From positions 1 through 54,279 of IMG/VR virus record IMGVR_UViG_3300049892_000052: a stretch of 54,279 nucleotides of DNA; one strand, given 5' to 3'. The stretch is from a virus (Duplodnaviria > Caudoviricetes). Under the pieces are notes generated by a model. The model saw only the letters and a list, made by a program, of their open reading frames with translations, was not told the origin of the DNA and made no database searches. Made by a program: the position numbers and the translations under genes. Positions 1 through 54,279 of this stretch are shown piece by piece (positions within the stretch are counted from its first letter, which is position 1; every line of letters begins with the position of its first letter).

Positions 1-127
1 GCGAGACTGAGGCACTGGGACTGACGGAACTTGACGGACTCTGGCTTAGCGAGACTGAGGCACTGGGACTGACGGAACTTGACGGACTCTGGCTTAGCGA
101 GACTGAGGCACTGGGACTGACGGAACT
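1..127. repeat. Perfect 48-nt tandem repeat (about 2.6 copies, 16-aa Ser-rich unit)
   Basis: gcgagactgaggcactgggactgacggaacttgacggactctggctta starts at 1, 49 and 97. Confidence 0.9.
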
Positions 128-1672
128 CGATGGGCTCTTGGATAGTGAAATCGACGCTGAGGGCGACACCGAGCTTGATGGGCTTTGGCTGAGTGATACG
201 CTCGCACTCGGGCTCACGCTGCTCGATGGGCTCTTGCTGAGAGAACTTGAGGCACTCGGACTGACGCTCAGGGACGCGCTGGCGCTCGGACTCTGGCTCA
301 GACTGACCGACGCTGAGGGGCTAACGCTACTGGATGGGCTGACAGATGCCGATAGTGACGCGGACGGACTGACGGAACTGGACGGACTCTGGCTGAGTGA
401 AATTGATGCCGACGGCGAGACACTACTGGACGGACTGGTGGAAGCGGAGAGTGACGCGGACGGGCTCACGGAGCTAGACGGACTCTGGCTCAGCGACGCA
501 CTGGCACTCGGGCTTACAGATGCGCTTGGACTCTGACTCGCGGAGTCTGACGCAGACGGACTTACCGACGGACTCATGTTGGAGTTCGGCGCCGTCAGAT
601 GAACCCATGTGACGCTGACTTGTTGCTCGTTAGCAATCAACCAAACGGACAGGTCCGACCAATCCGTTACTGCATCTCGTTCGCCTTGGATCAGCACCCA
701 CCCATACGTTTCTAGGGCCGTGGGATAGACCGTGCGACTTGAAATGAGCGTGGTTCCTTCGCGCAGTTCGATGCGAAGTTCGGCCGGCCCAACAGATGAT
801 GGTGAGGCGCTCGCGGAGGGGCTGGTGCTCAAGCTAGCCGAAGCACTCGGGCTGACGGAACTTGACGGACTCTGACTGAGACTAATCGATGCGGACGGGC
901 TTACTGAGCTTGATGGGCTCTTGGATAGCGAGATGGACGCGGATGGTGAGACCGAGCTGGATGGACTCTGGCTCAATGAGATCGAGGCCGACGGGCTAAC
1001 TGAGGCGGACGGACTCTGGCTCAAACTGCTCGACGCCGATGGGCTGGTCGAGCTTGATGGGCTCTGGCTCAATGAGCCGCTGGCACTGGGACTGACCGAG
1101 CTTGACGGGCTCTGGCTGAGTGAGACCGAGGCCGACGGTGAGACCGAGCTTGATGGACTCACACTGAGCGACGCCGATGCCGAGGGGCTAACAGAAGACG
1201 CGATAGTAAAGGATAGACTCGCTGAGGGACTGACACTCAGCGATGCCGAAGCTGATGGGCTCACGGAACTCGACGGACTCTGGCTCAATGAGCCGCTGGC
1301 ACTGGGACTGACCGAGCTTGACGGGCTCTGGCTAAGTGAGACCGAGGCTGACGGACTGACACTGCTCGACGGACTCTGACTCAGGCTAATTGACGCCGAA
1401 GGACTTTGACTCAGACTCGCGGACGCGGACGGACTGGTGGAGCTAGACGGACTGGTGGAGCTAGACGGACTCTGTGTGAGGGACGCGGACGCCGAGGGCG
1501 ACACACTCAGCGACGCGGACGCCGACGGACTCTGACTCAACGACGCAGACGACCCCGCAGCTGCCGGTGTAAGCACCTGCGGCAGCTTCCAGAGGGACGA
1601 CCGGTACGACGGGAATCTCCCGCGTCCTCCCGGTGCGTGGCGCCGTGGGCGCGTGTCTGAACGTCGGGCCAT
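1..1672 (-). CDS. Ser-rich repeat virion protein, runs off the left window edge (3'-truncated)
   Basis: Missing from the ORF track because no stop is in the window. ATG at 1672 reads MARRSDTRPRRHAPGGRGRFPSY, then (SxSxSP)n repeats interrupted by one globular segment AELRIELREGTTLISSRTV...VSVTWVHLTAP (about 578-795). Confidence 0.85.
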   Translation of the reverse strand, partial: MARRSDTRPRRHAPGGRGRFPSYRSSLWKLPQVLTPAAAGSSASLSQSPSASASLSVSPSASASLTQSPSSSTSPSSSTSPSASASLSQSPSASISLSQSPSSSVSPSASVSLSQSPSSSVSPSASGSLSQSPSSSVSPSASASLSVSPSASLSFTIASSVSPSASASLSVSPSSSVSPSASVSLSQSPSSSVSPSASGSLSQSPSSSTSPSASSSLSQSPSASVSPSASISLSQSPSSSVSPSASISLSKSPSSSVSPSASISLSQSPSSSVSPSASASLSTSPSASASPSSVGPAELRIELREGTTLISSRTVYPTALETYGWVLIQGERDAVTDWSDLSVWLIANEQQVSVTWVHLTAPNSNMSPSVSPSASDSASQSPSASVSPSASASLSQSPSSSVSPSASLSASTSPSSSVSPSASISLSQSPSSSVSPSASLSASVSPSSSVSPSASVSLSQSPSASASLSVSPSASSSLSKSPSSSVSPSASVSLSQSPSSSVSPSASISLSKSPSSSVSPSASVSLSQSPSSSVSPSASVSLSQSPSSSVSPSASVS

Positions 1673-1675
1673 AGT

Positions 1676-2962
1676 TTAGGTGGCGCTTTCTGAACGACTC
1701 ATGCCGTTCCCGACTCGAATACGACTGGTGCCGTCCGGCTTCGGTGCCCAAGAATGCCGACACAAGAACACCGCAGTTGTGAGCCCGATGGTGCCGCCCA
1801 CGGCATGCACGAGTTGCCAATTGGGTTGCGCGCCGGCGTTGAATGTGATCGGGGTGTTCAGAATTGTGAACCCTGCGTTAGTGGGTGCGGCCGGAACAGA
1901 TTGTGATACGACGGTATTGGCGCCATTGTTACGCAGACGAAACGACACGGCCCCATCAGTAGTGCCCGTGGCGCGAAAATTGGCTTCGACTATCGTCAGA
2001 GGAACGGGCAGTGAAAATCGGACCTGCGACTCCGCATACGCTCCAGAAAACTGGGTCGAATGAATGAACAGTGGGGCGTAGTATGTCCCAACAGTCACGA
2101 CTGCACCAGACCCGATGCCGAACATCGTGAAATCGGCGGATTCCCATCGCATGACATAATTCAGTTGCGTCATTGTGATGGAGTTACTCACGCCCGATCC
2201 GGTGGTGACTCGTGTCTTGAGGTAGTCCCCATATCCAAACGTCACGATGTTCACGTCGTCTGTGACGGCCGTCGTGGACCCTGCCGGGATGCTGGCGGTA
2301 ATTGCGGTCGCAACGCTATTTTTCATGAGCGTAATAACGGTGGTGCTGGGTCGAGCATTGGCGGTCATGGCACAACGGAGATGGGAGATGGCGCCACGGC
2401 AGAGCATTGGCGCAACGCCCGTGCCGTCTGTCAGCGACGTCGCACTCCCTCCAAGTCCGGCCGAATACGCTTGGTCATAATAATCGGTTGACGCGCCACT
2501 CCACCCCACACGGCCGGTCCCGTTGCGGTTGCACCCCACTAAATGAAATGGCTGGTCAGTGCTTTTGCACCACATACCGAGGACGTCAACTCCAAGAGAC
2601 CCCGTCGTCCCCCCCGTTACGACTTTCCACGCGGCGGTGTCGCCGGCCGCGTAGGTTGCGGACACCCCACCGTCAAGCGTCACAAGCGTTGTCGCGCCCG
2701 CTGGAAACGTCACCGCGACCGCGGTATCCGCACTGTTCTTTTGCAGGGTCACCGTGGACGTCCCATCGAGTGTATTCAGTTTGGGAAAAAACGAGAACCG
2801 TTGGACCCGCTGCGGAAATGGGATCGGACGCACCGCGGACGTGTCCACCGTCACAACCGGGGGCCCCGTAGCCGAGGTCGTCTGTTCTCCGTAGTGATAG
2901 TAGGCCGTCACGCCAAACACTTGGGCGGTCTGGACGATGTTGGACATACACAGGAGTTCCAT
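1676..2962 (-). CDS. Putative virion accessory protein with tandem beta-sandwich repeats
   Basis: 428 aa. Internal repeat TVTLQKNSADTAVAVTFPAG / VITLMKNSVATAITASIPAG / SFRLRNNGANTVVSQSVPA. TAATG overlap with the upstream stop. Confidence 0.7.
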   Translation of the reverse strand: MELLCMSNIVQTAQVFGVTAYYHYGEQTTSATGPPVVTVDTSAVRPIPFPQRVQRFSFFPKLNTLDGTSTVTLQKNSADTAVAVTFPAGATTLVTLDGGVSATYAAGDTAAWKVVTGGTTGSLGVDVLGMWCKSTDQPFHLVGCNRNGTGRVGWSGASTDYYDQAYSAGLGGSATSLTDGTGVAPMLCRGAISHLRCAMTANARPSTTVITLMKNSVATAITASIPAGSTTAVTDDVNIVTFGYGDYLKTRVTTGSGVSNSITMTQLNYVMRWESADFTMFGIGSGAVVTVGTYYAPLFIHSTQFSGAYAESQVRFSLPVPLTIVEANFRATGTTDGAVSFRLRNNGANTVVSQSVPAAPTNAGFTILNTPITFNAGAQPNWQLVHAVGGTIGLTTAVFLCRHSWAPKPDGTSRIRVGNGMSRSESAT

Positions 2963-3369
2963 TAGGGCACCCGCGTCAGCACCACCAGGCCCGCGCCGAG
3001 CTTCTGGTCGATGTTGCTCTGAATGTTGTTGAGTCGATTCTGCTGAATCCCCGACACCCCGACTTGCAACACACCCGCATCGTCATATGCGGTGGTAAAC
3101 GTGATCCCGCCCACCCACGTCCACTGTCCTTCGGCGTCTGTGGTAAACGTGGACGGATACGTTGTTTTGATTTCTTCGACGAGCGCGTTGAATCGGCATG
3201 CCTCCCCACGCTGGTAGTGTCCGAAAATGTTGTCCCACGCTTGGACAACTGTGCGGGACGCATGTCGCGGGCAGGAACGAATAAACTCCGTGGGGGTAAA
3301 CGTATCGGTGCCCGCGTCATACTCCGCACGGATCGCGCAAGAACAGGAAACCGGTTCATAAATGGGCAT
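2962..3369 (-). CDS. Hypothetical protein (Cys/His motifs SCSC, CPRH)
   Basis: Start moved to MPIYEPV at 3369, preceded by GGAGG. Confidence 0.7.
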   Translation of the reverse strand: MPIYEPVSCSCAIRAEYDAGTDTFTPTEFIRSCPRHASRTVVQAWDNIFGHYQRGEACRFNALVEEIKTTYPSTFTTDAEGQWTWVGGITFTTAYDDAGVLQVGVSGIQQNRLNNIQSNIDQKLGAGLVVLTRVP

Positions 3370-3383
3370 AGGCCCTCCAACGA

Positions 3384-3917
3384 TTAGTTCAAGGCTTCCA
3401 GTGTCAGGATCGTGCCCGTCAGCGTATTGCTGGCACTTGATGCACTCCATGTTGCGGTGAGTGACAGCGCCCAGTCTGCGGTCAAGTCCACGGTTGCTGT
3501 GGCCGGCGCGTCGTAGCCGCTCACACCAAACACGTTGACTAACACCGTGCCTGCTGCGGTATGGACGTGCAGCACGCCCATGACCAAGAGCGTTCCGCTA
3601 GACCCGTTTGAGCGCGTCTGGATCGTCGCTTCCAACGTCCAGTTCACGTTGGTCACTCCCGACCCCATGGTCAAGGCTTCGCTTTGCGCCAACAGCGTAC
3701 CTGCGACACCGCCGTGACGGATTCCAAACGTCATGGTAGGGGTGCCCGTGGTGGAGAGCTTCCCATACGCCCGCAGACGCAACACGCGGCCGTCCTGCAT
3801 GTAGTTGGCAGGAATCGTCGTGTTCGGAAAGATGATTGTTTCGGCCGCGGTACTTGCGACGGCGGTGCCGTCGGAAGTGGTCCAGGCCATTGTTTCGCCC
3901 CAATACTGTCGTGACAT
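3384..3917 (-). CDS. Putative minor virion protein (beta-rich)
   Basis: Start moved to MSRQYW at 3917 after AAGGAG. Thr/Gly-rich beta pattern typical of phage accessory structural proteins. Confidence 0.7.
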   Translation of the reverse strand: MSRQYWGETMAWTTSDGTAVASTAAETIIFPNTTIPANYMQDGRVLRLRAYGKLSTTGTPTMTFGIRHGGVAGTLLAQSEALTMGSGVTNVNWTLEATIQTRSNGSSGTLLVMGVLHVHTAAGTVLVNVFGVSGYDAPATATVDLTADWALSLTATWSASSASNTLTGTILTLEALN

Positions 3918-3939
3918 GTGTTGCTCCTTTGAAAACCAG

Positions 3940-6030
3940 TTAACTGCCGCTTCGGAATTGAATATAGAGGGTGACCGGTCCATCGAGCGGCGTGCCGATG
4001 CCGGTCAATTTCAACTTACACGTATCTTCTGTAGGATCAACCCCGGAACGAATCCAATCGTTTGGGTCGGGCACAAACGGTTCGTCCACGCACTCCCACA
4101 AGGTTGTTCCCGTGCTAGGCGTCCATGATCCCGGTGCGAGATCGCTGACGGGATACGCATGGGCGCCAGGTCCTTCCGACGGTGAAATGCTCGCAGAGGG
4201 AGATGTTGACCCTGACGGGCTAATTGAGCTAGACGGGCTGACCGAACTCGACGGACTCTGGCTGAGCGACGCCGAGGCGGATGGGCTGGTCGAACTCGAT
4301 GGCGATTTACTTAGAGAACTGGACGCCGAGGGACTGATAGAACTCGATGGACTGATACTCTGACTGATCGACGCACTTGGACTCTGGCTCAGTGACGCCG
4401 AGGCCGACGGCGATACGCTGCTGCTCGGACTGATGCTGGCGGACGGACTAACACTGGCGGAATCCGAGGCACTGGGGCTAACGGACGGACTGGCGATATC
4501 CTGCGCTCGGAACGTGATGACTGCAATGGTGCGCTTCGGATTCGGCGGCGGACTTGGACTCGCAGAAATGGAGGCACTCGGACTGGTCGACGCTGACGGA
4601 CTCTGGCTTGCAGAGGCGGACGCGGAGGGACTTACACTCGCGCTCGGGCTAATCGACGGACTGACGATATCAACGGCCCGGAACGTGATAACCCCAATGA
4701 CGCGCTTTGGTTGGGGTGGGGGACTTGGACTGGCGGAGATCGACGCCGACGGACTGACGGAACTCGATGGGCTTTGACTCGACGAAATCGACGCACTCAA
4801 CGACGCGCTTGGGCTCTGGCTCAGCGAGACTGAGGCCGACGGACTCACACTACTCGACGGGCTAATCGAGGGGCTGGCAATATCGACCGCCCGGAATGTG
4901 ATAACTCCGATGACGCGCTTCGGTGGCGGCGGTGGACTCGGACTGGCGGAGATACTCGCACTAGGACTCACGCTGCTCGATGGGCTGACGGAACTCGACG
5001 GGCTCACCGATGCTGAGAAAGACGCGCTCGGGCTCTGCGACGGGCTGGGAATATCTACCGCACGAAACGTGATGACGCCGATGACCCGCTGCGGATTCGC
5101 CGGCGGGCTGGGACTTGCACTCAGGGATGCAGACGGACTGACGGAGCTAGACGGGCTCTTGCTAAGACTGGACGACGCTGACGGACTTTTGGAGAGCGAA
5201 CTTGAGGCCGATGGACTGACAGAACTGAGTCCAGTTGCGGTGAACGAAAACTGTGGCGCGTTGAGCCATCCCTGAATTTGGTCCTTTAGGTCGATAGGGT
5301 ACGACCCGGCGGTTGGGGCTTCTCCGGCGCCAATTTGAGCATAACACTCATTTCCGCTGACCCACGTTGACGCTCGTGGCGATCCGTTGAAATAGACTGT
5401 CGGCGGCCCTGCGCTGTTTGTGAGCGCGGACCCCGTCGTAAACAAATGCAGTTCAAACGCAGTGCTACGTGGCCCGCTGGCGGGGTTAATGTAGTCGGGC
5501 CAGACGCCCGCACCAGAGGGGCTCGCGGACGCCGAGGGACTGACGCTCGACGAGAAGGACGCCGAGGGACTGACGGAACTGGATGGACTTGTAGTGGCAC
5601 TGGCCGACGGGGAGGGACTCTTGGAAGCCGACAGTGACGCCGATGGCGACTGACTTAGAGAGATAGAACTGGCTTCGGTTGGGCTGGCACTCGCACTCGG
5701 ACTTTCACTGGCGCTGTCTGATGCGGATGGTGTGGGGGACGGGGTGTTGAGCGGGTCCGCTGTAAATTGGACCGTCCCATCCGCCATCCCATCCAACGCA
5801 TCTTCAACTTGGACGTTATAGTTTCCTGCGGTCGCAATATCACCAGCGGAAATGCTGCAATGACACTCGTTGTCCCCATCTTTTGTAGTGGACTTCGCGC
5901 CGCCGTCGAACCAGATTGTCGGCCCGCCGTTATCGAGCGTGAAGGCGTCGCCGCTCGTATAGACGGTGAGGACGAACCCGGAGTTGCGTTCTCCGTTGGT
6001 GGGAGAAATGCTGCTAATAGCGCGGGCCAT
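3940..6030 (-). CDS. Ser-rich scaffold protein: two IPT/TIG-like domains, four KRVIGVITFRAVD-type motifs, C-terminal partial domain
   Basis: 696 aa. Ig-like segments ISSISPTNG...QFTA and DYINPASG...FSFTA separated by SxSxSP linkers. Confidence 0.8.
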   Translation of the reverse strand: MARAISSISPTNGERNSGFVLTVYTSGDAFTLDNGGPTIWFDGGAKSTTKDGDNECHCSISAGDIATAGNYNVQVEDALDGMADGTVQFTADPLNTPSPTPSASDSASESPSASASPTEASSISLSQSPSASLSASKSPSPSASATTSPSSSVSPSASFSSSVSPSASASPSGAGVWPDYINPASGPRSTAFELHLFTTGSALTNSAGPPTVYFNGSPRASTWVSGNECYAQIGAGEAPTAGSYPIDLKDQIQGWLNAPQFSFTATGLSSVSPSASSSLSKSPSASSSLSKSPSSSVSPSASLSASPSPPANPQRVIGVITFRAVDIPSPSQSPSASFSASVSPSSSVSPSSSVSPSASISASPSPPPPPKRVIGVITFRAVDIASPSISPSSSVSPSASVSLSQSPSASLSASISSSQSPSSSVSPSASISASPSPPPQPKRVIGVITFRAVDIVSPSISPSASVSPSASASASQSPSASTSPSASISASPSPPPNPKRTIAVITFRAQDIASPSVSPSASDSASVSPSASISPSSSVSPSASASLSQSPSASISQSISPSSSISPSASSSLSKSPSSSTSPSASASLSQSPSSSVSPSSSISPSGSTSPSASISPSEGPGAHAYPVSDLAPGSWTPSTGTTLWECVDEPFVPDPNDWIRSGVDPTEDTCKLKLTGIGTPLDGPVTLYIQFRSGS

Positions 6031-6101
6031 TAGGCGACCCCACGCTTATGCGCTATTCGGATAGAACAGAGCTTGATCGACATGTTGTGAGCAAGCTCCT
6101 G

Positions 6102-7283
6102 TTATGCGTTCCATGGTAAGCCATAGACGCGGTATTCGGCTGTTTGGTTCCCCGCACTGACAATACACCACGTGTAGACTTCGGGGGTGGAGGGGCCCGG
6201 CGCGTAGATACCGGCCTGGAAAACTTCTCCAGGCGGCACAGAGGCCGACGACGCCCACGCGGACCAATCGGCGCCTTCCCATACACGAACAGCGGCCGGC
6301 GCGTTGGACGACGCGATGGTGACCGTCACGGCAATATCGACGCCCGAAAGTGTCGTATTGGCCGACGGTTCGTATTCCGTTTCCTTGTCCGAATTCGTGA
6401 CCGGGTCAAAGGAGAACGGATCGGGTTCGGCATCCGACGCGGACGCCGATGGGCTCACGCTTGCGGAATCTGACGCGGACGGACTGACGCTACGGCTTTC
6501 GGACTGTCCTTCCGGCGGGGTGCTCGGCGACGCGGACGCTGACGGACTCATTGACGACGACTCGCTGGCCGTCGGACTCACGCTGGCGCTGCTACTGGCC
6601 GATGGGCTCACGCTGCTCGACGGACTCTTACTCATTGACGTCGAAGCAGACGGACTCACGCTGGCACTAGAACTACGGTGCACCACGGACATGACCGCGA
6701 CGTTGTTAGTCAAGTATTGTTCGACGTATTTGCTCTGAAGATACTGCGTCTGTTTGGTATTCTGCCCGACTTCGACCCAGCCTGAACCGTTCGCCCACGC
6801 TTCAGTATCCGGGGAGAGGCCAACAGCAAAGAGAATTTGCTTTTCAAATGTCGTATCGAACTGTGCAGACGTGAGCGTGTCCAATTGTGTGTAGGTGAGA
6901 GCGCCATGCACATTCACGGGGTCGCTGGTCGTCACCACACCTTGGACTTCGGTGAGCGTCATGTCCCACACACCGACGTGGTTACCACTCAACGCGACGG
7001 TGACGACGGCGGACCCGGACGCATCCAGATTCCACGCATACCACCATTCAAAACTGTAGTTTTCGTGTTGCGCTCGGTCGATCATGAGCGCCTTCTTCCA
7101 TCGCGTGCTGCCAAGAGAATCGCTGACGCCGGTAATGAGAACGCCCGTGGGATTCGCGAAATGAATCCCCATGAGCAGAAGATTGCCCGCGTTCACCGCA
7201 AATGCGTCGCTCACAAACGAAGCTCCGCCCACCCCCGTGGCGACGGTCTTACTTGCGAAGTGGACAACGTTTGCGTTTTCCAT
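6102..7283 (-). CDS. Virion accessory protein: N-terminal beta domain, Ser stalk, C-terminal PDPFSF Ig-like domain
   Basis: 393 aa, three-part architecture visible in the translation. Confidence 0.75.
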   Translation of the reverse strand: MENANVVHFASKTVATGVGGASFVSDAFAVNAGNLLLMGIHFANPTGVLITGVSDSLGSTRWKKALMIDRAQHENYSFEWWYAWNLDASGSAVVTVALSGNHVGVWDMTLTEVQGVVTTSDPVNVHGALTYTQLDTLTSAQFDTTFEKQILFAVGLSPDTEAWANGSGWVEVGQNTKQTQYLQSKYVEQYLTNNVAVMSVVHRSSSASVSPSASTSMSKSPSSSVSPSASSSASVSPTASESSSMSPSASASPSTPPEGQSESRSVSPSASDSASVSPSASASDAEPDPFSFDPVTNSDKETEYEPSANTTLSGVDIAVTVTIASSNAPAAVRVWEGADWSAWASSASVPPGEVFQAGIYAPGPSTPEVYTWCIVSAGNQTAEYRVYGLPWNA

Positions 7284-7292
7284 TGGGATTCC

Positions 7293-8210
7293 TTACGACC
7301 ACTTGAAGGACAGGACATTGAATGTCGCAGCCTGCCCACCGACGGTAACTTCCATACTCTTGTCCGCGGCGTTTTCTTCAGGCGACAAGACGCGCACTTC
7401 CAAGATGTCGCCCGGATAGAACTGTTCTGAGGTGCTCCAGCCCGACCAGGCGCCGTCGTGGTAGACACGCAGTTCGCCTTCGCCCGCGGTCCGGGATGCG
7501 GTAACCATCGTATCGAATCCGGCGGGGAACGCATCGGACGTTGCGTATTCCGGTTCGGGCGGCACGCCCGGGTCCATCTGCCACGTTGCGGGAGAGAACG
7601 ACCACGGATCGGCCGTTGCGTCGGACGGGGTGGGCGACGGGGTTGCAGACGGAGTGGACGAGATTGACGGGGACTCCGACGGCGAATCGGACGCTGAGAA
7701 CGACGACGACGGGCTGACGCTCGGCGACGGGCTCTTGCTGGCCGACTTTGACGACGACGGGCTGACCGACTTGGACGGCGTGGTGGACACCGATGCGCTC
7801 GGCGAGGCGCTGCCTGAGAGGGACGCCGACGGACTCTTGGACGCGCTCGGACTCTTAGACGCACTCGGTGACTGTGAGCGCGATGGGGACGAGACTTCGA
7901 CGCTCAGATAGAAGCGGTCGTTGCTCCCATTGACGAAACAGACGGACGATCCATAGGGCAGCGCAGTATCAATCCAAAGTGATCCCGGCCGTGCGGCCGC
8001 GACGTGGTCAATGTATTGCCCCCGGAGATAGCGCACGTCTTTGTTGGAGCAGACGTAGAAGACGTTATTGCCCTGTATCCACGGACTGCCGTATTTGGCG
8101 GACGGCACATTGGTCGACAGCACGCCCACCATCGCATAGTCGTTGCCGTCTGCGGCGACGTAATGAAATGTGTTCGTGTCGACCCACCAACTGCCGGCTT
8201 TCTTTGCCAT
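7293..8210 (-). CDS. Virion accessory protein: GSxWxD repeats, Ser stalk, C-terminal DPWSF Ig-like domain
   Basis: 305 aa. GSWWVD / GSPWIQ / GSLWID repeats precede the SPSxS tract. Confidence 0.75.
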   Translation of the reverse strand: MAKKAGSWWVDTNTFHYVAADGNDYAMVGVLSTNVPSAKYGSPWIQGNNVFYVCSNKDVRYLRGQYIDHVAAARPGSLWIDTALPYGSSVCFVNGSNDRFYLSVEVSSPSRSQSPSASKSPSASKSPSASLSGSASPSASVSTTPSKSVSPSSSKSASKSPSPSVSPSSSFSASDSPSESPSISSTPSATPSPTPSDATADPWSFSPATWQMDPGVPPEPEYATSDAFPAGFDTMVTASRTAGEGELRVYHDGAWSGWSTSEQFYPGDILEVRVLSPEENAADKSMEVTVGGQAATFNVLSFKWS

Positions 8211-8213
8211 AAC

Positions 8214-8891
8214 TTAGACCGTCGCCCACATGTCCGTGCCGACAGGGATCACAAGTCGACCCGTTGCGCCCACGAGTTCAAGGACGCCAGTAATGTTCGT
8301 GTTCCCGGTAATTTGTGTGTTCCCGACGACTTCGAATGGATACGACGGGGCCGCGGTCCCGACGCCGACGAGGCCGGCCACCTGGTTGACAAAGAGACAG
8401 GTATGGGACGAGTTTGACACCACGACGTTGCTGGAGAACGTCGCGACGCCGTTGGACACGCTGAACGCACCAATCATCGCAATCGTGTTTGCAGTAATCG
8501 TCGTGTTGCCGGTCCATTCAAATTTGCCGGTCAGTGCGACGTTCGCGGTGCCTGCAAGTGTTTTCGCGAGCGTCATCGCGCCGTTGACGAGGACCGCGGT
8601 CTGGAAGTTCGTGCCACCCGCAGGACGGAACGTGACGAGCGCAGACGCGATATCCACGTTCGCAACGTTCGCAAGGACGGCCACGTTCGACCGCAACTGT
8701 GTCACGCTGCTGTTCGCAAAGACGCTGTTGCTGAGGTTCGTTTCCGTCGTGGCGGCGACCCCAACGCTGAATACACCCTCTGCGGTGATGCCGGTGACGA
8801 CCGCGTTGCTGCGGAGCGTCGTCGCAATTTCATTCGTGAGGTTGTACCACGTCTGGAACGTGCTAGTGGGAACAAGGTTTGCGTGTGGCAT
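8214..8891 (-). CDS. Tail fibre-like structural protein
   Basis: N-terminal STFQTWYNLTNEI motif, GLVGVGTAAPSYPFEVVGN fibre repeat, late promoter upstream. Confidence 0.7.
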   Translation of the reverse strand: MPHANLVPTSTFQTWYNLTNEIATTLRSNAVVTGITAEGVFSVGVAATTETNLSNSVFANSSVTQLRSNVAVLANVANVDIASALVTFRPAGGTNFQTAVLVNGAMTLAKTLAGTANVALTGKFEWTGNTTITANTIAMIGAFSVSNGVATFSSNVVVSNSSHTCLFVNQVAGLVGVGTAAPSYPFEVVGNTQITGNTNITGVLELVGATGRLVIPVGTDMWATV

Positions 8892-8928
8892 AAGTTATGT
8901 CCAAATCTACCGGTAGAGGGTCTCGTGG

Positions 8929-8935
8929 TATTTAG
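8929..8935 (-). promoter_or_regulatory. T4-like late promoter CTAAATA
   Basis: Variant of the T4 TATAAATA late box, recurring before structural genes. Confidence 0.7.
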
Positions 8936-9054
8936 GGATGGGCCCGGGCCGCGATGATCGCCCACTTGATGACCCAATAGAGCGCGGTCAAGAACGCGGA
9001 CCCAAAGAGAATCCAAAACGCGCAGTACCACAGTTCAGGAATCACGATTTTCAT
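8932..9054 (-). CDS. 40-aa hydrophobic membrane peptide
   Basis: MKIVIPELWYCAFWILFGSAFLTALYWVIKWAIIAARAHP. ATGA overlap with the upstream stop; fills the gap. Confidence 0.55.
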   Translation of the reverse strand: MKIVIPELWYCAFWILFGSAFLTALYWVIKWAIIAARAHP

Positions 9055-10694
9055 CCCATATACTCCCACTTGTAGTAGAGCTTGATGCGGACATAATTGG
9101 TAGAATAGCCGGCCGTAAAGTTTCCCGCGCCGTTGTTATCGACACTGACCCAAATGGCCGCATTACTAAAGCTGCTCCAACTGTGCGCGGACGGCGGCTG
9201 CGGGGACCAGTCCCCCGTGGCGATCTGCATATAGGGGATGGGCAAATCAACGACGCCATCATGCACGGTCCCAAAAAACGCATTCGCGTTATAGACCGGC
9301 ACCGTGCTGTCGTTATAGACCCCACACGTCAGCCACGTATTGTTGCTGGCGTGTCCGGTTCCCCCGGACCCCGGCGACCCTGTGATGACGAACGCACACC
9401 AATCCGGGTCGATGTTCGTATATGCGGAGTTCGCATTTGTAAAGCTGAAATGAATGCTCGGCGGAACTGTGAGTTTGGGGCGCCAGAGATCGCCCAACGC
9501 GGGCACCAGCAGAATGGGGGTCGTCGGAAGCGCCTTGATATCATCGTTGTCAAGAAAGACGTTGACTTCCGCATCCCCGGAGATGTCGGCGTGGCTCGCA
9601 ATGACCTTCCATCCAAGATAGGACCCCTGCTCCGCTTGGAGGACGATGGAGTATCCTGGCCAGAGTGTTCGGGACGTATCGCCGTTGATCGTGTGTGAAG
9701 CGTTCGCGCAGACGACACTGAGCAACCCCGTAGACGTGTGGTCATTCTTAACAATGATGATACGGTTGCGTTCGGTGTTCGGAGAGATGTTGTTCGCGGT
9801 CAGCGCAGGTAGAGTACACGTCTTGGCGGACGTAATCTTGAAGTTGTGGGTGAAATAGGGTTCGGCGCCGCTGCCGACCCCGGAATCGATAGTGGTGTTT
9901 CCCGTATAGGTATGACAGCTTGGCGCAAGGGCCCCGGGCGCCCACAACCCCGCAAGACGCCCATGATTGCCATTGTTCCCGTAGGCCGTCGTGAGTTCAA
10001 TGTTGTTGCCCGACAGTTCAATGCTGCCCCCATAGGAGAAGATGAAGAGGTCGTCGCGCAACTCGTAATAGACTTCTCCGGTGTCGGCTTGGAATACTGT
10101 GAGGGCCCGTTCTGTATTGGCGAGCGTCTGATTGTACCAACCCTGGAGAATGACGTTATCCGTGTTGGATTCGACGGCGAGGAGCGCATAGGGGTTCGTT
10201 TCGACGCCCAAATCTGGGCCCGTGTTCGCGCCAGACAGCGTGATGCGCCCATGCGTCCCGCGTAGCAGAACTTGGGTCTTGGTCTTGTCAAACGTTAGTG
10301 CGTCGTTGCCCCCAAAGACGCCGCTATCGTTGAACTGGATCGTGGTGTTGTCTCCCCCCGGAATCGCGCTCATGACGCTGATACCGTTGCCGTTCCCCCA
10401 CGGATTCGTGCGGACGGGGAGAATGAACACGCCGGTGTTCGTGACTTGGAACGTCAGGTTCGCGATGACCTGATTATTGGAGAAGACGTAGCGGAAGTTG
10501 CTGTTGCCGCCAAACGTGTTGCTTTGGTTGAACTGGATGTCGGTATTCACCCCACCCGGGACGCCGTTGCCCCCGCCGGCGCCGATGGGATGTTGATTGA
10601 GGTAATCGACAATCGTTTGGACGCGCCAAACGAGGTCCCGCCCCGAATTTGCGAGCGCAATGTTCGCAATGGGGAGGAGAACAGTATTAGCCAT
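9051..10694 (-). CDS. Tail fibre protein
   Basis: 547 aa. Two GG.NT.IQFN....FGG repeats typical of phage fibres. Confidence 0.7.
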   Translation of the reverse strand: MANTVLLPIANIALANSGRDLVWRVQTIVDYLNQHPIGAGGGNGVPGGVNTDIQFNQSNTFGGNSNFRYVFSNNQVIANLTFQVTNTGVFILPVRTNPWGNGNGISVMSAIPGGDNTTIQFNDSGVFGGNDALTFDKTKTQVLLRGTHGRITLSGANTGPDLGVETNPYALLAVESNTDNVILQGWYNQTLANTERALTVFQADTGEVYYELRDDLFIFSYGGSIELSGNNIELTTAYGNNGNHGRLAGLWAPGALAPSCHTYTGNTTIDSGVGSGAEPYFTHNFKITSAKTCTLPALTANNISPNTERNRIIIVKNDHTSTGLLSVVCANASHTINGDTSRTLWPGYSIVLQAEQGSYLGWKVIASHADISGDAEVNVFLDNDDIKALPTTPILLVPALGDLWRPKLTVPPSIHFSFTNANSAYTNIDPDWCAFVITGSPGSGGTGHASNNTWLTCGVYNDSTVPVYNANAFFGTVHDGVVDLPIPYMQIATGDWSPQPPSAHSWSSFSNAAIWVSVDNNGAGNFTAGYSTNYVRIKLYYKWEYMG

Positions 10695-10884
10695 GGTTGA
10701 GTAGCTCGTTCACCAACGACGACAAACGAGCGACTTTCGTTTCTAGCTCCGCATACCGCTTCTGATGATGCTGCTGCCGGCGGTGCCGTTGGAGGGCGGA
10801 TTTGTCCGTCGCCAGAAGAGCTTTGCTGTCCATGTCGCGGACGAGTCCTTTGTCATCCGTCTGAATGTGATGTGCGCGGGCCAT
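10687..10884 (-). CDS. Small coiled-coil protein typically found after the VrlC-like gene in T4-like phages
   Basis: GLVRDMDSKALL...ELETKVARLSSLVNELL. Start moved to MARAHH. Confidence 0.7.
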   Translation of the reverse strand: MARAHHIQTDDKGLVRDMDSKALLATDKSALQRHRRQQHHQKRYAELETKVARLSSLVNELLNHG

Positions 10885-10885
10885 G

Positions 10886-13800
10886 TTACGTATCCAGTGC
10901 GATTGCGCGGAAGTTCGCAATACGCGGCGTGTAAACGGGGTTATCGGTCGCCATGACGACTTTCACCGCGAACGTCTTGAACTTGTCCGTCGTATCGTCA
11001 TCGGCGTTGAGGGCACGATCATCCGGCGTGTGGAACTCAAATTCCTTGAACTGTTCCCACTTGGTGCAGAAGGTACTGTCGTCTGTGATCTGGGTCATCA
11101 GACGCCACGGCTGGTCCTCAAAGCGTTCGGTCTCTTGGTCGGCCCCGAGGACTTTGTAGTAGACGTAGAACTTCGTCCCCAACGGGCGGTTGGCATCGAA
11201 GTAGACCACGATGTCGCGAGCTTCGAATCCGTCCGCGAGCGTGACCGGGCGCGTGAAGTAGCGGGTGAGCGCGTTGCCGCCATGTGTGTCCAACTCACTG
11301 AGATATGTGAGGACTGCGGTATTCTGCGTGGCGGTGTAGCTTGCGACGTTCGCCACAGGAGCCGCTGTGACCGTAGGCATCCCAATGTAGCCCGATCCGT
11401 CCGCGGTCAAGACGACGTTGCTGACGCGCCCATCACGGCCAATCGTGGCATAACCCGCAGCGCCCGTGCCTTCCCCACCCGAGAACGTGAGGGATACGTT
11501 GCTGTTGCCGTGCGTCCACCAGATGGCATCTGTGAGGGTTGCGCCGACGTTCGCGGTGCAGTAGAATCTCAATCCGTCCGCGTTGACGGATGCGACTGTT
11601 ACGGCAATGTTATCTCGCAATACCAGATAATCACCCGGAGCCAGCAGCGTAGTGAAGTCTACAACACCGTTCGACAGTTCAACCGTCGTTGATGTGGCCA
11701 CAGTATTGACTGTGGTATCTTGTAGCGTGGGAAGATAACCCACGCCCGGGTCCGTGAACATGATGTCGTCCGCTTGCAACCCCATGTCGTTCGTCAAGTG
11801 GTGGAGACAGAGGACGTTCAGCTTTTTCAAGTCGATGTAGGGCGCGACGTCCGCACTCCACGTTGAGAGGGCGGAGATGAGTTCGACCGTGTTCGCCGCA
11901 CTGACGGGCGCGAGCGCGATGATGTTTTCCGCCAACTCAATTTCATCGTAGCCTTGCAGCAACGACCGGGCCGCCAACGGACGCCATTCGCTCGGATGCA
12001 CGTCGTAGTAGAGCGCGGACTGTCCGGTGAGGTCCTCCGTAACCGTGTTCATCGGCTTGACGCCCAGCGTGTAGCTGGCGCCCGTCAAGTCTGAGAAGTG
12101 AACGTCGTGCGGATAGAACTCGATGCTGTCCACGATGGCGTTCGCGGTCGGGGGAACGGCGTGCGCCACGAGATGGGCCACTTGCGGGGTCGTCGCGGTC
12201 CCCGTCCACTTGGCGCGGTTCAGACGGAACATTAAGTCTTCGAAGGGAGACTCGGTCCACGCGGACGCATTCTGTGACTTGAAGAAACTCCCCGCGTAGG
12301 GCTGCGACGACACTTTGGTATCCGCTGTGCCCAAGACATTGCCACCCAGTTCAGCCGTATACACGCGATAGTCGCTGCTGTCGGAGCGGACGACAATGGC
12401 GTATTCTTTGCCGGGGAGCAGATGAACCGGAGCTGCGAACGTGAACGTCGTCACGGTCAGCGGATCGGCAATATTGGGCGTGGCACTCGTAATGACGGTG
12501 ACTTGGTCGTTACGGAGGGTGACGCGAGCGAGTCCGTCAGCAGACGTGCAAGGCACCAAGTCTTGCGAACTGGGGTAGCCATTGACGACGTTGCGGAGTT
12601 CCACGACGACCGGAATGTCGTCGTCGGGTTTCGCCGCGAAGCACAGATCGACCGACGCAATGAATACGCCCTGCGGATACGCGGCCGCGTCCACGAGGAA
12701 CGTTTCCGCCAACGGGTCGACGTAGCCCAACGCAATCTGTTGGACGCTGTGGTCCGTGACGCTGAAGGATTCCTGCGCGGGCCCGACACGTTGCGGGAAC
12801 GCGGAACGCGACGTGACGCTGGTCGCTTGCTGGGTGACGGTCAAGCCCGAGGCTTCATACGAGCTTTCGGCCGACGTCGTGGCACTCGTGGGACGGTTGC
12901 TGGCATCGTCCGTCAAGCGGAATAGACGCGATCCTGTGGCGAACGCGCCATTCTGGAGATGGAAGACGCCCGACGCACAGCCCGCGCGGCCGGCGACCGC
13001 CGGGTTGCTGTTGTCCACGAATCCGTCACTCTGGAGTCGACCAATGCTATAGATGCTCTGGTTGACCACGAGCCCGGGGAACGTGCCGGATACGAGCGCC
13101 GTGTTGTTGCCCGCCCAGTAAGTGGTAATCGTTTGTGATTGCCCCGCGCCCGGGCCTCCGACAATGCGTAGTGCCGTGACGTTGTTCGCGACCTCGGCTT
13201 CTGTGACGTCCAGATCGAGTCGGATAAGTTGACTGTTCGCGTTGTAGCCGCGCACGATCCCCGAGAAGCACGTAGCCCCCGTGATGTTGACGGCGGGTTG
13301 GAGCCCGAGTTCGTTGATGACGACGACGCTGGCCCCAAGACTGTTATTGGACGTGTCTCCCGCCAATTTGACGGGACTGACCGATCCGGCGTTGATCGGA
13401 TACGGTGGGACTTGATCCACAGAGCTATCCCGCTGCGCCCGAGCAACTTTGAGCGTGTAGACCACGTTCGCAGAGTCGAAGCGCGGAGAGACTTCCGTGA
13501 TGGTGACGGGCACATACGTCCGCACAGACGCTCCCGAGAGCGTGTTCGCGCCAGCGGTCGACGTGCGGAACTGAGTGTTGGATGTGATGCTATCCACTAC
13601 GAGGAAGACGAAGCTCGCCCCCAAGACGAACTTGACGATCTGCCCCACGACCAAGTCGTATTCAAAGAGCGTATCGACGCCCGTGACGGTCGTATTGCCT
13701 GCAAGAACGGTGGCCGTTCCGCGCAAGGGCTTCTCGACGTAGATGGTCTGTCCGACGCGATAGGTCGGTGCCGTGCTGCGGAGCAGGGACGCCAGTTCGA

Positions 13801-16800
13801 TGATGTTGCCACGCTGGACGTAGTTATCGACGTTGACGCCATCGAAGAACGCATAGAGTGACGACTTGGGCTTCAGTCCGTCACCCGAAAACACGATATC
13901 CCGTTCACGAACACGATGCACGATGGACGTATCGACGATCCGGTTGCCCAACGACGCGGTTGTGCTGGTGACTTGATATTCGTAGGTCGTCCCCTGACGC
14001 TCGTAGTTTGTCTGCGTCGTGATATCCTGCCACGACAGTTCGGTCATCGCGCCGAGACCGTGTTCCTGCGGCGTCCATCCGGGCGGCGTGAACCAAGCAC
14101 GTTGCGTTTGGTTTGCGACGATGCCGGACCACGTCTGATCCCATTCACCCCAATTGGTAAACGACGGCATGGTGGCGTTGACCCACGCTTGCGTCGGGCC
14201 ACCCAAGTCGATGACTTGCGCGGGGACGGACGTCGTATCCTTCCACGTATCCACAGCGGGTGAGAGCTTCAGTGATCCGTAGAACGCGGCGACGTCAAAT
14301 GGGTTGACGGACACCGAGTGCGTCGCAAACGGCTGCGTAATGAACGCTTCTGTCGTATATGTGGGGATCGCCATATCCCCGACAACCGTGATGCCATTGG
14401 ACGTGCCGGTGTTGGACGTGTCCGCCGTGAATAGGGTCGCAAAGGAACGGAAGCCCGTGCGAAGTTCGCGGTTCTGCACGTCAATCGACGCGGTGAAGTC
14501 CTCCGATGCGACATCGCCGACGTCGGCGCCGTGGAAGCTGTCGACCAGGATACCATTCTTGAAGCGGTCGTTGCCGTCCTGGTCAAAGATATCCTGGTCC
14601 TTCGTGATACGTTCCAGTGAGTTCAGCGCCGTGTAGTATTCCAAATGGGCGACACGATTTTCGACCTTGGAAATGTCCTGCATCGTATACCGCTTGTGGT
14701 CAAACGTGGTCAGGACGGTGGTCGTGGGCACCCCATTCGCATCGACGAGTGTGTAGGGTGGAATCGTGATCTGATAGATCAACAGACTGTCCGGGTCGTT
14801 CGTCGGGGGCTCCGGCGTAAGCGCGGGCTTGCCTTCGATGATGTGGAACAGCCCGTCGTAGCCGATCCCGATGCGGTCAATACGGCTGAGGTAGTAGTCG
14901 AAGTCGCCATACCAGACGCCATCAGACGTGGGGATGTAGTAGGAGTCGGTGCCCCCGTCAAGATACGTGGTTAGCGTGTCTGTACCGTCTTGTTCCGTGA
15001 CGGCGTTGTAGAGACCGTCCCCAACCGTGTTCGCGGTCCGCGCCGGACGGAAGTCCAACACGTCGCGGAGACTGACGGTGCGATTCGTGCGCGGGGACGT
15101 GTAGCTCGGGATTGCGTCATACGTCATGCCCGCGGCGACACTATTCGCACCAAGGAAGCTGTCGACCGTGGCGGGGCCCCGCCCAACGTGTGCAAACCGG
15201 TCAAACAGGATGAGCAGACGCCCATCCGGGCTAATCGTGCGGCTAGCGTCGCGATTGCAAATGACGCGAGCATATTCATACGTGTTGTCGCGCTGTCCGT
15301 TGTCGAGCGTGAACAGCGATGTGACGTCCGTGGCGGTCGTCAAGTCGGCAAACGCCGTATTGGTGCTCTGGTAGAAGATGGTGACGTTGTGGACGTCCGG
15401 CACCTTCAAGGTATACGCGAATCCGGCCGTCGCATTGAGATTGAAGTAGGCAATCTGTCCGTCGTCAAGGGACGACGTATTACCCGTCAGGTCGACGCTG
15501 CTGTTTGCGAGAACGAGCGTCTTTTCACGGATGGGGTACGCATGGGTCGTGGCGCGAGCGACGGCATGGAAGGACCGTGTGGCCGCGTTGGCGGACCCGT
15601 GATGATACGTGAACTGAAGTGTGTGCGACCCCGCGGTCGTCATCGTTATGGACGTCAAACAACGATGGGACGCATTGGGGGACGTGCCGAACTGCACAAT
15701 CTGTCCGCGGCCGCCGGCATCGTTCGTGGTATCAAAGACGACGAAGTAACGTTGTGCGGTTTCTGCGGACAGTGATCCCGTGGGGAAGGAGAGCAGCGGG
15801 TCCGTAATGGACAGAGACACGGTCGCGTTCGCGCCTGTGAGGGTGATACTTGTGTTCGGCGCCAGTTGCACCCACGTATCCCATGTCGTATTGGCAGCAA
15901 TGGAGTTCGCGACGATGAACGACGGGCCAAACTGGTAGATCAATGACGGGTCCGGGCCTGTGATGATAGTGTTCTGCCCGGCATCGTCCTTACCGCCCAG
16001 CAACGTGACGTCCGCTTGGAAGAACAGGTTGGACGAGTAGGGGGTGGTGTAGGTGCCGCTGTAGGAGTTGTTTGCTCCTGCAAAGCAGTCGATATCCTTT
16101 GGTTGGTACAAGAGGCGGTACTGTGTATTCGCGTTCGGCAGTGCGGGGAGATATTCCTTCAGCGTCAGTTCAACGTTCGCTCCGTTCGGCGCGTAGTTGA
16201 CGACCGTGAACGTGCCGGTGACGGGAGAGGACGCGCCGCTCAGCACAACGGTCGCACCGTTAGCGGCACTCGCTACGCCCGGAAGTCCATTTGCGATAGC
16301 GGCTGTGCAGACGACCGCGCCGTTCGTCAGCGTGGCAGAAACCAAATTGCCCGTGAGCGCATCGAACGCGGTGTCGTAGAAGAACATCTTGTAGACGGAC
16401 GAGTTCGCCCACTGGTCGTTGTTCGCGGGCACATCGACCGTTTCCAGCAAGCGGACCTTCGCGGTGCCGATGCGAGAGTAGTTGTACGCGGCTACGGACG
16501 CTGTGTTGATCGCGGACGCATTGACGCAGTGCAAATCGACGGTGGACGTATTGGCAAAATACTTCTGCGGGTCGTAGGCAGCGACGCGAGACACGAGTGC
16601 ATAGTTCCCGACTTGCAGGGCCAGACCTTCCGCATTGACCGAGGCGATATCCCGTCCCTTGCGAATGAGGAGGTCCGTGGGTTCCGTTGTCGCGACTTCC
16701 CAGCCACGCACGTAGGCTTTGCCAGGGCCGAGCGAGAGATGGAAGTTTGATGTGTTGCTAACGTCTGTGTTTCCGATGACGGGACGGAACTGCGTGATCA

Positions 16801-17755
16801 CATAGTCGCCCGATTCGTCGAAGGTGCGGCGCGCCAGAATGTCGTTCAGTTCGCTCATCTTGACGAAGCGTTCCCGAATGACCGTTCCCTTGCGAATGAC
16901 GCCCTGTTCAATCGTGGCGAGCGTGATGAAGTTTGGTCCAACGTCGGCGGACAATCCCCGTGTGTCGAGTTCCAGACGCAGACGGAGGCGGTGCGCGCCC
17001 GGGGCGCCCAAGTTCGCCGGGTCAAGGAGCGTGGACCCAACCACGTCGTCCAGTTCGTCAATGACTTCTTCGATGATGTTGAGTCCGACAATCGCATCGG
17101 GACGGTTGTCGAATTCGCTGACGACAATCGTTTGTGCTTTGCAGCGGACGAAGAAGCCCGAGACAAAGAACACCCCTTCTTCGACACTGAATACCGATGC
17201 GCCAGAGAACGTGTCCGCGTTGGCGCCAAACGTGGCATTGGCCGTCGAGTCCGGGGAGTTGACGACGCCACTCGTGGGGAACGTCTGCTGCGAGTCGTAT
17301 TTGAAAATGAGGTAAGCGTCCGGGGTCGCGCCTTCGTCGGGCGCCACGTATTGGCGGACTGTTGCGTGAGTCGTGGTGTTGGCGACGTCGTAGATTTTCA
17401 GCCCGAGATTGTTCGTGCGGTCAAAGAATGCGGATACGTTGTCCGTCAACAGCGTCTTGCCACTGACGACGTTCGTATCGAGCGCGATTTCACCCCCAAG
17501 AACGGGGCTGCCGTTCTTGAAGTTGGCCGTACCGAGCCGCTGGAGCTGTGCTTGCAGAATGGTCTGAAGTTGCGTCAGTTCGCGAGACTGTACCCCATAG
17601 CGCGGGCGGAACAGAATGCGATGAAAGTCGAACTCCTCCCCCAACGTCCGCGTGACGGACGTATTGGAGTTGGCCGCATAGTAGTCGTCGTGGTACGGCG
17701 CACTCCGAAGGGTCTGCGTTGCGGTATTGCTCAGAGAGGCTAGGTCTAGTGGCAT
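10886..17755 (-). CDS. Large baseplate-associated structural protein (DUF4815 / VrlC-like)
   Basis: 2289 aa. PYHDDY, RILFRP..VQSRELTQLQTILQ, LARRTFDESGDY, KRYTMQDI, RFKNGILVDSF, DPLAETF, PRIANFRAIAL. Confidence 0.9.
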   Translation of the reverse strand: MPLDLASLSNTATQTLRSAPYHDDYYAANSNTSVTRTLGEEFDFHRILFRPRYGVQSRELTQLQTILQAQLQRLGTANFKNGSPVLGGEIALDTNVVSGKTLLTDNVSAFFDRTNNLGLKIYDVANTTTHATVRQYVAPDEGATPDAYLIFKYDSQQTFPTSGVVNSPDSTANATFGANADTFSGASVFSVEEGVFFVSGFFVRCKAQTIVVSEFDNRPDAIVGLNIIEEVIDELDDVVGSTLLDPANLGAPGAHRLRLRLELDTRGLSADVGPNFITLATIEQGVIRKGTVIRERFVKMSELNDILARRTFDESGDYVITQFRPVIGNTDVSNTSNFHLSLGPGKAYVRGWEVATTEPTDLLIRKGRDIASVNAEGLALQVGNYALVSRVAAYDPQKYFANTSTVDLHCVNASAINTASVAAYNYSRIGTAKVRLLETVDVPANNDQWANSSVYKMFFYDTAFDALTGNLVSATLTNGAVVCTAAIANGLPGVASAANGATVVLSGASSPVTGTFTVVNYAPNGANVELTLKEYLPALPNANTQYRLLYQPKDIDCFAGANNSYSGTYTTPYSSNLFFQADVTLLGGKDDAGQNTIITGPDPSLIYQFGPSFIVANSIAANTTWDTWVQLAPNTSITLTGANATVSLSITDPLLSFPTGSLSAETAQRYFVVFDTTNDAGGRGQIVQFGTSPNASHRCLTSITMTTAGSHTLQFTYHHGSANAATRSFHAVARATTHAYPIREKTLVLANSSVDLTGNTSSLDDGQIAYFNLNATAGFAYTLKVPDVHNVTIFYQSTNTAFADLTTATDVTSLFTLDNGQRDNTYEYARVICNRDASRTISPDGRLLILFDRFAHVGRGPATVDSFLGANSVAAGMTYDAIPSYTSPRTNRTVSLRDVLDFRPARTANTVGDGLYNAVTEQDGTDTLTTYLDGGTDSYYIPTSDGVWYGDFDYYLSRIDRIGIGYDGLFHIIEGKPALTPEPPTNDPDSLLIYQITIPPYTLVDANGVPTTTVLTTFDHKRYTMQDISKVENRVAHLEYYTALNSLERITKDQDIFDQDGNDRFKNGILVDSFHGADVGDVASEDFTASIDVQNRELRTGFRSFATLFTADTSNTGTSNGITVVGDMAIPTYTTEAFITQPFATHSVSVNPFDVAAFYGSLKLSPAVDTWKDTTSVPAQVIDLGGPTQAWVNATMPSFTNWGEWDQTWSGIVANQTQRAWFTPPGWTPQEHGLGAMTELSWQDITTQTNYERQGTTYEYQVTSTTASLGNRIVDTSIVHRVRERDIVFSGDGLKPKSSLYAFFDGVNVDNYVQRGNIIELASLLRSTAPTYRVGQTIYVEKPLRGTATVLAGNTTVTGVDTLFEYDLVVGQIVKFVLGASFVFLVVDSITSNTQFRTSTAGANTLSGASVRTYVPVTITEVSPRFDSANVVYTLKVARAQRDSSVDQVPPYPINAGSVSPVKLAGDTSNNSLGASVVVINELGLQPAVNITGATCFSGIVRGYNANSQLIRLDLDVTEAEVANNVTALRIVGGPGAGQSQTITTYWAGNNTALVSGTFPGLVVNQSIYSIGRLQSDGFVDNSNPAVAGRAGCASGVFHLQNGAFATGSRLFRLTDDASNRPTSATTSAESSYEASGLTVTQQATSVTSRSAFPQRVGPAQESFSVTDHSVQQIALGYVDPLAETFLVDAAAYPQGVFIASVDLCFAAKPDDDIPVVVELRNVVNGYPSSQDLVPCTSADGLARVTLRNDQVTVITSATPNIADPLTVTTFTFAAPVHLLPGKEYAIVVRSDSSDYRVYTAELGGNVLGTADTKVSSQPYAGSFFKSQNASAWTESPFEDLMFRLNRAKWTGTATTPQVAHLVAHAVPPTANAIVDSIEFYPHDVHFSDLTGASYTLGVKPMNTVTEDLTGQSALYYDVHPSEWRPLAARSLLQGYDEIELAENIIALAPVSAANTVELISALSTWSADVAPYIDLKKLNVLCLHHLTNDMGLQADDIMFTDPGVGYLPTLQDTTVNTVATSTTVELSNGVVDFTTLLAPGDYLVLRDNIAVTVASVNADGLRFYCTANVGATLTDAIWWTHGNSNVSLTFSGGEGTGAAGYATIGRDGRVSNVVLTADGSGYIGMPTVTAAPVANVASYTATQNTAVLTYLSELDTHGGNALTRYFTRPVTLADGFEARDIVVYFDANRPLGTKFYVYYKVLGADQETERFEDQPWRLMTQITDDSTFCTKWEQFKEFEFHTPDDRALNADDDTTDKFKTFAVKVVMATDNPVYTPRIANFRAIALDT

Positions 17756-17767
17756 GGGGGTATCCAG

Positions 17768-19150
17768 TTATCCGCCGAAAGGCAGCACAATTTTGATTTC
17801 TTCGAAGTTGTCGGGAGTGCGTTGCACGGGGGCGTGATGGGACGCGAAGATGATCGTGCCCGTGTACGGCAGCAGTTCGGGAAGGGCCACGTTTGCAATG
17901 AATCCCTGCACCGTATTGGTGGCCGCGTCTTTGACGGATTCTCCATCCACGAACGGCGTCACTTGTCCAGCCGCGTTGACGGCCGTCAAGCGCAACACGT
18001 TGTTTCCCGCGGCGTTTTGAATGACGTCGACCACGAGCCCTGACGGGGCCACGGCCAGATTGGCACTATAGGCCACGTTCGCGTTATACATCACGTCGTC
18101 CGCGACAAACGCGCCGACATTCGCACTCAGCGTCAAGTCATACGTCTGATGGTAGAAATCGTTGTTGGCAATTTCTTCCGAATCGCGCTCGATAGGATTG
18201 AGAACAAGCCCCAACCGACGGAACTCGTTGCTGGTCGTCAGCACGTCGCCCACACGATTGTCCAGCAGCACACTAATCATAATGTGCTTGGCGTCCAGTT
18301 CCGACACGAGGTCGTATCCATGATTAGGATAGGGTGGGATGATGGCCCGCACCGTTGCGGCGGTAGCTCCCGACTGATACACATTGATGCTCGTCACTTG
18401 GGTGTAACGGGCCCCGCCGTCGACCAAACTGATGGCCGTGAGGTTGTTGCCCGTCAACGTGATCGACGAGTTGGAAATCGTGGCGCCCGCGCCGTCGCCG
18501 ACGACCGTGGCAATAATCGGTTCGGCCGGGTCGTAGCTGCCCCCATCTTCGACGACTAACGGAACGTCTATCGCAAGTCGCCCCGCATTGTTCGCAGCGT
18601 CCACTTGCACCGCGGATTCCACATAGACGGGGACCCACGCATTCGTCAGGTACTTGTCGGACGTGCCGGAAGGGAGACTGTAGAGATACTTCCACACGTA
18701 GCCGTCAGCCGTCGTCTTGACATACTGATGACTGCCATTCGCGCCGGAACTTGGCGGATCAACGCTATTGGCATTGTTCGCGTTCCATAGACAGCTATAC
18801 ACGCTGTAGTTGTTGGCGTCCAGCACCACACTCGGGGTCGTGTTCGCCGTGTCGTCGTATTGTGTATAGACGGTGTTCGTTGACCAGTCCGTCCGCGCAA
18901 TAACAAACGTCATGTTCGCAACGCGACATCGCTTTGCGGACAGCATATCTCTCCAGAAGTCGTAGGTGACGCTCTGCGGAACGTCCAACACTGCGGGAGG
19001 GGTGTCCCCACTGGGCCACGGCTGCGAACGCCCCACGAACAAATACAGGGCGAGCGGGCTGCCGTTGCCGGTCAGTTCCCATGCTTGGAGATGGTTCAAA
19101 AACGTCTGCCCAAGCGACGACCGGTATTGTTGAGTGAGGAGACTTGGCAT
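17768..19150 (-). CDS. gp8: Baseplate wedge subunit gp8-like
   Basis: LYLFVGRSQPW, TADGYVWKYLY, FRRLGLVLNP, EEIKIVL; synteny. Confidence 0.88.
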   Translation of the reverse strand: MPSLLTQQYRSSLGQTFLNHLQAWELTGNGSPLALYLFVGRSQPWPSGDTPPAVLDVPQSVTYDFWRDMLSAKRCRVANMTFVIARTDWSTNTVYTQYDDTANTTPSVVLDANNYSVYSCLWNANNANSVDPPSSGANGSHQYVKTTADGYVWKYLYSLPSGTSDKYLTNAWVPVYVESAVQVDAANNAGRLAIDVPLVVEDGGSYDPAEPIIATVVGDGAGATISNSSITLTGNNLTAISLVDGGARYTQVTSINVYQSGATAATVRAIIPPYPNHGYDLVSELDAKHIMISVLLDNRVGDVLTTSNEFRRLGLVLNPIERDSEEIANNDFYHQTYDLTLSANVGAFVADDVMYNANVAYSANLAVAPSGLVVDVIQNAAGNNVLRLTAVNAAGQVTPFVDGESVKDAATNTVQGFIANVALPELLPYTGTIIFASHHAPVQRTPDNFEEIKIVLPFGG

Positions 19151-19156
19151 ATATCC

Positions 19157-19163
19157 TATTTAG
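19157..19163 (-). promoter_or_regulatory. Late promoter CTAAATA, 6 nt before the gp8 ATG
   Basis: ctaaata ggatat ATG. Confidence 0.75.
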
Positions 19164-19178
19164 AGTGCCTGCCAGACG

Positions 19179-22100
19179 TTACTGCGGCGTGTCGTCCATC
19201 TTCGTGGTGATAGAGAAGTCTGCATATTCGACCCCGACATGGAGGGTGCAGGTGACTTGGGTGCTAAAGTTCGGCGAACTCAGCATTTCCACGTATACCG
19301 TATCACCCGGATTGACGGTGCTGGGGCCATACTGCCATGCTCCAAAGTTGATGCGATATTCCGAGGTGTTGTTCACGTCGCGGTCCATGCTGATGGCCAC
19401 AGGCTGGTCGATGCCCGTTACTGTCATCTGATCTCCATACGTCGTAGACAGCTCAGCGTCAACAACTGGCGTAAAGGAGAATATATCGGGGTCCTGGTCC
19501 GACGGCGACGCACTTGGACTCGTGCTGGCGGAATCGGATGGAGAATCCGACGCGGATTCAGACGCGGACTCACTAGCGGACTGCGACGCACTAACCGACG
19601 CGGACGGCGACTTGCTCAAACTAATGCTCGCCGACGGGCTGATAGAGCTTGAGGGGCTCGTGGTCGCGCTGGCGGACGCCGACGGGCTCACGCTGCTTGA
19701 CGGACTCTGGCTGCCAGAGGGGGATACGCTGAGCGATGACGAATGTGACGGACTGACTGACGCCGACGGACTCTGACTAATAGATGCGCTGCTCGACGGA
19801 CTCTTGCTCGCCGAGAGGGATGCTGATGGGCTCTTGCTGAGGGAGACTGACGACCCTTCAGGAATGCCACTCGGACTTGGACTGTCGGACGCAGACGGAC
19901 TCACGCTGCTTGACGGACTCTTACTGGCGGACCCAGAGGCGCTGGTGGACGCACTGGGGCTAACGGAACTTGATGGGCTCTGGCTCGCCGATTTCGATGC
20001 ACTGGGCGACACGCTCGGAGAGTCCGACGCGCTCGGCGACAGACTCGGCGACGGGGACATGACGTAATGGTTCCATACAGGGTCTATCGTGATGAATGGT
20101 TGTAGAGCGCCCGTCGCGGTGGACCCGTCTAGCACTTCCACGAATCGACCAATGAGCTTGAACCCCGCTGGATGGATCAATTTCTTGAAGAGAGCTTCAT
20201 AGCGGGAGAACGATTCACCCACACGCACCATGTAAGTGTAGTCGTTGTAGGTGTCCGCGTCTTGCAATACTTTGTCCGCACTGAGGAAGCTGTCTGTCGT
20301 GAGGAAGCGCCCGGGATATTGACTCTGCGCGCCCAAGACGGCTGTGGCTTCCACGTCGTCCCCTTGGTGGATGACGGTGATGCCGATTTGGTTCGCGTTG
20401 TTGTATCCGACTCCCGAGTTGGTCACTTCAATCTTCGTGACCTGTCCTGCCGAGGACGACACGGAGAGATTGGCGGCCGTAAAGAGGTCCACGTTGCCGC
20501 CAGAGTCTACAATGATCCCGCCGGAGGACAGGTGCTGAATGGCTTGGGCGCGAGCATCGAGTCCGTCCGCTTGCACGAGAGGCGTCTGACGATAGTTCTG
20601 CCCTGGTGCGGTAATCGTGACTTGTCGAATCTTTCCGTAGGCTCGATTGCTTTGCACATCGACATTCGCCACCAGCGCAGTGGAAATGAGGCTGAACGCG
20701 ACATTGCTGGCCCCACCAACATTCGCTCGGGCCGTGAGATACGTGTTGTTCGTGACCCCACGGACGACAAACTGCACGCCGGACGACAGCCGCACATGAG
20801 CACCCGGGCGCAGGGTGTCCGAGAACAATGTCCCGATACCGGTAATGACGGCGGACCCGTTGCTCGTCATCGTTCCCAATTGCGGAACGCCCGTACCGTC
20901 GGCCTTCACGGTCGTCCCGACAACAACCGTGCCCGTCAAGTCCCGCAGAAAGAGTGTATTCGACGCAGAGACAATGACGTTCGCTTTGACGCCTGCCGTC
21001 GTTTTCGTCGTCACCAAGTCGTAGGGGCCGGTCAACTGAAAGACGCCATCGCCGTTCGCAAACGTCGTGGGCGTCGTGGGGATGACCAACACCGCGGCAT
21101 TCGCTAATGCCACAGTGGATTCGTCCGGGGCCGTGAACACCCACGGGTGCATGAAGGGCGCTTGTTCTGTGGCGGACAACATTGTGGAGAGGACGCCCGA
21201 CGTCAAATTCATGACGGGTAGCCCCGTATTGGCGTTGGGCCCAATGATGGCTTCCCAGCCGACTTGTGCGCCATAGCTCGCGACGTCAATTTGCCACGAA
21301 GGGGGTGTCACGAACGGCTCAATCGTGAGCAGGAGACCAAACGTGAACTGGTCTTCCATAATCACGTAGGACAGCTCGCGACTGGGCTGCTTTTCCGTGA
21401 GGAAGAACTCGGGGGCGTTCAACTCACTGGATTCGAGCAAGAGATTGTTGATGACTTGACTGACGTGAGCCGCGGCGCCGCTGCCGGTCGAACTGATGAA
21501 GGTAACGGCGGTATTCGTGATGTAGCCCGCGCCGCCGTCATTGACGTAGATGCGGGAGATCGCTTCATCGCCCACGGCGGCGACTCGTCCGGTGGCGCCG
21601 TAGCCCCCGCCCTGTCCGGGGCCTTGTGTGAAAACAACCGTATCACCAATCGCGCAATTGCTCCCCCCATTTTGAATTGTCACGCCGACGACGACACCCA
21701 GGACTTCTGTATGGATGACCGTATCGCTGTCGATGTTGTAGAGGTCTTGTCCGGGGGTGAACGTCCCGACGATATTATCTGGCTTCAGGACCAGTTCGTT
21801 GACAACCAGATAGTCCCCGAAGGCGCGCCCATAGATGTTCGTGGTGACACTTTCAACTTCCGCTTGTCCCGTGGACGTGACGATGCGTTGCCCGAGATAA
21901 TACGTTTCGACGTCGCCGTTGGGTTCGCCATTCGTGGGAACCCCAACTTTGATCGTCGTCGGCGCGTACCAATGGGCATCGGACGCTCGCAGCACGTCTT
22001 CGCGGGGGAAGTGGACGTTAGCTTCTTCATCGAAGACCGTGCGGAAGAACCAGCGGACGGCATCGACCGTGCCCTTTTCCTGATAGAACTGACGCAGAGA

Positions 22101-22451
22101 ACGCACGAACAGATCGACGGGAATGTGAGTACGCTGTGGCCAATTCTTCGCATACATCTGAAGGAAGTGCGGCCGGAACTCGTCCAGCGTCGAGCAGACG
22201 TCGCGGTATTCCAACAGCTTTCGCGCTTCATACGCGGGGCCACCCAGTTCCGTGGTGGTCAGCACGGTATTGTTCGCTTCGCTGCCGTAGTCGGGCGTGA
22301 CGGTGGTTTCCGTTAGGGCGCGCTTCTGTTCAAGGAACTGGAGGAAGCTGATACAGAATCGGACAAACAGCGGGTACTCCGACTCTACGAAGTCGGGAAA
22401 CGCCTTTTGGATGACGTTGTAGAGGGATTGTCCGTCCTGATAGGGTCGCAT
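19179..22451 (-). CDS. gp7: Baseplate wedge initiator gp7-like, with C-terminal Ser stalk and Ig-like domain
   Basis: [18 protein letters not shown]...[20 protein letters not shown], followed by about 180 aa of SxSxSP and a DPDIFSF domain. Confidence 0.85.
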
Positions 22452-24383
22452 TTAGAAAAGTATCCCCCCGGTGAAGAACGTCGTCTGTTCAGCGGGTGTG
22501 GCCGTCAACACATTGAGCAACTGGATGCTGACCCCTTGGTCGTCAATGGTATAAAGCTGGTTGAGTCGCGGCGTGAAGTCGTTCTGCACGGGCAACACGC
22601 GCACTCGCACATCTAATGACCCCGAGATGGCTGTGGGCGCGAAGTTGTCGAACGTCACGAGACCCGTGTCCGCGTCAAACGTTCCGATGTTCGTCTTGAA
22701 GATTTCGACCGCGCCATCCGTGTTGCGGAATGCGACGTGGATGATTCCACCCCACTCGTAGAGGAAGCACTGTTCTTGCACGTCCCCCACGTCGTTGGTA
22801 TACGTGAACGGATGGTCGATGGCCAAGAGAATGGCGGATTCGTTGGCCGGAACAATCGACCCTTCGACAATCTGTTGGCGGGACGTGCGCTGCGGGACGC
22901 GCAGTTCGCAATTGAATTTCAGGACGAACTGGTTGGATTCACCCAAGACCGGGTAGATGCGCTTCTCCAAGTCAATCTGTGTGACACTGCTGACGATGGA
23001 AGGGTCGGCCGCGTCGATGACCGTCGTGAAGCGAGAGTAGTAGAACACGTTGTCGAATTTCTCTACGTTGTCCCGTGTGTAGTCAAGGATCGCCGTTTCG
23101 ATGGCGTCGGACAGTTCTGGGCGGGTCAGGGTCGTCAGGCGCGGGTCATACTTGACGGACGTCTTGACGTTCATGAACACGTAGTCGGGGTCGATCACTT
23201 GCGGAATGGTCCCGACAATAGCGCGGGGCTTCAGCACCAGTTGTTCGATGTTTTTGCGGAATGTCGATGTGAAATGCAGCCCGATCTTGGGCTTCAGCGC
23301 CACAAACACGCGCCCATAGAGCGGACGATTGGCGGGATCGGCGGGATCACCCTGTTCGCCCCCAAAGACCGTGAGGGCCGCGATTTGGTCCCCATACGCA
23401 TCGAGAATGACGGCTTTGTAGTCCTCTGTCGTCACGCAGCGATTCTGCGCTTGATAGACGAGTGGCGCCATGAGTCGGATTTCTTCCAAAGTTTCGGGGT
23501 CCGTCCCACCCATACTGGCGACGGTGTTCGCATCGGGATCGGCCGTGAAGCCCTGTTCGAAGTTCGCAATGCTGTCCGTCGAGAAACGGAAGGGGCCGCG
23601 CACATTGTTTCCACTGGTCCCCCGACTAATGAGACTGGATGAATAGATGATGTCACCGTCCTGCAACGCTTTGCCGACCACGTCGTTTCCAAATTTGAGT
23701 TCGGGATACCCGTCGTAAGCCTCTTGCACAAAGAACACCGGATCGGTGTTAGAGAGGGTGATCAGACTGGACGCGGGAAGGAATACGGTGTTGTCCCCAC
23801 CGGACTGCACGATGACGGAGATGGTGCTATAGTCCACGTTCGCATTCGGGATGACGAACCGTTGCGTGGGATTGGTCAAGTCGACCGTGAACTGGTAATC
23901 CACAGGCGACCCTTCTACCAATTCGACGCCGACCGCGGTATATTGCGCCATGCTATCCACGTTTTGGTAGAATTCCGTGTCCGTCAATGTGTAGAACGTC
24001 AGATTGGGGTCCGCTGGCAACGTAAAGAGCGTCCGTCGTGGGAGCGTCACCGCAGCGGGGCTGGTGTTGGACAACTCCAACGTCGCGTCTGCATAGTATC
24101 GTGCGCCCTGCGTCCCGTGAGCGTCATAGCCGAGCATTCTAGCGTGACTCACAACGGACGAGCGTAGCTGGGCCGTGTCTAAGAATGCCTCGTTGATGGA
24201 TGCGGAGAGATAGTAGTTCTGGTAGAATACCACATACGCGAGAACACGCGAGAGCAAGCGGAGGCCGCTACCGGCAAAGTCGTAGTCCGCGAACGCCGGA
24301 TCGGTTTTCATGAACGCGACCAAATTGGTCAAAATCTGGTCGTAGTCGAGTTCGGCGATCCGAATCTGAGTAGGCACAGCCAT
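22452..24383 (-). CDS. gp6: Baseplate wedge subunit gp6
   Basis: ELDYDQI, DYDFAGSGL, EAFLDTAQLRSSVVSHARMLGY, AQNRCVTTEDY. Confidence 0.93.
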   Translation of the reverse strand: MAVPTQIRIAELDYDQILTNLVAFMKTDPAFADYDFAGSGLRLLSRVLAYVVFYQNYYLSASINEAFLDTAQLRSSVVSHARMLGYDAHGTQGARYYADATLELSNTSPAAVTLPRRTLFTLPADPNLTFYTLTDTEFYQNVDSMAQYTAVGVELVEGSPVDYQFTVDLTNPTQRFVIPNANVDYSTISVIVQSGGDNTVFLPASSLITLSNTDPVFFVQEAYDGYPELKFGNDVVGKALQDGDIIYSSSLISRGTSGNNVRGPFRFSTDSIANFEQGFTADPDANTVASMGGTDPETLEEIRLMAPLVYQAQNRCVTTEDYKAVILDAYGDQIAALTVFGGEQGDPADPANRPLYGRVFVALKPKIGLHFTSTFRKNIEQLVLKPRAIVGTIPQVIDPDYVFMNVKTSVKYDPRLTTLTRPELSDAIETAILDYTRDNVEKFDNVFYYSRFTTVIDAADPSIVSSVTQIDLEKRIYPVLGESNQFVLKFNCELRVPQRTSRQQIVEGSIVPANESAILLAIDHPFTYTNDVGDVQEQCFLYEWGGIIHVAFRNTDGAVEIFKTNIGTFDADTGLVTFDNFAPTAISGSLDVRVRVLPVQNDFTPRLNQLYTIDDQGVSIQLLNVLTATPAEQTTFFTGGILF

Positions 24384-24398
24384 AGGAATACTCTCGGG

Positions 24399-24803
24399 TT
24401 AGCGAAGGCGCTTCAGGAACACCGTCAACGTGACAGGTTCAGGAACGTTTCGCATGATAAACGTCAGATCGATTTGAAACTGAAGTTCGTCGGGTGTCGG
24501 GGTGATGACGAGCTTCGCAATCTCCACGCGCGGCTCAAAGGCCGCTAGAGTCGCCCGAATTGTGCTGTCCAAGCTCGTAATGGTGATGGGGTCGATAGGT
24601 TCAAAGAGGAGATGGTGCAGCGTCGTCCCATACGTGGGGAAAAACGGAACTTCCCCCACCATCGTATACAGGAGGTTCTTCACGGAGCGTTTGACCGCAT
24701 CTGCACCCGTTACGGTCACGACGTCGCCAGTAACAGGATTCCGTCCCATCGTGAGCGACAGGTCCTTATATTCACGAACGCGGAGAAACTGGATATCTGC
24801 CAT
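24399..24803 (-). CDS. gp25: Baseplate wedge subunit gp25
   Basis: YKDLSL, AVKRSVKNL, GEVPFFPTYG, FEPRV, LKRLR. Confidence 0.93.
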   Translation of the reverse strand: MADIQFLRVREYKDLSLTMGRNPVTGDVVTVTGADAVKRSVKNLLYTMVGEVPFFPTYGTTLHHLLFEPIDPITITSLDSTIRATLAAFEPRVEIAKLVITPTPDELQFQIDLTFIMRNVPEPVTLTVFLKRLR

Positions 24804-24809
24804 TCGATG

Positions 24810-24816
24810 TATTTAT
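24810..24816 (-). promoter_or_regulatory. Late promoter ATAAATA, 6 nt before the gp25 ATG
   Basis: ataaata catcga ATG. Confidence 0.7.
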
Positions 24817-24831
24817 CTCCGCCGTCGAAGG

Positions 24832-26817
24832 TTAGGTTCCGCTTGACGGCAACGCCAACGGAACGGGACAAGAATGCCACATCGTGCCATACTGCATCCC
24901 CGGATCAAGTGCCGGGACATAGAACTTCTGCGACACACGACCCGCTTCCGACCATGTCGGGTCGTAAGTGGGATTCGCCGGGATCGCTCTTGGGAACACG
25001 TTGTATACACAACCGTCCGCAAAGCACACTTGATGCGCGGAAAGCCGATACCCGTTGTAGTTGACGGCATCGGGATTGCTGCGGAACAGCGTGTGTAGTT
25101 CGACCGGGACGACCAGCAGGCCGCAGCCTTGGCTACGGAGTAGCCACGCCAATCGCAACACGAGTTGGAACCGCACTTGCGCGAACGTGAGTCCTGACGG
25201 GACGCGCACGTTGACACCCGTGCCGATACCCCACAGTTTGTCGTGGATGCACTGCGCGGTGGCTTGGAGATTGGCGTGCTTACCGCAGGTCGACCCCAGT
25301 CCCCCGAACAGTCCGCCTTCTTCCACGGACACGGGGTCGTCTGTATAGGACGTGATCACGGTGTTGCGATTCTGTCGGTCTTGTATCTTCTGCAACTCGC
25401 TCATGATCAACAGGTTCTGCTGTTCCTGGGCATACCGCTTGGCCGCAGCTTCCGTGGGGGTCTCCGGCGTAATCAACGCGAGCCCGGGAATAAAGACGTC
25501 CGCATAGTTCTTAGTGAGCACCTCCCCACGCAGCGCGTCCGGGGAGAATGACACATGAATCCACGGTCGTGTATTGCGGAAGTTGCTGAAGTTCAGGATG
25601 AGTTGGTCGAAGGCGAGATTATCCCGCATCCACTTCGCCATATCCAAAATCGCTTGGTCCGAGGCGCCGGGGATGGTGACGTCCACCGCTTCTCCGCGCT
25701 CATGCTGTCCGACGCCGCTGTTGACTTCGCGGAACCCGCTTTGCACGACCATGCCGGGGAATTGATCCTTCAGCGGCTGGAGAACATTCGTGGCGAGCAA
25801 GGACAGACGGTACAGAATGTCGTCCTCCAGCAGCCCCAGTTGTGGCTTAACGAGACTATCGCGCGGCGCGGCCTTCGGGGCCGGCGCGGTGTAGTCACCG
25901 GTGATATATACGCGGGACGTTGCCGAACCGTTGGATTCCGATCCGCCGCCCTTCCCGCCGTCAAGGCGACTAAACGACTGGCGCTTGGCCGTGATATCCA
26001 CATCGAAGCGACGGAAGTCTTCGGGATTCTCACGAATATGGTTCGATCCGACGACGCGAATCTTCCCATTCCATTCACACGCATCCCACCAGAACATGTT
26101 TCCGGTCGTGTCGAGTGTGTACCCTTCCAGTTCGTCGTAGGGATGCACGACGAGCCCGTAGTCATTCGACCAATACACAATCCAGTGTTCGTTGTTGACG
26201 ACGATGCGCTTCCCACCGAGATTGCCGGACAATGAGACACTGGGGATGCGGCAGTTCATCCCTTTGAACACCCCGTCATGGACCCATATCACGGACGTCG
26301 GGCCGAGGACTTGCATACTGTAGAAGATACCCGGATCGTCTGAGGGGACTTCCGTGATACGTCCGTCCGGCGCATAGAGCGTCATGCCCACGCCATCGGG
26401 CGCGTAGGGGACGAGCCCAATGGTGCCGTCCCATGACATGCAGTTTCGCGTCGCCCCGGAATGCCGACTCTTGAGCGATCCCATGCACGCCCAACCCCCG
26501 CCGCCCGTGCGGTCCAGTTCTTTAGGCGTGTAGGTGACCCAGCGATTGCCGCCGGCCGCTTGCGCGCCCATCAGACGCACTTCAGGGATGGAGTTCGTCA
26601 TTTCTTCCAACGTGCCTGTTGGGAGATGATACGACCACATCGTGAGTTCTTTGTACTTCCCTGTGCCGGACCCGTAGTCGCCGCGCCCAAAGATGACCGT
26701 ATCCTTGTTCAGCCAGCACGCGCCGGCGCCCATATCAAATATCTCACGGCCATCGACGGCTAGTGGGCCGTTGACGGTGCAACCGAGAGCTTCACCAGTT
26801 TCAGGATTGAGTCTCAT
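24832..26817 (-). CDS. Multidomain protein with a peptidase M15 (Zn D-Ala-D-Ala-type) domain; gp5-associated cell-wall hydrolase
   Basis: NVLQPL...SGFR...QHERGEAVD...FDQLIL...WIHVSF. Trp/Gly-rich N-terminal region and an extra C-terminal domain. Confidence 0.8.
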   Translation of the reverse strand: MRLNPETGEALGCTVNGPLAVDGREIFDMGAGACWLNKDTVIFGRGDYGSGTGKYKELTMWSYHLPTGTLEEMTNSIPEVRLMGAQAAGGNRWVTYTPKELDRTGGGGWACMGSLKSRHSGATRNCMSWDGTIGLVPYAPDGVGMTLYAPDGRITEVPSDDPGIFYSMQVLGPTSVIWVHDGVFKGMNCRIPSVSLSGNLGGKRIVVNNEHWIVYWSNDYGLVVHPYDELEGYTLDTTGNMFWWDACEWNGKIRVVGSNHIRENPEDFRRFDVDITAKRQSFSRLDGGKGGGSESNGSATSRVYITGDYTAPAPKAAPRDSLVKPQLGLLEDDILYRLSLLATNVLQPLKDQFPGMVVQSGFREVNSGVGQHERGEAVDVTIPGASDQAILDMAKWMRDNLAFDQLILNFSNFRNTRPWIHVSFSPDALRGEVLTKNYADVFIPGLALITPETPTEAAAKRYAQEQQNLLIMSELQKIQDRQNRNTVITSYTDDPVSVEEGGLFGGLGSTCGKHANLQATAQCIHDKLWGIGTGVNVRVPSGLTFAQVRFQLVLRLAWLLRSQGCGLLVVPVELHTLFRSNPDAVNYNGYRLSAHQVCFADGCVYNVFPRAIPANPTYDPTWSEAGRVSQKFYVPALDPGMQYGTMWHSCPVPLALPSSGT

Positions 26818-28679
26818 GCGGGCAACACTCCACGTTCATTGTCCTCAAAGATCGGGCCGACGGGAGGTTTTCCCAAGTCCGCAGGATCGGTGACGACGGG
26901 TTCATAAATCGTTGGCTTCGCTTCCGGTTGGAGCGGGGCCACAATGTCGGGATACAGCGCCAAGTCCACGAGATCGCGTAGGACAAACGACGTATTCCCC
27001 AACGGATAGTCTTCGGTGTAGATAAACGTTCCCTTGTAGTCCGCGAAGTCCAAGTAGTCGGGTGCAACGGCATTCGTCGCCGGAGTTTCATCAATATTCT
27101 GGGCGTTGCCTGGGAGTTCGCGAGGATCGCCATCTCCCAAATCGCCCAACGCGGTTTGATTCCCGATGTGTGCGGTGTATTGTTCGAAGTTTTCCACTTC
27201 CTCTGGTGCGTCAAACAGGAACGCTCGATAGTTGGTCGCGGGGAACGTTTGCTTGCTGTAGACCGCAGGGTTGGACAGGGGAGACTCCGCCGGCGCGACG
27301 GTTTGGGCGGGCGTCAAGGCCGTGGCCGACGAGACGGTCCGAGCTTGCGTCGCGGGGTCCATACGTTGAATTTCGTTGAGCATCCCCGAGAAGTCGGTTG
27401 ACGGGAAATCCATCGCCATGGCCGCCATATTCAACATGGGCACCATCTGCGGCGGGCCCGCGACGCCCATATTGACAATCGCGAAGGGGGTGGGGAGCTT
27501 CACGTATCGAAGGTCGATCTTCAGCCCGTCCAGTTTGGCCTTCTGCTTCGCTCGCAGATTGATGTTCTTGGCATGAACGTTGAAGTCCTTCTTCGTGTTG
27601 AAGTTGATGTCCCCATCACTCTGCACGTTGACGTCGCCCTTCGAATGAATCGTCGTCTTCCCATCGACCGCAATGTGGCAGTTCCCCGACACTTTGATGA
27701 ACTGGTTGCTCATCGTAATGAGATACCCGTCCTTCATGTTCTTGTAGACAACCGTCCCGTTCGGGTGCATTTCAATGAACGACCCCGACCGATGGAACAG
27801 ATGGACGCGCTCCGCGCCCGGCGTATCGTCAAGTTCGAACGCATGCCCAGAGTCCGTCACTTGCGCGTTGTTATAAGGAGCCCGAGCCGCATAGGCCGAC
27901 GGGGGTTCGCTCCACGTACTGCCAGACTTGCGGTCGGCAAATGTTTGGTTCAAGGTGGAGTTGAACGTGGACATGGATTTGACGTCTGCGAGCGACTTCA
28001 AACGACTCCACATACTGGGTTTGCCGGCCGCGATGGGCACGCCGGAGACCACGAACTTCGCTTTGTCACGGAGAATCGCATCTTGCTGGGCCGCGCTGCC
28101 ACCCACGGCGAGCCGCGACACGGTCGGCATATCCACATCCTTCGCCAGCGGATACGGCTTCCGGTTCATGTAGTTTTCTTTGATCATGACGCCGCTCATG
28201 ACCAAGTTGGACGCATTCTTCATGAGTTGCGCGGCCATCGTCTGAAGCTGCTTTCCGCGAGCGAGCAGCATATTCTGATACGCGGCGGATAGCTGCTTCC
28301 CGGGCGCAACAGCCGAGAACTCCGTCAACCCGAAGGGGGTAATGGCAGAGGCTCCAACGCCCACTTCCACACCCTTTGGGGTGACGTTGAATCGAATGTT
28401 TGCCACAGCTTCCGGCTTCATGGGGAAGCTCTTGACGGTCTGCTTGACAGAATCCGCCAAGTGCTTCGCTTCCATCCCGATGGCCATCGCCGACCCAATG
28501 AGTTCGCGGACAGCCCCCGTCAATTGGAGCGCGTTGTTGATGACGCCCGGCAGCGCCACACTGCCCCCGATGTCCAGACGGAGCGATCCGGCGCTGATAT
28601 TGACGCGGGACGCCGGGAGTCCCGGCGCGAGCATCAATTCTGCTTGGGAGCGAATGTCTTTGAAGCCATATTTGGGCAT
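26814..28679 (-). CDS. gp5: gp5 central spike, middle and C-terminal part (beta-helix)
   Basis: PYNNAQVTDSGHAFELDDTPGAERVHLFHRSGSFIEMHPNG, then 8-residue V.G repeats. Confidence 0.85.
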   Translation of the reverse strand: MPKYGFKDIRSQAELMLAPGLPASRVNISAGSLRLDIGGSVALPGVINNALQLTGAVRELIGSAMAIGMEAKHLADSVKQTVKSFPMKPEAVANIRFNVTPKGVEVGVGASAITPFGLTEFSAVAPGKQLSAAYQNMLLARGKQLQTMAAQLMKNASNLVMSGVMIKENYMNRKPYPLAKDVDMPTVSRLAVGGSAAQQDAILRDKAKFVVSGVPIAAGKPSMWSRLKSLADVKSMSTFNSTLNQTFADRKSGSTWSEPPSAYAARAPYNNAQVTDSGHAFELDDTPGAERVHLFHRSGSFIEMHPNGTVVYKNMKDGYLITMSNQFIKVSGNCHIAVDGKTTIHSKGDVNVQSDGDINFNTKKDFNVHAKNINLRAKQKAKLDGLKIDLRYVKLPTPFAIVNMGVAGPPQMVPMLNMAAMAMDFPSTDFSGMLNEIQRMDPATQARTVSSATALTPAQTVAPAESPLSNPAVYSKQTFPATNYRAFLFDAPEEVENFEQYTAHIGNQTALGDLGDGDPRELPGNAQNIDETPATNAVAPDYLDFADYKGTFIYTEDYPLGNTSFVLRDLVDLALYPDIVAPLQPEAKPTIYEPVVTDPADLGKPPVGPIFEDNERGVLPA

Positions 28680-28993
28680 TATGTTTGAGCCTGTGTAATC
28701 GCGGGCAGGACGCCGAGAATCATCGGCTGCTGCGCGAACTCTCCGTCAAGGAAGAAGCCAAAGACCCAATCTCCGCAATGGTAGTTGGGCATGTTCCGAG
28801 CATGAGTGACGGGCGCGATAGGATACGCCCACGGGAGGTCCGCCGTCGAGAGCTTCTCCGTGTCCCCCTCATGGCGGCCGATGATTCGCACTTTGGCCCG
28901 TCCGATGTTGAGGGGGTCTTCCATGTTCTCGATGACGCCCATGAACCACATGAAGCCGTCCATCCCGATTTGAAATGTATGTGCATCGGTCAT
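28679..28993 (-). CDS. gp5: gp5 N-terminal OB-fold as a stand-alone ORF
   Basis: WFMGVIENMEDPLNIGRAKVRIIG...LPWA...GDWVFGFFLDG..QQPMILG. Confidence 0.88.
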   Translation of the reverse strand: MTDAHTFQIGMDGFMWFMGVIENMEDPLNIGRAKVRIIGRHEGDTEKLSTADLPWAYPIAPVTHARNMPNYHCGDWVFGFFLDGEFAQQPMILGVLPAITQAQT

Positions 28994-30369
28994 GGTTGTG
29001 CTGCAAACCCCACAAGAGAATGTCCGAGTGAATCGCGGCAGACGCGGACGTGCATTCGATATTCCATTCCGGCACCACCGGATTGGATGGTCAGGATGTG
29101 CCGGACGGCCGTCACCAAATGCAGTCCGCTATGAAACGGCGTGGCCGTCACCCCAATAGAATCCGTGTGTGGCGCATCCGACCCTTCCAGGGCTGGCGTC
29201 GAAGGATACCAGAGATCGATGACAGCCCCCGCACGTAATTCTGGATGCCCCGGTATATCTATAAGTGTCTGAAGATGCTGCAATTCCCGCAACTGACGGT
29301 TCCGCAGGACAATCGCCTCATACATGCGCTGCTCATCTGTTTCCGTCTTGGCGTTCTTGATATACTTGGAGTTGGCACTCCACACGTTTGACGGGAACGT
29401 GAACACGCGGGTATTCTTCGCGACCGTCTGATCGTAGTTCTTCGGATAGACAGGATAGTTCGCCAGATGGGTAGTCTTGTCGAAGGAGTCCGTATACCGC
29501 GAGTCTTCCTCGTGCGCGACCTTCCGCGCTAAGAAGTCGAAATGCACCATCTTGCTGCGGAGCATGCCGCCCGCGATATCCAACATCAAATCAAACGTTT
29601 GGTCTTGATGGATGCGAATAAGTCCTGTCCGCACCGCCTCGTCTTCCACCGTATCCTGAGACAACGCACTCGCATTGAGTTTGAATGGGATGTGATTCTT
29701 GTCTGCGGCGATCTGCGCCTTCCCCGCGACAATCAGATTCCGCACACTCGTAAAGTGAAAGCCTTCGAGTGTTTCAAAGAACAGGAAGTTGCTTTCGCGA
29801 GGGGTCTTGATCGTCTGTGACAGCAGCGTGAAATAGTCAATCGCTTGCAGGGGAGTATAGTTGGGGACCGTGACGTTGACGAGGCCAAACGTCGGTTCGA
29901 CCGTGACCAAGGAGCCAAAGGGGACGTCAAGGTCCTTTTCGAGAATCGTCTTGATCGCGTATTCACAAGTGACGTTGGAGAACACGCGGGAGATGCGGGA
30001 CGATACACTATTCACAAATTCGTGTGTGGCTAGTTCCAGCGTGTAGAGGCGCATACTGTGCCGCGGATACGTGACGTCGCGGACTTTGATCACGCGAAAC
30101 GACTTCGCGAACGTGTGTTCCACGTTCTCGTCCACTAGCACAGAGAACGTGATCGATAGCGTTTCCACGCCCACGATAGGCAGCAACTCCACCAGGCCGA
30201 CCGACTCCATAAGGGTAATCGACGCAGAGATGGTGTTGAGGAAGATGTTTTCGAAAATGTCCAGCCGCTGCACATAGGGAAGCAGATCGACGTTCTCGAC
30301 ACGAGTCGGCGAACGCAAGACGCAGCGTTTGAGAATGACCTGACGTGGAATTGAAGTGGAGAGGTCCAT
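28990..30369 (-). CDS. Baseplate hub protein (gp27-like)
   Basis: IFENIF, LPIVGVE, FLFFETLEGFHF, IPGHPELRAG, SGLHLVTAVRH. Lies between gp53 and gp5; start moved to MDLSTS (TAATG overlap). Confidence 0.75.
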   Translation of the reverse strand: MDLSTSIPRQVILKRCVLRSPTRVENVDLLPYVQRLDIFENIFLNTISASITLMESVGLVELLPIVGVETLSITFSVLVDENVEHTFAKSFRVIKVRDVTYPRHSMRLYTLELATHEFVNSVSSRISRVFSNVTCEYAIKTILEKDLDVPFGSLVTVEPTFGLVNVTVPNYTPLQAIDYFTLLSQTIKTPRESNFLFFETLEGFHFTSVRNLIVAGKAQIAADKNHIPFKLNASALSQDTVEDEAVRTGLIRIHQDQTFDLMLDIAGGMLRSKMVHFDFLARKVAHEEDSRYTDSFDKTTHLANYPVYPKNYDQTVAKNTRVFTFPSNVWSANSKYIKNAKTETDEQRMYEAIVLRNRQLRELQHLQTLIDIPGHPELRAGAVIDLWYPSTPALEGSDAPHTDSIGVTATPFHSGLHLVTAVRHILTIQSGGAGMEYRMHVRVCRDSLGHSLVGFAAQP

Positions 30370-30974
30370 TAGGCGAAAGCTCGTTTCAAGTCGTCCAGCA
30401 ACGGAGTCACGAATTCTTGCGGAATCACTTTGATGCGGCGTTTGGCTTCGTTGAGTGACCACTCGTGGTCATATAGTGTAATGCGAACGCCACGGTCTTC
30501 CGCTGCCAAGTTATTGTAGGTGGTCTCGTCCACAAGGAATCCCAGTGCCGTCTTGTGAACAAACTGCTGATAGACCTTTTCACGGACGGGCAACCGCCAC
30601 TGCGAACGATCAATGGCCCACCCCGGGGCCGTCTGCCCGTCCAAGATTGACGCATACTCCGGCACGAGATACGCATACTTGTCTGTGATGTACCGGTCGA
30701 ATTCCAGTTCCGTCAGGGGCCAATCATAATGGGTCGTGATATTGTTGATGACAAGAACGAGCCACGTATATTCGGGACCCCCATAGACTTGCGCCGCGAC
30801 CGTATCGGGGCGATCCCCGTCCGCAATCACGTAGTCGTTGAACACCGTGATATGCTGCTTGAGCTTTTCCATGATTACGACATGCGCGGTGATGTTCGTA
30901 ATCGATACGTCAAAATGTGTGTTCCCGTCCTGAAGAGGGTATCGAAGCGTTGGAAAGTATTGGAAGAAGTTCAT
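30369..30974 (-). CDS. gp53: Baseplate wedge subunit gp53
   Basis: FFQYFP, DGDRPDTVAAQVYG..YTWLVL..N, DWPL, NEAKRRIKVI. Confidence 0.92.
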   Translation of the reverse strand: MNFFQYFPTLRYPLQDGNTHFDVSITNITAHVVIMEKLKQHITVFNDYVIADGDRPDTVAAQVYGGPEYTWLVLVINNITTHYDWPLTELEFDRYITDKYAYLVPEYASILDGQTAPGWAIDRSQWRLPVREKVYQQFVHKTALGFLVDETTYNNLAAEDRGVRITLYDHEWSLNEAKRRIKVIPQEFVTPLLDDLKRAFA

Positions 30975-30977
30975 AGG

Positions 30978-31925
30978 TTATCGCTCCGGCCAATTCAGAC
31001 CATTGCGCTGGAGCGTATCGTCGTCGACCGATGACCGACCAAAATCGGTCCGATCCAGCAACCGGACTTCTTGGAGATTCAAGGACAACGTGGTCGCCGC
31101 GGGATAGATGTCCGCGCTACCGCCGTCCCCCTGAATGAAGGACACCTTGCCGCCCGCAGCGTGGTCGATTGTGATGCCCGTCACAACACAGCGCCCAATC
31201 TGCCCGATGCTGCGAATCTTATTGGAGTTCGCTTCAGTGCCTTGCCAGATACCGACCTCAAACTCAAACGGGTACCCAATGAGGAAGTCCGTCGTCCCCC
31301 GATTGAATTTGGGCAACATGTAGAACTGGAAAAATTCCAGAATGTTGTTGATGTTCTCCGCTTCCGTCTTGTTCCGAGGGACGAGCGCGAACTCCAACGC
31401 AAATTCACGATACGCGACCGTGTCGAACAGGACTTCTGTGCGGGGATTGACTTTGATGCCGAGCGCCGCTTCCATGGCGCTCTTAGATGCCGGCGTAATG
31501 TCGGCAAGGAGATCGTTACCCGCAGCCACGAGTGTCGTCTTGATCGCCATCTTCGCGTTCTGCGCGGTGACTTTATCCAACATGCTGTCGAGGGTACTCT
31601 TCACCGCTTCGGCCGCGCCTTCAGGGGTTGTCGCGTGAGCAAGGGACGCACCCAAACTGCCAGCAGACGGGCCCAACACATCCAGCGTCGTGCCGACGAG
31701 GGCCCCCAATTCCGCAGTTTCCCAACGAACACCCATCGCCGTTTTGAGTGTGCTTTCGCTGAGATAGAGAATGACGGACGCGAGCGGCTCGCTGGGCACG
31801 TTCTGCTCCACAACCTTCCCGCGTTTGAGAATGTGTCGCCCCCGCATCGCATCGAAGCGCACCCATTTGTCGAACGGGGGTTTGGACACGTCTTGTGGAT
31901 AACGGTATGTGGAGGTATCAGCCAT
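30978..31925 (-). CDS. gp48: Baseplate tail tube cap gp48
   Basis: YRYP, VNPRTEVLF, REFALEFALVPRNKTEA, LQEVRLL. Confidence 0.85.
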   Translation of the reverse strand: MADTSTYRYPQDVSKPPFDKWVRFDAMRGRHILKRGKVVEQNVPSEPLASVILYLSESTLKTAMGVRWETAELGALVGTTLDVLGPSAGSLGASLAHATTPEGAAEAVKSTLDSMLDKVTAQNAKMAIKTTLVAAGNDLLADITPASKSAMEAALGIKVNPRTEVLFDTVAYREFALEFALVPRNKTEAENINNILEFFQFYMLPKFNRGTTDFLIGYPFEFEVGIWQGTEANSNKIRSIGQIGRCVVTGITIDHAAGGKVSFIQGDGGSADIYPAATTLSLNLQEVRLLDRTDFGRSSVDDDTLQRNGLNWPER

Positions 31926-31930
31926 AGGCT

Positions 31931-31937
31931 CTAAATA
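31931..31937 (+). promoter_or_regulatory. Late promoter CTAAATA for gp4
   Basis: ctaaata tgaat GTG agt tac: the true start may be GTG 31943 (MSYRG). Confidence 0.65.
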
Positions 31938-32383
31938 TGAATGTGAGTTACCGAGGTTTGTTTACGCCCAAGTTCCCTGCCAAGTATTTAGGAGACTCCC
32001 GTAACATAGTCTACCGAAGTCTGTGGGAGAGACAATTCATGCGTTATTGCGACGAGACTTCCGCGATTCGTCGCTGGGCTTCCGAGGAGTTCTACGTCCC
32101 CTATGTCTCCCCCGTGGACGGACGCATTCATCGATATTTTCCCGACTTCATGCTGGAAGTGCAAGCGGCGGATGGGGTCAAGAAGTTCGTGATTGAGATC
32201 AAGCCGAAGTATCAGACCGCCATCCCCCGCGAACGAAAGCGACAGTCGCGCAAGTATTTGGCGGAGGTTGCCACATTTGCGGTCAACCAAGCGAAGTGGG
32301 ATGCTGCGAAGGAGTTCTGTGCGAAACAGGGGTTGACCTTTCTCGTGTTGACGGAAGACGACTTGTTCACCCGGTTCAAATAA
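31937..32383 (+). CDS. gp4: Head completion nuclease gp4 (TnsA-like)
   Basis: KYLGD..NIVYRSLWE, WASEE, HRYFPDF, IEIKP, VNQAKW. Confidence 0.92.
   Translation: MNVSYRGLFTPKFPAKYLGDSRNIVYRSLWERQFMRYCDETSAIRRWASEEFYVPYVSPVDGRIHRYFPDFMLEVQAADGVKKFVIEIKPKYQTAIPRERKRQSRKYLAEVATFAVNQAKWDAAKEFCAKQGLTFLVLTEDDLFTRFK
31985..31991 (-). promoter_or_regulatory. Late promoter CTAAATA for the gp48-gp5 operon (inside gp4)
   Basis: Minus-strand CTAAATA about 60 nt upstream of the gp48 ATG. Confidence 0.6.
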
Positions 32384-33030
32384 TGCCAAACCAGTCCATC
32401 TTCGAAACGCTGCGTCAACGGGTTACCAAAAGTCATGGGCTGCTCCCGGCGGAACAGCGCGCCATGTTCTGGTTCCGCAACTACTCGCAAGCTCTGACGC
32501 AGTGGCAGACACATCATCATGCGGTGGACTTCGACCGCTTGCAACGAAACGACTTCTCCAAACAACTGGTTGGGTCCACGCAAGCATGGCCCGGCTATCT
32601 CTACTTCTTCCTCTACGACCCCAAGCTCGCGAAAACCCTGCCGTTTTACGACCAGTTTCCCTTCGTGCTGGTGCTCGACCGCGGCGACGATTCGTTCTTG
32701 GGCCTCAACTTTCACTATCTGGACTATCAACACCGCGCGATGTTCTTTGATCTCCTGTATGAGCTTCGCGAAAACCGTCACGGGCAAACCACGCTCGCGC
32801 CGGCGGACGATTTGCGAATGCGTTTGCATGTCACGTATGACATTCTGCAACTGACCACACAGTATAAGATGTTCCGCCCCTGCCTCAAGCGGTATCTATT
32901 CACACAGATTCAGTCGCCCCTCCTGAAAGTCGGTGCGAGCGAATGGGATGTGGCATTGTTCCTGCCCGTCGAATCCTTCGTCAAAGAGTCAAAAACCACG
33001 GTCTGGACCAATTCTGAGTCGAAATTCTAA
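32383..33030 (+). CDS. gp2: DNA end protector gp2
   Basis: YFFLYDPK..TLPFYDQFP, FLGLNFHYL, PCLKRYL, LFLPVESF. Start moved to MPNQS. Confidence 0.9.
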   Translation: MPNQSIFETLRQRVTKSHGLLPAEQRAMFWFRNYSQALTQWQTHHHAVDFDRLQRNDFSKQLVGSTQAWPGYLYFFLYDPKLAKTLPFYDQFPFVLVLDRGDDSFLGLNFHYLDYQHRAMFFDLLYELRENRHGQTTLAPADDLRMRLHVTYDILQLTTQYKMFRPCLKRYLFTQIQSPLLKVGASEWDVALFLPVESFVKESKTTVWTNSESKF

Positions 33031-33037
33031 CTGTCCC

Positions 33038-33044
33038 CTAAATA
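33038..33044 (+). promoter_or_regulatory. Late promoter CTAAATA, 5 nt before ATG 33050
   Basis: ctaaata ccact ATG. Confidence 0.75.
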
Positions 33045-33049
33045 CCACT

Positions 33050-33763
33050 ATGAATCTTCACGCATTTTCGAGTGTGCTTCAGAACGGGTTTCAGCAGGCC
33101 CACCGATTCAAGTGCTTCGTGTGGTTGCCCACACACGTCGAATCGCGCATCATCAATGCAGACGAACGCGCTCGGGCGGCGGCCCGGGGTGGGGCCCCAC
33201 GCACTGGCGGGGTGTTCACCAACGATAACATTGCACAACTTAATCAACGTGCTGGCACCGATCAGAACGGCGGCATCATACAAGCGATTGGATGGCTCAA
33301 CCAAGGGTTGCTGTGCGAGAGCGCCGCGCTCCCCGACCGATCAATGGATACCGTGCCGCTGACGCTGTATGGAGTGACAGAGCAGATTCCCCTCAAGACA
33401 GACTACACGAGTTTGACATGCAGCTTTTTGGTCCCCAACCTCCCCGCTGAAGAAGCGGGCATGAGCCGCGGCAATCCCCTTGCGATGTTCTTCTCCCAGT
33501 GGCAAAACGTCATCCAAGACTTCTCCAACGGCGCCGGCATTGGTGTCAACCTGCCGCTGGGCACTCGCAACATGTCGTTCCCGTCCGAATACTATGCGAC
33601 GATGAAGATCATCGCCTACGACCGGAACGATAACCCCGTCATCACATATCGGTTCGACCGCGCCTATCCAACGGCCGTCGAAGCGGTGGCGCTGTCGTGG
33701 GGTAATATCGATTACGCTTTGCTACCCGTCCGATTCAACTTTTCCATGTGGAGTATTGAATAA
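33050..33763 (+). CDS. Tail tube initiator, gp54/gp19-like
   Basis: LCESAALPDR, FFSQWQN, YRFDRAYPTAV..LSW. Start moved to MNLHAF. Confidence 0.8.
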   Translation: MNLHAFSSVLQNGFQQAHRFKCFVWLPTHVESRIINADERARAAARGGAPRTGGVFTNDNIAQLNQRAGTDQNGGIIQAIGWLNQGLLCESAALPDRSMDTVPLTLYGVTEQIPLKTDYTSLTCSFLVPNLPAEEAGMSRGNPLAMFFSQWQNVIQDFSNGAGIGVNLPLGTRNMSFPSEYYATMKIIAYDRNDNPVITYRFDRAYPTAVEAVALSWGNIDYALLPVRFNFSMWSIE

Positions 33764-34503
33764 TGAGTCTGCCTATCATTGTGACCCCGACCTATGAAGT
33801 GAAACTCGTCAGTCTGGAACATCCGGTGCGTTTCCGGCCCTACCTCGTCAAGGAAGAGAAGCTCCTCCTGACGGCGCAGCAGTCGGAAGACCCGCAAGAG
33901 ATCGAGCGAGCGATCAAACAGATCGTCCGCAACTGCACAAGCGATGCGGTCGACGTGGAAAAGCTCCCGTTGTTCGATCTGGAGTACCTGTTCCTGCAAT
34001 TGCGCGCCAAGTCCGTGAACAACGTCGTGAAGCTCCGGTATGAATGCCAGAACGCCGTCACGGGCCCGGGCCATGCCGCAGACGGACTGTGCCATGCTCC
34101 CGTCGAGATTGACGTCAACCTCGACGATGTAAAGATTACGGTCCCCAACGGGCACACAAATCGCATCATGCTCAACGACGACGTGGGGGTGACGCTGAAG
34201 TATCCACGGTTCGCCCATCTGGACGCGCTCAGCAGCACGTCCGGCAACGCGGACGCCGTGCAGGTATTGATTGACTGTCTGGACACCGTGTTTTCCGCCG
34301 ATGGAACCGTGACGGAAATCGCGGACGTCCCACCAGCGGACGTGCGAACGTTTGTCGAATCCCTCCAGCTTCCGCAAGTTGAGAAGCTCAAGGCGTTCTT
34401 CGAAACACTCCCGCGGCTCTCCCACACGTTGACGTTTACGTGTCCGTCCTGTGGGTACACCGAGGACATCGTGCTGACGGGGTTACTGGATTTTTTCGGC
34501 TAG
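33763..34503 (+). CDS. gp26: Baseplate hub assembly chaperone gp26
   Basis: LP...PTYE, FRPYLVKEEKLLL, FDLEYLFLQLRAKSV, CPSCG, GLLDFF. Confidence 0.92.
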   Translation: MSLPIIVTPTYEVKLVSLEHPVRFRPYLVKEEKLLLTAQQSEDPQEIERAIKQIVRNCTSDAVDVEKLPLFDLEYLFLQLRAKSVNNVVKLRYECQNAVTGPGHAADGLCHAPVEIDVNLDDVKITVPNGHTNRIMLNDDVGVTLKYPRFAHLDALSSTSGNADAVQVLIDCLDTVFSADGTVTEIADVPPADVRTFVESLQLPQVEKLKAFFETLPRLSHTLTFTCPSCGYTEDIVLTGLLDFFG

Positions 34504-34505
34504 GA

Positions 34506-34685
34506 GTGTCCCACGACAATTTGGCCAACTGGTACACTCTGAATTTCAATTTGGTCCAACATCATCATTGGTCGTTTTCTGACATCGACAACATGTTGCC
34601 CTACGAACGGGAGTTATACGTGACGCTGCTGCAAATGTGGCTCAAGGAAGAAAAAGCGCGTCGAGAACGCGAAGCGCAACGGTAA
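34506..34685 (+). CDS. gp51: Baseplate hub assembly catalyst gp51
   Basis: SHDNLANWYTLNFNLVQHHHWSFSDIDNMLPYERELYV. Starts at GTG 34506 or is reached by frameshift from gp26. Confidence 0.85.
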   Translation: MSHDNLANWYTLNFNLVQHHHWSFSDIDNMLPYERELYVTLLQMWLKEEKARREREAQR

Positions 34686-34697
34686 CTAGGACGGTCT

Positions 34698-36767
34698 ATG
34701 GCGAACGAATTCTTTAGTCGGCAAAGCGACATTCGCAACCAGATGGGGCAGCCCCTGAGCAATCCCCGTTTGGCCGCGCTCCAAGCCCAGCTAGAAGCCA
34801 AGACACTCGGGAGCGCATCCGGCAGTCAAGACGTCGCCGCTATCGGAATGCTCGCGGGCATGGAATCCCCCGCGGTGCAGGCGTATGTGGCCCAAGCGGT
34901 CGAACTGGTGCAGGCACACCTTGGGACCGTGGGGCAGCTTCAGCAAGTCTACCCCCTACTGGAAAGTATCCGCACCCTGATTCAAGCCGACCCCACACTC
35001 TCGCCGAAGCAGCGCAAGCATGGCATCATGATCATGCAACGCCTTCAGCAGTTCGTCGGGAAGAAGATCGCTCTCGATTCACGAGTGAGTGTGCGTGTCA
35101 AGAATGCCGTTCGTCAGAAAACGACTGCATGGCGCTCAGCGTTGACCGAGAAGATGCAAGGGAGTCAAAGTTTCCTTCTGCGGAACGCGGGGCACTTACT
35201 CCGCGACCGGCCTCGTGAATCCGGCCCGTCGCCTATCCAACAAGATATCGCGAACGTCCGAGCGAGCAGTTTGACGACGTTTGCCGATAATGACGCCGCG
35301 GCGCGACTCGCGAACGCCCCACAGCGAGTGACGCAGCCGGTTGAGCGCGAACGAGCGGTACGTGCCGAACCCGGCTTCTCTCCGCTACGGCATCCAGTTA
35401 GTGAAGCTCCAAGTGGATCAGAACTCGACCGAAAGGCGCCGCCCATCTTCAAGCGCATTTTGGATACCGACCTCAAAATCTACAAAGAAGTCGAAGCCGT
35501 TAAGCACACGCTGATTGAGCAAAAAGAACTCGACGAGAGCCAAGCCGAGGCGCTTCGTCGCGCACAAGAACGGAGTGCGGACAACACCATCCCCGCCGAA
35601 ACGACTGCATCTCTGACTGCGGCGATGCCGACAACTAAGGGCAGTGCCTTTGGCAGACTCGGGGCGTTTCTGTTATCGGGTCTGACCGGATTAACTTCAG
35701 GCATTGTCAGTGCGATATCGACAGCGGCTATTGCGTGGGGACCCTCAATTGCCATAGGCATTGGCGTCGCTGTCGCGAGCTATCTTGCAGGATTGGGATT
35801 CGGGAAATTTATCTCGTGGTTACAGACCATACGAAACAAGCTCCTCTTGAACGAAGTAAATGGTGGTTCGGCCATCCCCCGCACAGTCGTTGAAGGCATC
35901 ATTGCATCGACGGGGACGGTACTCGGGATGCCCAATATGGGCCAAGTCCTCAACGAAGCATCGGCCAACGGAGCATTTGCCCCATCTGGCAGCGACAGCG
36001 GAACCAAGACTCCGGCGCGCACGATGCGTATGTCTGAAAGCGGACAGGCCGCGCTCATTCAACGAGAGGGACTCGGACCTAAAGATGGGTCATCATATCA
36101 GGACAAGGACGGCGGATATGTGATTGGCCCAGGCATGCAGTATTTCCGTGGAGAGAAGGTCACCAAGAACACCAAATACACTCCAAAGGAAATTGAGGCC
36201 GAATTTAAACATCAACTGCACGGTACGTATTCGGATATCGTTCGTACCGGTCTTGGGGATACTCCCGTGTCACAGCAAATGTTTGATGCGTTGGTCTCTC
36301 ATGCGTGGAACAACCCGGCGCAAACTGTTCGGATGGTCGCCAAATTGAAATCCGGGCAAGAACTAACACTTGAAGATTGGCAACGAGGGGCAACTGTCAA
36401 GGGCGCGCCGAGTGCGGCATTACGAGAACGGTATCGGAAAGAATATGAGGCGTCCATTGCGGTACCAGCCGCGAGTTCGGCTCCTCCTGGTGAACTTCGC
36501 CCGATGAGTTCCCACGGCGAAGTGGCACGAACACCAAGTCCACAAGCCTCTCTGAATCCCCGGCTCAGTGCGCCCACGCTGTCGTCCGCGCAGCAAGCCG
36601 CAGGCGCTAATCGTGGCGGAACAAACGTCGTCGTTGTGCAACAGATGGCGTCCCGTCAGGCGGCCGCCACTCCCATCGTCCAACGGGTCTTCCAGCGAAT
36701 CGACCCCGACCAGACAGACGCCACGATCCGAGCGATCCGCAACACGTCTGGCTCCGCGCTCATTTAA
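34698..36767 (+). CDS. Tape-measure / gp29-like protein with a GH24-type lysozyme domain
   Basis: Helical N-terminus, hydrophobic segment, then MSESGQAALIQREG...YQD...VSQQMFDALVSHAWN. Follows gp26/gp51. Confidence 0.7.
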   Translation: MANEFFSRQSDIRNQMGQPLSNPRLAALQAQLEAKTLGSASGSQDVAAIGMLAGMESPAVQAYVAQAVELVQAHLGTVGQLQQVYPLLESIRTLIQADPTLSPKQRKHGIMIMQRLQQFVGKKIALDSRVSVRVKNAVRQKTTAWRSALTEKMQGSQSFLLRNAGHLLRDRPRESGPSPIQQDIANVRASSLTTFADNDAAARLANAPQRVTQPVERERAVRAEPGFSPLRHPVSEAPSGSELDRKAPPIFKRILDTDLKIYKEVEAVKHTLIEQKELDESQAEALRRAQERSADNTIPAETTASLTAAMPTTKGSAFGRLGAFLLSGLTGLTSGIVSAISTAAIAWGPSIAIGIGVAVASYLAGLGFGKFISWLQTIRNKLLLNEVNGGSAIPRTVVEGIIASTGTVLGMPNMGQVLNEASANGAFAPSGSDSGTKTPARTMRMSESGQAALIQREGLGPKDGSSYQDKDGGYVIGPGMQYFRGEKVTKNTKYTPKEIEAEFKHQLHGTYSDIVRTGLGDTPVSQQMFDALVSHAWNNPAQTVRMVAKLKSGQELTLEDWQRGATVKGAPSAALRERYRKEYEASIAVPAASSAPPGELRPMSSHGEVARTPSPQASLNPRLSAPTLSSAQQAAGANRGGTNVVVVQQMASRQAAATPIVQRVFQRIDPDQTDATIRAIRNTSGSALI

Positions 36768-36773
36768 ACACAA

Positions 36774-36802
36774 AGGGGCTGGGATGTGACTCCCAGCCCC
36801 CT
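36774..36802. terminator. Probable bidirectional intrinsic terminator
   Basis: GGGGCTGGGA-tgtgac-TCCCAGCCCC hairpin between convergent genes. Confidence 0.8.
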
Positions 36803-36825
36803 TGCTTGCGAACACACCCGTTAGC

Positions 36826-37791
36826 TTACTCGTCGGAATCCAACCCCGCAAAGAAGCTCTTGATGTCGTCTTCGTCATCGGCAGCCGCTTCCACGACCGG
36901 CGCCGGCTTCGCTGCCGGTTTCTTCGCCGCAGTCGGCTTACGCGGAGGGAGGTTCTCATTGACCTTTTCCGCGACGTCCTTGGCATCGTCCAGCGTCGGC
37001 TCCGCTTCCTTGACGGCGTCTTCCGCAGTCCGAGGGGCACGGGCCGTACCCGTCAGCGCCTTCTGTAACAATCCTTCCAGATCGTCATAGTTCTTGAATG
37101 CCTTCTCCGCGACGAACTCCGCCAAGGAGTGCTGCGCGGACCAGATTTCTTCCTTCTTCGCGTCGTCGCCGGGGAACAGTTCCGTCGGCGCTTCGAATGA
37201 GGACTTGTCGTAGTTCTGATAGCCCGCGACGGCCGCCGACTTCAGCTTGAACTCACAGCCTTCCCACAGGTCGAACGGATTCGCCGGCTGAGCATCGGGG
37301 AACTCCGGCTCGATGAGTTCCTTGATCTTGGCTTGAATCTTCGCGCCATACTTGAACAGGAACACCTTACCGTTGTTCTCGGGATGCGCCGGGTCGTCGA
37401 TGACCAGGATGTTGCTGATGAACTGGAGCTTGCGCTTCCGCTTGCGGGCAATGTCCTTGTCCGCGTCGATGCCAGAGTTCCAGAGTTCGTTGTTCTTGGC
37501 ACAGACGGGGCACGTCCGCCCCAACGTGGTCGGGCAGTTCTCGATGAACCAGCTTCCGCCCGGGCCCTGAAACGCATGGGAGAACACTCGCGCCCACGGC
37601 ACTTCTTCGCCCTTCGGCGCGGGCAGGAAGCGCAGACGAGCATAGCCGATCTTCGACTTCTGATCGACGGAGAGCTTCCAGAAGCGTTCGTCGGCCGCGC
37701 CGCCCTTCTGAGAGTCCTTCTTGACTTCGGAAGCCAGTTTGTCGAGCAGGGTCTTGCGGGTAGAACGGAGGGAGGAAAAGTTACTTGCCAT
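36826..37791 (-). CDS. gp32: Single-stranded DNA-binding protein gp32
   Basis: DERFWK, LRFLPAP, HAFQGPGG.WFIENCPTT, CPVC, NNGKVFLFKYG, NYDKS, acidic tail. Confidence 0.95.
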   Translation of the reverse strand: MASNFSSLRSTRKTLLDKLASEVKKDSQKGGAADERFWKLSVDQKSKIGYARLRFLPAPKGEEVPWARVFSHAFQGPGGSWFIENCPTTLGRTCPVCAKNNELWNSGIDADKDIARKRKRKLQFISNILVIDDPAHPENNGKVFLFKYGAKIQAKIKELIEPEFPDAQPANPFDLWEGCEFKLKSAAVAGYQNYDKSSFEAPTELFPGDDAKKEEIWSAQHSLAEFVAEKAFKNYDDLEGLLQKALTGTARAPRTAEDAVKEAEPTLDDAKDVAEKVNENLPPRKPTAAKKPAAKPAPVVEAAADDEDDIKSFFAGLDSDE

Positions 37792-37849
37792 ATGGTCGTA
37801 TCTCCTATTGGTGTATTGTTGTATGAACGTATCTCATACTCAACGTGCT

Positions 37850-37878
37850 ATTGTCTCACAGTTCTATTTAGATGTCAA
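37850..37878 (-). promoter_or_regulatory. Sigma70 promoter for gp32, with an embedded late box
   Basis: TTGACA-17 nt-GACAAT with extended TG; CTAAATA lies in the spacer (37865-37871). Confidence 0.7.
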
Positions 37879-37917
37879 GGGGAATCCCACGATGGGACTC
37901 CCCCGACTGGTCAAGAA

Positions 37918-38790
37918 TTACGGAAGATCAATATCTTCTCCGCGTCGAATGCTGCCATCCAGAATGCGGTCCACTTCACGGCGAAGGGCTTCAGGCCCGC
38001 AATTCTCCCAAGTGTTCTTGGGAGGCGGAACCGTCTTGCCGTTCTTATCCGTGGACTTCCAACCTGCCCGTTTGGCAGCAGTCAATCCGTGCGCGTTCAC
38101 TTGCTGTCGAACATGATCCCGATACGTGAGATCGAGTGCGGAATGTATGAACTCCAACATCAGCCGGCGAATCTCATCCTTTGTAAGTGCAACCGGTGCT
38201 GGTAGTCCGGCCTTGTTTGCGGCATCATCGTACTTCTTGGCCGCGTTGATGATCGTCTTCATTGGCGAAGTGATGTAGTGCGGGGCGGTGTGCTGGTCGG
38301 CATTCAACGCAATCCCCCATTTTGCAATACCAGACTCCACTCCATTATTCCACTGCACCATTCGTCTGATGTCACGGATCGTTTCGGAGGGGAATGGGAG
38401 AGCACCAGTGACCTTCGCAGTCATCGACTTGGCCCAAACAACCCACCACGTTCCTTGGTTGAACTCCAGGTTGCCACGATTCAGGTCCACGAAGAGTCGC
38501 GCCGGATCACCCTTCACGACCTGACAGTAAACTTCTGGCACCCCATCCTGATACGCGCACTCAATACGACGGTTGCCGTCAACAAGTTCGAATCGGCGAG
38601 GGTCGTTCGGAATTGGAAGATCGACGACGGATGGCGGAATCCACACATCATCTCCATCCGGGTCATCGAACACGGACTTGAGAACGGAATCTGCCATATT
38701 GGCTGTGCGGAATTCGGGCTGGAGGCGGTTGGGGCGAATGTTGTCGAGTTTGAGGAGGCGGAAATCGGGTGTGACAGTATAGTTCATCAT
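37918..38790 (-). CDS. ParB/Srx-like N-terminal domain protein
   Basis: LKLDNIRPNRLQP...FELVDGNRRIEC. Confidence 0.65.
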   Translation of the reverse strand: MMNYTVTPDFRLLKLDNIRPNRLQPEFRTANMADSVLKSVFDDPDGDDVWIPPSVVDLPIPNDPRRFELVDGNRRIECAYQDGVPEVYCQVVKGDPARLFVDLNRGNLEFNQGTWWVVWAKSMTAKVTGALPFPSETIRDIRRMVQWNNGVESGIAKWGIALNADQHTAPHYITSPMKTIINAAKKYDDAANKAGLPAPVALTKDEIRRLMLEFIHSALDLTYRDHVRQQVNAHGLTAAKRAGWKSTDKNGKTVPPPKNTWENCGPEALRREVDRILDGSIRRGEDIDLP

Positions 38791-38848
38791 GGTGATTCGG
38801 AATCCGTGTTCGGCTGAAGCGCCGACACGTTCCGTTCCTTCATTAGTA

Positions 38849-38877
38849 AGTATATGTCAACGAGAATCAGATGTCAA
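38849..38877 (-). promoter_or_regulatory. Sigma70 promoter
   Basis: TTGACA-17 nt-TATACT. Confidence 0.85.
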
Positions 38878-39562
38878 GAGAAATCTTCGCGTCAGCCGAA
38901 AATATTTTTGGGGACAGCGGCAACCCCAGTTCCGTCCAGAACGTCTTAGACACGTCCCATGCCATGGCACGCCAGCCGGGACGCTGCAAACGAATCAACT
39001 GGTCAGCACGTTTCAGTCGGTCGATCCACTCAGCGGGACCAAGTCCAAACGTTGTTTGCTGCCCAAACTGCTCGACCCAATGATAGTCCAGTTCAGGACG
39101 CGGAACAAGGAACAGAATCGCCGCCAAATCTAATGGCAAATCCCGATTGATGACCATCTGGAGACATTCGGGGATCGACGCCCGCGTAGTCCCCTGCCAC
39201 TCCCCGTAGAGCCACGCATCAAGATCGAGTGTCCGTAGGGACTTCGCTAACTCATAGAGATCGTGTTCCAGCAGCGTCTTGCCGTTCTCAGCGCGGGATG
39301 CAAACGCTATCGCGTCCGCAAACGCATCTGGCGTCACCAAGTCCGTCAGGTACGCATTGGGCTTGTAGAAGTAGGCGAGGGTAAAGAGCGCGTGAATCTG
39401 CGCGTCCGTGAGCTTCTGGCTGATGCGGTAGTAGAAGCGCCGGTCGGGTTGGTTGATCAACGGAGGGGTGGGCATCCCACCCTTGTATTTCGTGAAGTCG
39501 AACTTCCCCTGATAGTAGAATTTGTAAGCCCGGGAAAACTTGAACGTCTGCTCGGCAGTCAT
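38867..39562 (-). CDS. gp59: Helicase loader gp59-like
   Basis: FDFTKYKG...DRRFYYRISQK; gp33-gp59-gp32 synteny. Confidence 0.75.
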   Translation of the reverse strand: MTAEQTFKFSRAYKFYYQGKFDFTKYKGGMPTPPLINQPDRRFYYRISQKLTDAQIHALFTLAYFYKPNAYLTDLVTPDAFADAIAFASRAENGKTLLEHDLYELAKSLRTLDLDAWLYGEWQGTTRASIPECLQMVINRDLPLDLAAILFLVPRPELDYHWVEQFGQQTTFGLGPAEWIDRLKRADQLIRLQRPGWRAMAWDVSKTFWTELGLPLSPKIFSADAKISLDI

Positions 39563-39759
39563 GGACGAATCTTCTTGAAGCGCGCCGGCGCGGGTTTGGG
39601 AACGTCCTCAGGTTCCGGCAATTCGCGGTCGTCATCGGCCACCACATACGTATAGGATATCCAACCATTAGTAATCGGGCCGGGGCTCGCTAACGTGTTC
39701 ATCAGACAACTACTCGCATATGGCGCAACCGTGGGCCAAGTCAATGTCGTGGGCTTCAT
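39559..39759 (-). CDS. Hypothetical protein
   Basis: 66 aa, ATGA-coupled on both sides, ends RFKKIRP. Confidence 0.6.
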   Translation of the reverse strand: MKPTTLTWPTVAPYASSCLMNTLASPGPITNGWISYTYVVADDDRELPEPEDVPKPAPARFKKIRP

Positions 39760-40247
39760 GGTTTGATCTTCTTGAACCGCTTCTTCTCCGCCGGCGGCTC
39801 CTTGATGTGCTTGAACTCTTTGGGTTCCGGCTCAGGGTCGGGATCGCGACGCACTTTGACCCGAGTCGTGTATGTCGGGGAGTATGTCGGTTTGATATTG
39901 CAGGACGGACAGAGCTTCGTCCCCCCGTAGAACGGCACCCCACACTGCGGACACCATTGCCCGCGGCCGCTTCCGGGGTTGCCCGTGCCGTTCAGAATGC
40001 CTTGGACCGAATCGGGGAACTCGCTGATATCGGGGAGCTTTGTCTGCGTCCGCACGAGTTCCTGCCACAATTCCCACGAATCGGGGCGATCCCAAAAGCG
40101 TTTCGTAATGAGGTATTTGGGGTCGACGGACCCCTTGATTTGATGACCAGAAACCACATAGATGACGTCCGCAATCGTCAGATGGGCCGTGGTCATCGCT
40201 TGCTGCGCGTCCCCGGCGTCCCGCGCAAAGATATACGTCTGACTCAT
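39756..40247 (-). CDS. Hypothetical protein with a zinc ribbon
   Basis: CPQCG...CPSC; ends RFKKIKP. Confidence 0.7.
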   Translation of the reverse strand: MSQTYIFARDAGDAQQAMTTAHLTIADVIYVVSGHQIKGSVDPKYLITKRFWDRPDSWELWQELVRTQTKLPDISEFPDSVQGILNGTGNPGSGRGQWCPQCGVPFYGGTKLCPSCNIKPTYSPTYTTRVKVRRDPDPEPEPKEFKHIKEPPAEKKRFKKIKP

Positions 40248-40251
40248 GGGG

Positions 40252-40482
40252 TTAGTCGTCGAGTGGTAACTCGCGACGGGGATGGAGCAAATGGAGATCG
40301 ACGCCTTCTTTGGCCATAGCCGTCTTCATTTTGGTCGAAAGGTAGGGCACCACCGCTTCGGGTTCTAACCGTCGCTTCTCGCAAAAGTCCAAGACGGCCT
40401 CGATGTAGGTCATCTTCTGGTCGTGGACCATGCGCTCGATGTGCTTAGCAAAGGACTCGGAGTTGTTTGCGGACAGGCTCAT
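40252..40482 (-). CDS. gp33: Late transcription coactivator gp33
   Basis: FAKHIERMV...TYIEAVLDFCE...LSTKMK...LPL. Confidence 0.88.
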   Translation of the reverse strand: MSLSANNSESFAKHIERMVHDQKMTYIEAVLDFCEKRRLEPEAVVPYLSTKMKTAMAKEGVDLHLLHPRRELPLDD

Positions 40483-40486
40483 AATT

Positions 40487-40783
40487 ATGGTGCTGGTTTG
40501 GTTGATCGAGGAGGGCCAGCGTCCTCTATTCCATTCGGTTCTGTTGCCCGGTCCCTATGGACACGACCGCGCCAACCCCTTACGGAGTCAGCAGAGCAGC
40601 CTTACGCTGCCATTGCGAGTTGGTTATCAACTCTGTTTGTTCTGTTTAACGTCAGCACTTGACGGTCATCTCCCTGTTCGTTGCAACGTCCCTGTCGAAA
40701 CCGGACGCCCCCTCAAGTTGGTGGAGGCGGGGAGAGTCGAACTCCCGTCCAGAAACGCCATTGAACAGATCATCAATGGACAC
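40487..40783 (-). ncRNA. ssrA: Circularly permuted (two-piece) tmRNA
   Basis: The T-arm/acceptor 3' strand GGACGGGAGTTCGACTCTCCCCGCCTCCACCA (ends 40719) precedes the 5' strand GGGGGCGTCCGGTTTCGAC (starts 40712). G3:U70 pair; tag frame ...VDNQLAMAA-stop. Outer ends approximate. Confidence 0.9.
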
Positions 40784-40788
40784 CAGTA

Positions 40789-40817
40789 AGTATATCACAC
40801 GCGGGGAGAAGCGTCAA
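40789..40817 (-). promoter_or_regulatory. Sigma70 promoter of the tmRNA
   Basis: TTGACG-17 nt-TATACT with extended TG. Confidence 0.85.
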
Positions 40818-41052
40818 GGACTAACGCCCGCTTGAACGCTTTCGCGGCCTTGAGCATCGCGGCGTGGGTCGTATCGGTGATTTCCTCACCGGCAAAGACG
40901 TCCCCGTTGTGCGGGTGCGTTTCTGCCACGTGGAGCTTCCCGTTTACCTCAATCGCGCAGTCTACCAACCCGTTGAGATACGCCAAGAAGATGCGGCGCA
41001 CTTCATCGTGCCCGAGTTGTACGGGAATGGTTGTCGTCGTATGGATAATCAC
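40795..41052 (-). CDS. Hypothetical protein
   Basis: 85 aa, GTGA-coupled to the exonuclease stop. Confidence 0.6.
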   Translation of the reverse strand: MIIHTTTTIPVQLGHDEVRRIFLAYLNGLVDCAIEVNGKLHVAETHPHNGDVFAGEEITDTTHAAMLKAAKAFKRALVLDASPRV

Positions 41053-41738
41053 ACAGTCACCTCGTCAATAGCATAGGTCTCATAGTATTCGTCGATGCGA
41101 CGTCGAAGCTCATCGAAATGCTTCATCGCGGGACACTCAAAGACTTGAACGCCGCCGGGATGAACGATGGGCAGGACAATGTTCTTTACTTTCAGTCCCG
41201 TCAACTCGTATGTGGCACACGCATAGAACGTGCCTTGCAGAAAGTAGTCCTCCACGTAGGCGTCGATCTTGGGACGGGCCGACGTTTTGACATCAAGGAC
41301 CGTTAGGGCGAAGTCGGCTTCTGCCAGTAAGTCCATGCGGCCCGCGACTTTCAAGCGATCCGAATAGACGTCTTGCTCCTGTGCATAGACCGTCTGCACG
41401 TGGTTACTCAGCCACGGGCGAAGATGTTGCCAGAGTTCTGCCACAGAGGCAGAGTATTGGGGGAGGTCGAGATTCCCGAGGAAGCATTCCGTGAGCTTGT
41501 GGATGCTTGACCCTTGGGTCGTAGCGCGGACGCTTACCCGAGCAGCCTCAGCAGCGCCAACACGCTTCTTCCATGCGTCCAGTCCAGGCTTTGGACGGGC
41601 CGCAAGGATGCGTGTAATGGACGGGTAGACGTTGTTTGCTTGGGGACCGGTAACGACGTGATAGACGCGACCGATGCTCGTATTAGACTGCCGCAATTTG
41701 GGAAAGGGCAGAGGTTCCGCGTATTGTGCAAACGACAT
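41049..41738 (-). CDS. PD-(D/E)XK exonuclease, T4-like phage family
   Basis: YPSITRIL, WKKRVG, GSSIH, AGRMD, DVKTS, YFLQ...YA. Confidence 0.85.
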   Translation of the reverse strand: MSFAQYAEPLPFPKLRQSNTSIGRVYHVVTGPQANNVYPSITRILAARPKPGLDAWKKRVGAAEAARVSVRATTQGSSIHKLTECFLGNLDLPQYSASVAELWQHLRPWLSNHVQTVYAQEQDVYSDRLKVAGRMDLLAEADFALTVLDVKTSARPKIDAYVEDYFLQGTFYACATYELTGLKVKNIVLPIVHPGGVQVFECPAMKHFDELRRRIDEYYETYAIDEVTV

Positions 41739-41744
41739 GCAGTG

Positions 41745-41773
41745 AGTATAGCACGACCCCCATCGGGAGTCAA
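41745..41773 (-). promoter_or_regulatory. Sigma70 promoter with leaderless geometry
   Basis: TTGACT-17 nt-TATACT-6 nt-ATG. Confidence 0.85.
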
Positions 41774-41776
41774 GTC

Positions 41777-42028
41777 CTATCGGGCGTTGATGGTACTGTG
41801 CCGATGCTTGGACTTCATGTTCTTGAGGAGGTCGTTGAAGCCGTCGGAGTGCTTGAGGCGTTCCACGCTGTAGGCCAAACCAAACGTACTGGGGAGGTAA
41901 CGTTCCACGACATCCGTGGCGCCACAGACGATGCAGGGTTCCTTCAGCGGTTCATCGCGCTCCACAATGAGCTTCTTATCTTCCCACGCGGTCCCACAGG
42001 TCAAGCAACGGTAGTCATACAGGGGCAT
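41777..42028 (-). CDS. FmdB-family zinc ribbon protein
   Basis: MPLYDYRCLTCG...PCIVCG...DGFNDLL. Confidence 0.8.
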   Translation of the reverse strand: MPLYDYRCLTCGTAWEDKKLIVERDEPLKEPCIVCGATDVVERYLPSTFGLAYSVERLKHSDGFNDLLKNMKSKHRHSTINAR

Positions 42029-42030
42029 AC

Positions 42031-42315
42031 TCACACCTCACGAATGTCGTACTTCAAATGCGCGACGCCACGCTGTTCGTGGTCCGCCGTGTAGTAGTGC
42101 TGGCGTTGCGGCCACGACACGACAATCGCCGGCTCGTGTGTGCGCTCGTTATACTTCCGAGCGGCGACTCTCGCGGCAATGACGTTTGGCAACTTCTCGA
42201 TGACGGTCGCGTGTCCCCCGCGTTCTGCAATCACCGCAAACTGGTAGCCGGCGGGGAACTCAAACCGCTCAAAGAGAATGGACTTGATCGACGCAAGGAG
42301 CGACTGGTAATTCAT
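42031..42315 (-). CDS. Hypothetical protein
   Basis: 94 aa; CTAAATA (42324-42330) lies 8 nt upstream. Confidence 0.6.
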   Translation of the reverse strand: MNYQSLLASIKSILFERFEFPAGYQFAVIAERGGHATVIEKLPNVIAARVAARKYNERTHEPAIVVSWPQRQHYYTADHEQRGVAHLKYDIREV

Positions 42316-42326
42316 CTGACCAGTAT

Positions 42327-42515
42327 TTAGAAGTCCTGCTCATCATAGTCGTCAAACAAGTCCTTGTCTTGGTGACGGGTCGCCCAGCGCAGCACGTCTT
42401 TGATCCGCCGTTCCGTGGGGAGCTTCGCGTCCCGGGTGTCCGTTTGTTCTGGTCGCTTCCCCTTCGGCGGCTTCGGGGCACTCTGCTTCGGGCCGTGTCG
42501 GTAATCTCGTGACAC
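42327..42515 (-). CDS. Hypothetical protein (basic N-terminus, acidic C-terminus)
   Basis: 62 aa, AGGAG SD before GTG. Confidence 0.6.
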   Translation of the reverse strand: MSRDYRHGPKQSAPKPPKGKRPEQTDTRDAKLPTERRIKDVLRWATRHQDKDLFDDYDEQDF

Positions 42516-42523
42516 AACGACTC

Positions 42524-42991
42524 CTATGGACGGAGATACTTTCCGTCGAAGTGCGACGTCAACAGACCAGGAAAGGTCTCATCAATGAGCTTCTTCGTGC
42601 AGCCGTACTTCTTGGCAAACGTCTTGTCCTTGATGGCGATCACCAAGTCCACTTCCTCAGGCTCTAAGTCTCGCAGCATCGATGTGAATCGCTGCTCCCG
42701 CTGCAACTGCCGCATCCCTGGCTCCTGTCCGTCAAGGAACAAATAGAACCAGCGGAGTTCGTGAGTAATGTCCGTGGGCGCCGTGCCCGGACGTCCATTG
42801 CGCCCTTCCCGCCGCTTGAACGGCGGCTCGCCTTCCGGCAGCGCCCACTTCACTTGCGGCAGCAGCGCCAACTGAAGCAGATAGAACACGCGCCGTTCGG
42901 CGTGCTGTCGGAGCCATGCCGTCTTTTCGGCGCTCTTGGTTTTCTTGGACAGTTCGACAAATATCTCACCGAGTGATAGATCACGCGCCAT
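42524..42991 (-). CDS. Conserved T4-like phage hypothetical protein
   Basis: WALPEGEPPF, QREQRF..ML, IAIKDK, TFPGLL. Confidence 0.75.
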   Translation of the reverse strand: MARDLSLGEIFVELSKKTKSAEKTAWLRQHAERRVFYLLQLALLPQVKWALPEGEPPFKRREGRNGRPGTAPTDITHELRWFYLFLDGQEPGMRQLQREQRFTSMLRDLEPEEVDLVIAIKDKTFAKKYGCTKKLIDETFPGLLTSHFDGKYLRP

Positions 42992-43292
42992 TGGGGGTCT
43001 CTCCTGTAGTCACTTCCGCAAACATCGATGGGGTCGGAGCGAAGGGCTTCGACGCCGTAATCCGCAAACAAATGGTCCGCAGCCGTTGAACGACTTGCAC
43101 CATGAGCTTCTCACACTCGGGGTCCCACGTTGGGGACTCCTTGTAGCGCACGGTCAAGTCACGGACGGCATTCAACGCATACTCATACTCACGCTGATAA
43201 CGTTCTTGGGGCGTCAGTTCCGTTTGGGGTTCCGCGGCCGCGGCCGCTTCCAGACGCTCCCAACGGGTTTGAAACGGGAGGATTTTCGCCAT
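42981..43292 (-). CDS. Hypothetical protein
   Basis: Start moved to MAKILPF (TAATG overlap). Confidence 0.6.
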   Translation of the reverse strand: MAKILPFQTRWERLEAAAAAEPQTELTPQERYQREYEYALNAVRDLTVRYKESPTWDPECEKLMVQVVQRLRTICLRITASKPFAPTPSMFAEVTTGETPNGA

Positions 43293-44254
43293 TAGCCAAT
43301 CACCAGCATTTCGGGGGCCGGCGTGCCTTCTCTGATCACCTGTTCCAGCAAGGATTTCCACACGGGCGCCCGACGTTCAAACGAGTAGAACGCTTGGTAG
43401 TATCCCGACTGCACGGGCAACAACGACTGCACATACTCAGACGAATACTTCTCCAGTGCCAGCGTCATGCTGTTGTAGGTCGCGGCCGCCATCTCGTTCA
43501 TGTTCTCCGTGAACGGGAACATCCACGCCCATTCTCCGCACGTTTCGGGCAGCGCCCCCAGTCCACTCGTAATGACCAAACATCCCGCCATCATCGCTTC
43601 TTGGATCGCCATGCACGACATTTCCGAATAGATGGACGGATAGACGAACACATGCGCGTCCAGCACCGCCTGACGAATCTCGGCGTTCGGGACGGACCCG
43701 TGGTAGACGACGCACGGATTCTTCTTCAGTTGGGCGTAAAGTTCGTCGAACTGATGGTCCGCGTCGTGCCAGCCATAGATGTTCAGGGACGAATAGACGT
43801 GGAGTTCCCAGTCCTGTCGTTCCTTGGCCAGATGCTCGGCAGCCGCGGCCAACACCGCGAGTCCCCGATGTGGCGTGGACGTGTAGATGAACTTCAGCTT
43901 GCCATTCGGAATCGGCTTCGGGAACGTCGGCGTCAGCAGCGGGACGGAGTTTTTAATGACGACACCTTCGCTGTAGGGGATGCCCACGTAGATGTTGTAT
44001 TCATACTGCTGCCGATGGGAGCAGAATACGAGCTTGTTGAAGTTCTTGCGATACGCGGGGTCCTTCAAACACTCGCTCTCCGGGTCCTGCGCGGTATCCT
44101 GCAAGTAGAGGATGCGTGGCTTATCGAGCAGTTCGACCTGCTTCGGTCGGGATAAGACAAACTGAACCTGCGAAACCAACTCAGGGAACGCTCGCTGAAT
44201 GTTCGCAAAATGCAACTCAGTGCCACCCATAGGGGCGCTATTCGGTACCGTCAT
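43292..44254 (-). CDS. Glycosyltransferase, family 4 (GT-B)
   Basis: GGTE, FIYTSTPHRGL, FVYPSIYSEMSCMAIQEAMMAG, GALPET. Start moved to MTVPN. Confidence 0.88.
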   Translation of the reverse strand: MTVPNSAPMGGTELHFANIQRAFPELVSQVQFVLSRPKQVELLDKPRILYLQDTAQDPESECLKDPAYRKNFNKLVFCSHRQQYEYNIYVGIPYSEGVVIKNSVPLLTPTFPKPIPNGKLKFIYTSTPHRGLAVLAAAAEHLAKERQDWELHVYSSLNIYGWHDADHQFDELYAQLKKNPCVVYHGSVPNAEIRQAVLDAHVFVYPSIYSEMSCMAIQEAMMAGCLVITSGLGALPETCGEWAWMFPFTENMNEMAAATYNSMTLALEKYSSEYVQSLLPVQSGYYQAFYSFERRAPVWKSLLEQVIREGTPAPEMLVIG

Positions 44255-44769
44255 TTCGTCACCTCGTATCCATACTCGCGGAGAAAATCCACACACCACG
44301 CCAGTTTATCTTCTACTCGTTGCCCCTTTGGCTGGCGATGCGACCAAAGTTCCAAGTTCTCAATGCGGTTGTCATTACGTATTCCGTTCTTATGATGGAC
44401 CGTTTCCCCGTCACGCAACGGACGACCAAGGTGTCGGGCCATTACCACCGTATGTTCCAACGGAGCGTTAGGGAATGTCGCGCCGGGGTACTCGACGTTG
44501 CTGAGCCTCACATACCCGTCATTACCCATTCCATGTTTCCATCGCCCGTTGAGAGGGCCGCGCCGGGCTCGTCGTTGCTCGTCAACGATACATCCACAAC
44601 TGCGAGTGCCACCTTCACGCAACGCTTGCCCTGCCAATACCTTTTCCGTCCCACAGTCGCACCTAACAAGCCAGTATGCTCCGTACCCGGATGCACCTTC
44701 GGGTTTCGACCGGTGTTCTATCACCACAAGCCTACCAAACCGTTGTCCAGTTTTGTCTTTATACCACAT
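44251..44769 (-). CDS. HNH homing endonuclease
   Basis: DKTGQRFGRLVV, CDCG, SCGC, VHHKNGIRNDNRIENL. Late box at 44787-44793. Confidence 0.88.
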   Translation of the reverse strand: MWYKDKTGQRFGRLVVIEHRSKPEGASGYGAYWLVRCDCGTEKVLAGQALREGGTRSCGCIVDEQRRARRGPLNGRWKHGMGNDGYVRLSNVEYPGATFPNAPLEHTVVMARHLGRPLRDGETVHHKNGIRNDNRIENLELWSHRQPKGQRVEDKLAWCVDFLREYGYEVTK

Positions 44770-44822
44770 ACAAGCAACCTCACTTGTATTTAGTAAACGT
44801 GAACTTGCAACTGGACGTGTAC

Positions 44823-46295
44823 TCACAACTGCTTCGTCGTGCGGAAGATGTTGGCCGGCAACCCCTGCCCCATCGAATGCTCAAAGCGGAGTGCTGGTTG
44901 CCCCGCGTAGAATGGAATGTTCAACTGCGCTCGGACCGTCTTTTCCACCGCATCCCGCGCAAAGACAAGGGACTGCGGTCCGAGATAGTCTGTATAGACG
45001 TAGGCTTTGTAGCCGCCATCAGGATCGCCCTTGTAGTAGTCCGCAACCTCGTTGTAGTCGATGTCGTATTGATACAGCGCGTCCCCGCTCGGGGCGCGAT
45101 AGGTCCAGATGCCCTTCGAATGCTCCCGCGCATCGTCGTAGTAGGGAGACCCCGGGTACGCCGTGATGATTGTCAGGTCGAAGTCGGCGGGTCGGACTTG
45201 GAGCAGCCACGCTTGCGTGTCGTCAATAGTCTCAGCGGACTCACCCGGGTGTCCAATGGACATGAGCGCCTTGACCTTCAGTCCCGCAGCCGTGGCCGTG
45301 TCCATGCAGCGTGTATTGTCATCCCGCGTGGCTTTCTTGTTGATGTTCTTGAGGATCGTCGGAGAGCCGGACTCAAAGCCCGTGAGCAGCCATCGGAACC
45401 CCGCGCTATACATCGCTTTCGCCTGCACGGGATTAAAGAGTTCCGACTTGACGAAACCCCGCAGACGGAACTCCACGCCGAGCTTCATCTGGAGGTCCGT
45501 GATGGCATTCATCAGCCCCACGACTTGCGTATTGACATTCAACTCGTCGTCCAAGAACATGAAGCCCTTGAAACCATACGTGTCGTAGAGGTGCTTGATT
45601 TCCGCGATGATCGATTCCGTGGGGCGCGTCCGCAGACGTCGCAGTGACGGGGAGTTGCGTCCCCCGCAGAAGCCACACTCAAACGGACAGCCTAACTGCG
45701 CGATCATACTCGTGGCGGGAACGCCATCAATCGTGTAATGGTAGCTTTTCACATCCACGAGATGCCGTGCGGGCAACGGGAGTTCCGTGAGTTGTTGGTT
45801 GGTCAGGAACAGCTTGCCCTTCGGATCGTCCGCGTCAATGACCGCCGGCGCGAAGGGCTCAATCGCCTGGAAGATCGCTCGTTCTCCATCCCCGGCGACG
45901 ACCGTATTGAATTGCGCCGTCAGTTGCGCGAACGCCCGGGCAGCCCGACCTGTATAGCCCGACACTTGCTCTCGCTTGTACGCGGTATGCACCAGCGTGG
46001 CGTGGGGGCCGCCGAGAATGATGCGAACGTTGGGATTCGTGCGAAGGACGCGGACGACTTTGGCGACCGCGGGCATTTGTGGCGTCGTCGCGGTGATGCC
46101 ATAGACGCGGGCGCGACTGTCGCTCATATGGGTCGCGACGGCTTCTTCAAAGTTTTCCACACCCGAGAGATCGAGCATTTCGACGCGATGCCCGGCCGCT
46201 TCAAGGACCGCAGCGACTTTGAGAATGCCAAGACTGATGAAGACCCGCTCATCGAGCAGGAAGATGGAAGGCGGCGTGATCAGGCAGATGTCCAT
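44823..46295 (-). CDS. Cobalamin-binding radical SAM enzyme (class B methyltransferase-like)
   Basis: SLGILKVAAVL, ILGGPHAT, GDGE, GCPFECGFC (CxxxCxxC), FLDDE, GFESGS. Confidence 0.9.
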   Translation of the reverse strand: MDICLITPPSIFLLDERVFISLGILKVAAVLEAAGHRVEMLDLSGVENFEEAVATHMSDSRARVYGITATTPQMPAVAKVVRVLRTNPNVRIILGGPHATLVHTAYKREQVSGYTGRAARAFAQLTAQFNTVVAGDGERAIFQAIEPFAPAVIDADDPKGKLFLTNQQLTELPLPARHLVDVKSYHYTIDGVPATSMIAQLGCPFECGFCGGRNSPSLRRLRTRPTESIIAEIKHLYDTYGFKGFMFLDDELNVNTQVVGLMNAITDLQMKLGVEFRLRGFVKSELFNPVQAKAMYSAGFRWLLTGFESGSPTILKNINKKATRDDNTRCMDTATAAGLKVKALMSIGHPGESAETIDDTQAWLLQVRPADFDLTIITAYPGSPYYDDAREHSKGIWTYRAPSGDALYQYDIDYNEVADYYKGDPDGGYKAYVYTDYLGPQSLVFARDAVEKTVRAQLNIPFYAGQPALRFEHSMGQGLPANIFRTTKQL

Positions 46296-46310
46296 AATGT
46301 CTGCTATTAC

Positions 46311-46499
46311 TTAGCGGCCGGGATAGTCGTTCTTGTGGAAGCCGCGTCCCTTCAAGATGAAGGAACTGGTCGACGGCTGCTTCTCCGCCCGACACGCGCA
46401 TTGCGGGCAGAACACGGCCGTCTTGATATCCGGGTAGTCCTTGTAGAGCAGTTCGAACTGATGCTCACAGGAGGGGCAACGAAATTCATAGATGGGCAT
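46311..46499 (-). CDS. FmdB-family zinc ribbon protein
   Basis: MPIYEFRCPSC...CPQC...FILKGRGFHKNDY. Confidence 0.85.
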   Translation of the reverse strand: MPIYEFRCPSCEHQFELLYKDYPDIKTAVFCPQCACRAEKQPSTSSFILKGRGFHKNDYPGR

Positions 46500-46501
46500 G
46501 A

Positions 46502-47107
46502 TTACTTGGGTTGTCCTAACATGATTTTAGTGTGTCGTTGGCCAAACAGATCACGAGTGTAGAAGCCGTCGTAGCCGGGATACTTGTTATCGGGGTTCTT
46601 GCCGTACCACGTCACAGGCTTGCCGAGAACGCGCTCGACCTCCTCTTGCGTGTGAACGTAGGGGACGTGGTAGCGCGTCAACATGATGTGCATGATCGCG
46701 AAGGAGACCTCACAATAGTTGCCGGGGGTGTGCAGCAGTGTTTGGAAGTTGTCAAGAAAGGCGCGCTTGGCTGCCACAGACCCATCGGACGCAAACCCCG
46801 TCCACTTGAGCCCGTGCGAGGTGTCCTTGCCGAACTTGACCGCATCGGGGTCTTTGTCGCCGTCCACGTCGAGTCCGTACCACACGGTATGGTTCGCGGG
46901 AATGTCTGACGCTTTCTGGAAATCGGGGTAGCCCCCAATATACGCATAGGACGCGGACAGGAGGTCGAACAGTTCGGTGTCGATATTGGGGGAGGGTTCG
47001 TGCTGGGCTTTCGTCAGCACCGAGGTCGGAATCTTCTGCCACTGGCCCGTCTTGGGACGGAGATCGGCAAACTGCGTTTCCGTGAGCCAATGGAGAAAGG
47101 AGTACAT
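46502..47107 (-). CDS. Hypothetical late protein
   Basis: Start moved to MYSFLHW, 5 nt after CTAAATA (47113-47119). Confidence 0.7.
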   Translation of the reverse strand: MYSFLHWLTETQFADLRPKTGQWQKIPTSVLTKAQHEPSPNIDTELFDLLSASYAYIGGYPDFQKASDIPANHTVWYGLDVDGDKDPDAVKFGKDTSHGLKWTGFASDGSVAAKRAFLDNFQTLLHTPGNYCEVSFAIMHIMLTRYHVPYVHTQEEVERVLGKPVTWYGKNPDNKYPGYDGFYTRDLFGQRHTKIMLGQPK

Positions 47108-47115
47108 ACAAGTAT

Positions 47116-47451
47116 TTAGGGAGCGTCGGGAAGCTCTGCGCCGACCCACAAATACGCCATGTCTTTGAGCTTGCGGTCGAGATGTGAGTACGTATCCGCG
47201 CCCACTTCACAGACCCATACGGGCTTGTCTGTCGGCGGGAGTCGCCGGCGCAAACTCTCCGTCATGAGGACCACAACGTCCGCCCAGTCAATGAGCATCT
47301 GGGCCGTCGCTCGGGTGTTCCAGCCAAGTCCCGCCGCCAGTGCGTCGATCTTCCGTCGCTTCAGCACGTAGGCGAGTCCCACAGAGCGACTATTCCCACC
47401 CATACAAAATACGACGACTTTCTTCCCTTGCAGCGCGTCGAGTCGGGTCAT
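47116..47451 (-). CDS. Low-molecular-weight phosphatase / arsenate reductase-like protein
   Basis: VVVFCMGGNSRS (CX5R), IDWADVVV. Confidence 0.75.
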   Translation of the reverse strand: MTRLDALQGKKVVVFCMGGNSRSVGLAYVLKRRKIDALAAGLGWNTRATAQMLIDWADVVVLMTESLRRRLPPTDKPVWVCEVGADTYSHLDRKLKDMAYLWVGAELPDAP

Positions 47452-47455
47452 AAGA

Positions 47456-47529
47456 TGGCTACCTCGGGTGGATTCGAACCACCATTCTCGCGGTCAGAGC
47501 GCGATGTCCTACCGTTGAACGACAAGGCA
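47456..47529 (-). tRNA. tRNA-Gln(CTG)
   Basis: Cloverleaf, loop CT CTG AC, encoded CCA. Confidence 0.9.
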
Positions 47530-47536
47530 ACAAAGA

Positions 47537-47610
47537 TGGTAGAGGCGGATGGAATCGAACCATCACCCTCGGGTTCAAAGCCCGGTGCGCTACCACTACG
47601 CCACGCCCCA
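47537..47610 (-). tRNA. tRNA-Gln(TTG), atypical acceptor stem
   Basis: Loop CT TTG AA; U1:U72, G3:U70, A73. Confidence 0.85.
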
Positions 47611-47783
47611 TCAATGAAAGTGCATGTTTCGCGCATCGTCGCTTGTCAGTCGTTGCAGTATCTCACGTTCCTCTGCGGACAAGCGTTCCACGAGCCATCC
47701 GGGCTTGTGTTTGTTTCGGTCCATCACGATCACCCAAAACATCAACTTCTCTAGAATGTCTATCGGACGGAGATACGACGTTT

Positions 47784-47858
47784 TGGCAGGGGATGAAGGG
47801 TTCGAACCCTCTCCTTCGGTTTTGGAGACCAACGTGCTGCCCATAACACCTATCCCCT
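47784..47858 (-). tRNA. tRNA-Trp(CCA)
   Basis: Loop CT CCA AA, G73, CCA. Confidence 0.9.
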
Positions 47859-47865
47859 ACATCGA

Positions 47866-47982
47866 CTAATTCACGAACGGGAGTACGGCGGCTGCGAGAG
47901 GATGCACAATCAACTCGTAGATCGCAACGCCAACAGTTATCGAGAGCACCTCAAACCAAAACTTCTTCCCATGATTACTCAT
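47866..47982 (-). CDS. 38-aa hydrophobic peptide
   Basis: MSNHGKKFWFEVLSITVGVAIYELIVHPLAAAVLPFVN fills the gap between two tRNAs. Confidence 0.45.
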   Translation of the reverse strand: MSNHGKKFWFEVLSITVGVAIYELIVHPLAAAVLPFVN

Positions 47983-47993
47983 ATACCCCACTT

Positions 47994-48067
47994 TGGAGGT
48001 TCCGGCAGGAATCGAACCCGCAATGCAGCCGTACAAAGGGTGCAGTATACCGTTTACTTACGGAACC
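47994..48067 (-). tRNA. tRNA-Thr(TGT)
   Basis: Loop TT TGT AC; 29:41 mismatch. Confidence 0.85.
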
Positions 48068-48074
48068 GAAAACT

Positions 48075-48151
48075 TGGAGCGGCCAGAGGGAGTCGAACCC
48101 TCACCTTACGGTTTGGAAGACCGACGTGCTGCCATTGAACACTACGGCCGC
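48075..48151 (-). tRNA. tRNA-Gly(TCC)
   Basis: Loop CT TCC AA, U73. Confidence 0.9.
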
Positions 48152-48156
48152 AAAAA

Positions 48157-48241
48157 TGTGTGGGCTGGGGACTTGCACCCCTCTGAGGACGCCCACTGTG
48201 GCCTCTCTCACCGTTCTTGTCCAGACAAAGGCTATCAGCCC
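48157..48241 (-). ncRNA. tRNA-like element of unknown type
   Basis: GGGCT/AGCCC closing stem next to a T-arm-like GGGG-TGCAAGT-CCCC; no normal anticodon arm. Confidence 0.35.
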
Positions 48242-48267
48242 TCTCCAAACTTGACTAGTGAATCTTG

Positions 48268-48399
48268 TTACCGAACGCGACCGTGATAGCACTTGCCGCG
48301 GGACGTGCAAGCCCCGGTGCGAGTGTGACCGACCTTTCCGCGAATCCGCTTCTTGTCGACCCGGTCGAACTTCTGAGCGAGAATCTTGCGCTTTGCCAT
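48268..48399 (-). CDS. 43-aa highly basic peptide
   Basis: MAKRKILAQKFDRVDKKRIRGKVGHTRTGACTSRGKCYHGRVR, with a TAAGGAGG SD. Confidence 0.6.
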   Translation of the reverse strand: MAKRKILAQKFDRVDKKRIRGKVGHTRTGACTSRGKCYHGRVR

Positions 48400-48550
48400 G
48401 TGCGATGACCCTCCTTAGGTCATATACTACACATGGTCGTTCTCCTTTTTCATATCGCTCTCCTATTGAAACGCCCGAAGGATGGCTGAGACACATCAAC
48501 AGCCTTAGCGTGTGTTCGCATATTTACCGGGCGCATTTTGCGAACATCCT
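48396..48550 (-). promoter_or_regulatory. Structured RNA leader (multi-stem junction, possible pseudoknot, SD-containing hairpin)
   Basis: Pairings AGGATG/CATCCT, TTCGCA/TGCGAA, GGCTG/CAGCC, CGCCCG/CGGGCG, CCATGTG/CACATGG, ATGACC/GGTCAT. Confidence 0.5.
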
Positions 48551-48812
48551 ATTCGTACAATTCAGGGTACGCCGTTGGGCATTCCCCATCGTGCGTTCGT
48601 CCCGACCGCGAACAGCCGGGGCATTGCTCCGGGTACTTCACCAAGTCATAGTAACGGTCATGCACGTTGAACACGATCAGATCGATCAGCGCGTCAAACT
48701 GGTACGGGTCGCCGTGCAAATGGCGCTCCTTGTAGGTCTGCGCGTTGTGACGTATCCACGCTTCGGCTTCCCGCGTGAACTCGTCTTCTTCTTGTTCGGG
48801 CACGTTACTCAT
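48549..48812 (-). CDS. Hypothetical protein
   Basis: About 87 aa, CPGC...H..C motif. Confidence 0.55.
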   Translation of the reverse strand: MSNVPEQEEDEFTREAEAWIRHNAQTYKERHLHGDPYQFDALIDLIVFNVHDRYYDLVKYPEQCPGCSRSGRTHDGECPTAYPELYE

Positions 48813-48820
48813 AATCAACT

Positions 48821-48894
48821 TGGAGGTCCCGGTTGGAATCGAACCAACAATGCGACCTTACGAGGGGCGCAGTATACCGTTTACTTACAGAACC
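48821..48894 (-). tRNA. tRNA-Thr(CGT)
   Basis: Loop CT CGT AA; 29:41 mismatch. Confidence 0.85.
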
Positions 48895-48898
48895 AAAC

Positions 48899-48972
48899 TG
48901 GAGCTACCGGGTGGAATCGGACCACCGATGCGTCCGTACCAGGGGCGCAGTATTCCATTTACTTACGGTAGC
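48899..48972 (-). tRNA. tRNA-Thr(GGT)
   Basis: Loop CT GGT AC; 29:41 mismatch; T-loop TCCGATT. Confidence 0.85.
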
Positions 48973-49019
48973 AAATCGATATTCACAGAATCCCCGTTCT
49001 TCACGGCGACTGTGAATAA

Positions 49020-49094
49020 TGGAGCACCGTGTGGGAATCGGACCCACCTAACTGGTTTTGCAGACCAGCGCATGTGCCACTCTGCTACCGGTGC
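49020..49094 (-). tRNA. tRNA-Cys(GCA)
   Basis: Loop CT GCA AA, U73. Confidence 0.85.
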
Positions 49095-49276
49095 GTATCT
49101 CTATCTCGCTCGACCAAATCACGAACCTGCTCGGGAGTTTCCGCGACATACAGCGTCGTCGTTCCCACCCGGACCAACGTCACCAGCGACGTGGGGTCGG
49201 TCCACACGGCAGCGACTTGGTTCGGATCGACATAGAACTTGAAATTCTTGTCGTTCCGGTTCGTCAAGTGGATCAT
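49085..49276 (-). CDS. FlbD-like small protein
   Basis: MIHLT...FYVDPNQV...LYVAETPEQVRDLV. Confidence 0.6.
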   Translation of the reverse strand: MIHLTNRNDKNFKFYVDPNQVAAVWTDPTSLVTLVRVGTTTLYVAETPEQVRDLVERDRDTHR

Positions 49277-49560
49277 TAGTTCGCCGCCTGCGCCTGCTTC
49301 TTCAACCGGCGCTGCTTCCGCGAAATGCCGCGGTCATGGCGATCCTGGCAGATGGCGGCCCAGCCGCGCTTCTTGCCGTAGTTGGGGCTGCTGAAGTCGT
49401 GCATCCCGCACTCCCCAAGCGTCAACTGCCCTTTCTTGCCGGTCGCAGCAACGACTTCGCCGACTGCCGCGTTGACTTTGGCATCACGGGCCGCGTCTTT
49501 CGCGGTCTGCGCGTCCACTTCGTTTTCGTCCAGCGGAATTGTCACTACACTCTGCGTCAT
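49276..49560 (-). CDS. Hypothetical protein
   Basis: 94 aa, GAGGA SD, promoter upstream. Confidence 0.65.
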   Translation of the reverse strand: MTQSVVTIPLDENEVDAQTAKDAARDAKVNAAVGEVVAATGKKGQLTLGECGMHDFSSPNYGKKRGWAAICQDRHDRGISRKQRRLKKQAQAAN

Positions 49561-49601
49561 GTTCAGGTTTCCTCAGTGTTCATTATTAATGAACAGCATC
49601 C

Positions 49602-49630
49602 ATTCTACGCTAGTCGCTCCCGAATGTCAA
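49602..49630 (-). promoter_or_regulatory. Sigma70 promoter
   Basis: TTGACA-17 nt-TAGAAT. Confidence 0.8.
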
Positions 49631-49640
49631 GGAGTATTTA

Positions 49641-49717
49641 TGGGGCTCCCGGCAGGAATCGAACCTGCGACCCTCTGGTTCGTAGCCAGATGCTCTATTC
49701 CCCTGAGCTACGGGAGC
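49641..49717 (-). tRNA. tRNA-Arg(ACG)
   Basis: Loop CT ACG AA. Confidence 0.9.
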
Positions 49718-49720
49718 GTA

Positions 49721-49796
49721 TGGTGCTCGCGGTAGGAGTCGAACCCACCTTCAGCACGGTAGAAACGTGCGGCACTTTCCGATATACCACGCGAGC
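49721..49796 (-). tRNA. tRNA-Arg(TCT)
   Basis: Loop TT TCT AC. Confidence 0.88.
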
Positions 49797-49798
49797 GT

Positions 49799-49875
49799 TG
49801 GTGGACCCGGGAGGAATCGAACCTCCAACCTTCTCCTTAAAAGGGAGTAGCTCTGCCGGGTTGAGCTACGAGTCC
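49799..49875 (-). tRNA. tRNA-Lys(TTT)
   Basis: Loop CT TTT AA. Confidence 0.9.
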
Positions 49876-49879
49876 GAAA

Positions 49880-49954
49880 TGGCTGTGAGAGTAGGATTCG
49901 AACCTACATCTTCCTGTTTAACAGACAGGCGCACGACCGTTGTGCTATCTCACA
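49880..49954 (-). tRNA. tRNA-Asn(GTT)
   Basis: Loop CT GTT AA, U1-A72, G73. Confidence 0.9.
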
Positions 49955-49960
49955 TCGAAA

Positions 49961-50039
49961 TGGTGGATCATGCAGGAGTTGAACCTGCCCCTGTACAGTT
50001 TCTAAGACTGTTGCCTCTGCCAGCGTGGGCTAATGATCC
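49961..50039 (-). tRNA. tRNA-Leu(TAG), short variable arm
   Basis: Loop CT TAG AA, A73. Confidence 0.85.
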
Positions 50040-50044
50040 GAAAA

Positions 50045-50118
50045 TGGTGGACACGGCGAGGGTCGAACTCGCGCAATCAGTGTGCAGGACTGATATGCTG
50101 CCATTACATCACGCGCCC
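50045..50118 (-). tRNA. tRNA-Ala(TGC)
   Basis: G3:U70, loop CC TGC AC (C33). Confidence 0.85.
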
Positions 50119-50657
50119 GTAATACTTGCTGTCGAATAGAACGTTGTTCCGTCTGCACGTTGCTTCTGATGACGGAGCGCGTGGCAGTTATGACACACGA
50201 CTTCCAAATTCTCCAGACCGTTATTGGTTCGGTCACCATCTACGTGGTGCACTAGCAGCACACGCTTGTCCGTGATCCCGCACCCGCAGCGTTCAATCGG
50301 TATTAAGTTTCTGTACGGGGCCACTTTCGCCGTTCCGTAATGACTGGGTTGTATTTCCTTGCAGCCACCACGCAAGCTCTGTGCATAGTCCTTGCACGTC
50401 CGCGAACAGAAAAACGCCCCACTCTTACTTCTTTGAATTTGCCGCGGAGACTTCCACAGCGTCGTTGAACAAACACGACACGCGATAGCCACACGTTGTC
50501 CCCGCCGTGCAACACCTCGACACGCAACCGAACAATACTTTCGGGGAGCGTGAGCAGGAGCCCAAACTGGACCACCACACACTTCGCAGTCCGACCGGTA
50601 GAGTTTCCGTGGTTTGCCATCGTACTTAGTGGAAACGATATAGTTTGCATTTGTCAT
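50109..50657 (-). CDS. HNH endonuclease with zinc-finger repeats
   Basis: CEVCG, YCSVAC, FCSRTC, VHHVDGDRTNN..NLEVVCHNCH. Late box at 50666-50672. Confidence 0.85.
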   Translation of the reverse strand: MTNANYIVSTKYDGKPRKLYRSDCEVCGGPVWAPAHAPRKYCSVACRGVARRGQRVAIACRVCSTTLWKSPRQIQRSKSGAFFCSRTCKDYAQSLRGGCKEIQPSHYGTAKVAPYRNLIPIERCGCGITDKRVLLVHHVDGDRTNNGLENLEVVCHNCHALRHQKQRADGTTFYSTASITGA

Positions 50658-50678
50658 ATGCAACCTATTTAGCATCCA

Positions 50679-51209
50679 CTAGAACTTCACTTGTCCTTGT
50701 CGAAACAAGGGTTCGCGCCACTCAACGTCGGCGCGATACCCCACGGGACGATTCAGAATCTCGATGGCTCGGTCCACATGCTCGTCCTGCAAGCCGTGAG
50801 GCCACGTCGTCTGCACGAAATGCCCGTCGATGTCCGCGTCATGCGAATCGTCCAAAACAACGAACTGATGCGCGGGATTCCGGTCGAGCCAACGCCGAAT
50901 CTCGCGGGCTCGGAAGCCGTCCAGCGAATCTGGCGTCACGTCCAAGACGGTCCACGACCGCAAATCGTAACGGGCCGTCGGCGGGTCGGTCAGTCCAGCA
51001 TCCCGCAAAATCGTCCGCAGTTCGTCTAGGGTATGCCCGTGGCGCCACGAGGACGAGACCACAATGTACGCACCGGTGGCGTCGATAATGCGTTGCAATC
51101 GACGCACGGCTTCCGGGTCGAGCGTCCAGAGTCCGTTGACGACGCCGCCGTTCCGCGCCCATGTCTCGGAGTTTAGCACTCCATCGAAATCCAAAAAGAC
51201 AATCTTCAT
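50679..51209 (-). CDS. HAD-superfamily protein (Swiss-Army-knife RNA repair type)
   Basis: IVFLDFDGVLN, IVVSSSWR, REIRRWL, FVVLDD, GLQDEHV. Confidence 0.85.
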   Translation of the reverse strand: MKIVFLDFDGVLNSETWARNGGVVNGLWTLDPEAVRRLQRIIDATGAYIVVSSSWRHGHTLDELRTILRDAGLTDPPTARYDLRSWTVLDVTPDSLDGFRAREIRRWLDRNPAHQFVVLDDSHDADIDGHFVQTTWPHGLQDEHVDRAIEILNRPVGYRADVEWREPLFRQGQVKF

Positions 51210-51210
51210 A

Positions 51211-51558
51211 TTACGTTCGAACCCAGCGCCCTTCTTCGTTTTTGACTTCGACGAGAATGTTCGAATCGACCAGCGACTCGTCTACAAGTTGGTCTATCGT
51301 CTTTCCCGTCGCCAACTCGGCGGCCTTCAGCCGCACCCATGCCTGAAACTGCTTGCTCTCGGCCATGCGCGTGAACGCTGCCCGCTTGTTATGCAGTTGG
51401 TCGCGACTATCCCGCGCTTCCCCGACCGCACCAGACGCTTCGTGGACCACGCGAACGCCGCTCTCCACCTTGTTCTGATACTGCCCACCCTTTCCGCCGG
51501 CGCGGAACGTATCCACGCGGCAATCGTGGATGGACACACTAAACAGCTTCGTTTTCAT
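51211..51558 (-). CDS. GGQ peptide chain release factor-like protein (catalytic domain only)
   Basis: FRAGGKGGQYQNKVESGVRVVH...SRDQLHNKRAAF. The track's start lies inside a tRNA; real start is ATG 51558 or 51567. Confidence 0.88.
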   Translation of the reverse strand: MKTKLFSVSIHDCRVDTFRAGGKGGQYQNKVESGVRVVHEASGAVGEARDSRDQLHNKRAAFTRMAESKQFQAWVRLKAAELATGKTIDQLVDESLVDSNILVEVKNEEGRWVRT

Positions 51559-51565
51559 CTTAGAC

Positions 51566-51594
51566 ATGGTAGCATACTTCTTCCTGAATGTCAA
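51566..51594 (-). promoter_or_regulatory. Sigma70 promoter with leaderless geometry
   Basis: TTGACA-17 nt-TACCAT (extended TG)-7 nt-ATG. Confidence 0.7.
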
Positions 51595-51598
51595 GTGA

Positions 51599-51673
51599 TG
51601 GTTGGGACAGCAGGAATCGAACCTACGAAACCCTGCGCCCGAGGCAGGTGCCGTACCACTCGGCAATGTCCCA
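51599..51673 (-). tRNA. tRNA-Pro(CGG)
   Basis: Loop CT CGG GC; U1-A72 instead of C1-G72. Confidence 0.85.
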
Positions 51674-51680
51674 ACAGAAA

Positions 51681-51769
51681 TGGATCGTGTGCGGTACTGT
51701 CCTGTCCAAACAGTCTACCGTAGTGGGCAATACGTTTCGCCGGATAGTTGTCCGACTCCCGCACACACG
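51681..51769 (-). ncRNA. CCA-terminated structured RNA that is not a tRNA
   Basis: CGTGTG..CGG/CCGCACACG closing stem, internal hairpins, ends ATCCA. Confidence 0.4.
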
Positions 51770-51783
51770 CCCAACTTCACAAA

Positions 51784-51858
51784 TGGTCGGGGATGACGGG
51801 ATCGAACCGCCGACGCCTCGGTCCCAAACCGAGTGCCATACCGCTTGGCTAATCCCCG
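51784..51858 (-). tRNA. tRNA-Pro(TGG)
   Basis: Loop TT TGG GA, C1-G72. Confidence 0.9.
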
Positions 51859-51864
51859 ACTAAC

Positions 51865-51941
51865 TGGTGCCGTCAGCAGGAGTCGAACCTGCCCTGTCAT
51901 GCGCCTCGGGCATGTGCCTCTGCCAAATGGGCTATGACGGC
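51865..51941 (-). tRNA. tRNA-Leu(GAG), short variable arm
   Basis: Loop CC GAG GC (C33). Confidence 0.85.
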
Positions 51942-51946
51942 AAAAC

Positions 51947-52024
51947 TGGTGCCGCTGACAGGGGTCGAACCTGTCCTGACAGGGGTTTAAAGCCTGTGCC
52001 TCTGCCAACGTGGGCTACAGCGGC
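51947..52024 (-). tRNA. tRNA-Leu(TAA), short variable arm
   Basis: Loop TT TAA AC. Confidence 0.85.
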
Positions 52025-52029
52025 AAAAT

Positions 52030-52107
52030 TGGTGGATCATATAGGAGTCGAACCTATCCTGAACGGGTCTTGAATCCGTTGCCTCTGCCAGCGTGGGCTA
52101 ATGATCC
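52030..52107 (-). tRNA. tRNA-Leu(CAA), short variable arm
   Basis: Loop TT CAA GA; 5' half nearly identical to Leu(TAG). Confidence 0.85.
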
Positions 52108-52108
52108 G

Positions 52109-52537
52109 TTACTTCTTTTCGTGCAGGACGAGAATCGTGCCTACGTTGACGTCGTTGGCCGCGATGTAGTCTTCCGCTTGCCAGACCGTTCCGTCGCTGT
52201 CAAGAATGATGGGCCCTTGCATTAGCACGACCGCATGACTTTCCCCGTCCTCATTGAACGTCACACCCAAAATTCCGGTGTCCTCATGCAGGTCGACTTT
52301 CTTCTTCTCCGTCAGCTTGATGCCCAGCCGCTTAGCGGCTTTGATCACTTGGGGCCAAAACAAGCCTTCGTTCCCTTTGTGCTTGTCTTCCCGCTTCACC
52401 GCATCCAGCACGTCCGCATAGGCGCGCCCCGTCAGCGTCTTCAGCGACCAGATCGCACAATCATTCGATCTCACGCGGGGCGTAATGTGCATCATAACGT
52501 CAGGAATTGGTTGCGTCGGTTTCTTCGACATCAGCAC
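52109..52537 (-). CDS. Hypothetical protein, possible papain-fold (C39-like) peptidase
   Basis: NDCAIWSL...HAVVL...ILDS gives a Cys-His-Asp spacing. Confidence 0.5.
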   Translation of the reverse strand: MLMSKKPTQPIPDVMMHITPRVRSNDCAIWSLKTLTGRAYADVLDAVKREDKHKGNEGLFWPQVIKAAKRLGIKLTEKKKVDLHEDTGILGVTFNEDGESHAVVLMQGPIILDSDGTVWQAEDYIAANDVNVGTILVLHEKK

Positions 52538-52545
52538 TCCTTAGT

Positions 52546-52620
52546 TGGTAGCGGTACGGAGAATCGAACTCCGATTATCGGGTTGAAAGCCCGCTCTCCT
52601 AGCCGTTAGAGGATACCGCC
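52546..52620 (-). tRNA. tRNA-Glu(TTC)
   Basis: Loop CT TTC AA. Confidence 0.88.
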
Positions 52621-52623
52621 ACA

Positions 52624-53043
52624 TTATCGCGTCCACACTTCACCATCCGGCGTGACAACGAACACCAGACGATCCTGCTTCTGAGCATATCGGACCGTCG
52701 CCCATGTCCCGCTTCGCAACGTTTCCCCTTGCGTTTTGGGAGTCGCAAACACGACCGTCGCCGCGTCCACGATATCGTGGTTCCGTTCCAGATAATCCTT
52801 CGGCGGCAACTTATGCCCGTCCGCCGAAAACGCCCGCTTCTTCTCGTTCAGCGGGGGATGAACCCAGATTTTTTCGGGGCCCAAAATGAACGACGCAATC
52901 CTGTGCGCTTCCGCATCAGCACCCACACAGTCCCCATGATGAAACTCAGTGATCCGTGGAGCAAACTCTGAGAGAAACAAGGACAGCCGGCCCACTTGCG
53001 CGTCCGTCATCCCCTGCTGCGTTCCCGTAAACCCAATCTTCAC
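52624..53043 (-). CDS. SLOG/DprA-like Rossmann-fold protein
   Basis: KIGFTGTQQGMT, HHGDCVGAD, ERNHDIVD, SGTWATVRYA. GTG start after GAGGA. Confidence 0.75.
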   Translation of the reverse strand: MKIGFTGTQQGMTDAQVGRLSLFLSEFAPRITEFHHGDCVGADAEAHRIASFILGPEKIWVHPPLNEKKRAFSADGHKLPPKDYLERNHDIVDAATVVFATPKTQGETLRSGTWATVRYAQKQDRLVFVVTPDGEVWTR

Positions 53044-53050
53044 GTCGTCC

Positions 53051-53497
53051 TCATACTTTCGCGTAGGCGTAGTAATGTTCTTTCCAACGGTCGCCCACAA
53101 CAGTTTCTATCGTGGGGACGTCCACCAATTTCTTATCGTGCGCCAAGCGATGACAATTGGGGCATAACACCGTGAGGTTGCTATGGTCGTGCGTTCCCCC
53201 TTTAGTCTTTGGCACAATATGGTGCACGTCGCAAACTGCTTTGTCCCACCCACACACAAAACACGACAATTGCATACGGCGAAGAATCTTCAAACGTGTC
53301 CGGCTGCTCACCTCATAGATAGACGTCGGCGCTTTCGTACCCGACGACGACTTCTGCCCAATTGCCTTACGAGTGCCGATAGACACGGGATGCCCCGGCA
53401 CACCGGTAAGCGCCCGGCTAATAGCTTTTCCCATCGCTTTCACTCGTTCGTCGGTCTCCGTCGTCTTTCCCTTATTCCAACCACCGCGGGGCATCAT
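53051..53497 (-). CDS. HNH endonuclease
   Basis: WNKGKT, CFVCG, VHHIVP..GG...NLTVLCPNCH. Late box at 53512-53518. Confidence 0.85.
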   Translation of the reverse strand: MMPRGGWNKGKTTETDERVKAMGKAISRALTGVPGHPVSIGTRKAIGQKSSSGTKAPTSIYEVSSRTRLKILRRMQLSCFVCGWDKAVCDVHHIVPKTKGGTHDHSNLTVLCPNCHRLAHDKKLVDVPTIETVVGDRWKEHYYAYAKV

Positions 53498-53537
53498 GTC
53501 ACCTCACAGTGTATTTAGTATTTACAGTCGCTTACAT

Positions 53538-53627
53538 TGGTGGCGAGGGCTCGATTCGAACGAGCAACGTTTACCACTTGGGTGGATGCTCTACAGGCAT
53601 CTGGAATCGCCGTTATCCTACCTCGCC
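53538..53627 (-). tRNA. tRNA-Tyr(GTA)
   Basis: Loop CT GTA GA, long variable arm. Confidence 0.88.
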
Positions 53628-53633
53628 GTAAAT

Positions 53634-53708
53634 TGGTGGGCCTAGAAGGACTTGAACCTTCAACCGTGACCTTAAGAGGGTCCTGCTCTACATTGGAGCT
53701 ATAAGCCC
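53634..53708 (-). tRNA. tRNA-Lys(CTT)
   Basis: Loop CT CTT AA. Confidence 0.88.
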
Positions 53709-53739
53709 GAATCGTACAGACACAAATTCTCACCGACCC

Positions 53740-53768
53740 AGTATAACACAGAGTCGCGAGAGAGTCAA
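53740..53768 (-). promoter_or_regulatory. Sigma70 promoter at the head of the tRNA array
   Basis: TTGACT-17 nt-TATACT with extended TG. Confidence 0.85.
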
Positions 53769-53782
53769 GGCTCTGTGGTAAG

Positions 53783-53905
53783 TTACCGGTTGATGTAGGC
53801 GATCAGGGATTTCAGCCGCTTTTCAAGTTCGGCCACGCGACCCTTCAGCAACCGGAGTTCGCGCTGAACGAGGATTTGAGGATTGGGCTTCACGGATTTT
53901 GCCAT
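53783..53905 (-). CDS. 40-aa coiled-coil peptide
   Basis: MAKSVKPNPQILVQRELRLLKGRVAELEKRLKSLIAYINR with an AAGGAG SD. Confidence 0.6.
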   Translation of the reverse strand: MAKSVKPNPQILVQRELRLLKGRVAELEKRLKSLIAYINR

Positions 53906-53914
53906 AATCACTCC

Positions 53915-54279
53915 TTAGAAAGTCGCCATGATGCTGAAGCCGAGTCGGAAGGTCTTGGACGCGCCGGGGACAAACGTCACCAGTGGCGCCAGCCAAATGT
54001 CCTTCAACGGCTGTTTGGGGATACGTCCTAAATTCACGGAGACTGGTAGGACCCCAAACTCCTGTGTCTTGTTCGTCACAAAGAGGATCGGAGTCGCATA
54101 CGCCAAGACGCTATCCTCTGCGGCTCGCGTATAGCCCTGCGTCAGCCAGCGGACCCCAAAGACGGCGCCCGAAGTCGTCACGGTCGTCGGCGTCGTTGAT
54201 CCCGTTGCGGGCGGCCCGTCCGGGCCGCGGGTCACGGCAGCACCCGCTTGGACGTTGAATCCAACGAATAGGTGCTTCT
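53915..54279 (-). CDS. 5'-truncated protein with alternating beta pattern and terminal Phe
   Basis: Frame open to the window edge (..KHLFVGFNVQAGAAVTRG..); ends FRLGFSIMATF. Confidence 0.6.
   Translation of the reverse strand, partial: KHLFVGFNVQAGAAVTRGPDGPPATGSTTPTTVTTSGAVFGVRWLTQGYTRAAEDSVLAYATPILFVTNKTQEFGVLPVSVNLGRIPKQPLKDIWLAPLVTFVPGASKTFRLGFSIMATF

Follow-up and report, generated by a model that had tools for sequence, protein, structure and literature searches.

Five genes of an uncultivated freshwater T4-like phage encode long stretches of protein in which serine occupies every second position. The window, that is, the whole stretch of 54,279 nucleotides that was analysed, contains the genes of a baseplate region, and one of the five encodes a gp7-type protein of the baseplate wedge. 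This raised the question of what such tracts contribute to the virion, and whether they are glycosylated stalks, spacers between domains or something else.

Serine alternation in gp7 and four further ORFs

Defining a tract by a density of 8 or more Ser in 20 residues, we found Ser-x alternation in five co-oriented ORFs on the minus strand. Across the whole window, as assembled, the tracts comprise 1,267 codons and 620 serines (49%). The set consists of gp7 and four ORFs, termed A, E, F and G, which lie downstream of gp8 and a VrlC-like gene. All five are present where the initial annotation had placed them. Its total of roughly a thousand codons was too low, the actual figure being about 1,270, and the gp7 tract that it had taken for the C-terminus is followed by a folded domain of 101 aa. 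No more tracts of (S-x)6 or longer were present in any frame of the window past base 20100. The features are as follows.

2..1672, minus strand: ORF A, 557 aa or more (the contig ends before its C-terminus); a 60-aa element (596-775) between two Ser tracts, 776-1570 and 2-595 (aa 35-299 and 360-557, 463 aa)
3940..6030, minus strand: ORF E, 696 aa; two IPT/TIG-like domains, six Ser tracts (415 aa), four 'PPxPKRVIGVITFRAVDI' elements and a 73-aa C-terminal domain
6102..7283, minus strand: ORF F, 393 aa; N-domain aa 1-194, Ser tract 6420-6701 (aa 195-288, 94 aa), C-domain 6105-6419
7293..8210, minus strand: ORF G, 305 aa; N-domain aa 1-98, Ser tract 7620-7916 (aa 99-197, 99 aa), C-domain 7296-7619
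10886..17755, minus strand: VrlC-like / DUF4815 virion structural protein, 2289 aa (phrog_358; PF16075)
17768..19150, minus strand: gp8 baseplate wedge protein (PF09215, E 2.2e-10; phrog_438, E 8.6e-72)
19179..22451, minus strand: gp7-type baseplate wedge protein, 1090 aa, made up of core, Ser tract and C-terminal domain (phrog_17744, PF23786, position between gp6 and gp8)
19182..19484, minus strand: gp7 C-terminal Ig-like beta-sandwich domain, aa 990-1090 (101 aa), from an AlphaFold2 model
19485-20072, minus strand: gp7 Ser tract, aa 794-989, 196 aa with 97 Ser
20073..22451, minus strand: gp7 conserved core, aa 1-793 (36-52% identity to 44 metagenomic proteins)
22452-24383, minus strand: gp6 (phrog_219, E 8e-131)
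43292-44299, minus strand: GT-B (GT4) glycosyltransferase, acceptor unassigned (PF13692, PF00534, phrog_2170)

The order gp6-gp7-gp8 is kept on one strand, with the genes abutting. gp7 matches the family phrog_17744, 'baseplate wedge subunit' (E 1.4e-45), and Pfam PF23786, Baseplate_wedge (46.1 bits, cut-off 27), and gp8 is 28% identical to a cyanophage gp8. For the VrlC-like protein, matching features in a Pelagibacter-phage record and in 2 of the 3 cyanophage records listed bear the annotation 'putative VrlC protein', 'virion structural protein' or 'structural protein'. A profile built from 23 gp7 core sequences matched no PDB chain at E<=0.01; equivalence to T4 gp7 therefore rests on family models and synteny, and the gp7 C-terminus could not be placed in the baseplate. 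From their position and orientation, A, E, F and G are probably structural proteins and virion components.

The pattern within the tracts is highly regular. Serines two residues apart were observed 534 times, compared with 302.7 ± 8.6 in 1,000 composition-preserving shuffles (shuffle maximum 330), and adjacent Ser-Ser pairs were depleted, with 108 observed against 302.7 ± 9.3. The spacing from one proline to the next peaks at 6 (57 cases) and 10 residues (53 cases), indicating a unit of 16 residues (48 nt), approximately SPSxSxSPSxSxSxSx, and TRF returned the same period. Small or hydrophobic residues (P, A, V, L, I) fill the x positions and Thr is rare, at 2.4%. These counts uphold the earlier observation of alternating serine with regular proline.

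The underlying DNA is far more diverse than the peptide. All six serine codons are used in the tracts, and among 133 SPSxSx hexamers the 18 copies of SPSASA have 18 DNA versions and the 29 copies of SPSSSV have 23. Copies of the same hexamer share a mean nucleotide identity of 0.63-0.75. Repeat units compared as DNA mostly fall between 60 and 79% identity and share very few long exact matches, and the four copies of a 195-nt repeat in ORF E show 60-74% identity to the reference copy. Identical hexapeptides thus arise mostly from different DNA, which points to selection at the protein level, as had been proposed from the synonymous variation.

Support from the assembly differs between the genes. 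In Logan contigs from the probable source run (X1), one contig of 22.6 kb spans the gp7 tract, which extends to 20072, without differences to base 20000, the limit of the comparison. For A, E, F and G the same set of contigs breaks the tracts into small fragments with over 30 alternative joints, so the copy number and order of their units come from the present assembly alone and their lengths are uncertain. Within ORF E, bases 4861-5484 (624 bp) are reproduced exactly in a run from an independent study.

End domains and the gp7 C-terminus among relatives

In gp7 the tract joins the conserved wedge core, in frame, to the end domain. AlphaFold2 predicts this domain as an Ig-like beta-sandwich of eight strands with a mean pLDDT of 94.9, and the PDB offers only generic matches to the model, of an Ig/PapD/MSP-like kind (TM 0.4-0.6). 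The C-domain of ORF F is related to that of gp7 (E 3e-5) and to that of ORF G (E 3e-8), which is also homologous to the gp7 end domain. A profile made from these three window copies retrieved 475 proteins at E<=1e-3, in which the domain often forms tandem repeats within large proteins. Eight of the top matches were compared with Pfam; one contained LRRs, one contained CBM96 and CBM2, and one gave only a sub-threshold Flp-pilin-like match. ORF E is built differently. Its residues 1-94 match the TIG family PF01833 (24.5 bits, cut-off 20.9) and residues 180-258 do so more weakly, and the tracts string these IPT/TIG domains together with other short folded elements. Four short beta-strand-like elements, KRVIGVITFRAVDI, lie between the tracts.

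Most of the 44 gp7 homologues (at least 36% identity) stop at about 770-840 aa. Some continue beyond the core with LamG/ConA-like lectin, repeat-domain or His/Asp-rich modules, and the insertion point is directly past the conserved core end, ...HPAGFK.LG.FV.... A survey of gp7 homologues for serine-rich tails had been suggested in the initial annotation, and among the 13 closest IMG/VR loci, 12 of them informative, we found an SPSxS tract fused directly to the gp7 core in 7. Complete tails span 429 to 685 residues (681 aa in L008 and L009, 685 aa in L010 and 429 aa in L011/L013), whilst in L005 and L007 the contig ends before the tail does. The position is constant and the length very different. 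Sequence comparison identifies the gp7 C-terminus as an add-on site, at which the Ser-repeat arm is one alternative among several. The arm shares with the other add-ons of uncultivated T4-like phages the same insertion point and the character of a self-contained module that is lacking or replaced in relatives; it differs from the LamG/ConA-like, repeat-domain or His/Asp-rich tails that other relatives have.

The tails also change quickly. The gp7 cores of L008 and L010 are 99.9% identical, and their gp8 proteins 99.8%, with the distal part of the tail rearranged. In L008, L009 and L010 the tail reaches the stop codon without an end domain, so tethering a domain cannot be its whole function. 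An orthologue of ORF F, P0130, is 57% identical and has a tract 19 aa shorter, with the indels inside the tract. The homologue of the ORF G N-domain in L001 (21293-22108) has a His/Asp-rich tail in place of the Ser tract, which suggests that the anchor is the conserved part of the protein and the low-complexity arm is exchangeable.

Spacer arms, glycosylation and other readings

We lean, although only modestly, towards reading the tracts as protein-level-selected, non-globular Ser/Pro/Ala spacer arms on proteins of the baseplate periphery. The arms would be disordered or extended, and the end domains they carry would have a binding role. O-glycosylated serines are compatible with spacer arms and not required by them. 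Two observations count against this reading, namely the tails of L008, L009 and L010 that lack an end domain, and the strict two-residue period of the serines. A linker that had only to be flexible would not require this period, nor serine used nearly to the exclusion of Thr; such regularity suggests that something further constrains the sequence, be it modification or a regular extended structure.

Modification was central to the initial annotation, which described a probable glycosylated brush. The alternating serines would then be an acceptor array, O-glycosylated in the cytoplasm by a phage enzyme (the GT4 or one encoded outside the window), and the arms would be mucin-like stalks, stiff and resistant to proteases, serving to shield the baseplate or extend it. 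The period of two resembles that of Gram-positive SRR adhesins, and the SRRP-like proteins P0225 and P0249, which have the characteristic signal peptide, are among the word-sharing matches. The window does encode a GT-B enzyme of family GT4, and virion O-glycosylation has a reported precedent in mycobacteriophages (summarised in PMC12619734). We nevertheless find the glycosylated brush possible but rather doubtful. The GT4 is the sole glycosyltransferase found in the window, sits 23 kb from the nearest tract, and has conserved replication genes as neighbours, outside the structural module. At the IMG/VR loci that carry it, a phrog_461 gene is next in 15 of 15 and an exonuclease is present in 14 of 15, with a helicase-loader-like gene in 11 and gp32 in 8 where the contig extends that far. 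One relative, G006, keeps the GT4 (57-64% identity) together with a gp7 that has no tail and a G homologue with a His/Asp tail, and contains no SPS-type tract across its 71 kb. The similarity of the enzyme is generic, since by sequence it matches only MshA- and GlgM-like entries of the PDB (E 0.003-0.009), with no match to GtfA, and its NCBIfam matches are unspecific with scores far under the cut-offs. No PF00535 (GT2, which includes GT27-like enzymes) or GT-A enzyme was found in the window, which covers about 30% of the genome, and no PF00535 in five tract-bearing relative records, each only 10-30% complete, making this weak evidence. Glycosylation of the tract serines is thus neither supported nor excluded by the sequence data. 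Of the earlier proposal, the stalk is retained, as the tract lies between an anchor and an end domain; the probable glycosylation is not, given a single GT4 that is distant and is kept where there is no tract.

Alternatively, the serines could line one face of extended strands and drive a beta-rich or polar-zipper assembly within or between subunits, giving a regular fibre instead of a disordered arm. The strict period, the small or hydrophobic x residues and the four beta-strand-like elements of ORF E would fit such a fibre, which we nonetheless judge improbable. Frequent proline disfavours long beta-sheets, and here it recurs every 6 or 10 residues; length and order vary freely between the near-identical phages L008 and L010; and no model supports a fold, that of full-length ORF F being uninformative (mean pLDDT 32). 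Each wedge of T4 has gp7 as single chains, which leaves no obvious trimer partner. A different possibility is that the tract DNA shared by the five genes matters mainly as a recombination substrate, shuffling distal domains and arm length, with little function for the peptide. The same end domain does lie beyond the tract in three genes, phages whose cores are 99.9% identical have rearranged tails, and the assembly graphs contain many alternative joints among tract units. We think this very unlikely, because the units share so few long exact matches at 60-79% DNA identity, and the same peptides made from different DNA are the opposite of DNA-level selection on a substrate; the joints themselves may stem from related strains or assembler artefacts. 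To the idea that the tracts are misassembled low-complexity DNA, or a wrong frame or strand, we give scarcely any credence. It is true that the contig ends within the ORF A tract, its first 138 nt consisting of a 48-nt repeat (96% matches by TRF), that the Logan contigs are fragmented across A, E, F and G, and that parts of the opposite strand are open as well. Against an artefact, the tracts of gp7, F and G are in frame between conserved domains and those of E follow Pfam-detected TIG domains, the gp7 tract and part of E recur in other assemblies as described above, and the same architecture is present in seven independently assembled IMG/VR contigs and in proteins P0036 and P0130.

Relation to known serine-rich proteins and a possible role

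Gram-positive SRR glycoproteins (Fap1, GspB, PsrP, SraP) carry Ser repeats that are glycosylated by GT-B enzymes, and have an extended N-terminal signal peptide of the KxYKxGKxW type and a C-terminal LPxTG wall anchor. In common with the phage proteins they have long tracts with serine at every second position, almost without Thr, which bear small binding domains or lie beside them and are regarded as extended stalks. On inspection, the five phage translations contain neither the signal peptide nor the anchor. A GtfA/GtfB pair is absent from the window (about 30% of the genome), where one GT4 is the only candidate, and the ORFs scanned against Pfam and PHROGs gave no match to accessory Sec genes (SecA2/SecY2/Asp). 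Proline is regular in the phage unit and not typical of SRRP repeats, and the phage proteins would be cytoplasmically assembled baseplate components. The products of A, E, F, G and gp7 are not members of the SRRP family.

Polyserine and Pro/Thr-rich linkers join the modules of secreted carbohydrate-active enzymes, for example in Saccharophagus degradans and Teredinibacter turnerae. These too are Ser-rich, low-complexity spacers between independently folding, often carbohydrate-binding, modules, with diverse codons and lengths that vary between orthologues; the tracts of gp7, F and G lie between folding domains in the same way, and ORF E has its TIG domains. The linkers differ in being mostly homopolymer or PT runs of tens of residues, whereas the phage tracts, with their depleted Ser-Ser pairs and rare Thr, contain no such runs and extend to 94-265 aa each in the window and 685 aa in relatives.

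In mycobacteriophages, virion glycans are reported on the C-terminal ends of the subunits of capsid and tail tube (Freeman et al. 2023, Cell Host Microbe, as summarised in PMC12619734). In both systems Ser/Thr-rich extensions of virion proteins might be modified by phage-encoded glycosyltransferases; here the tracts are in gp7 and fibre-region ORFs and the glycosyltransferase is outside the structural module. The tail-tube-like ORF (32933-33763) has no Ser tract, in keeping with the lack of any past base 20100 in the window. The capsid gene lies outside the window.

Small Ig-like or TIG beta-sandwiches on the particle surface, presumed to bind glycans weakly, recall T4 Hoc and the model of 'bacteriophage adherence to mucus'. 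Hoc is on the capsid and has no Ser-repeat arm, whereas the domains described here, with putative binding, would sit on baseplate-region arms of 94-196 residues in gp7, F and G.

Taken as spacer arms, the tracts suggest the following model. The gp7 arm would begin at the end of the wedge core and hold the Ig-like beta-sandwich distally, F and G would follow the same plan with their homologous end domains, and E would string TIG domains along its arms. With at least six copies per baseplate and a tether contour of 20 to 60 nm, weakly binding Ig-like and TIG domains would gain reach and avidity for polysaccharide on host or particle surfaces. Binding through the arms would precede commitment by the fibres and baseplate. 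The sequence and length of the arms would be little constrained, and may change rapidly through rearrangement among the repeat units.

A serine-repeat gene block in a T4-like phage fragment

The 54,279 bases make up the entire record, and CheckV places its completeness at about 30%, suggesting a genome of roughly 180 kb. Its genes identify it as part of the genome of a divergent T4-like myophage. Beyond a block of gp6, gp7, gp8 and VrlC-like genes, the gene order continues with gp5-like, hub, tube and cap genes, followed by gp32, an exonuclease and other replication genes. The nearest cultured phages are cyanophages and a Pelagibacter phage, with protein identities of only ~28-32%. Against cultured phages, megablast of bases 1-20060 returned zero matches and tblastn of ORFs H and I found none. 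The public runs matching the window DNA are labelled as freshwater sediment and freshwater metagenomes and come from at least two studies; no RNA runs were among those listed for bases 1-8300. From gp6 through ORF A all genes have the same orientation and are tightly packed, and it is solely from this co-orientation and packing with the genes from gp6 onward that ORFs A, E, F and G are taken to be structural. Serine tracts, defined by a minimum of 8 Ser in windows of 20 residues, were found in five ORFs, at the positions given in the initial annotation.

Genes of the block and their serine tracts
2-1672, minus strand: ORF A, 463 aa of tract
3940-6030, minus strand: ORF E, 415 aa of tract
6102-7283, minus strand: ORF F, 94 aa of tract
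7293-8210, minus strand: ORF G, 99 aa of tract
19179-22451, minus strand: gp7 (phrog_17744, PF23786), 196 aa of tract at residues 794-989 (19485-20072)
minus strand: gp6 (phrog_219, E 8e-131)
minus strand: gp8 (PF09215, phrog_438)
minus strand: VrlC-like/DUF4815 protein of 2,289 aa (phrog_358, PF16075)

Together the five sets of tracts comprise 1,267 codons, 620 of them for serine, and no comparable tract was found in any frame of the other 34 kb of the window. Serine alternates strictly: 534 Ser(i)-Ser(i+2) pairs were observed against 302.7 +/- 8.6 when the same residues were shuffled, and only 108 adjacent Ser-Ser pairs against 302.7 +/- 9.3. The spacing between prolines has maxima at 6 and 10 residues, which together give a 16-residue, 48-nt unit that TRF also reports. 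Threonine contributes only 2.4% of tract residues, and just 5 Bacteroidota-type sequons, D-(S/T)-(A/I/L/V/M/T), were counted among the 1,267. The proposal of selection at the protein level was upheld. All six serine codons are in use, the hexapeptide SPSASA is encoded by 18 DNA versions in 18 copies and SPSSSV by 23 in 29, and copies coding for the same peptide share a mean DNA identity of only 63-75%; DNA repeat copies within the tracts are mostly 60-79% identical. Across all five ORFs the serine preceding proline is encoded by AGY in 109 of 133 SPSxSx units, with mostly TCN at the remaining serine positions. The minus-strand reading frame is secured by the position of the tracts: in gp7, F and G they are flanked on both sides by conserved domains in the same frame, and in E they come after Pfam-detected TIG domains.

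The window starts within the ORF A tract, and the records of three relatives (loci L005 and L007 and protein P0036) likewise stop within a tract. We compared bases 1-20000 with Logan contigs from three runs. In the probable source run a single 22.6-kb contig matches 7782-20000 with zero differences, so that the gp7 tract, whose end is at 20072, is covered as far as base 20000, and a second contig covers 1304-4263. A run from a separate study contains an exact copy of 4861-5484, including two of the E tracts, together with many non-repeat pieces. Otherwise, the Logan contigs carry the A, E, F and G tracts as short pieces, with more than 30 alternative joints among repeat units. The tracts are therefore real; how many units make up those of A, E, F and G, and in which order, is provisional, as these contigs do not fix it independently.

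Two further features of the fragment were observed. The heptamer CTAAATA occurs 11 times in the window against 1.16 expected, a count reached in 0 of 100 shuffles, and several copies lie a short way upstream of gene starts (gp8, ORF H, gp32, the ORF at 42315 and the HNH gene at 53497). The heptamer, similar to the core of T4 late promoters, is a candidate promoter element of the phage; TATAAATA, the T4 late-promoter motif itself, has 0 exact matches in the window.

Copies of CTAAATA in the window
Copies 1-6: 8929-8935, 19157-19163, 31931-31937, 31985-31991, 33038-33044, 37865-37871
Copies 7-11: 42324-42330, 44787-44793, 47113-47119, 50666-50672, 53512-53518

On the minus strand, 47456-53708 holds 22 tRNA genes with HNH endonuclease genes interspersed, and the array extends to the window end. 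It contains two tRNA-Pro genes (CGG, TGG) and none for tRNA-Ser, though serine accounts for 620 of the 1,267 tract codons. Within the cluster, the ORF at 50679-51209 carries the HAD domain of 'Swiss Army Knife' RNA-repair proteins (PF18143, E 7e-30).

Domain anatomy and turnover of the tracts among relatives

The gp7 tract had been annotated as the C-terminus of the protein; instead it joins the conserved core to a 101-residue end domain. The core closes with the near-invariant motif ...YNDYTYVVRV.ESFDRY...HPAGFK.LG.FV, and its profile gave zero matches to PDB sequences. The end domain is homologous to the final 105-108 residues of F and G (BLASTP E 3e-5 and 3e-8) and was modelled as an eight-stranded beta-sandwich with a mean pLDDT of 94.9 from a 24-sequence alignment. 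Its PDB neighbours are generic Ig-, PapD-, MSP- and FN3-like folds (TM 0.4-0.6, no E-value below 1e-3), and no Pfam model matches the domain itself. When 1.84 billion representative proteins were searched with a profile of the three copies, 475 matched at E<=1e-3, one of them in as many as 26 stretches. Among 8 top matches compared with Pfam, one contains LRRs, one CBM96 and CBM2, and one only a sub-threshold Flp-pilin-like match.

At its start ORF E has an IPT/TIG domain (24.5 bits against a cut-off of 20.9), followed by a second, weaker match, and it carries four short PPxPKRVIGVITFRAVDI elements with tracts between them. Such elements, short and hydrophobic, might act as an association motif or form beta-hairpin 'beads'. 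A 57-71-aa unit of serine tract plus element is present four times at 4408-5157; compared with the reference copy, its 195-nt DNA repeats show 60-74% identity. The N-domains of F and G match no named family. A homologue search with that of F recovered only ORF F itself, and in the Atlas both the viral clusters and the structural neighbours of this domain are unnamed. The full-length ORF F model had a mean pLDDT of 32, from an alignment of just 2 sequences, too low to inform on the tract.

A protein search with gp7 gave 68 matches, 44 of them at 36-52% identity. Most of these 44 stop at ~770-840 aa, where the core ends, and other matches add LamG/ConA-like or further modules after it. Only P0036 of the 68 has an SPSAS tract, which reaches the end of its record. 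The gp7 C-terminus is an add-on hotspot in this clade (P0004, P0006, P0010, P0017, P0026, P0029, P0030, P0037), with additions such as LamG/ConA-like lectin domains or a long array of ~90-aa repeats followed by a Gly-rich end. In IMG/VR, gp8 alone found no relatives, whereas the gp7-core alignment yielded 80 loci, 8 of which have an alternating-Ser tract of at least 30 aa. One of the eight, the distant locus L070, has a weak 37-aa stretch that is not of SPS type. The other seven all belong to the nearest 13 loci (38-49% identity), 12 of them informative since L006 is cut inside the core. The suggested survey of gp7 homologues thus found serine tails in 7 of 12 informative close loci, and in all seven the tract begins no more than ~15 codons from where the core match stops.

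Tract lengths in gp7 of close IMG/VR loci
L008: 681 aa
L009: 681 aa
L010: 685 aa
L011: 429 aa
L013: 429 aa
L005 and L007: cut by contig end

In L008-L010 the tract runs to the stop codon without an end domain, and L011 has a His/Asp/Cys-rich end (about 13850-14194). L008 and L010 are 99.9% identical in DNA across the gp7 core, 99.8% in gp8 and 97.6% in gp6, and their distal tails are rearranged. An ORF F orthologue, P0130 (57% identity), has indels within its tract. In the 71-kb relative G006, gp7 is tail-less and the ORF G homologue has a His/Asp-rich tract in place of the window's serine. The ORF G homologue of L001 (21293-22108) has a His/Asp-rich low-complexity tail at the position of the serine tract. 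Such His/Asp-rich, Cys-containing tails are possibly metal-binding arms. Upstream of gp6 in L011, with the gp5-like region on its other side, a 1,091-aa ORF (4373-7645) combines a Gly-rich N-terminus with a 443-aa SPSxS tract; in its L010 orthologue (6209-7360) the tract is only 53 aa. Of 8,000 candidates scored in a word-based search with the ORF A tract, 35 proteins reached E<=1e-10. Each contains between 125 and 417 aa of alternating Ser, in most cases with an N-terminal body before it and a small C-terminal domain after it; of ten scanned against PHROGs three have virion-type flanking domains and seven no match. Together with the IMG/VR relatives, these proteins indicate that the module is widespread in uncultivated material.

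Proposed glycosylation of the tracts

The initial annotation described the tracts as a probably glycosylated brush, by comparison with bacterial serine-rich repeat (SRR) adhesins. The tracts share the alternating-Ser hallmark of these adhesins and may function like SRR stalks, but the window proteins lack the GtfA/B pair, signal peptide and LPxTG anchor and the tracts are not members of the SRR family. The sole glycosyltransferase encoded in the window is of the GT-B/GT4 type (PF13692 and PF00534):

43292-44299: GT4 glycosyltransferase

GT4 adjoins an HNH gene and a B12-binding radical-SAM gene, and the nearest tract is 23 kb away. Homologues at 56-65% identity occur with the same neighbours in 15 IMG/VR loci, all with a phrog_461 gene downstream and 14 with the exonuclease; where the contig extends, a helicase-loader-like gene is present in 11 and gp32 in 8. 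GT4 therefore sits in a replication-gene neighbourhood. The radical-SAM gene (class B methyltransferase-like), which with GT4 and the HNH gene occupies 43292-46295, is present in two of these loci (L081, L082); the two enzymes could be a DNA- or sugar-modification pair.

None of the 15 loci has a tract within 10 kb of GT4, a distance to be read against the 23 kb in the window itself. All five GT4-bearing records examined are without gp7 (7-33% complete), and four of five gp7-bearing records are without GT4 (15-24% complete). The exception, G006, retains GT4 at 57-64% identity and has no SPS-type tract in its 71 kb, its two Ser-rich frames being antisense of an acidic ORF, which argues against a GT4 dedicated to the tracts. 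In the PDB, GT4 has weak, generic MshA- and GlgM-like matches (E 0.003-0.009) and no GtfA match, and its NCBIfam scores fall far under every cut-off. A six-frame search for PF00535 (GT2), positive in 14 of 14 control genomes, found none in the window or five tract-bearing relative records. With all these records only 10-39% complete, such absences count for little. We conclude that nothing in the data examined links a glycosyltransferase to the tracts. The glycosylated brush is thus unsupported, given the replication setting of GT4, the counterexample of G006 and the missing GtfA and GT2 matches. The strict period-2 serine pattern keeps modification a live possibility.

In its strongest form, which we consider unlikely, the arms would be the phage counterpart of SRR glycoproteins, O-glycosylated in the cytoplasm by the clade-conserved GT4 or by an enzyme encoded in the remaining 70% of the genome. 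Were this so, a T4-like virion would carry a glycan-coated baseplate brush, of ~200 to 685 residues on gp7, with its length rapidly tuned through repeat rearrangement. Viruses would then have invented the SRR-stalk principle independently, and no baseplate with glycosylation would have been described before this one.

Proposed spacer arms at the baseplate periphery

We read the tracts as exchangeable, fast-evolving, non-globular spacer arms at the baseplate periphery. The stalk part of the initial annotation gains support, both from the anatomy and from the comparison with relatives. The parts that are conserved, in gp7 the core and in F and G the N-domain, would act as anchors; the arm can be serine-repeat, His/Asp-rich or absent depending on the relative, and can end in an Ig-like domain, as in the window, or in nothing, as in the L008 group. 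By simple geometry we estimate a contour length of ~60 nm for 196 residues and more than 200 nm for 685, with a much smaller random-coil size. Such arms may provide reach, and avidity for weak glycan binding, a role suggested by analogy with phage Ig-like decoration domains and linker-tethered carbohydrate-binding modules.

The tracts differ from polyserine linkers in their depleted adjacent serines and their length, and from mycobacteriophage glycosylation in the proteins bearing the extension and the location of the enzyme gene. A full-text literature search, in which few subscription journals were represented, did not turn up any account of tracts like these in the virion proteins of phages. 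What stands out is the placing of an arm on a core wedge protein, and how clearly the relatives form a series. The pattern also offers a cheap, concrete test of virion glycosylation in phages outside Actinobacteria. If the arms are on the particle, the wedge protein would be a platform for exchangeable, fast-evolving projecting modules in a large group of uncultivated freshwater T4-like phages, serine-repeat arms of 200-685 residues being one such module. These arms, which cryo-EM averaging would miss, would alter how, and how far out, the baseplate first touches a surface.
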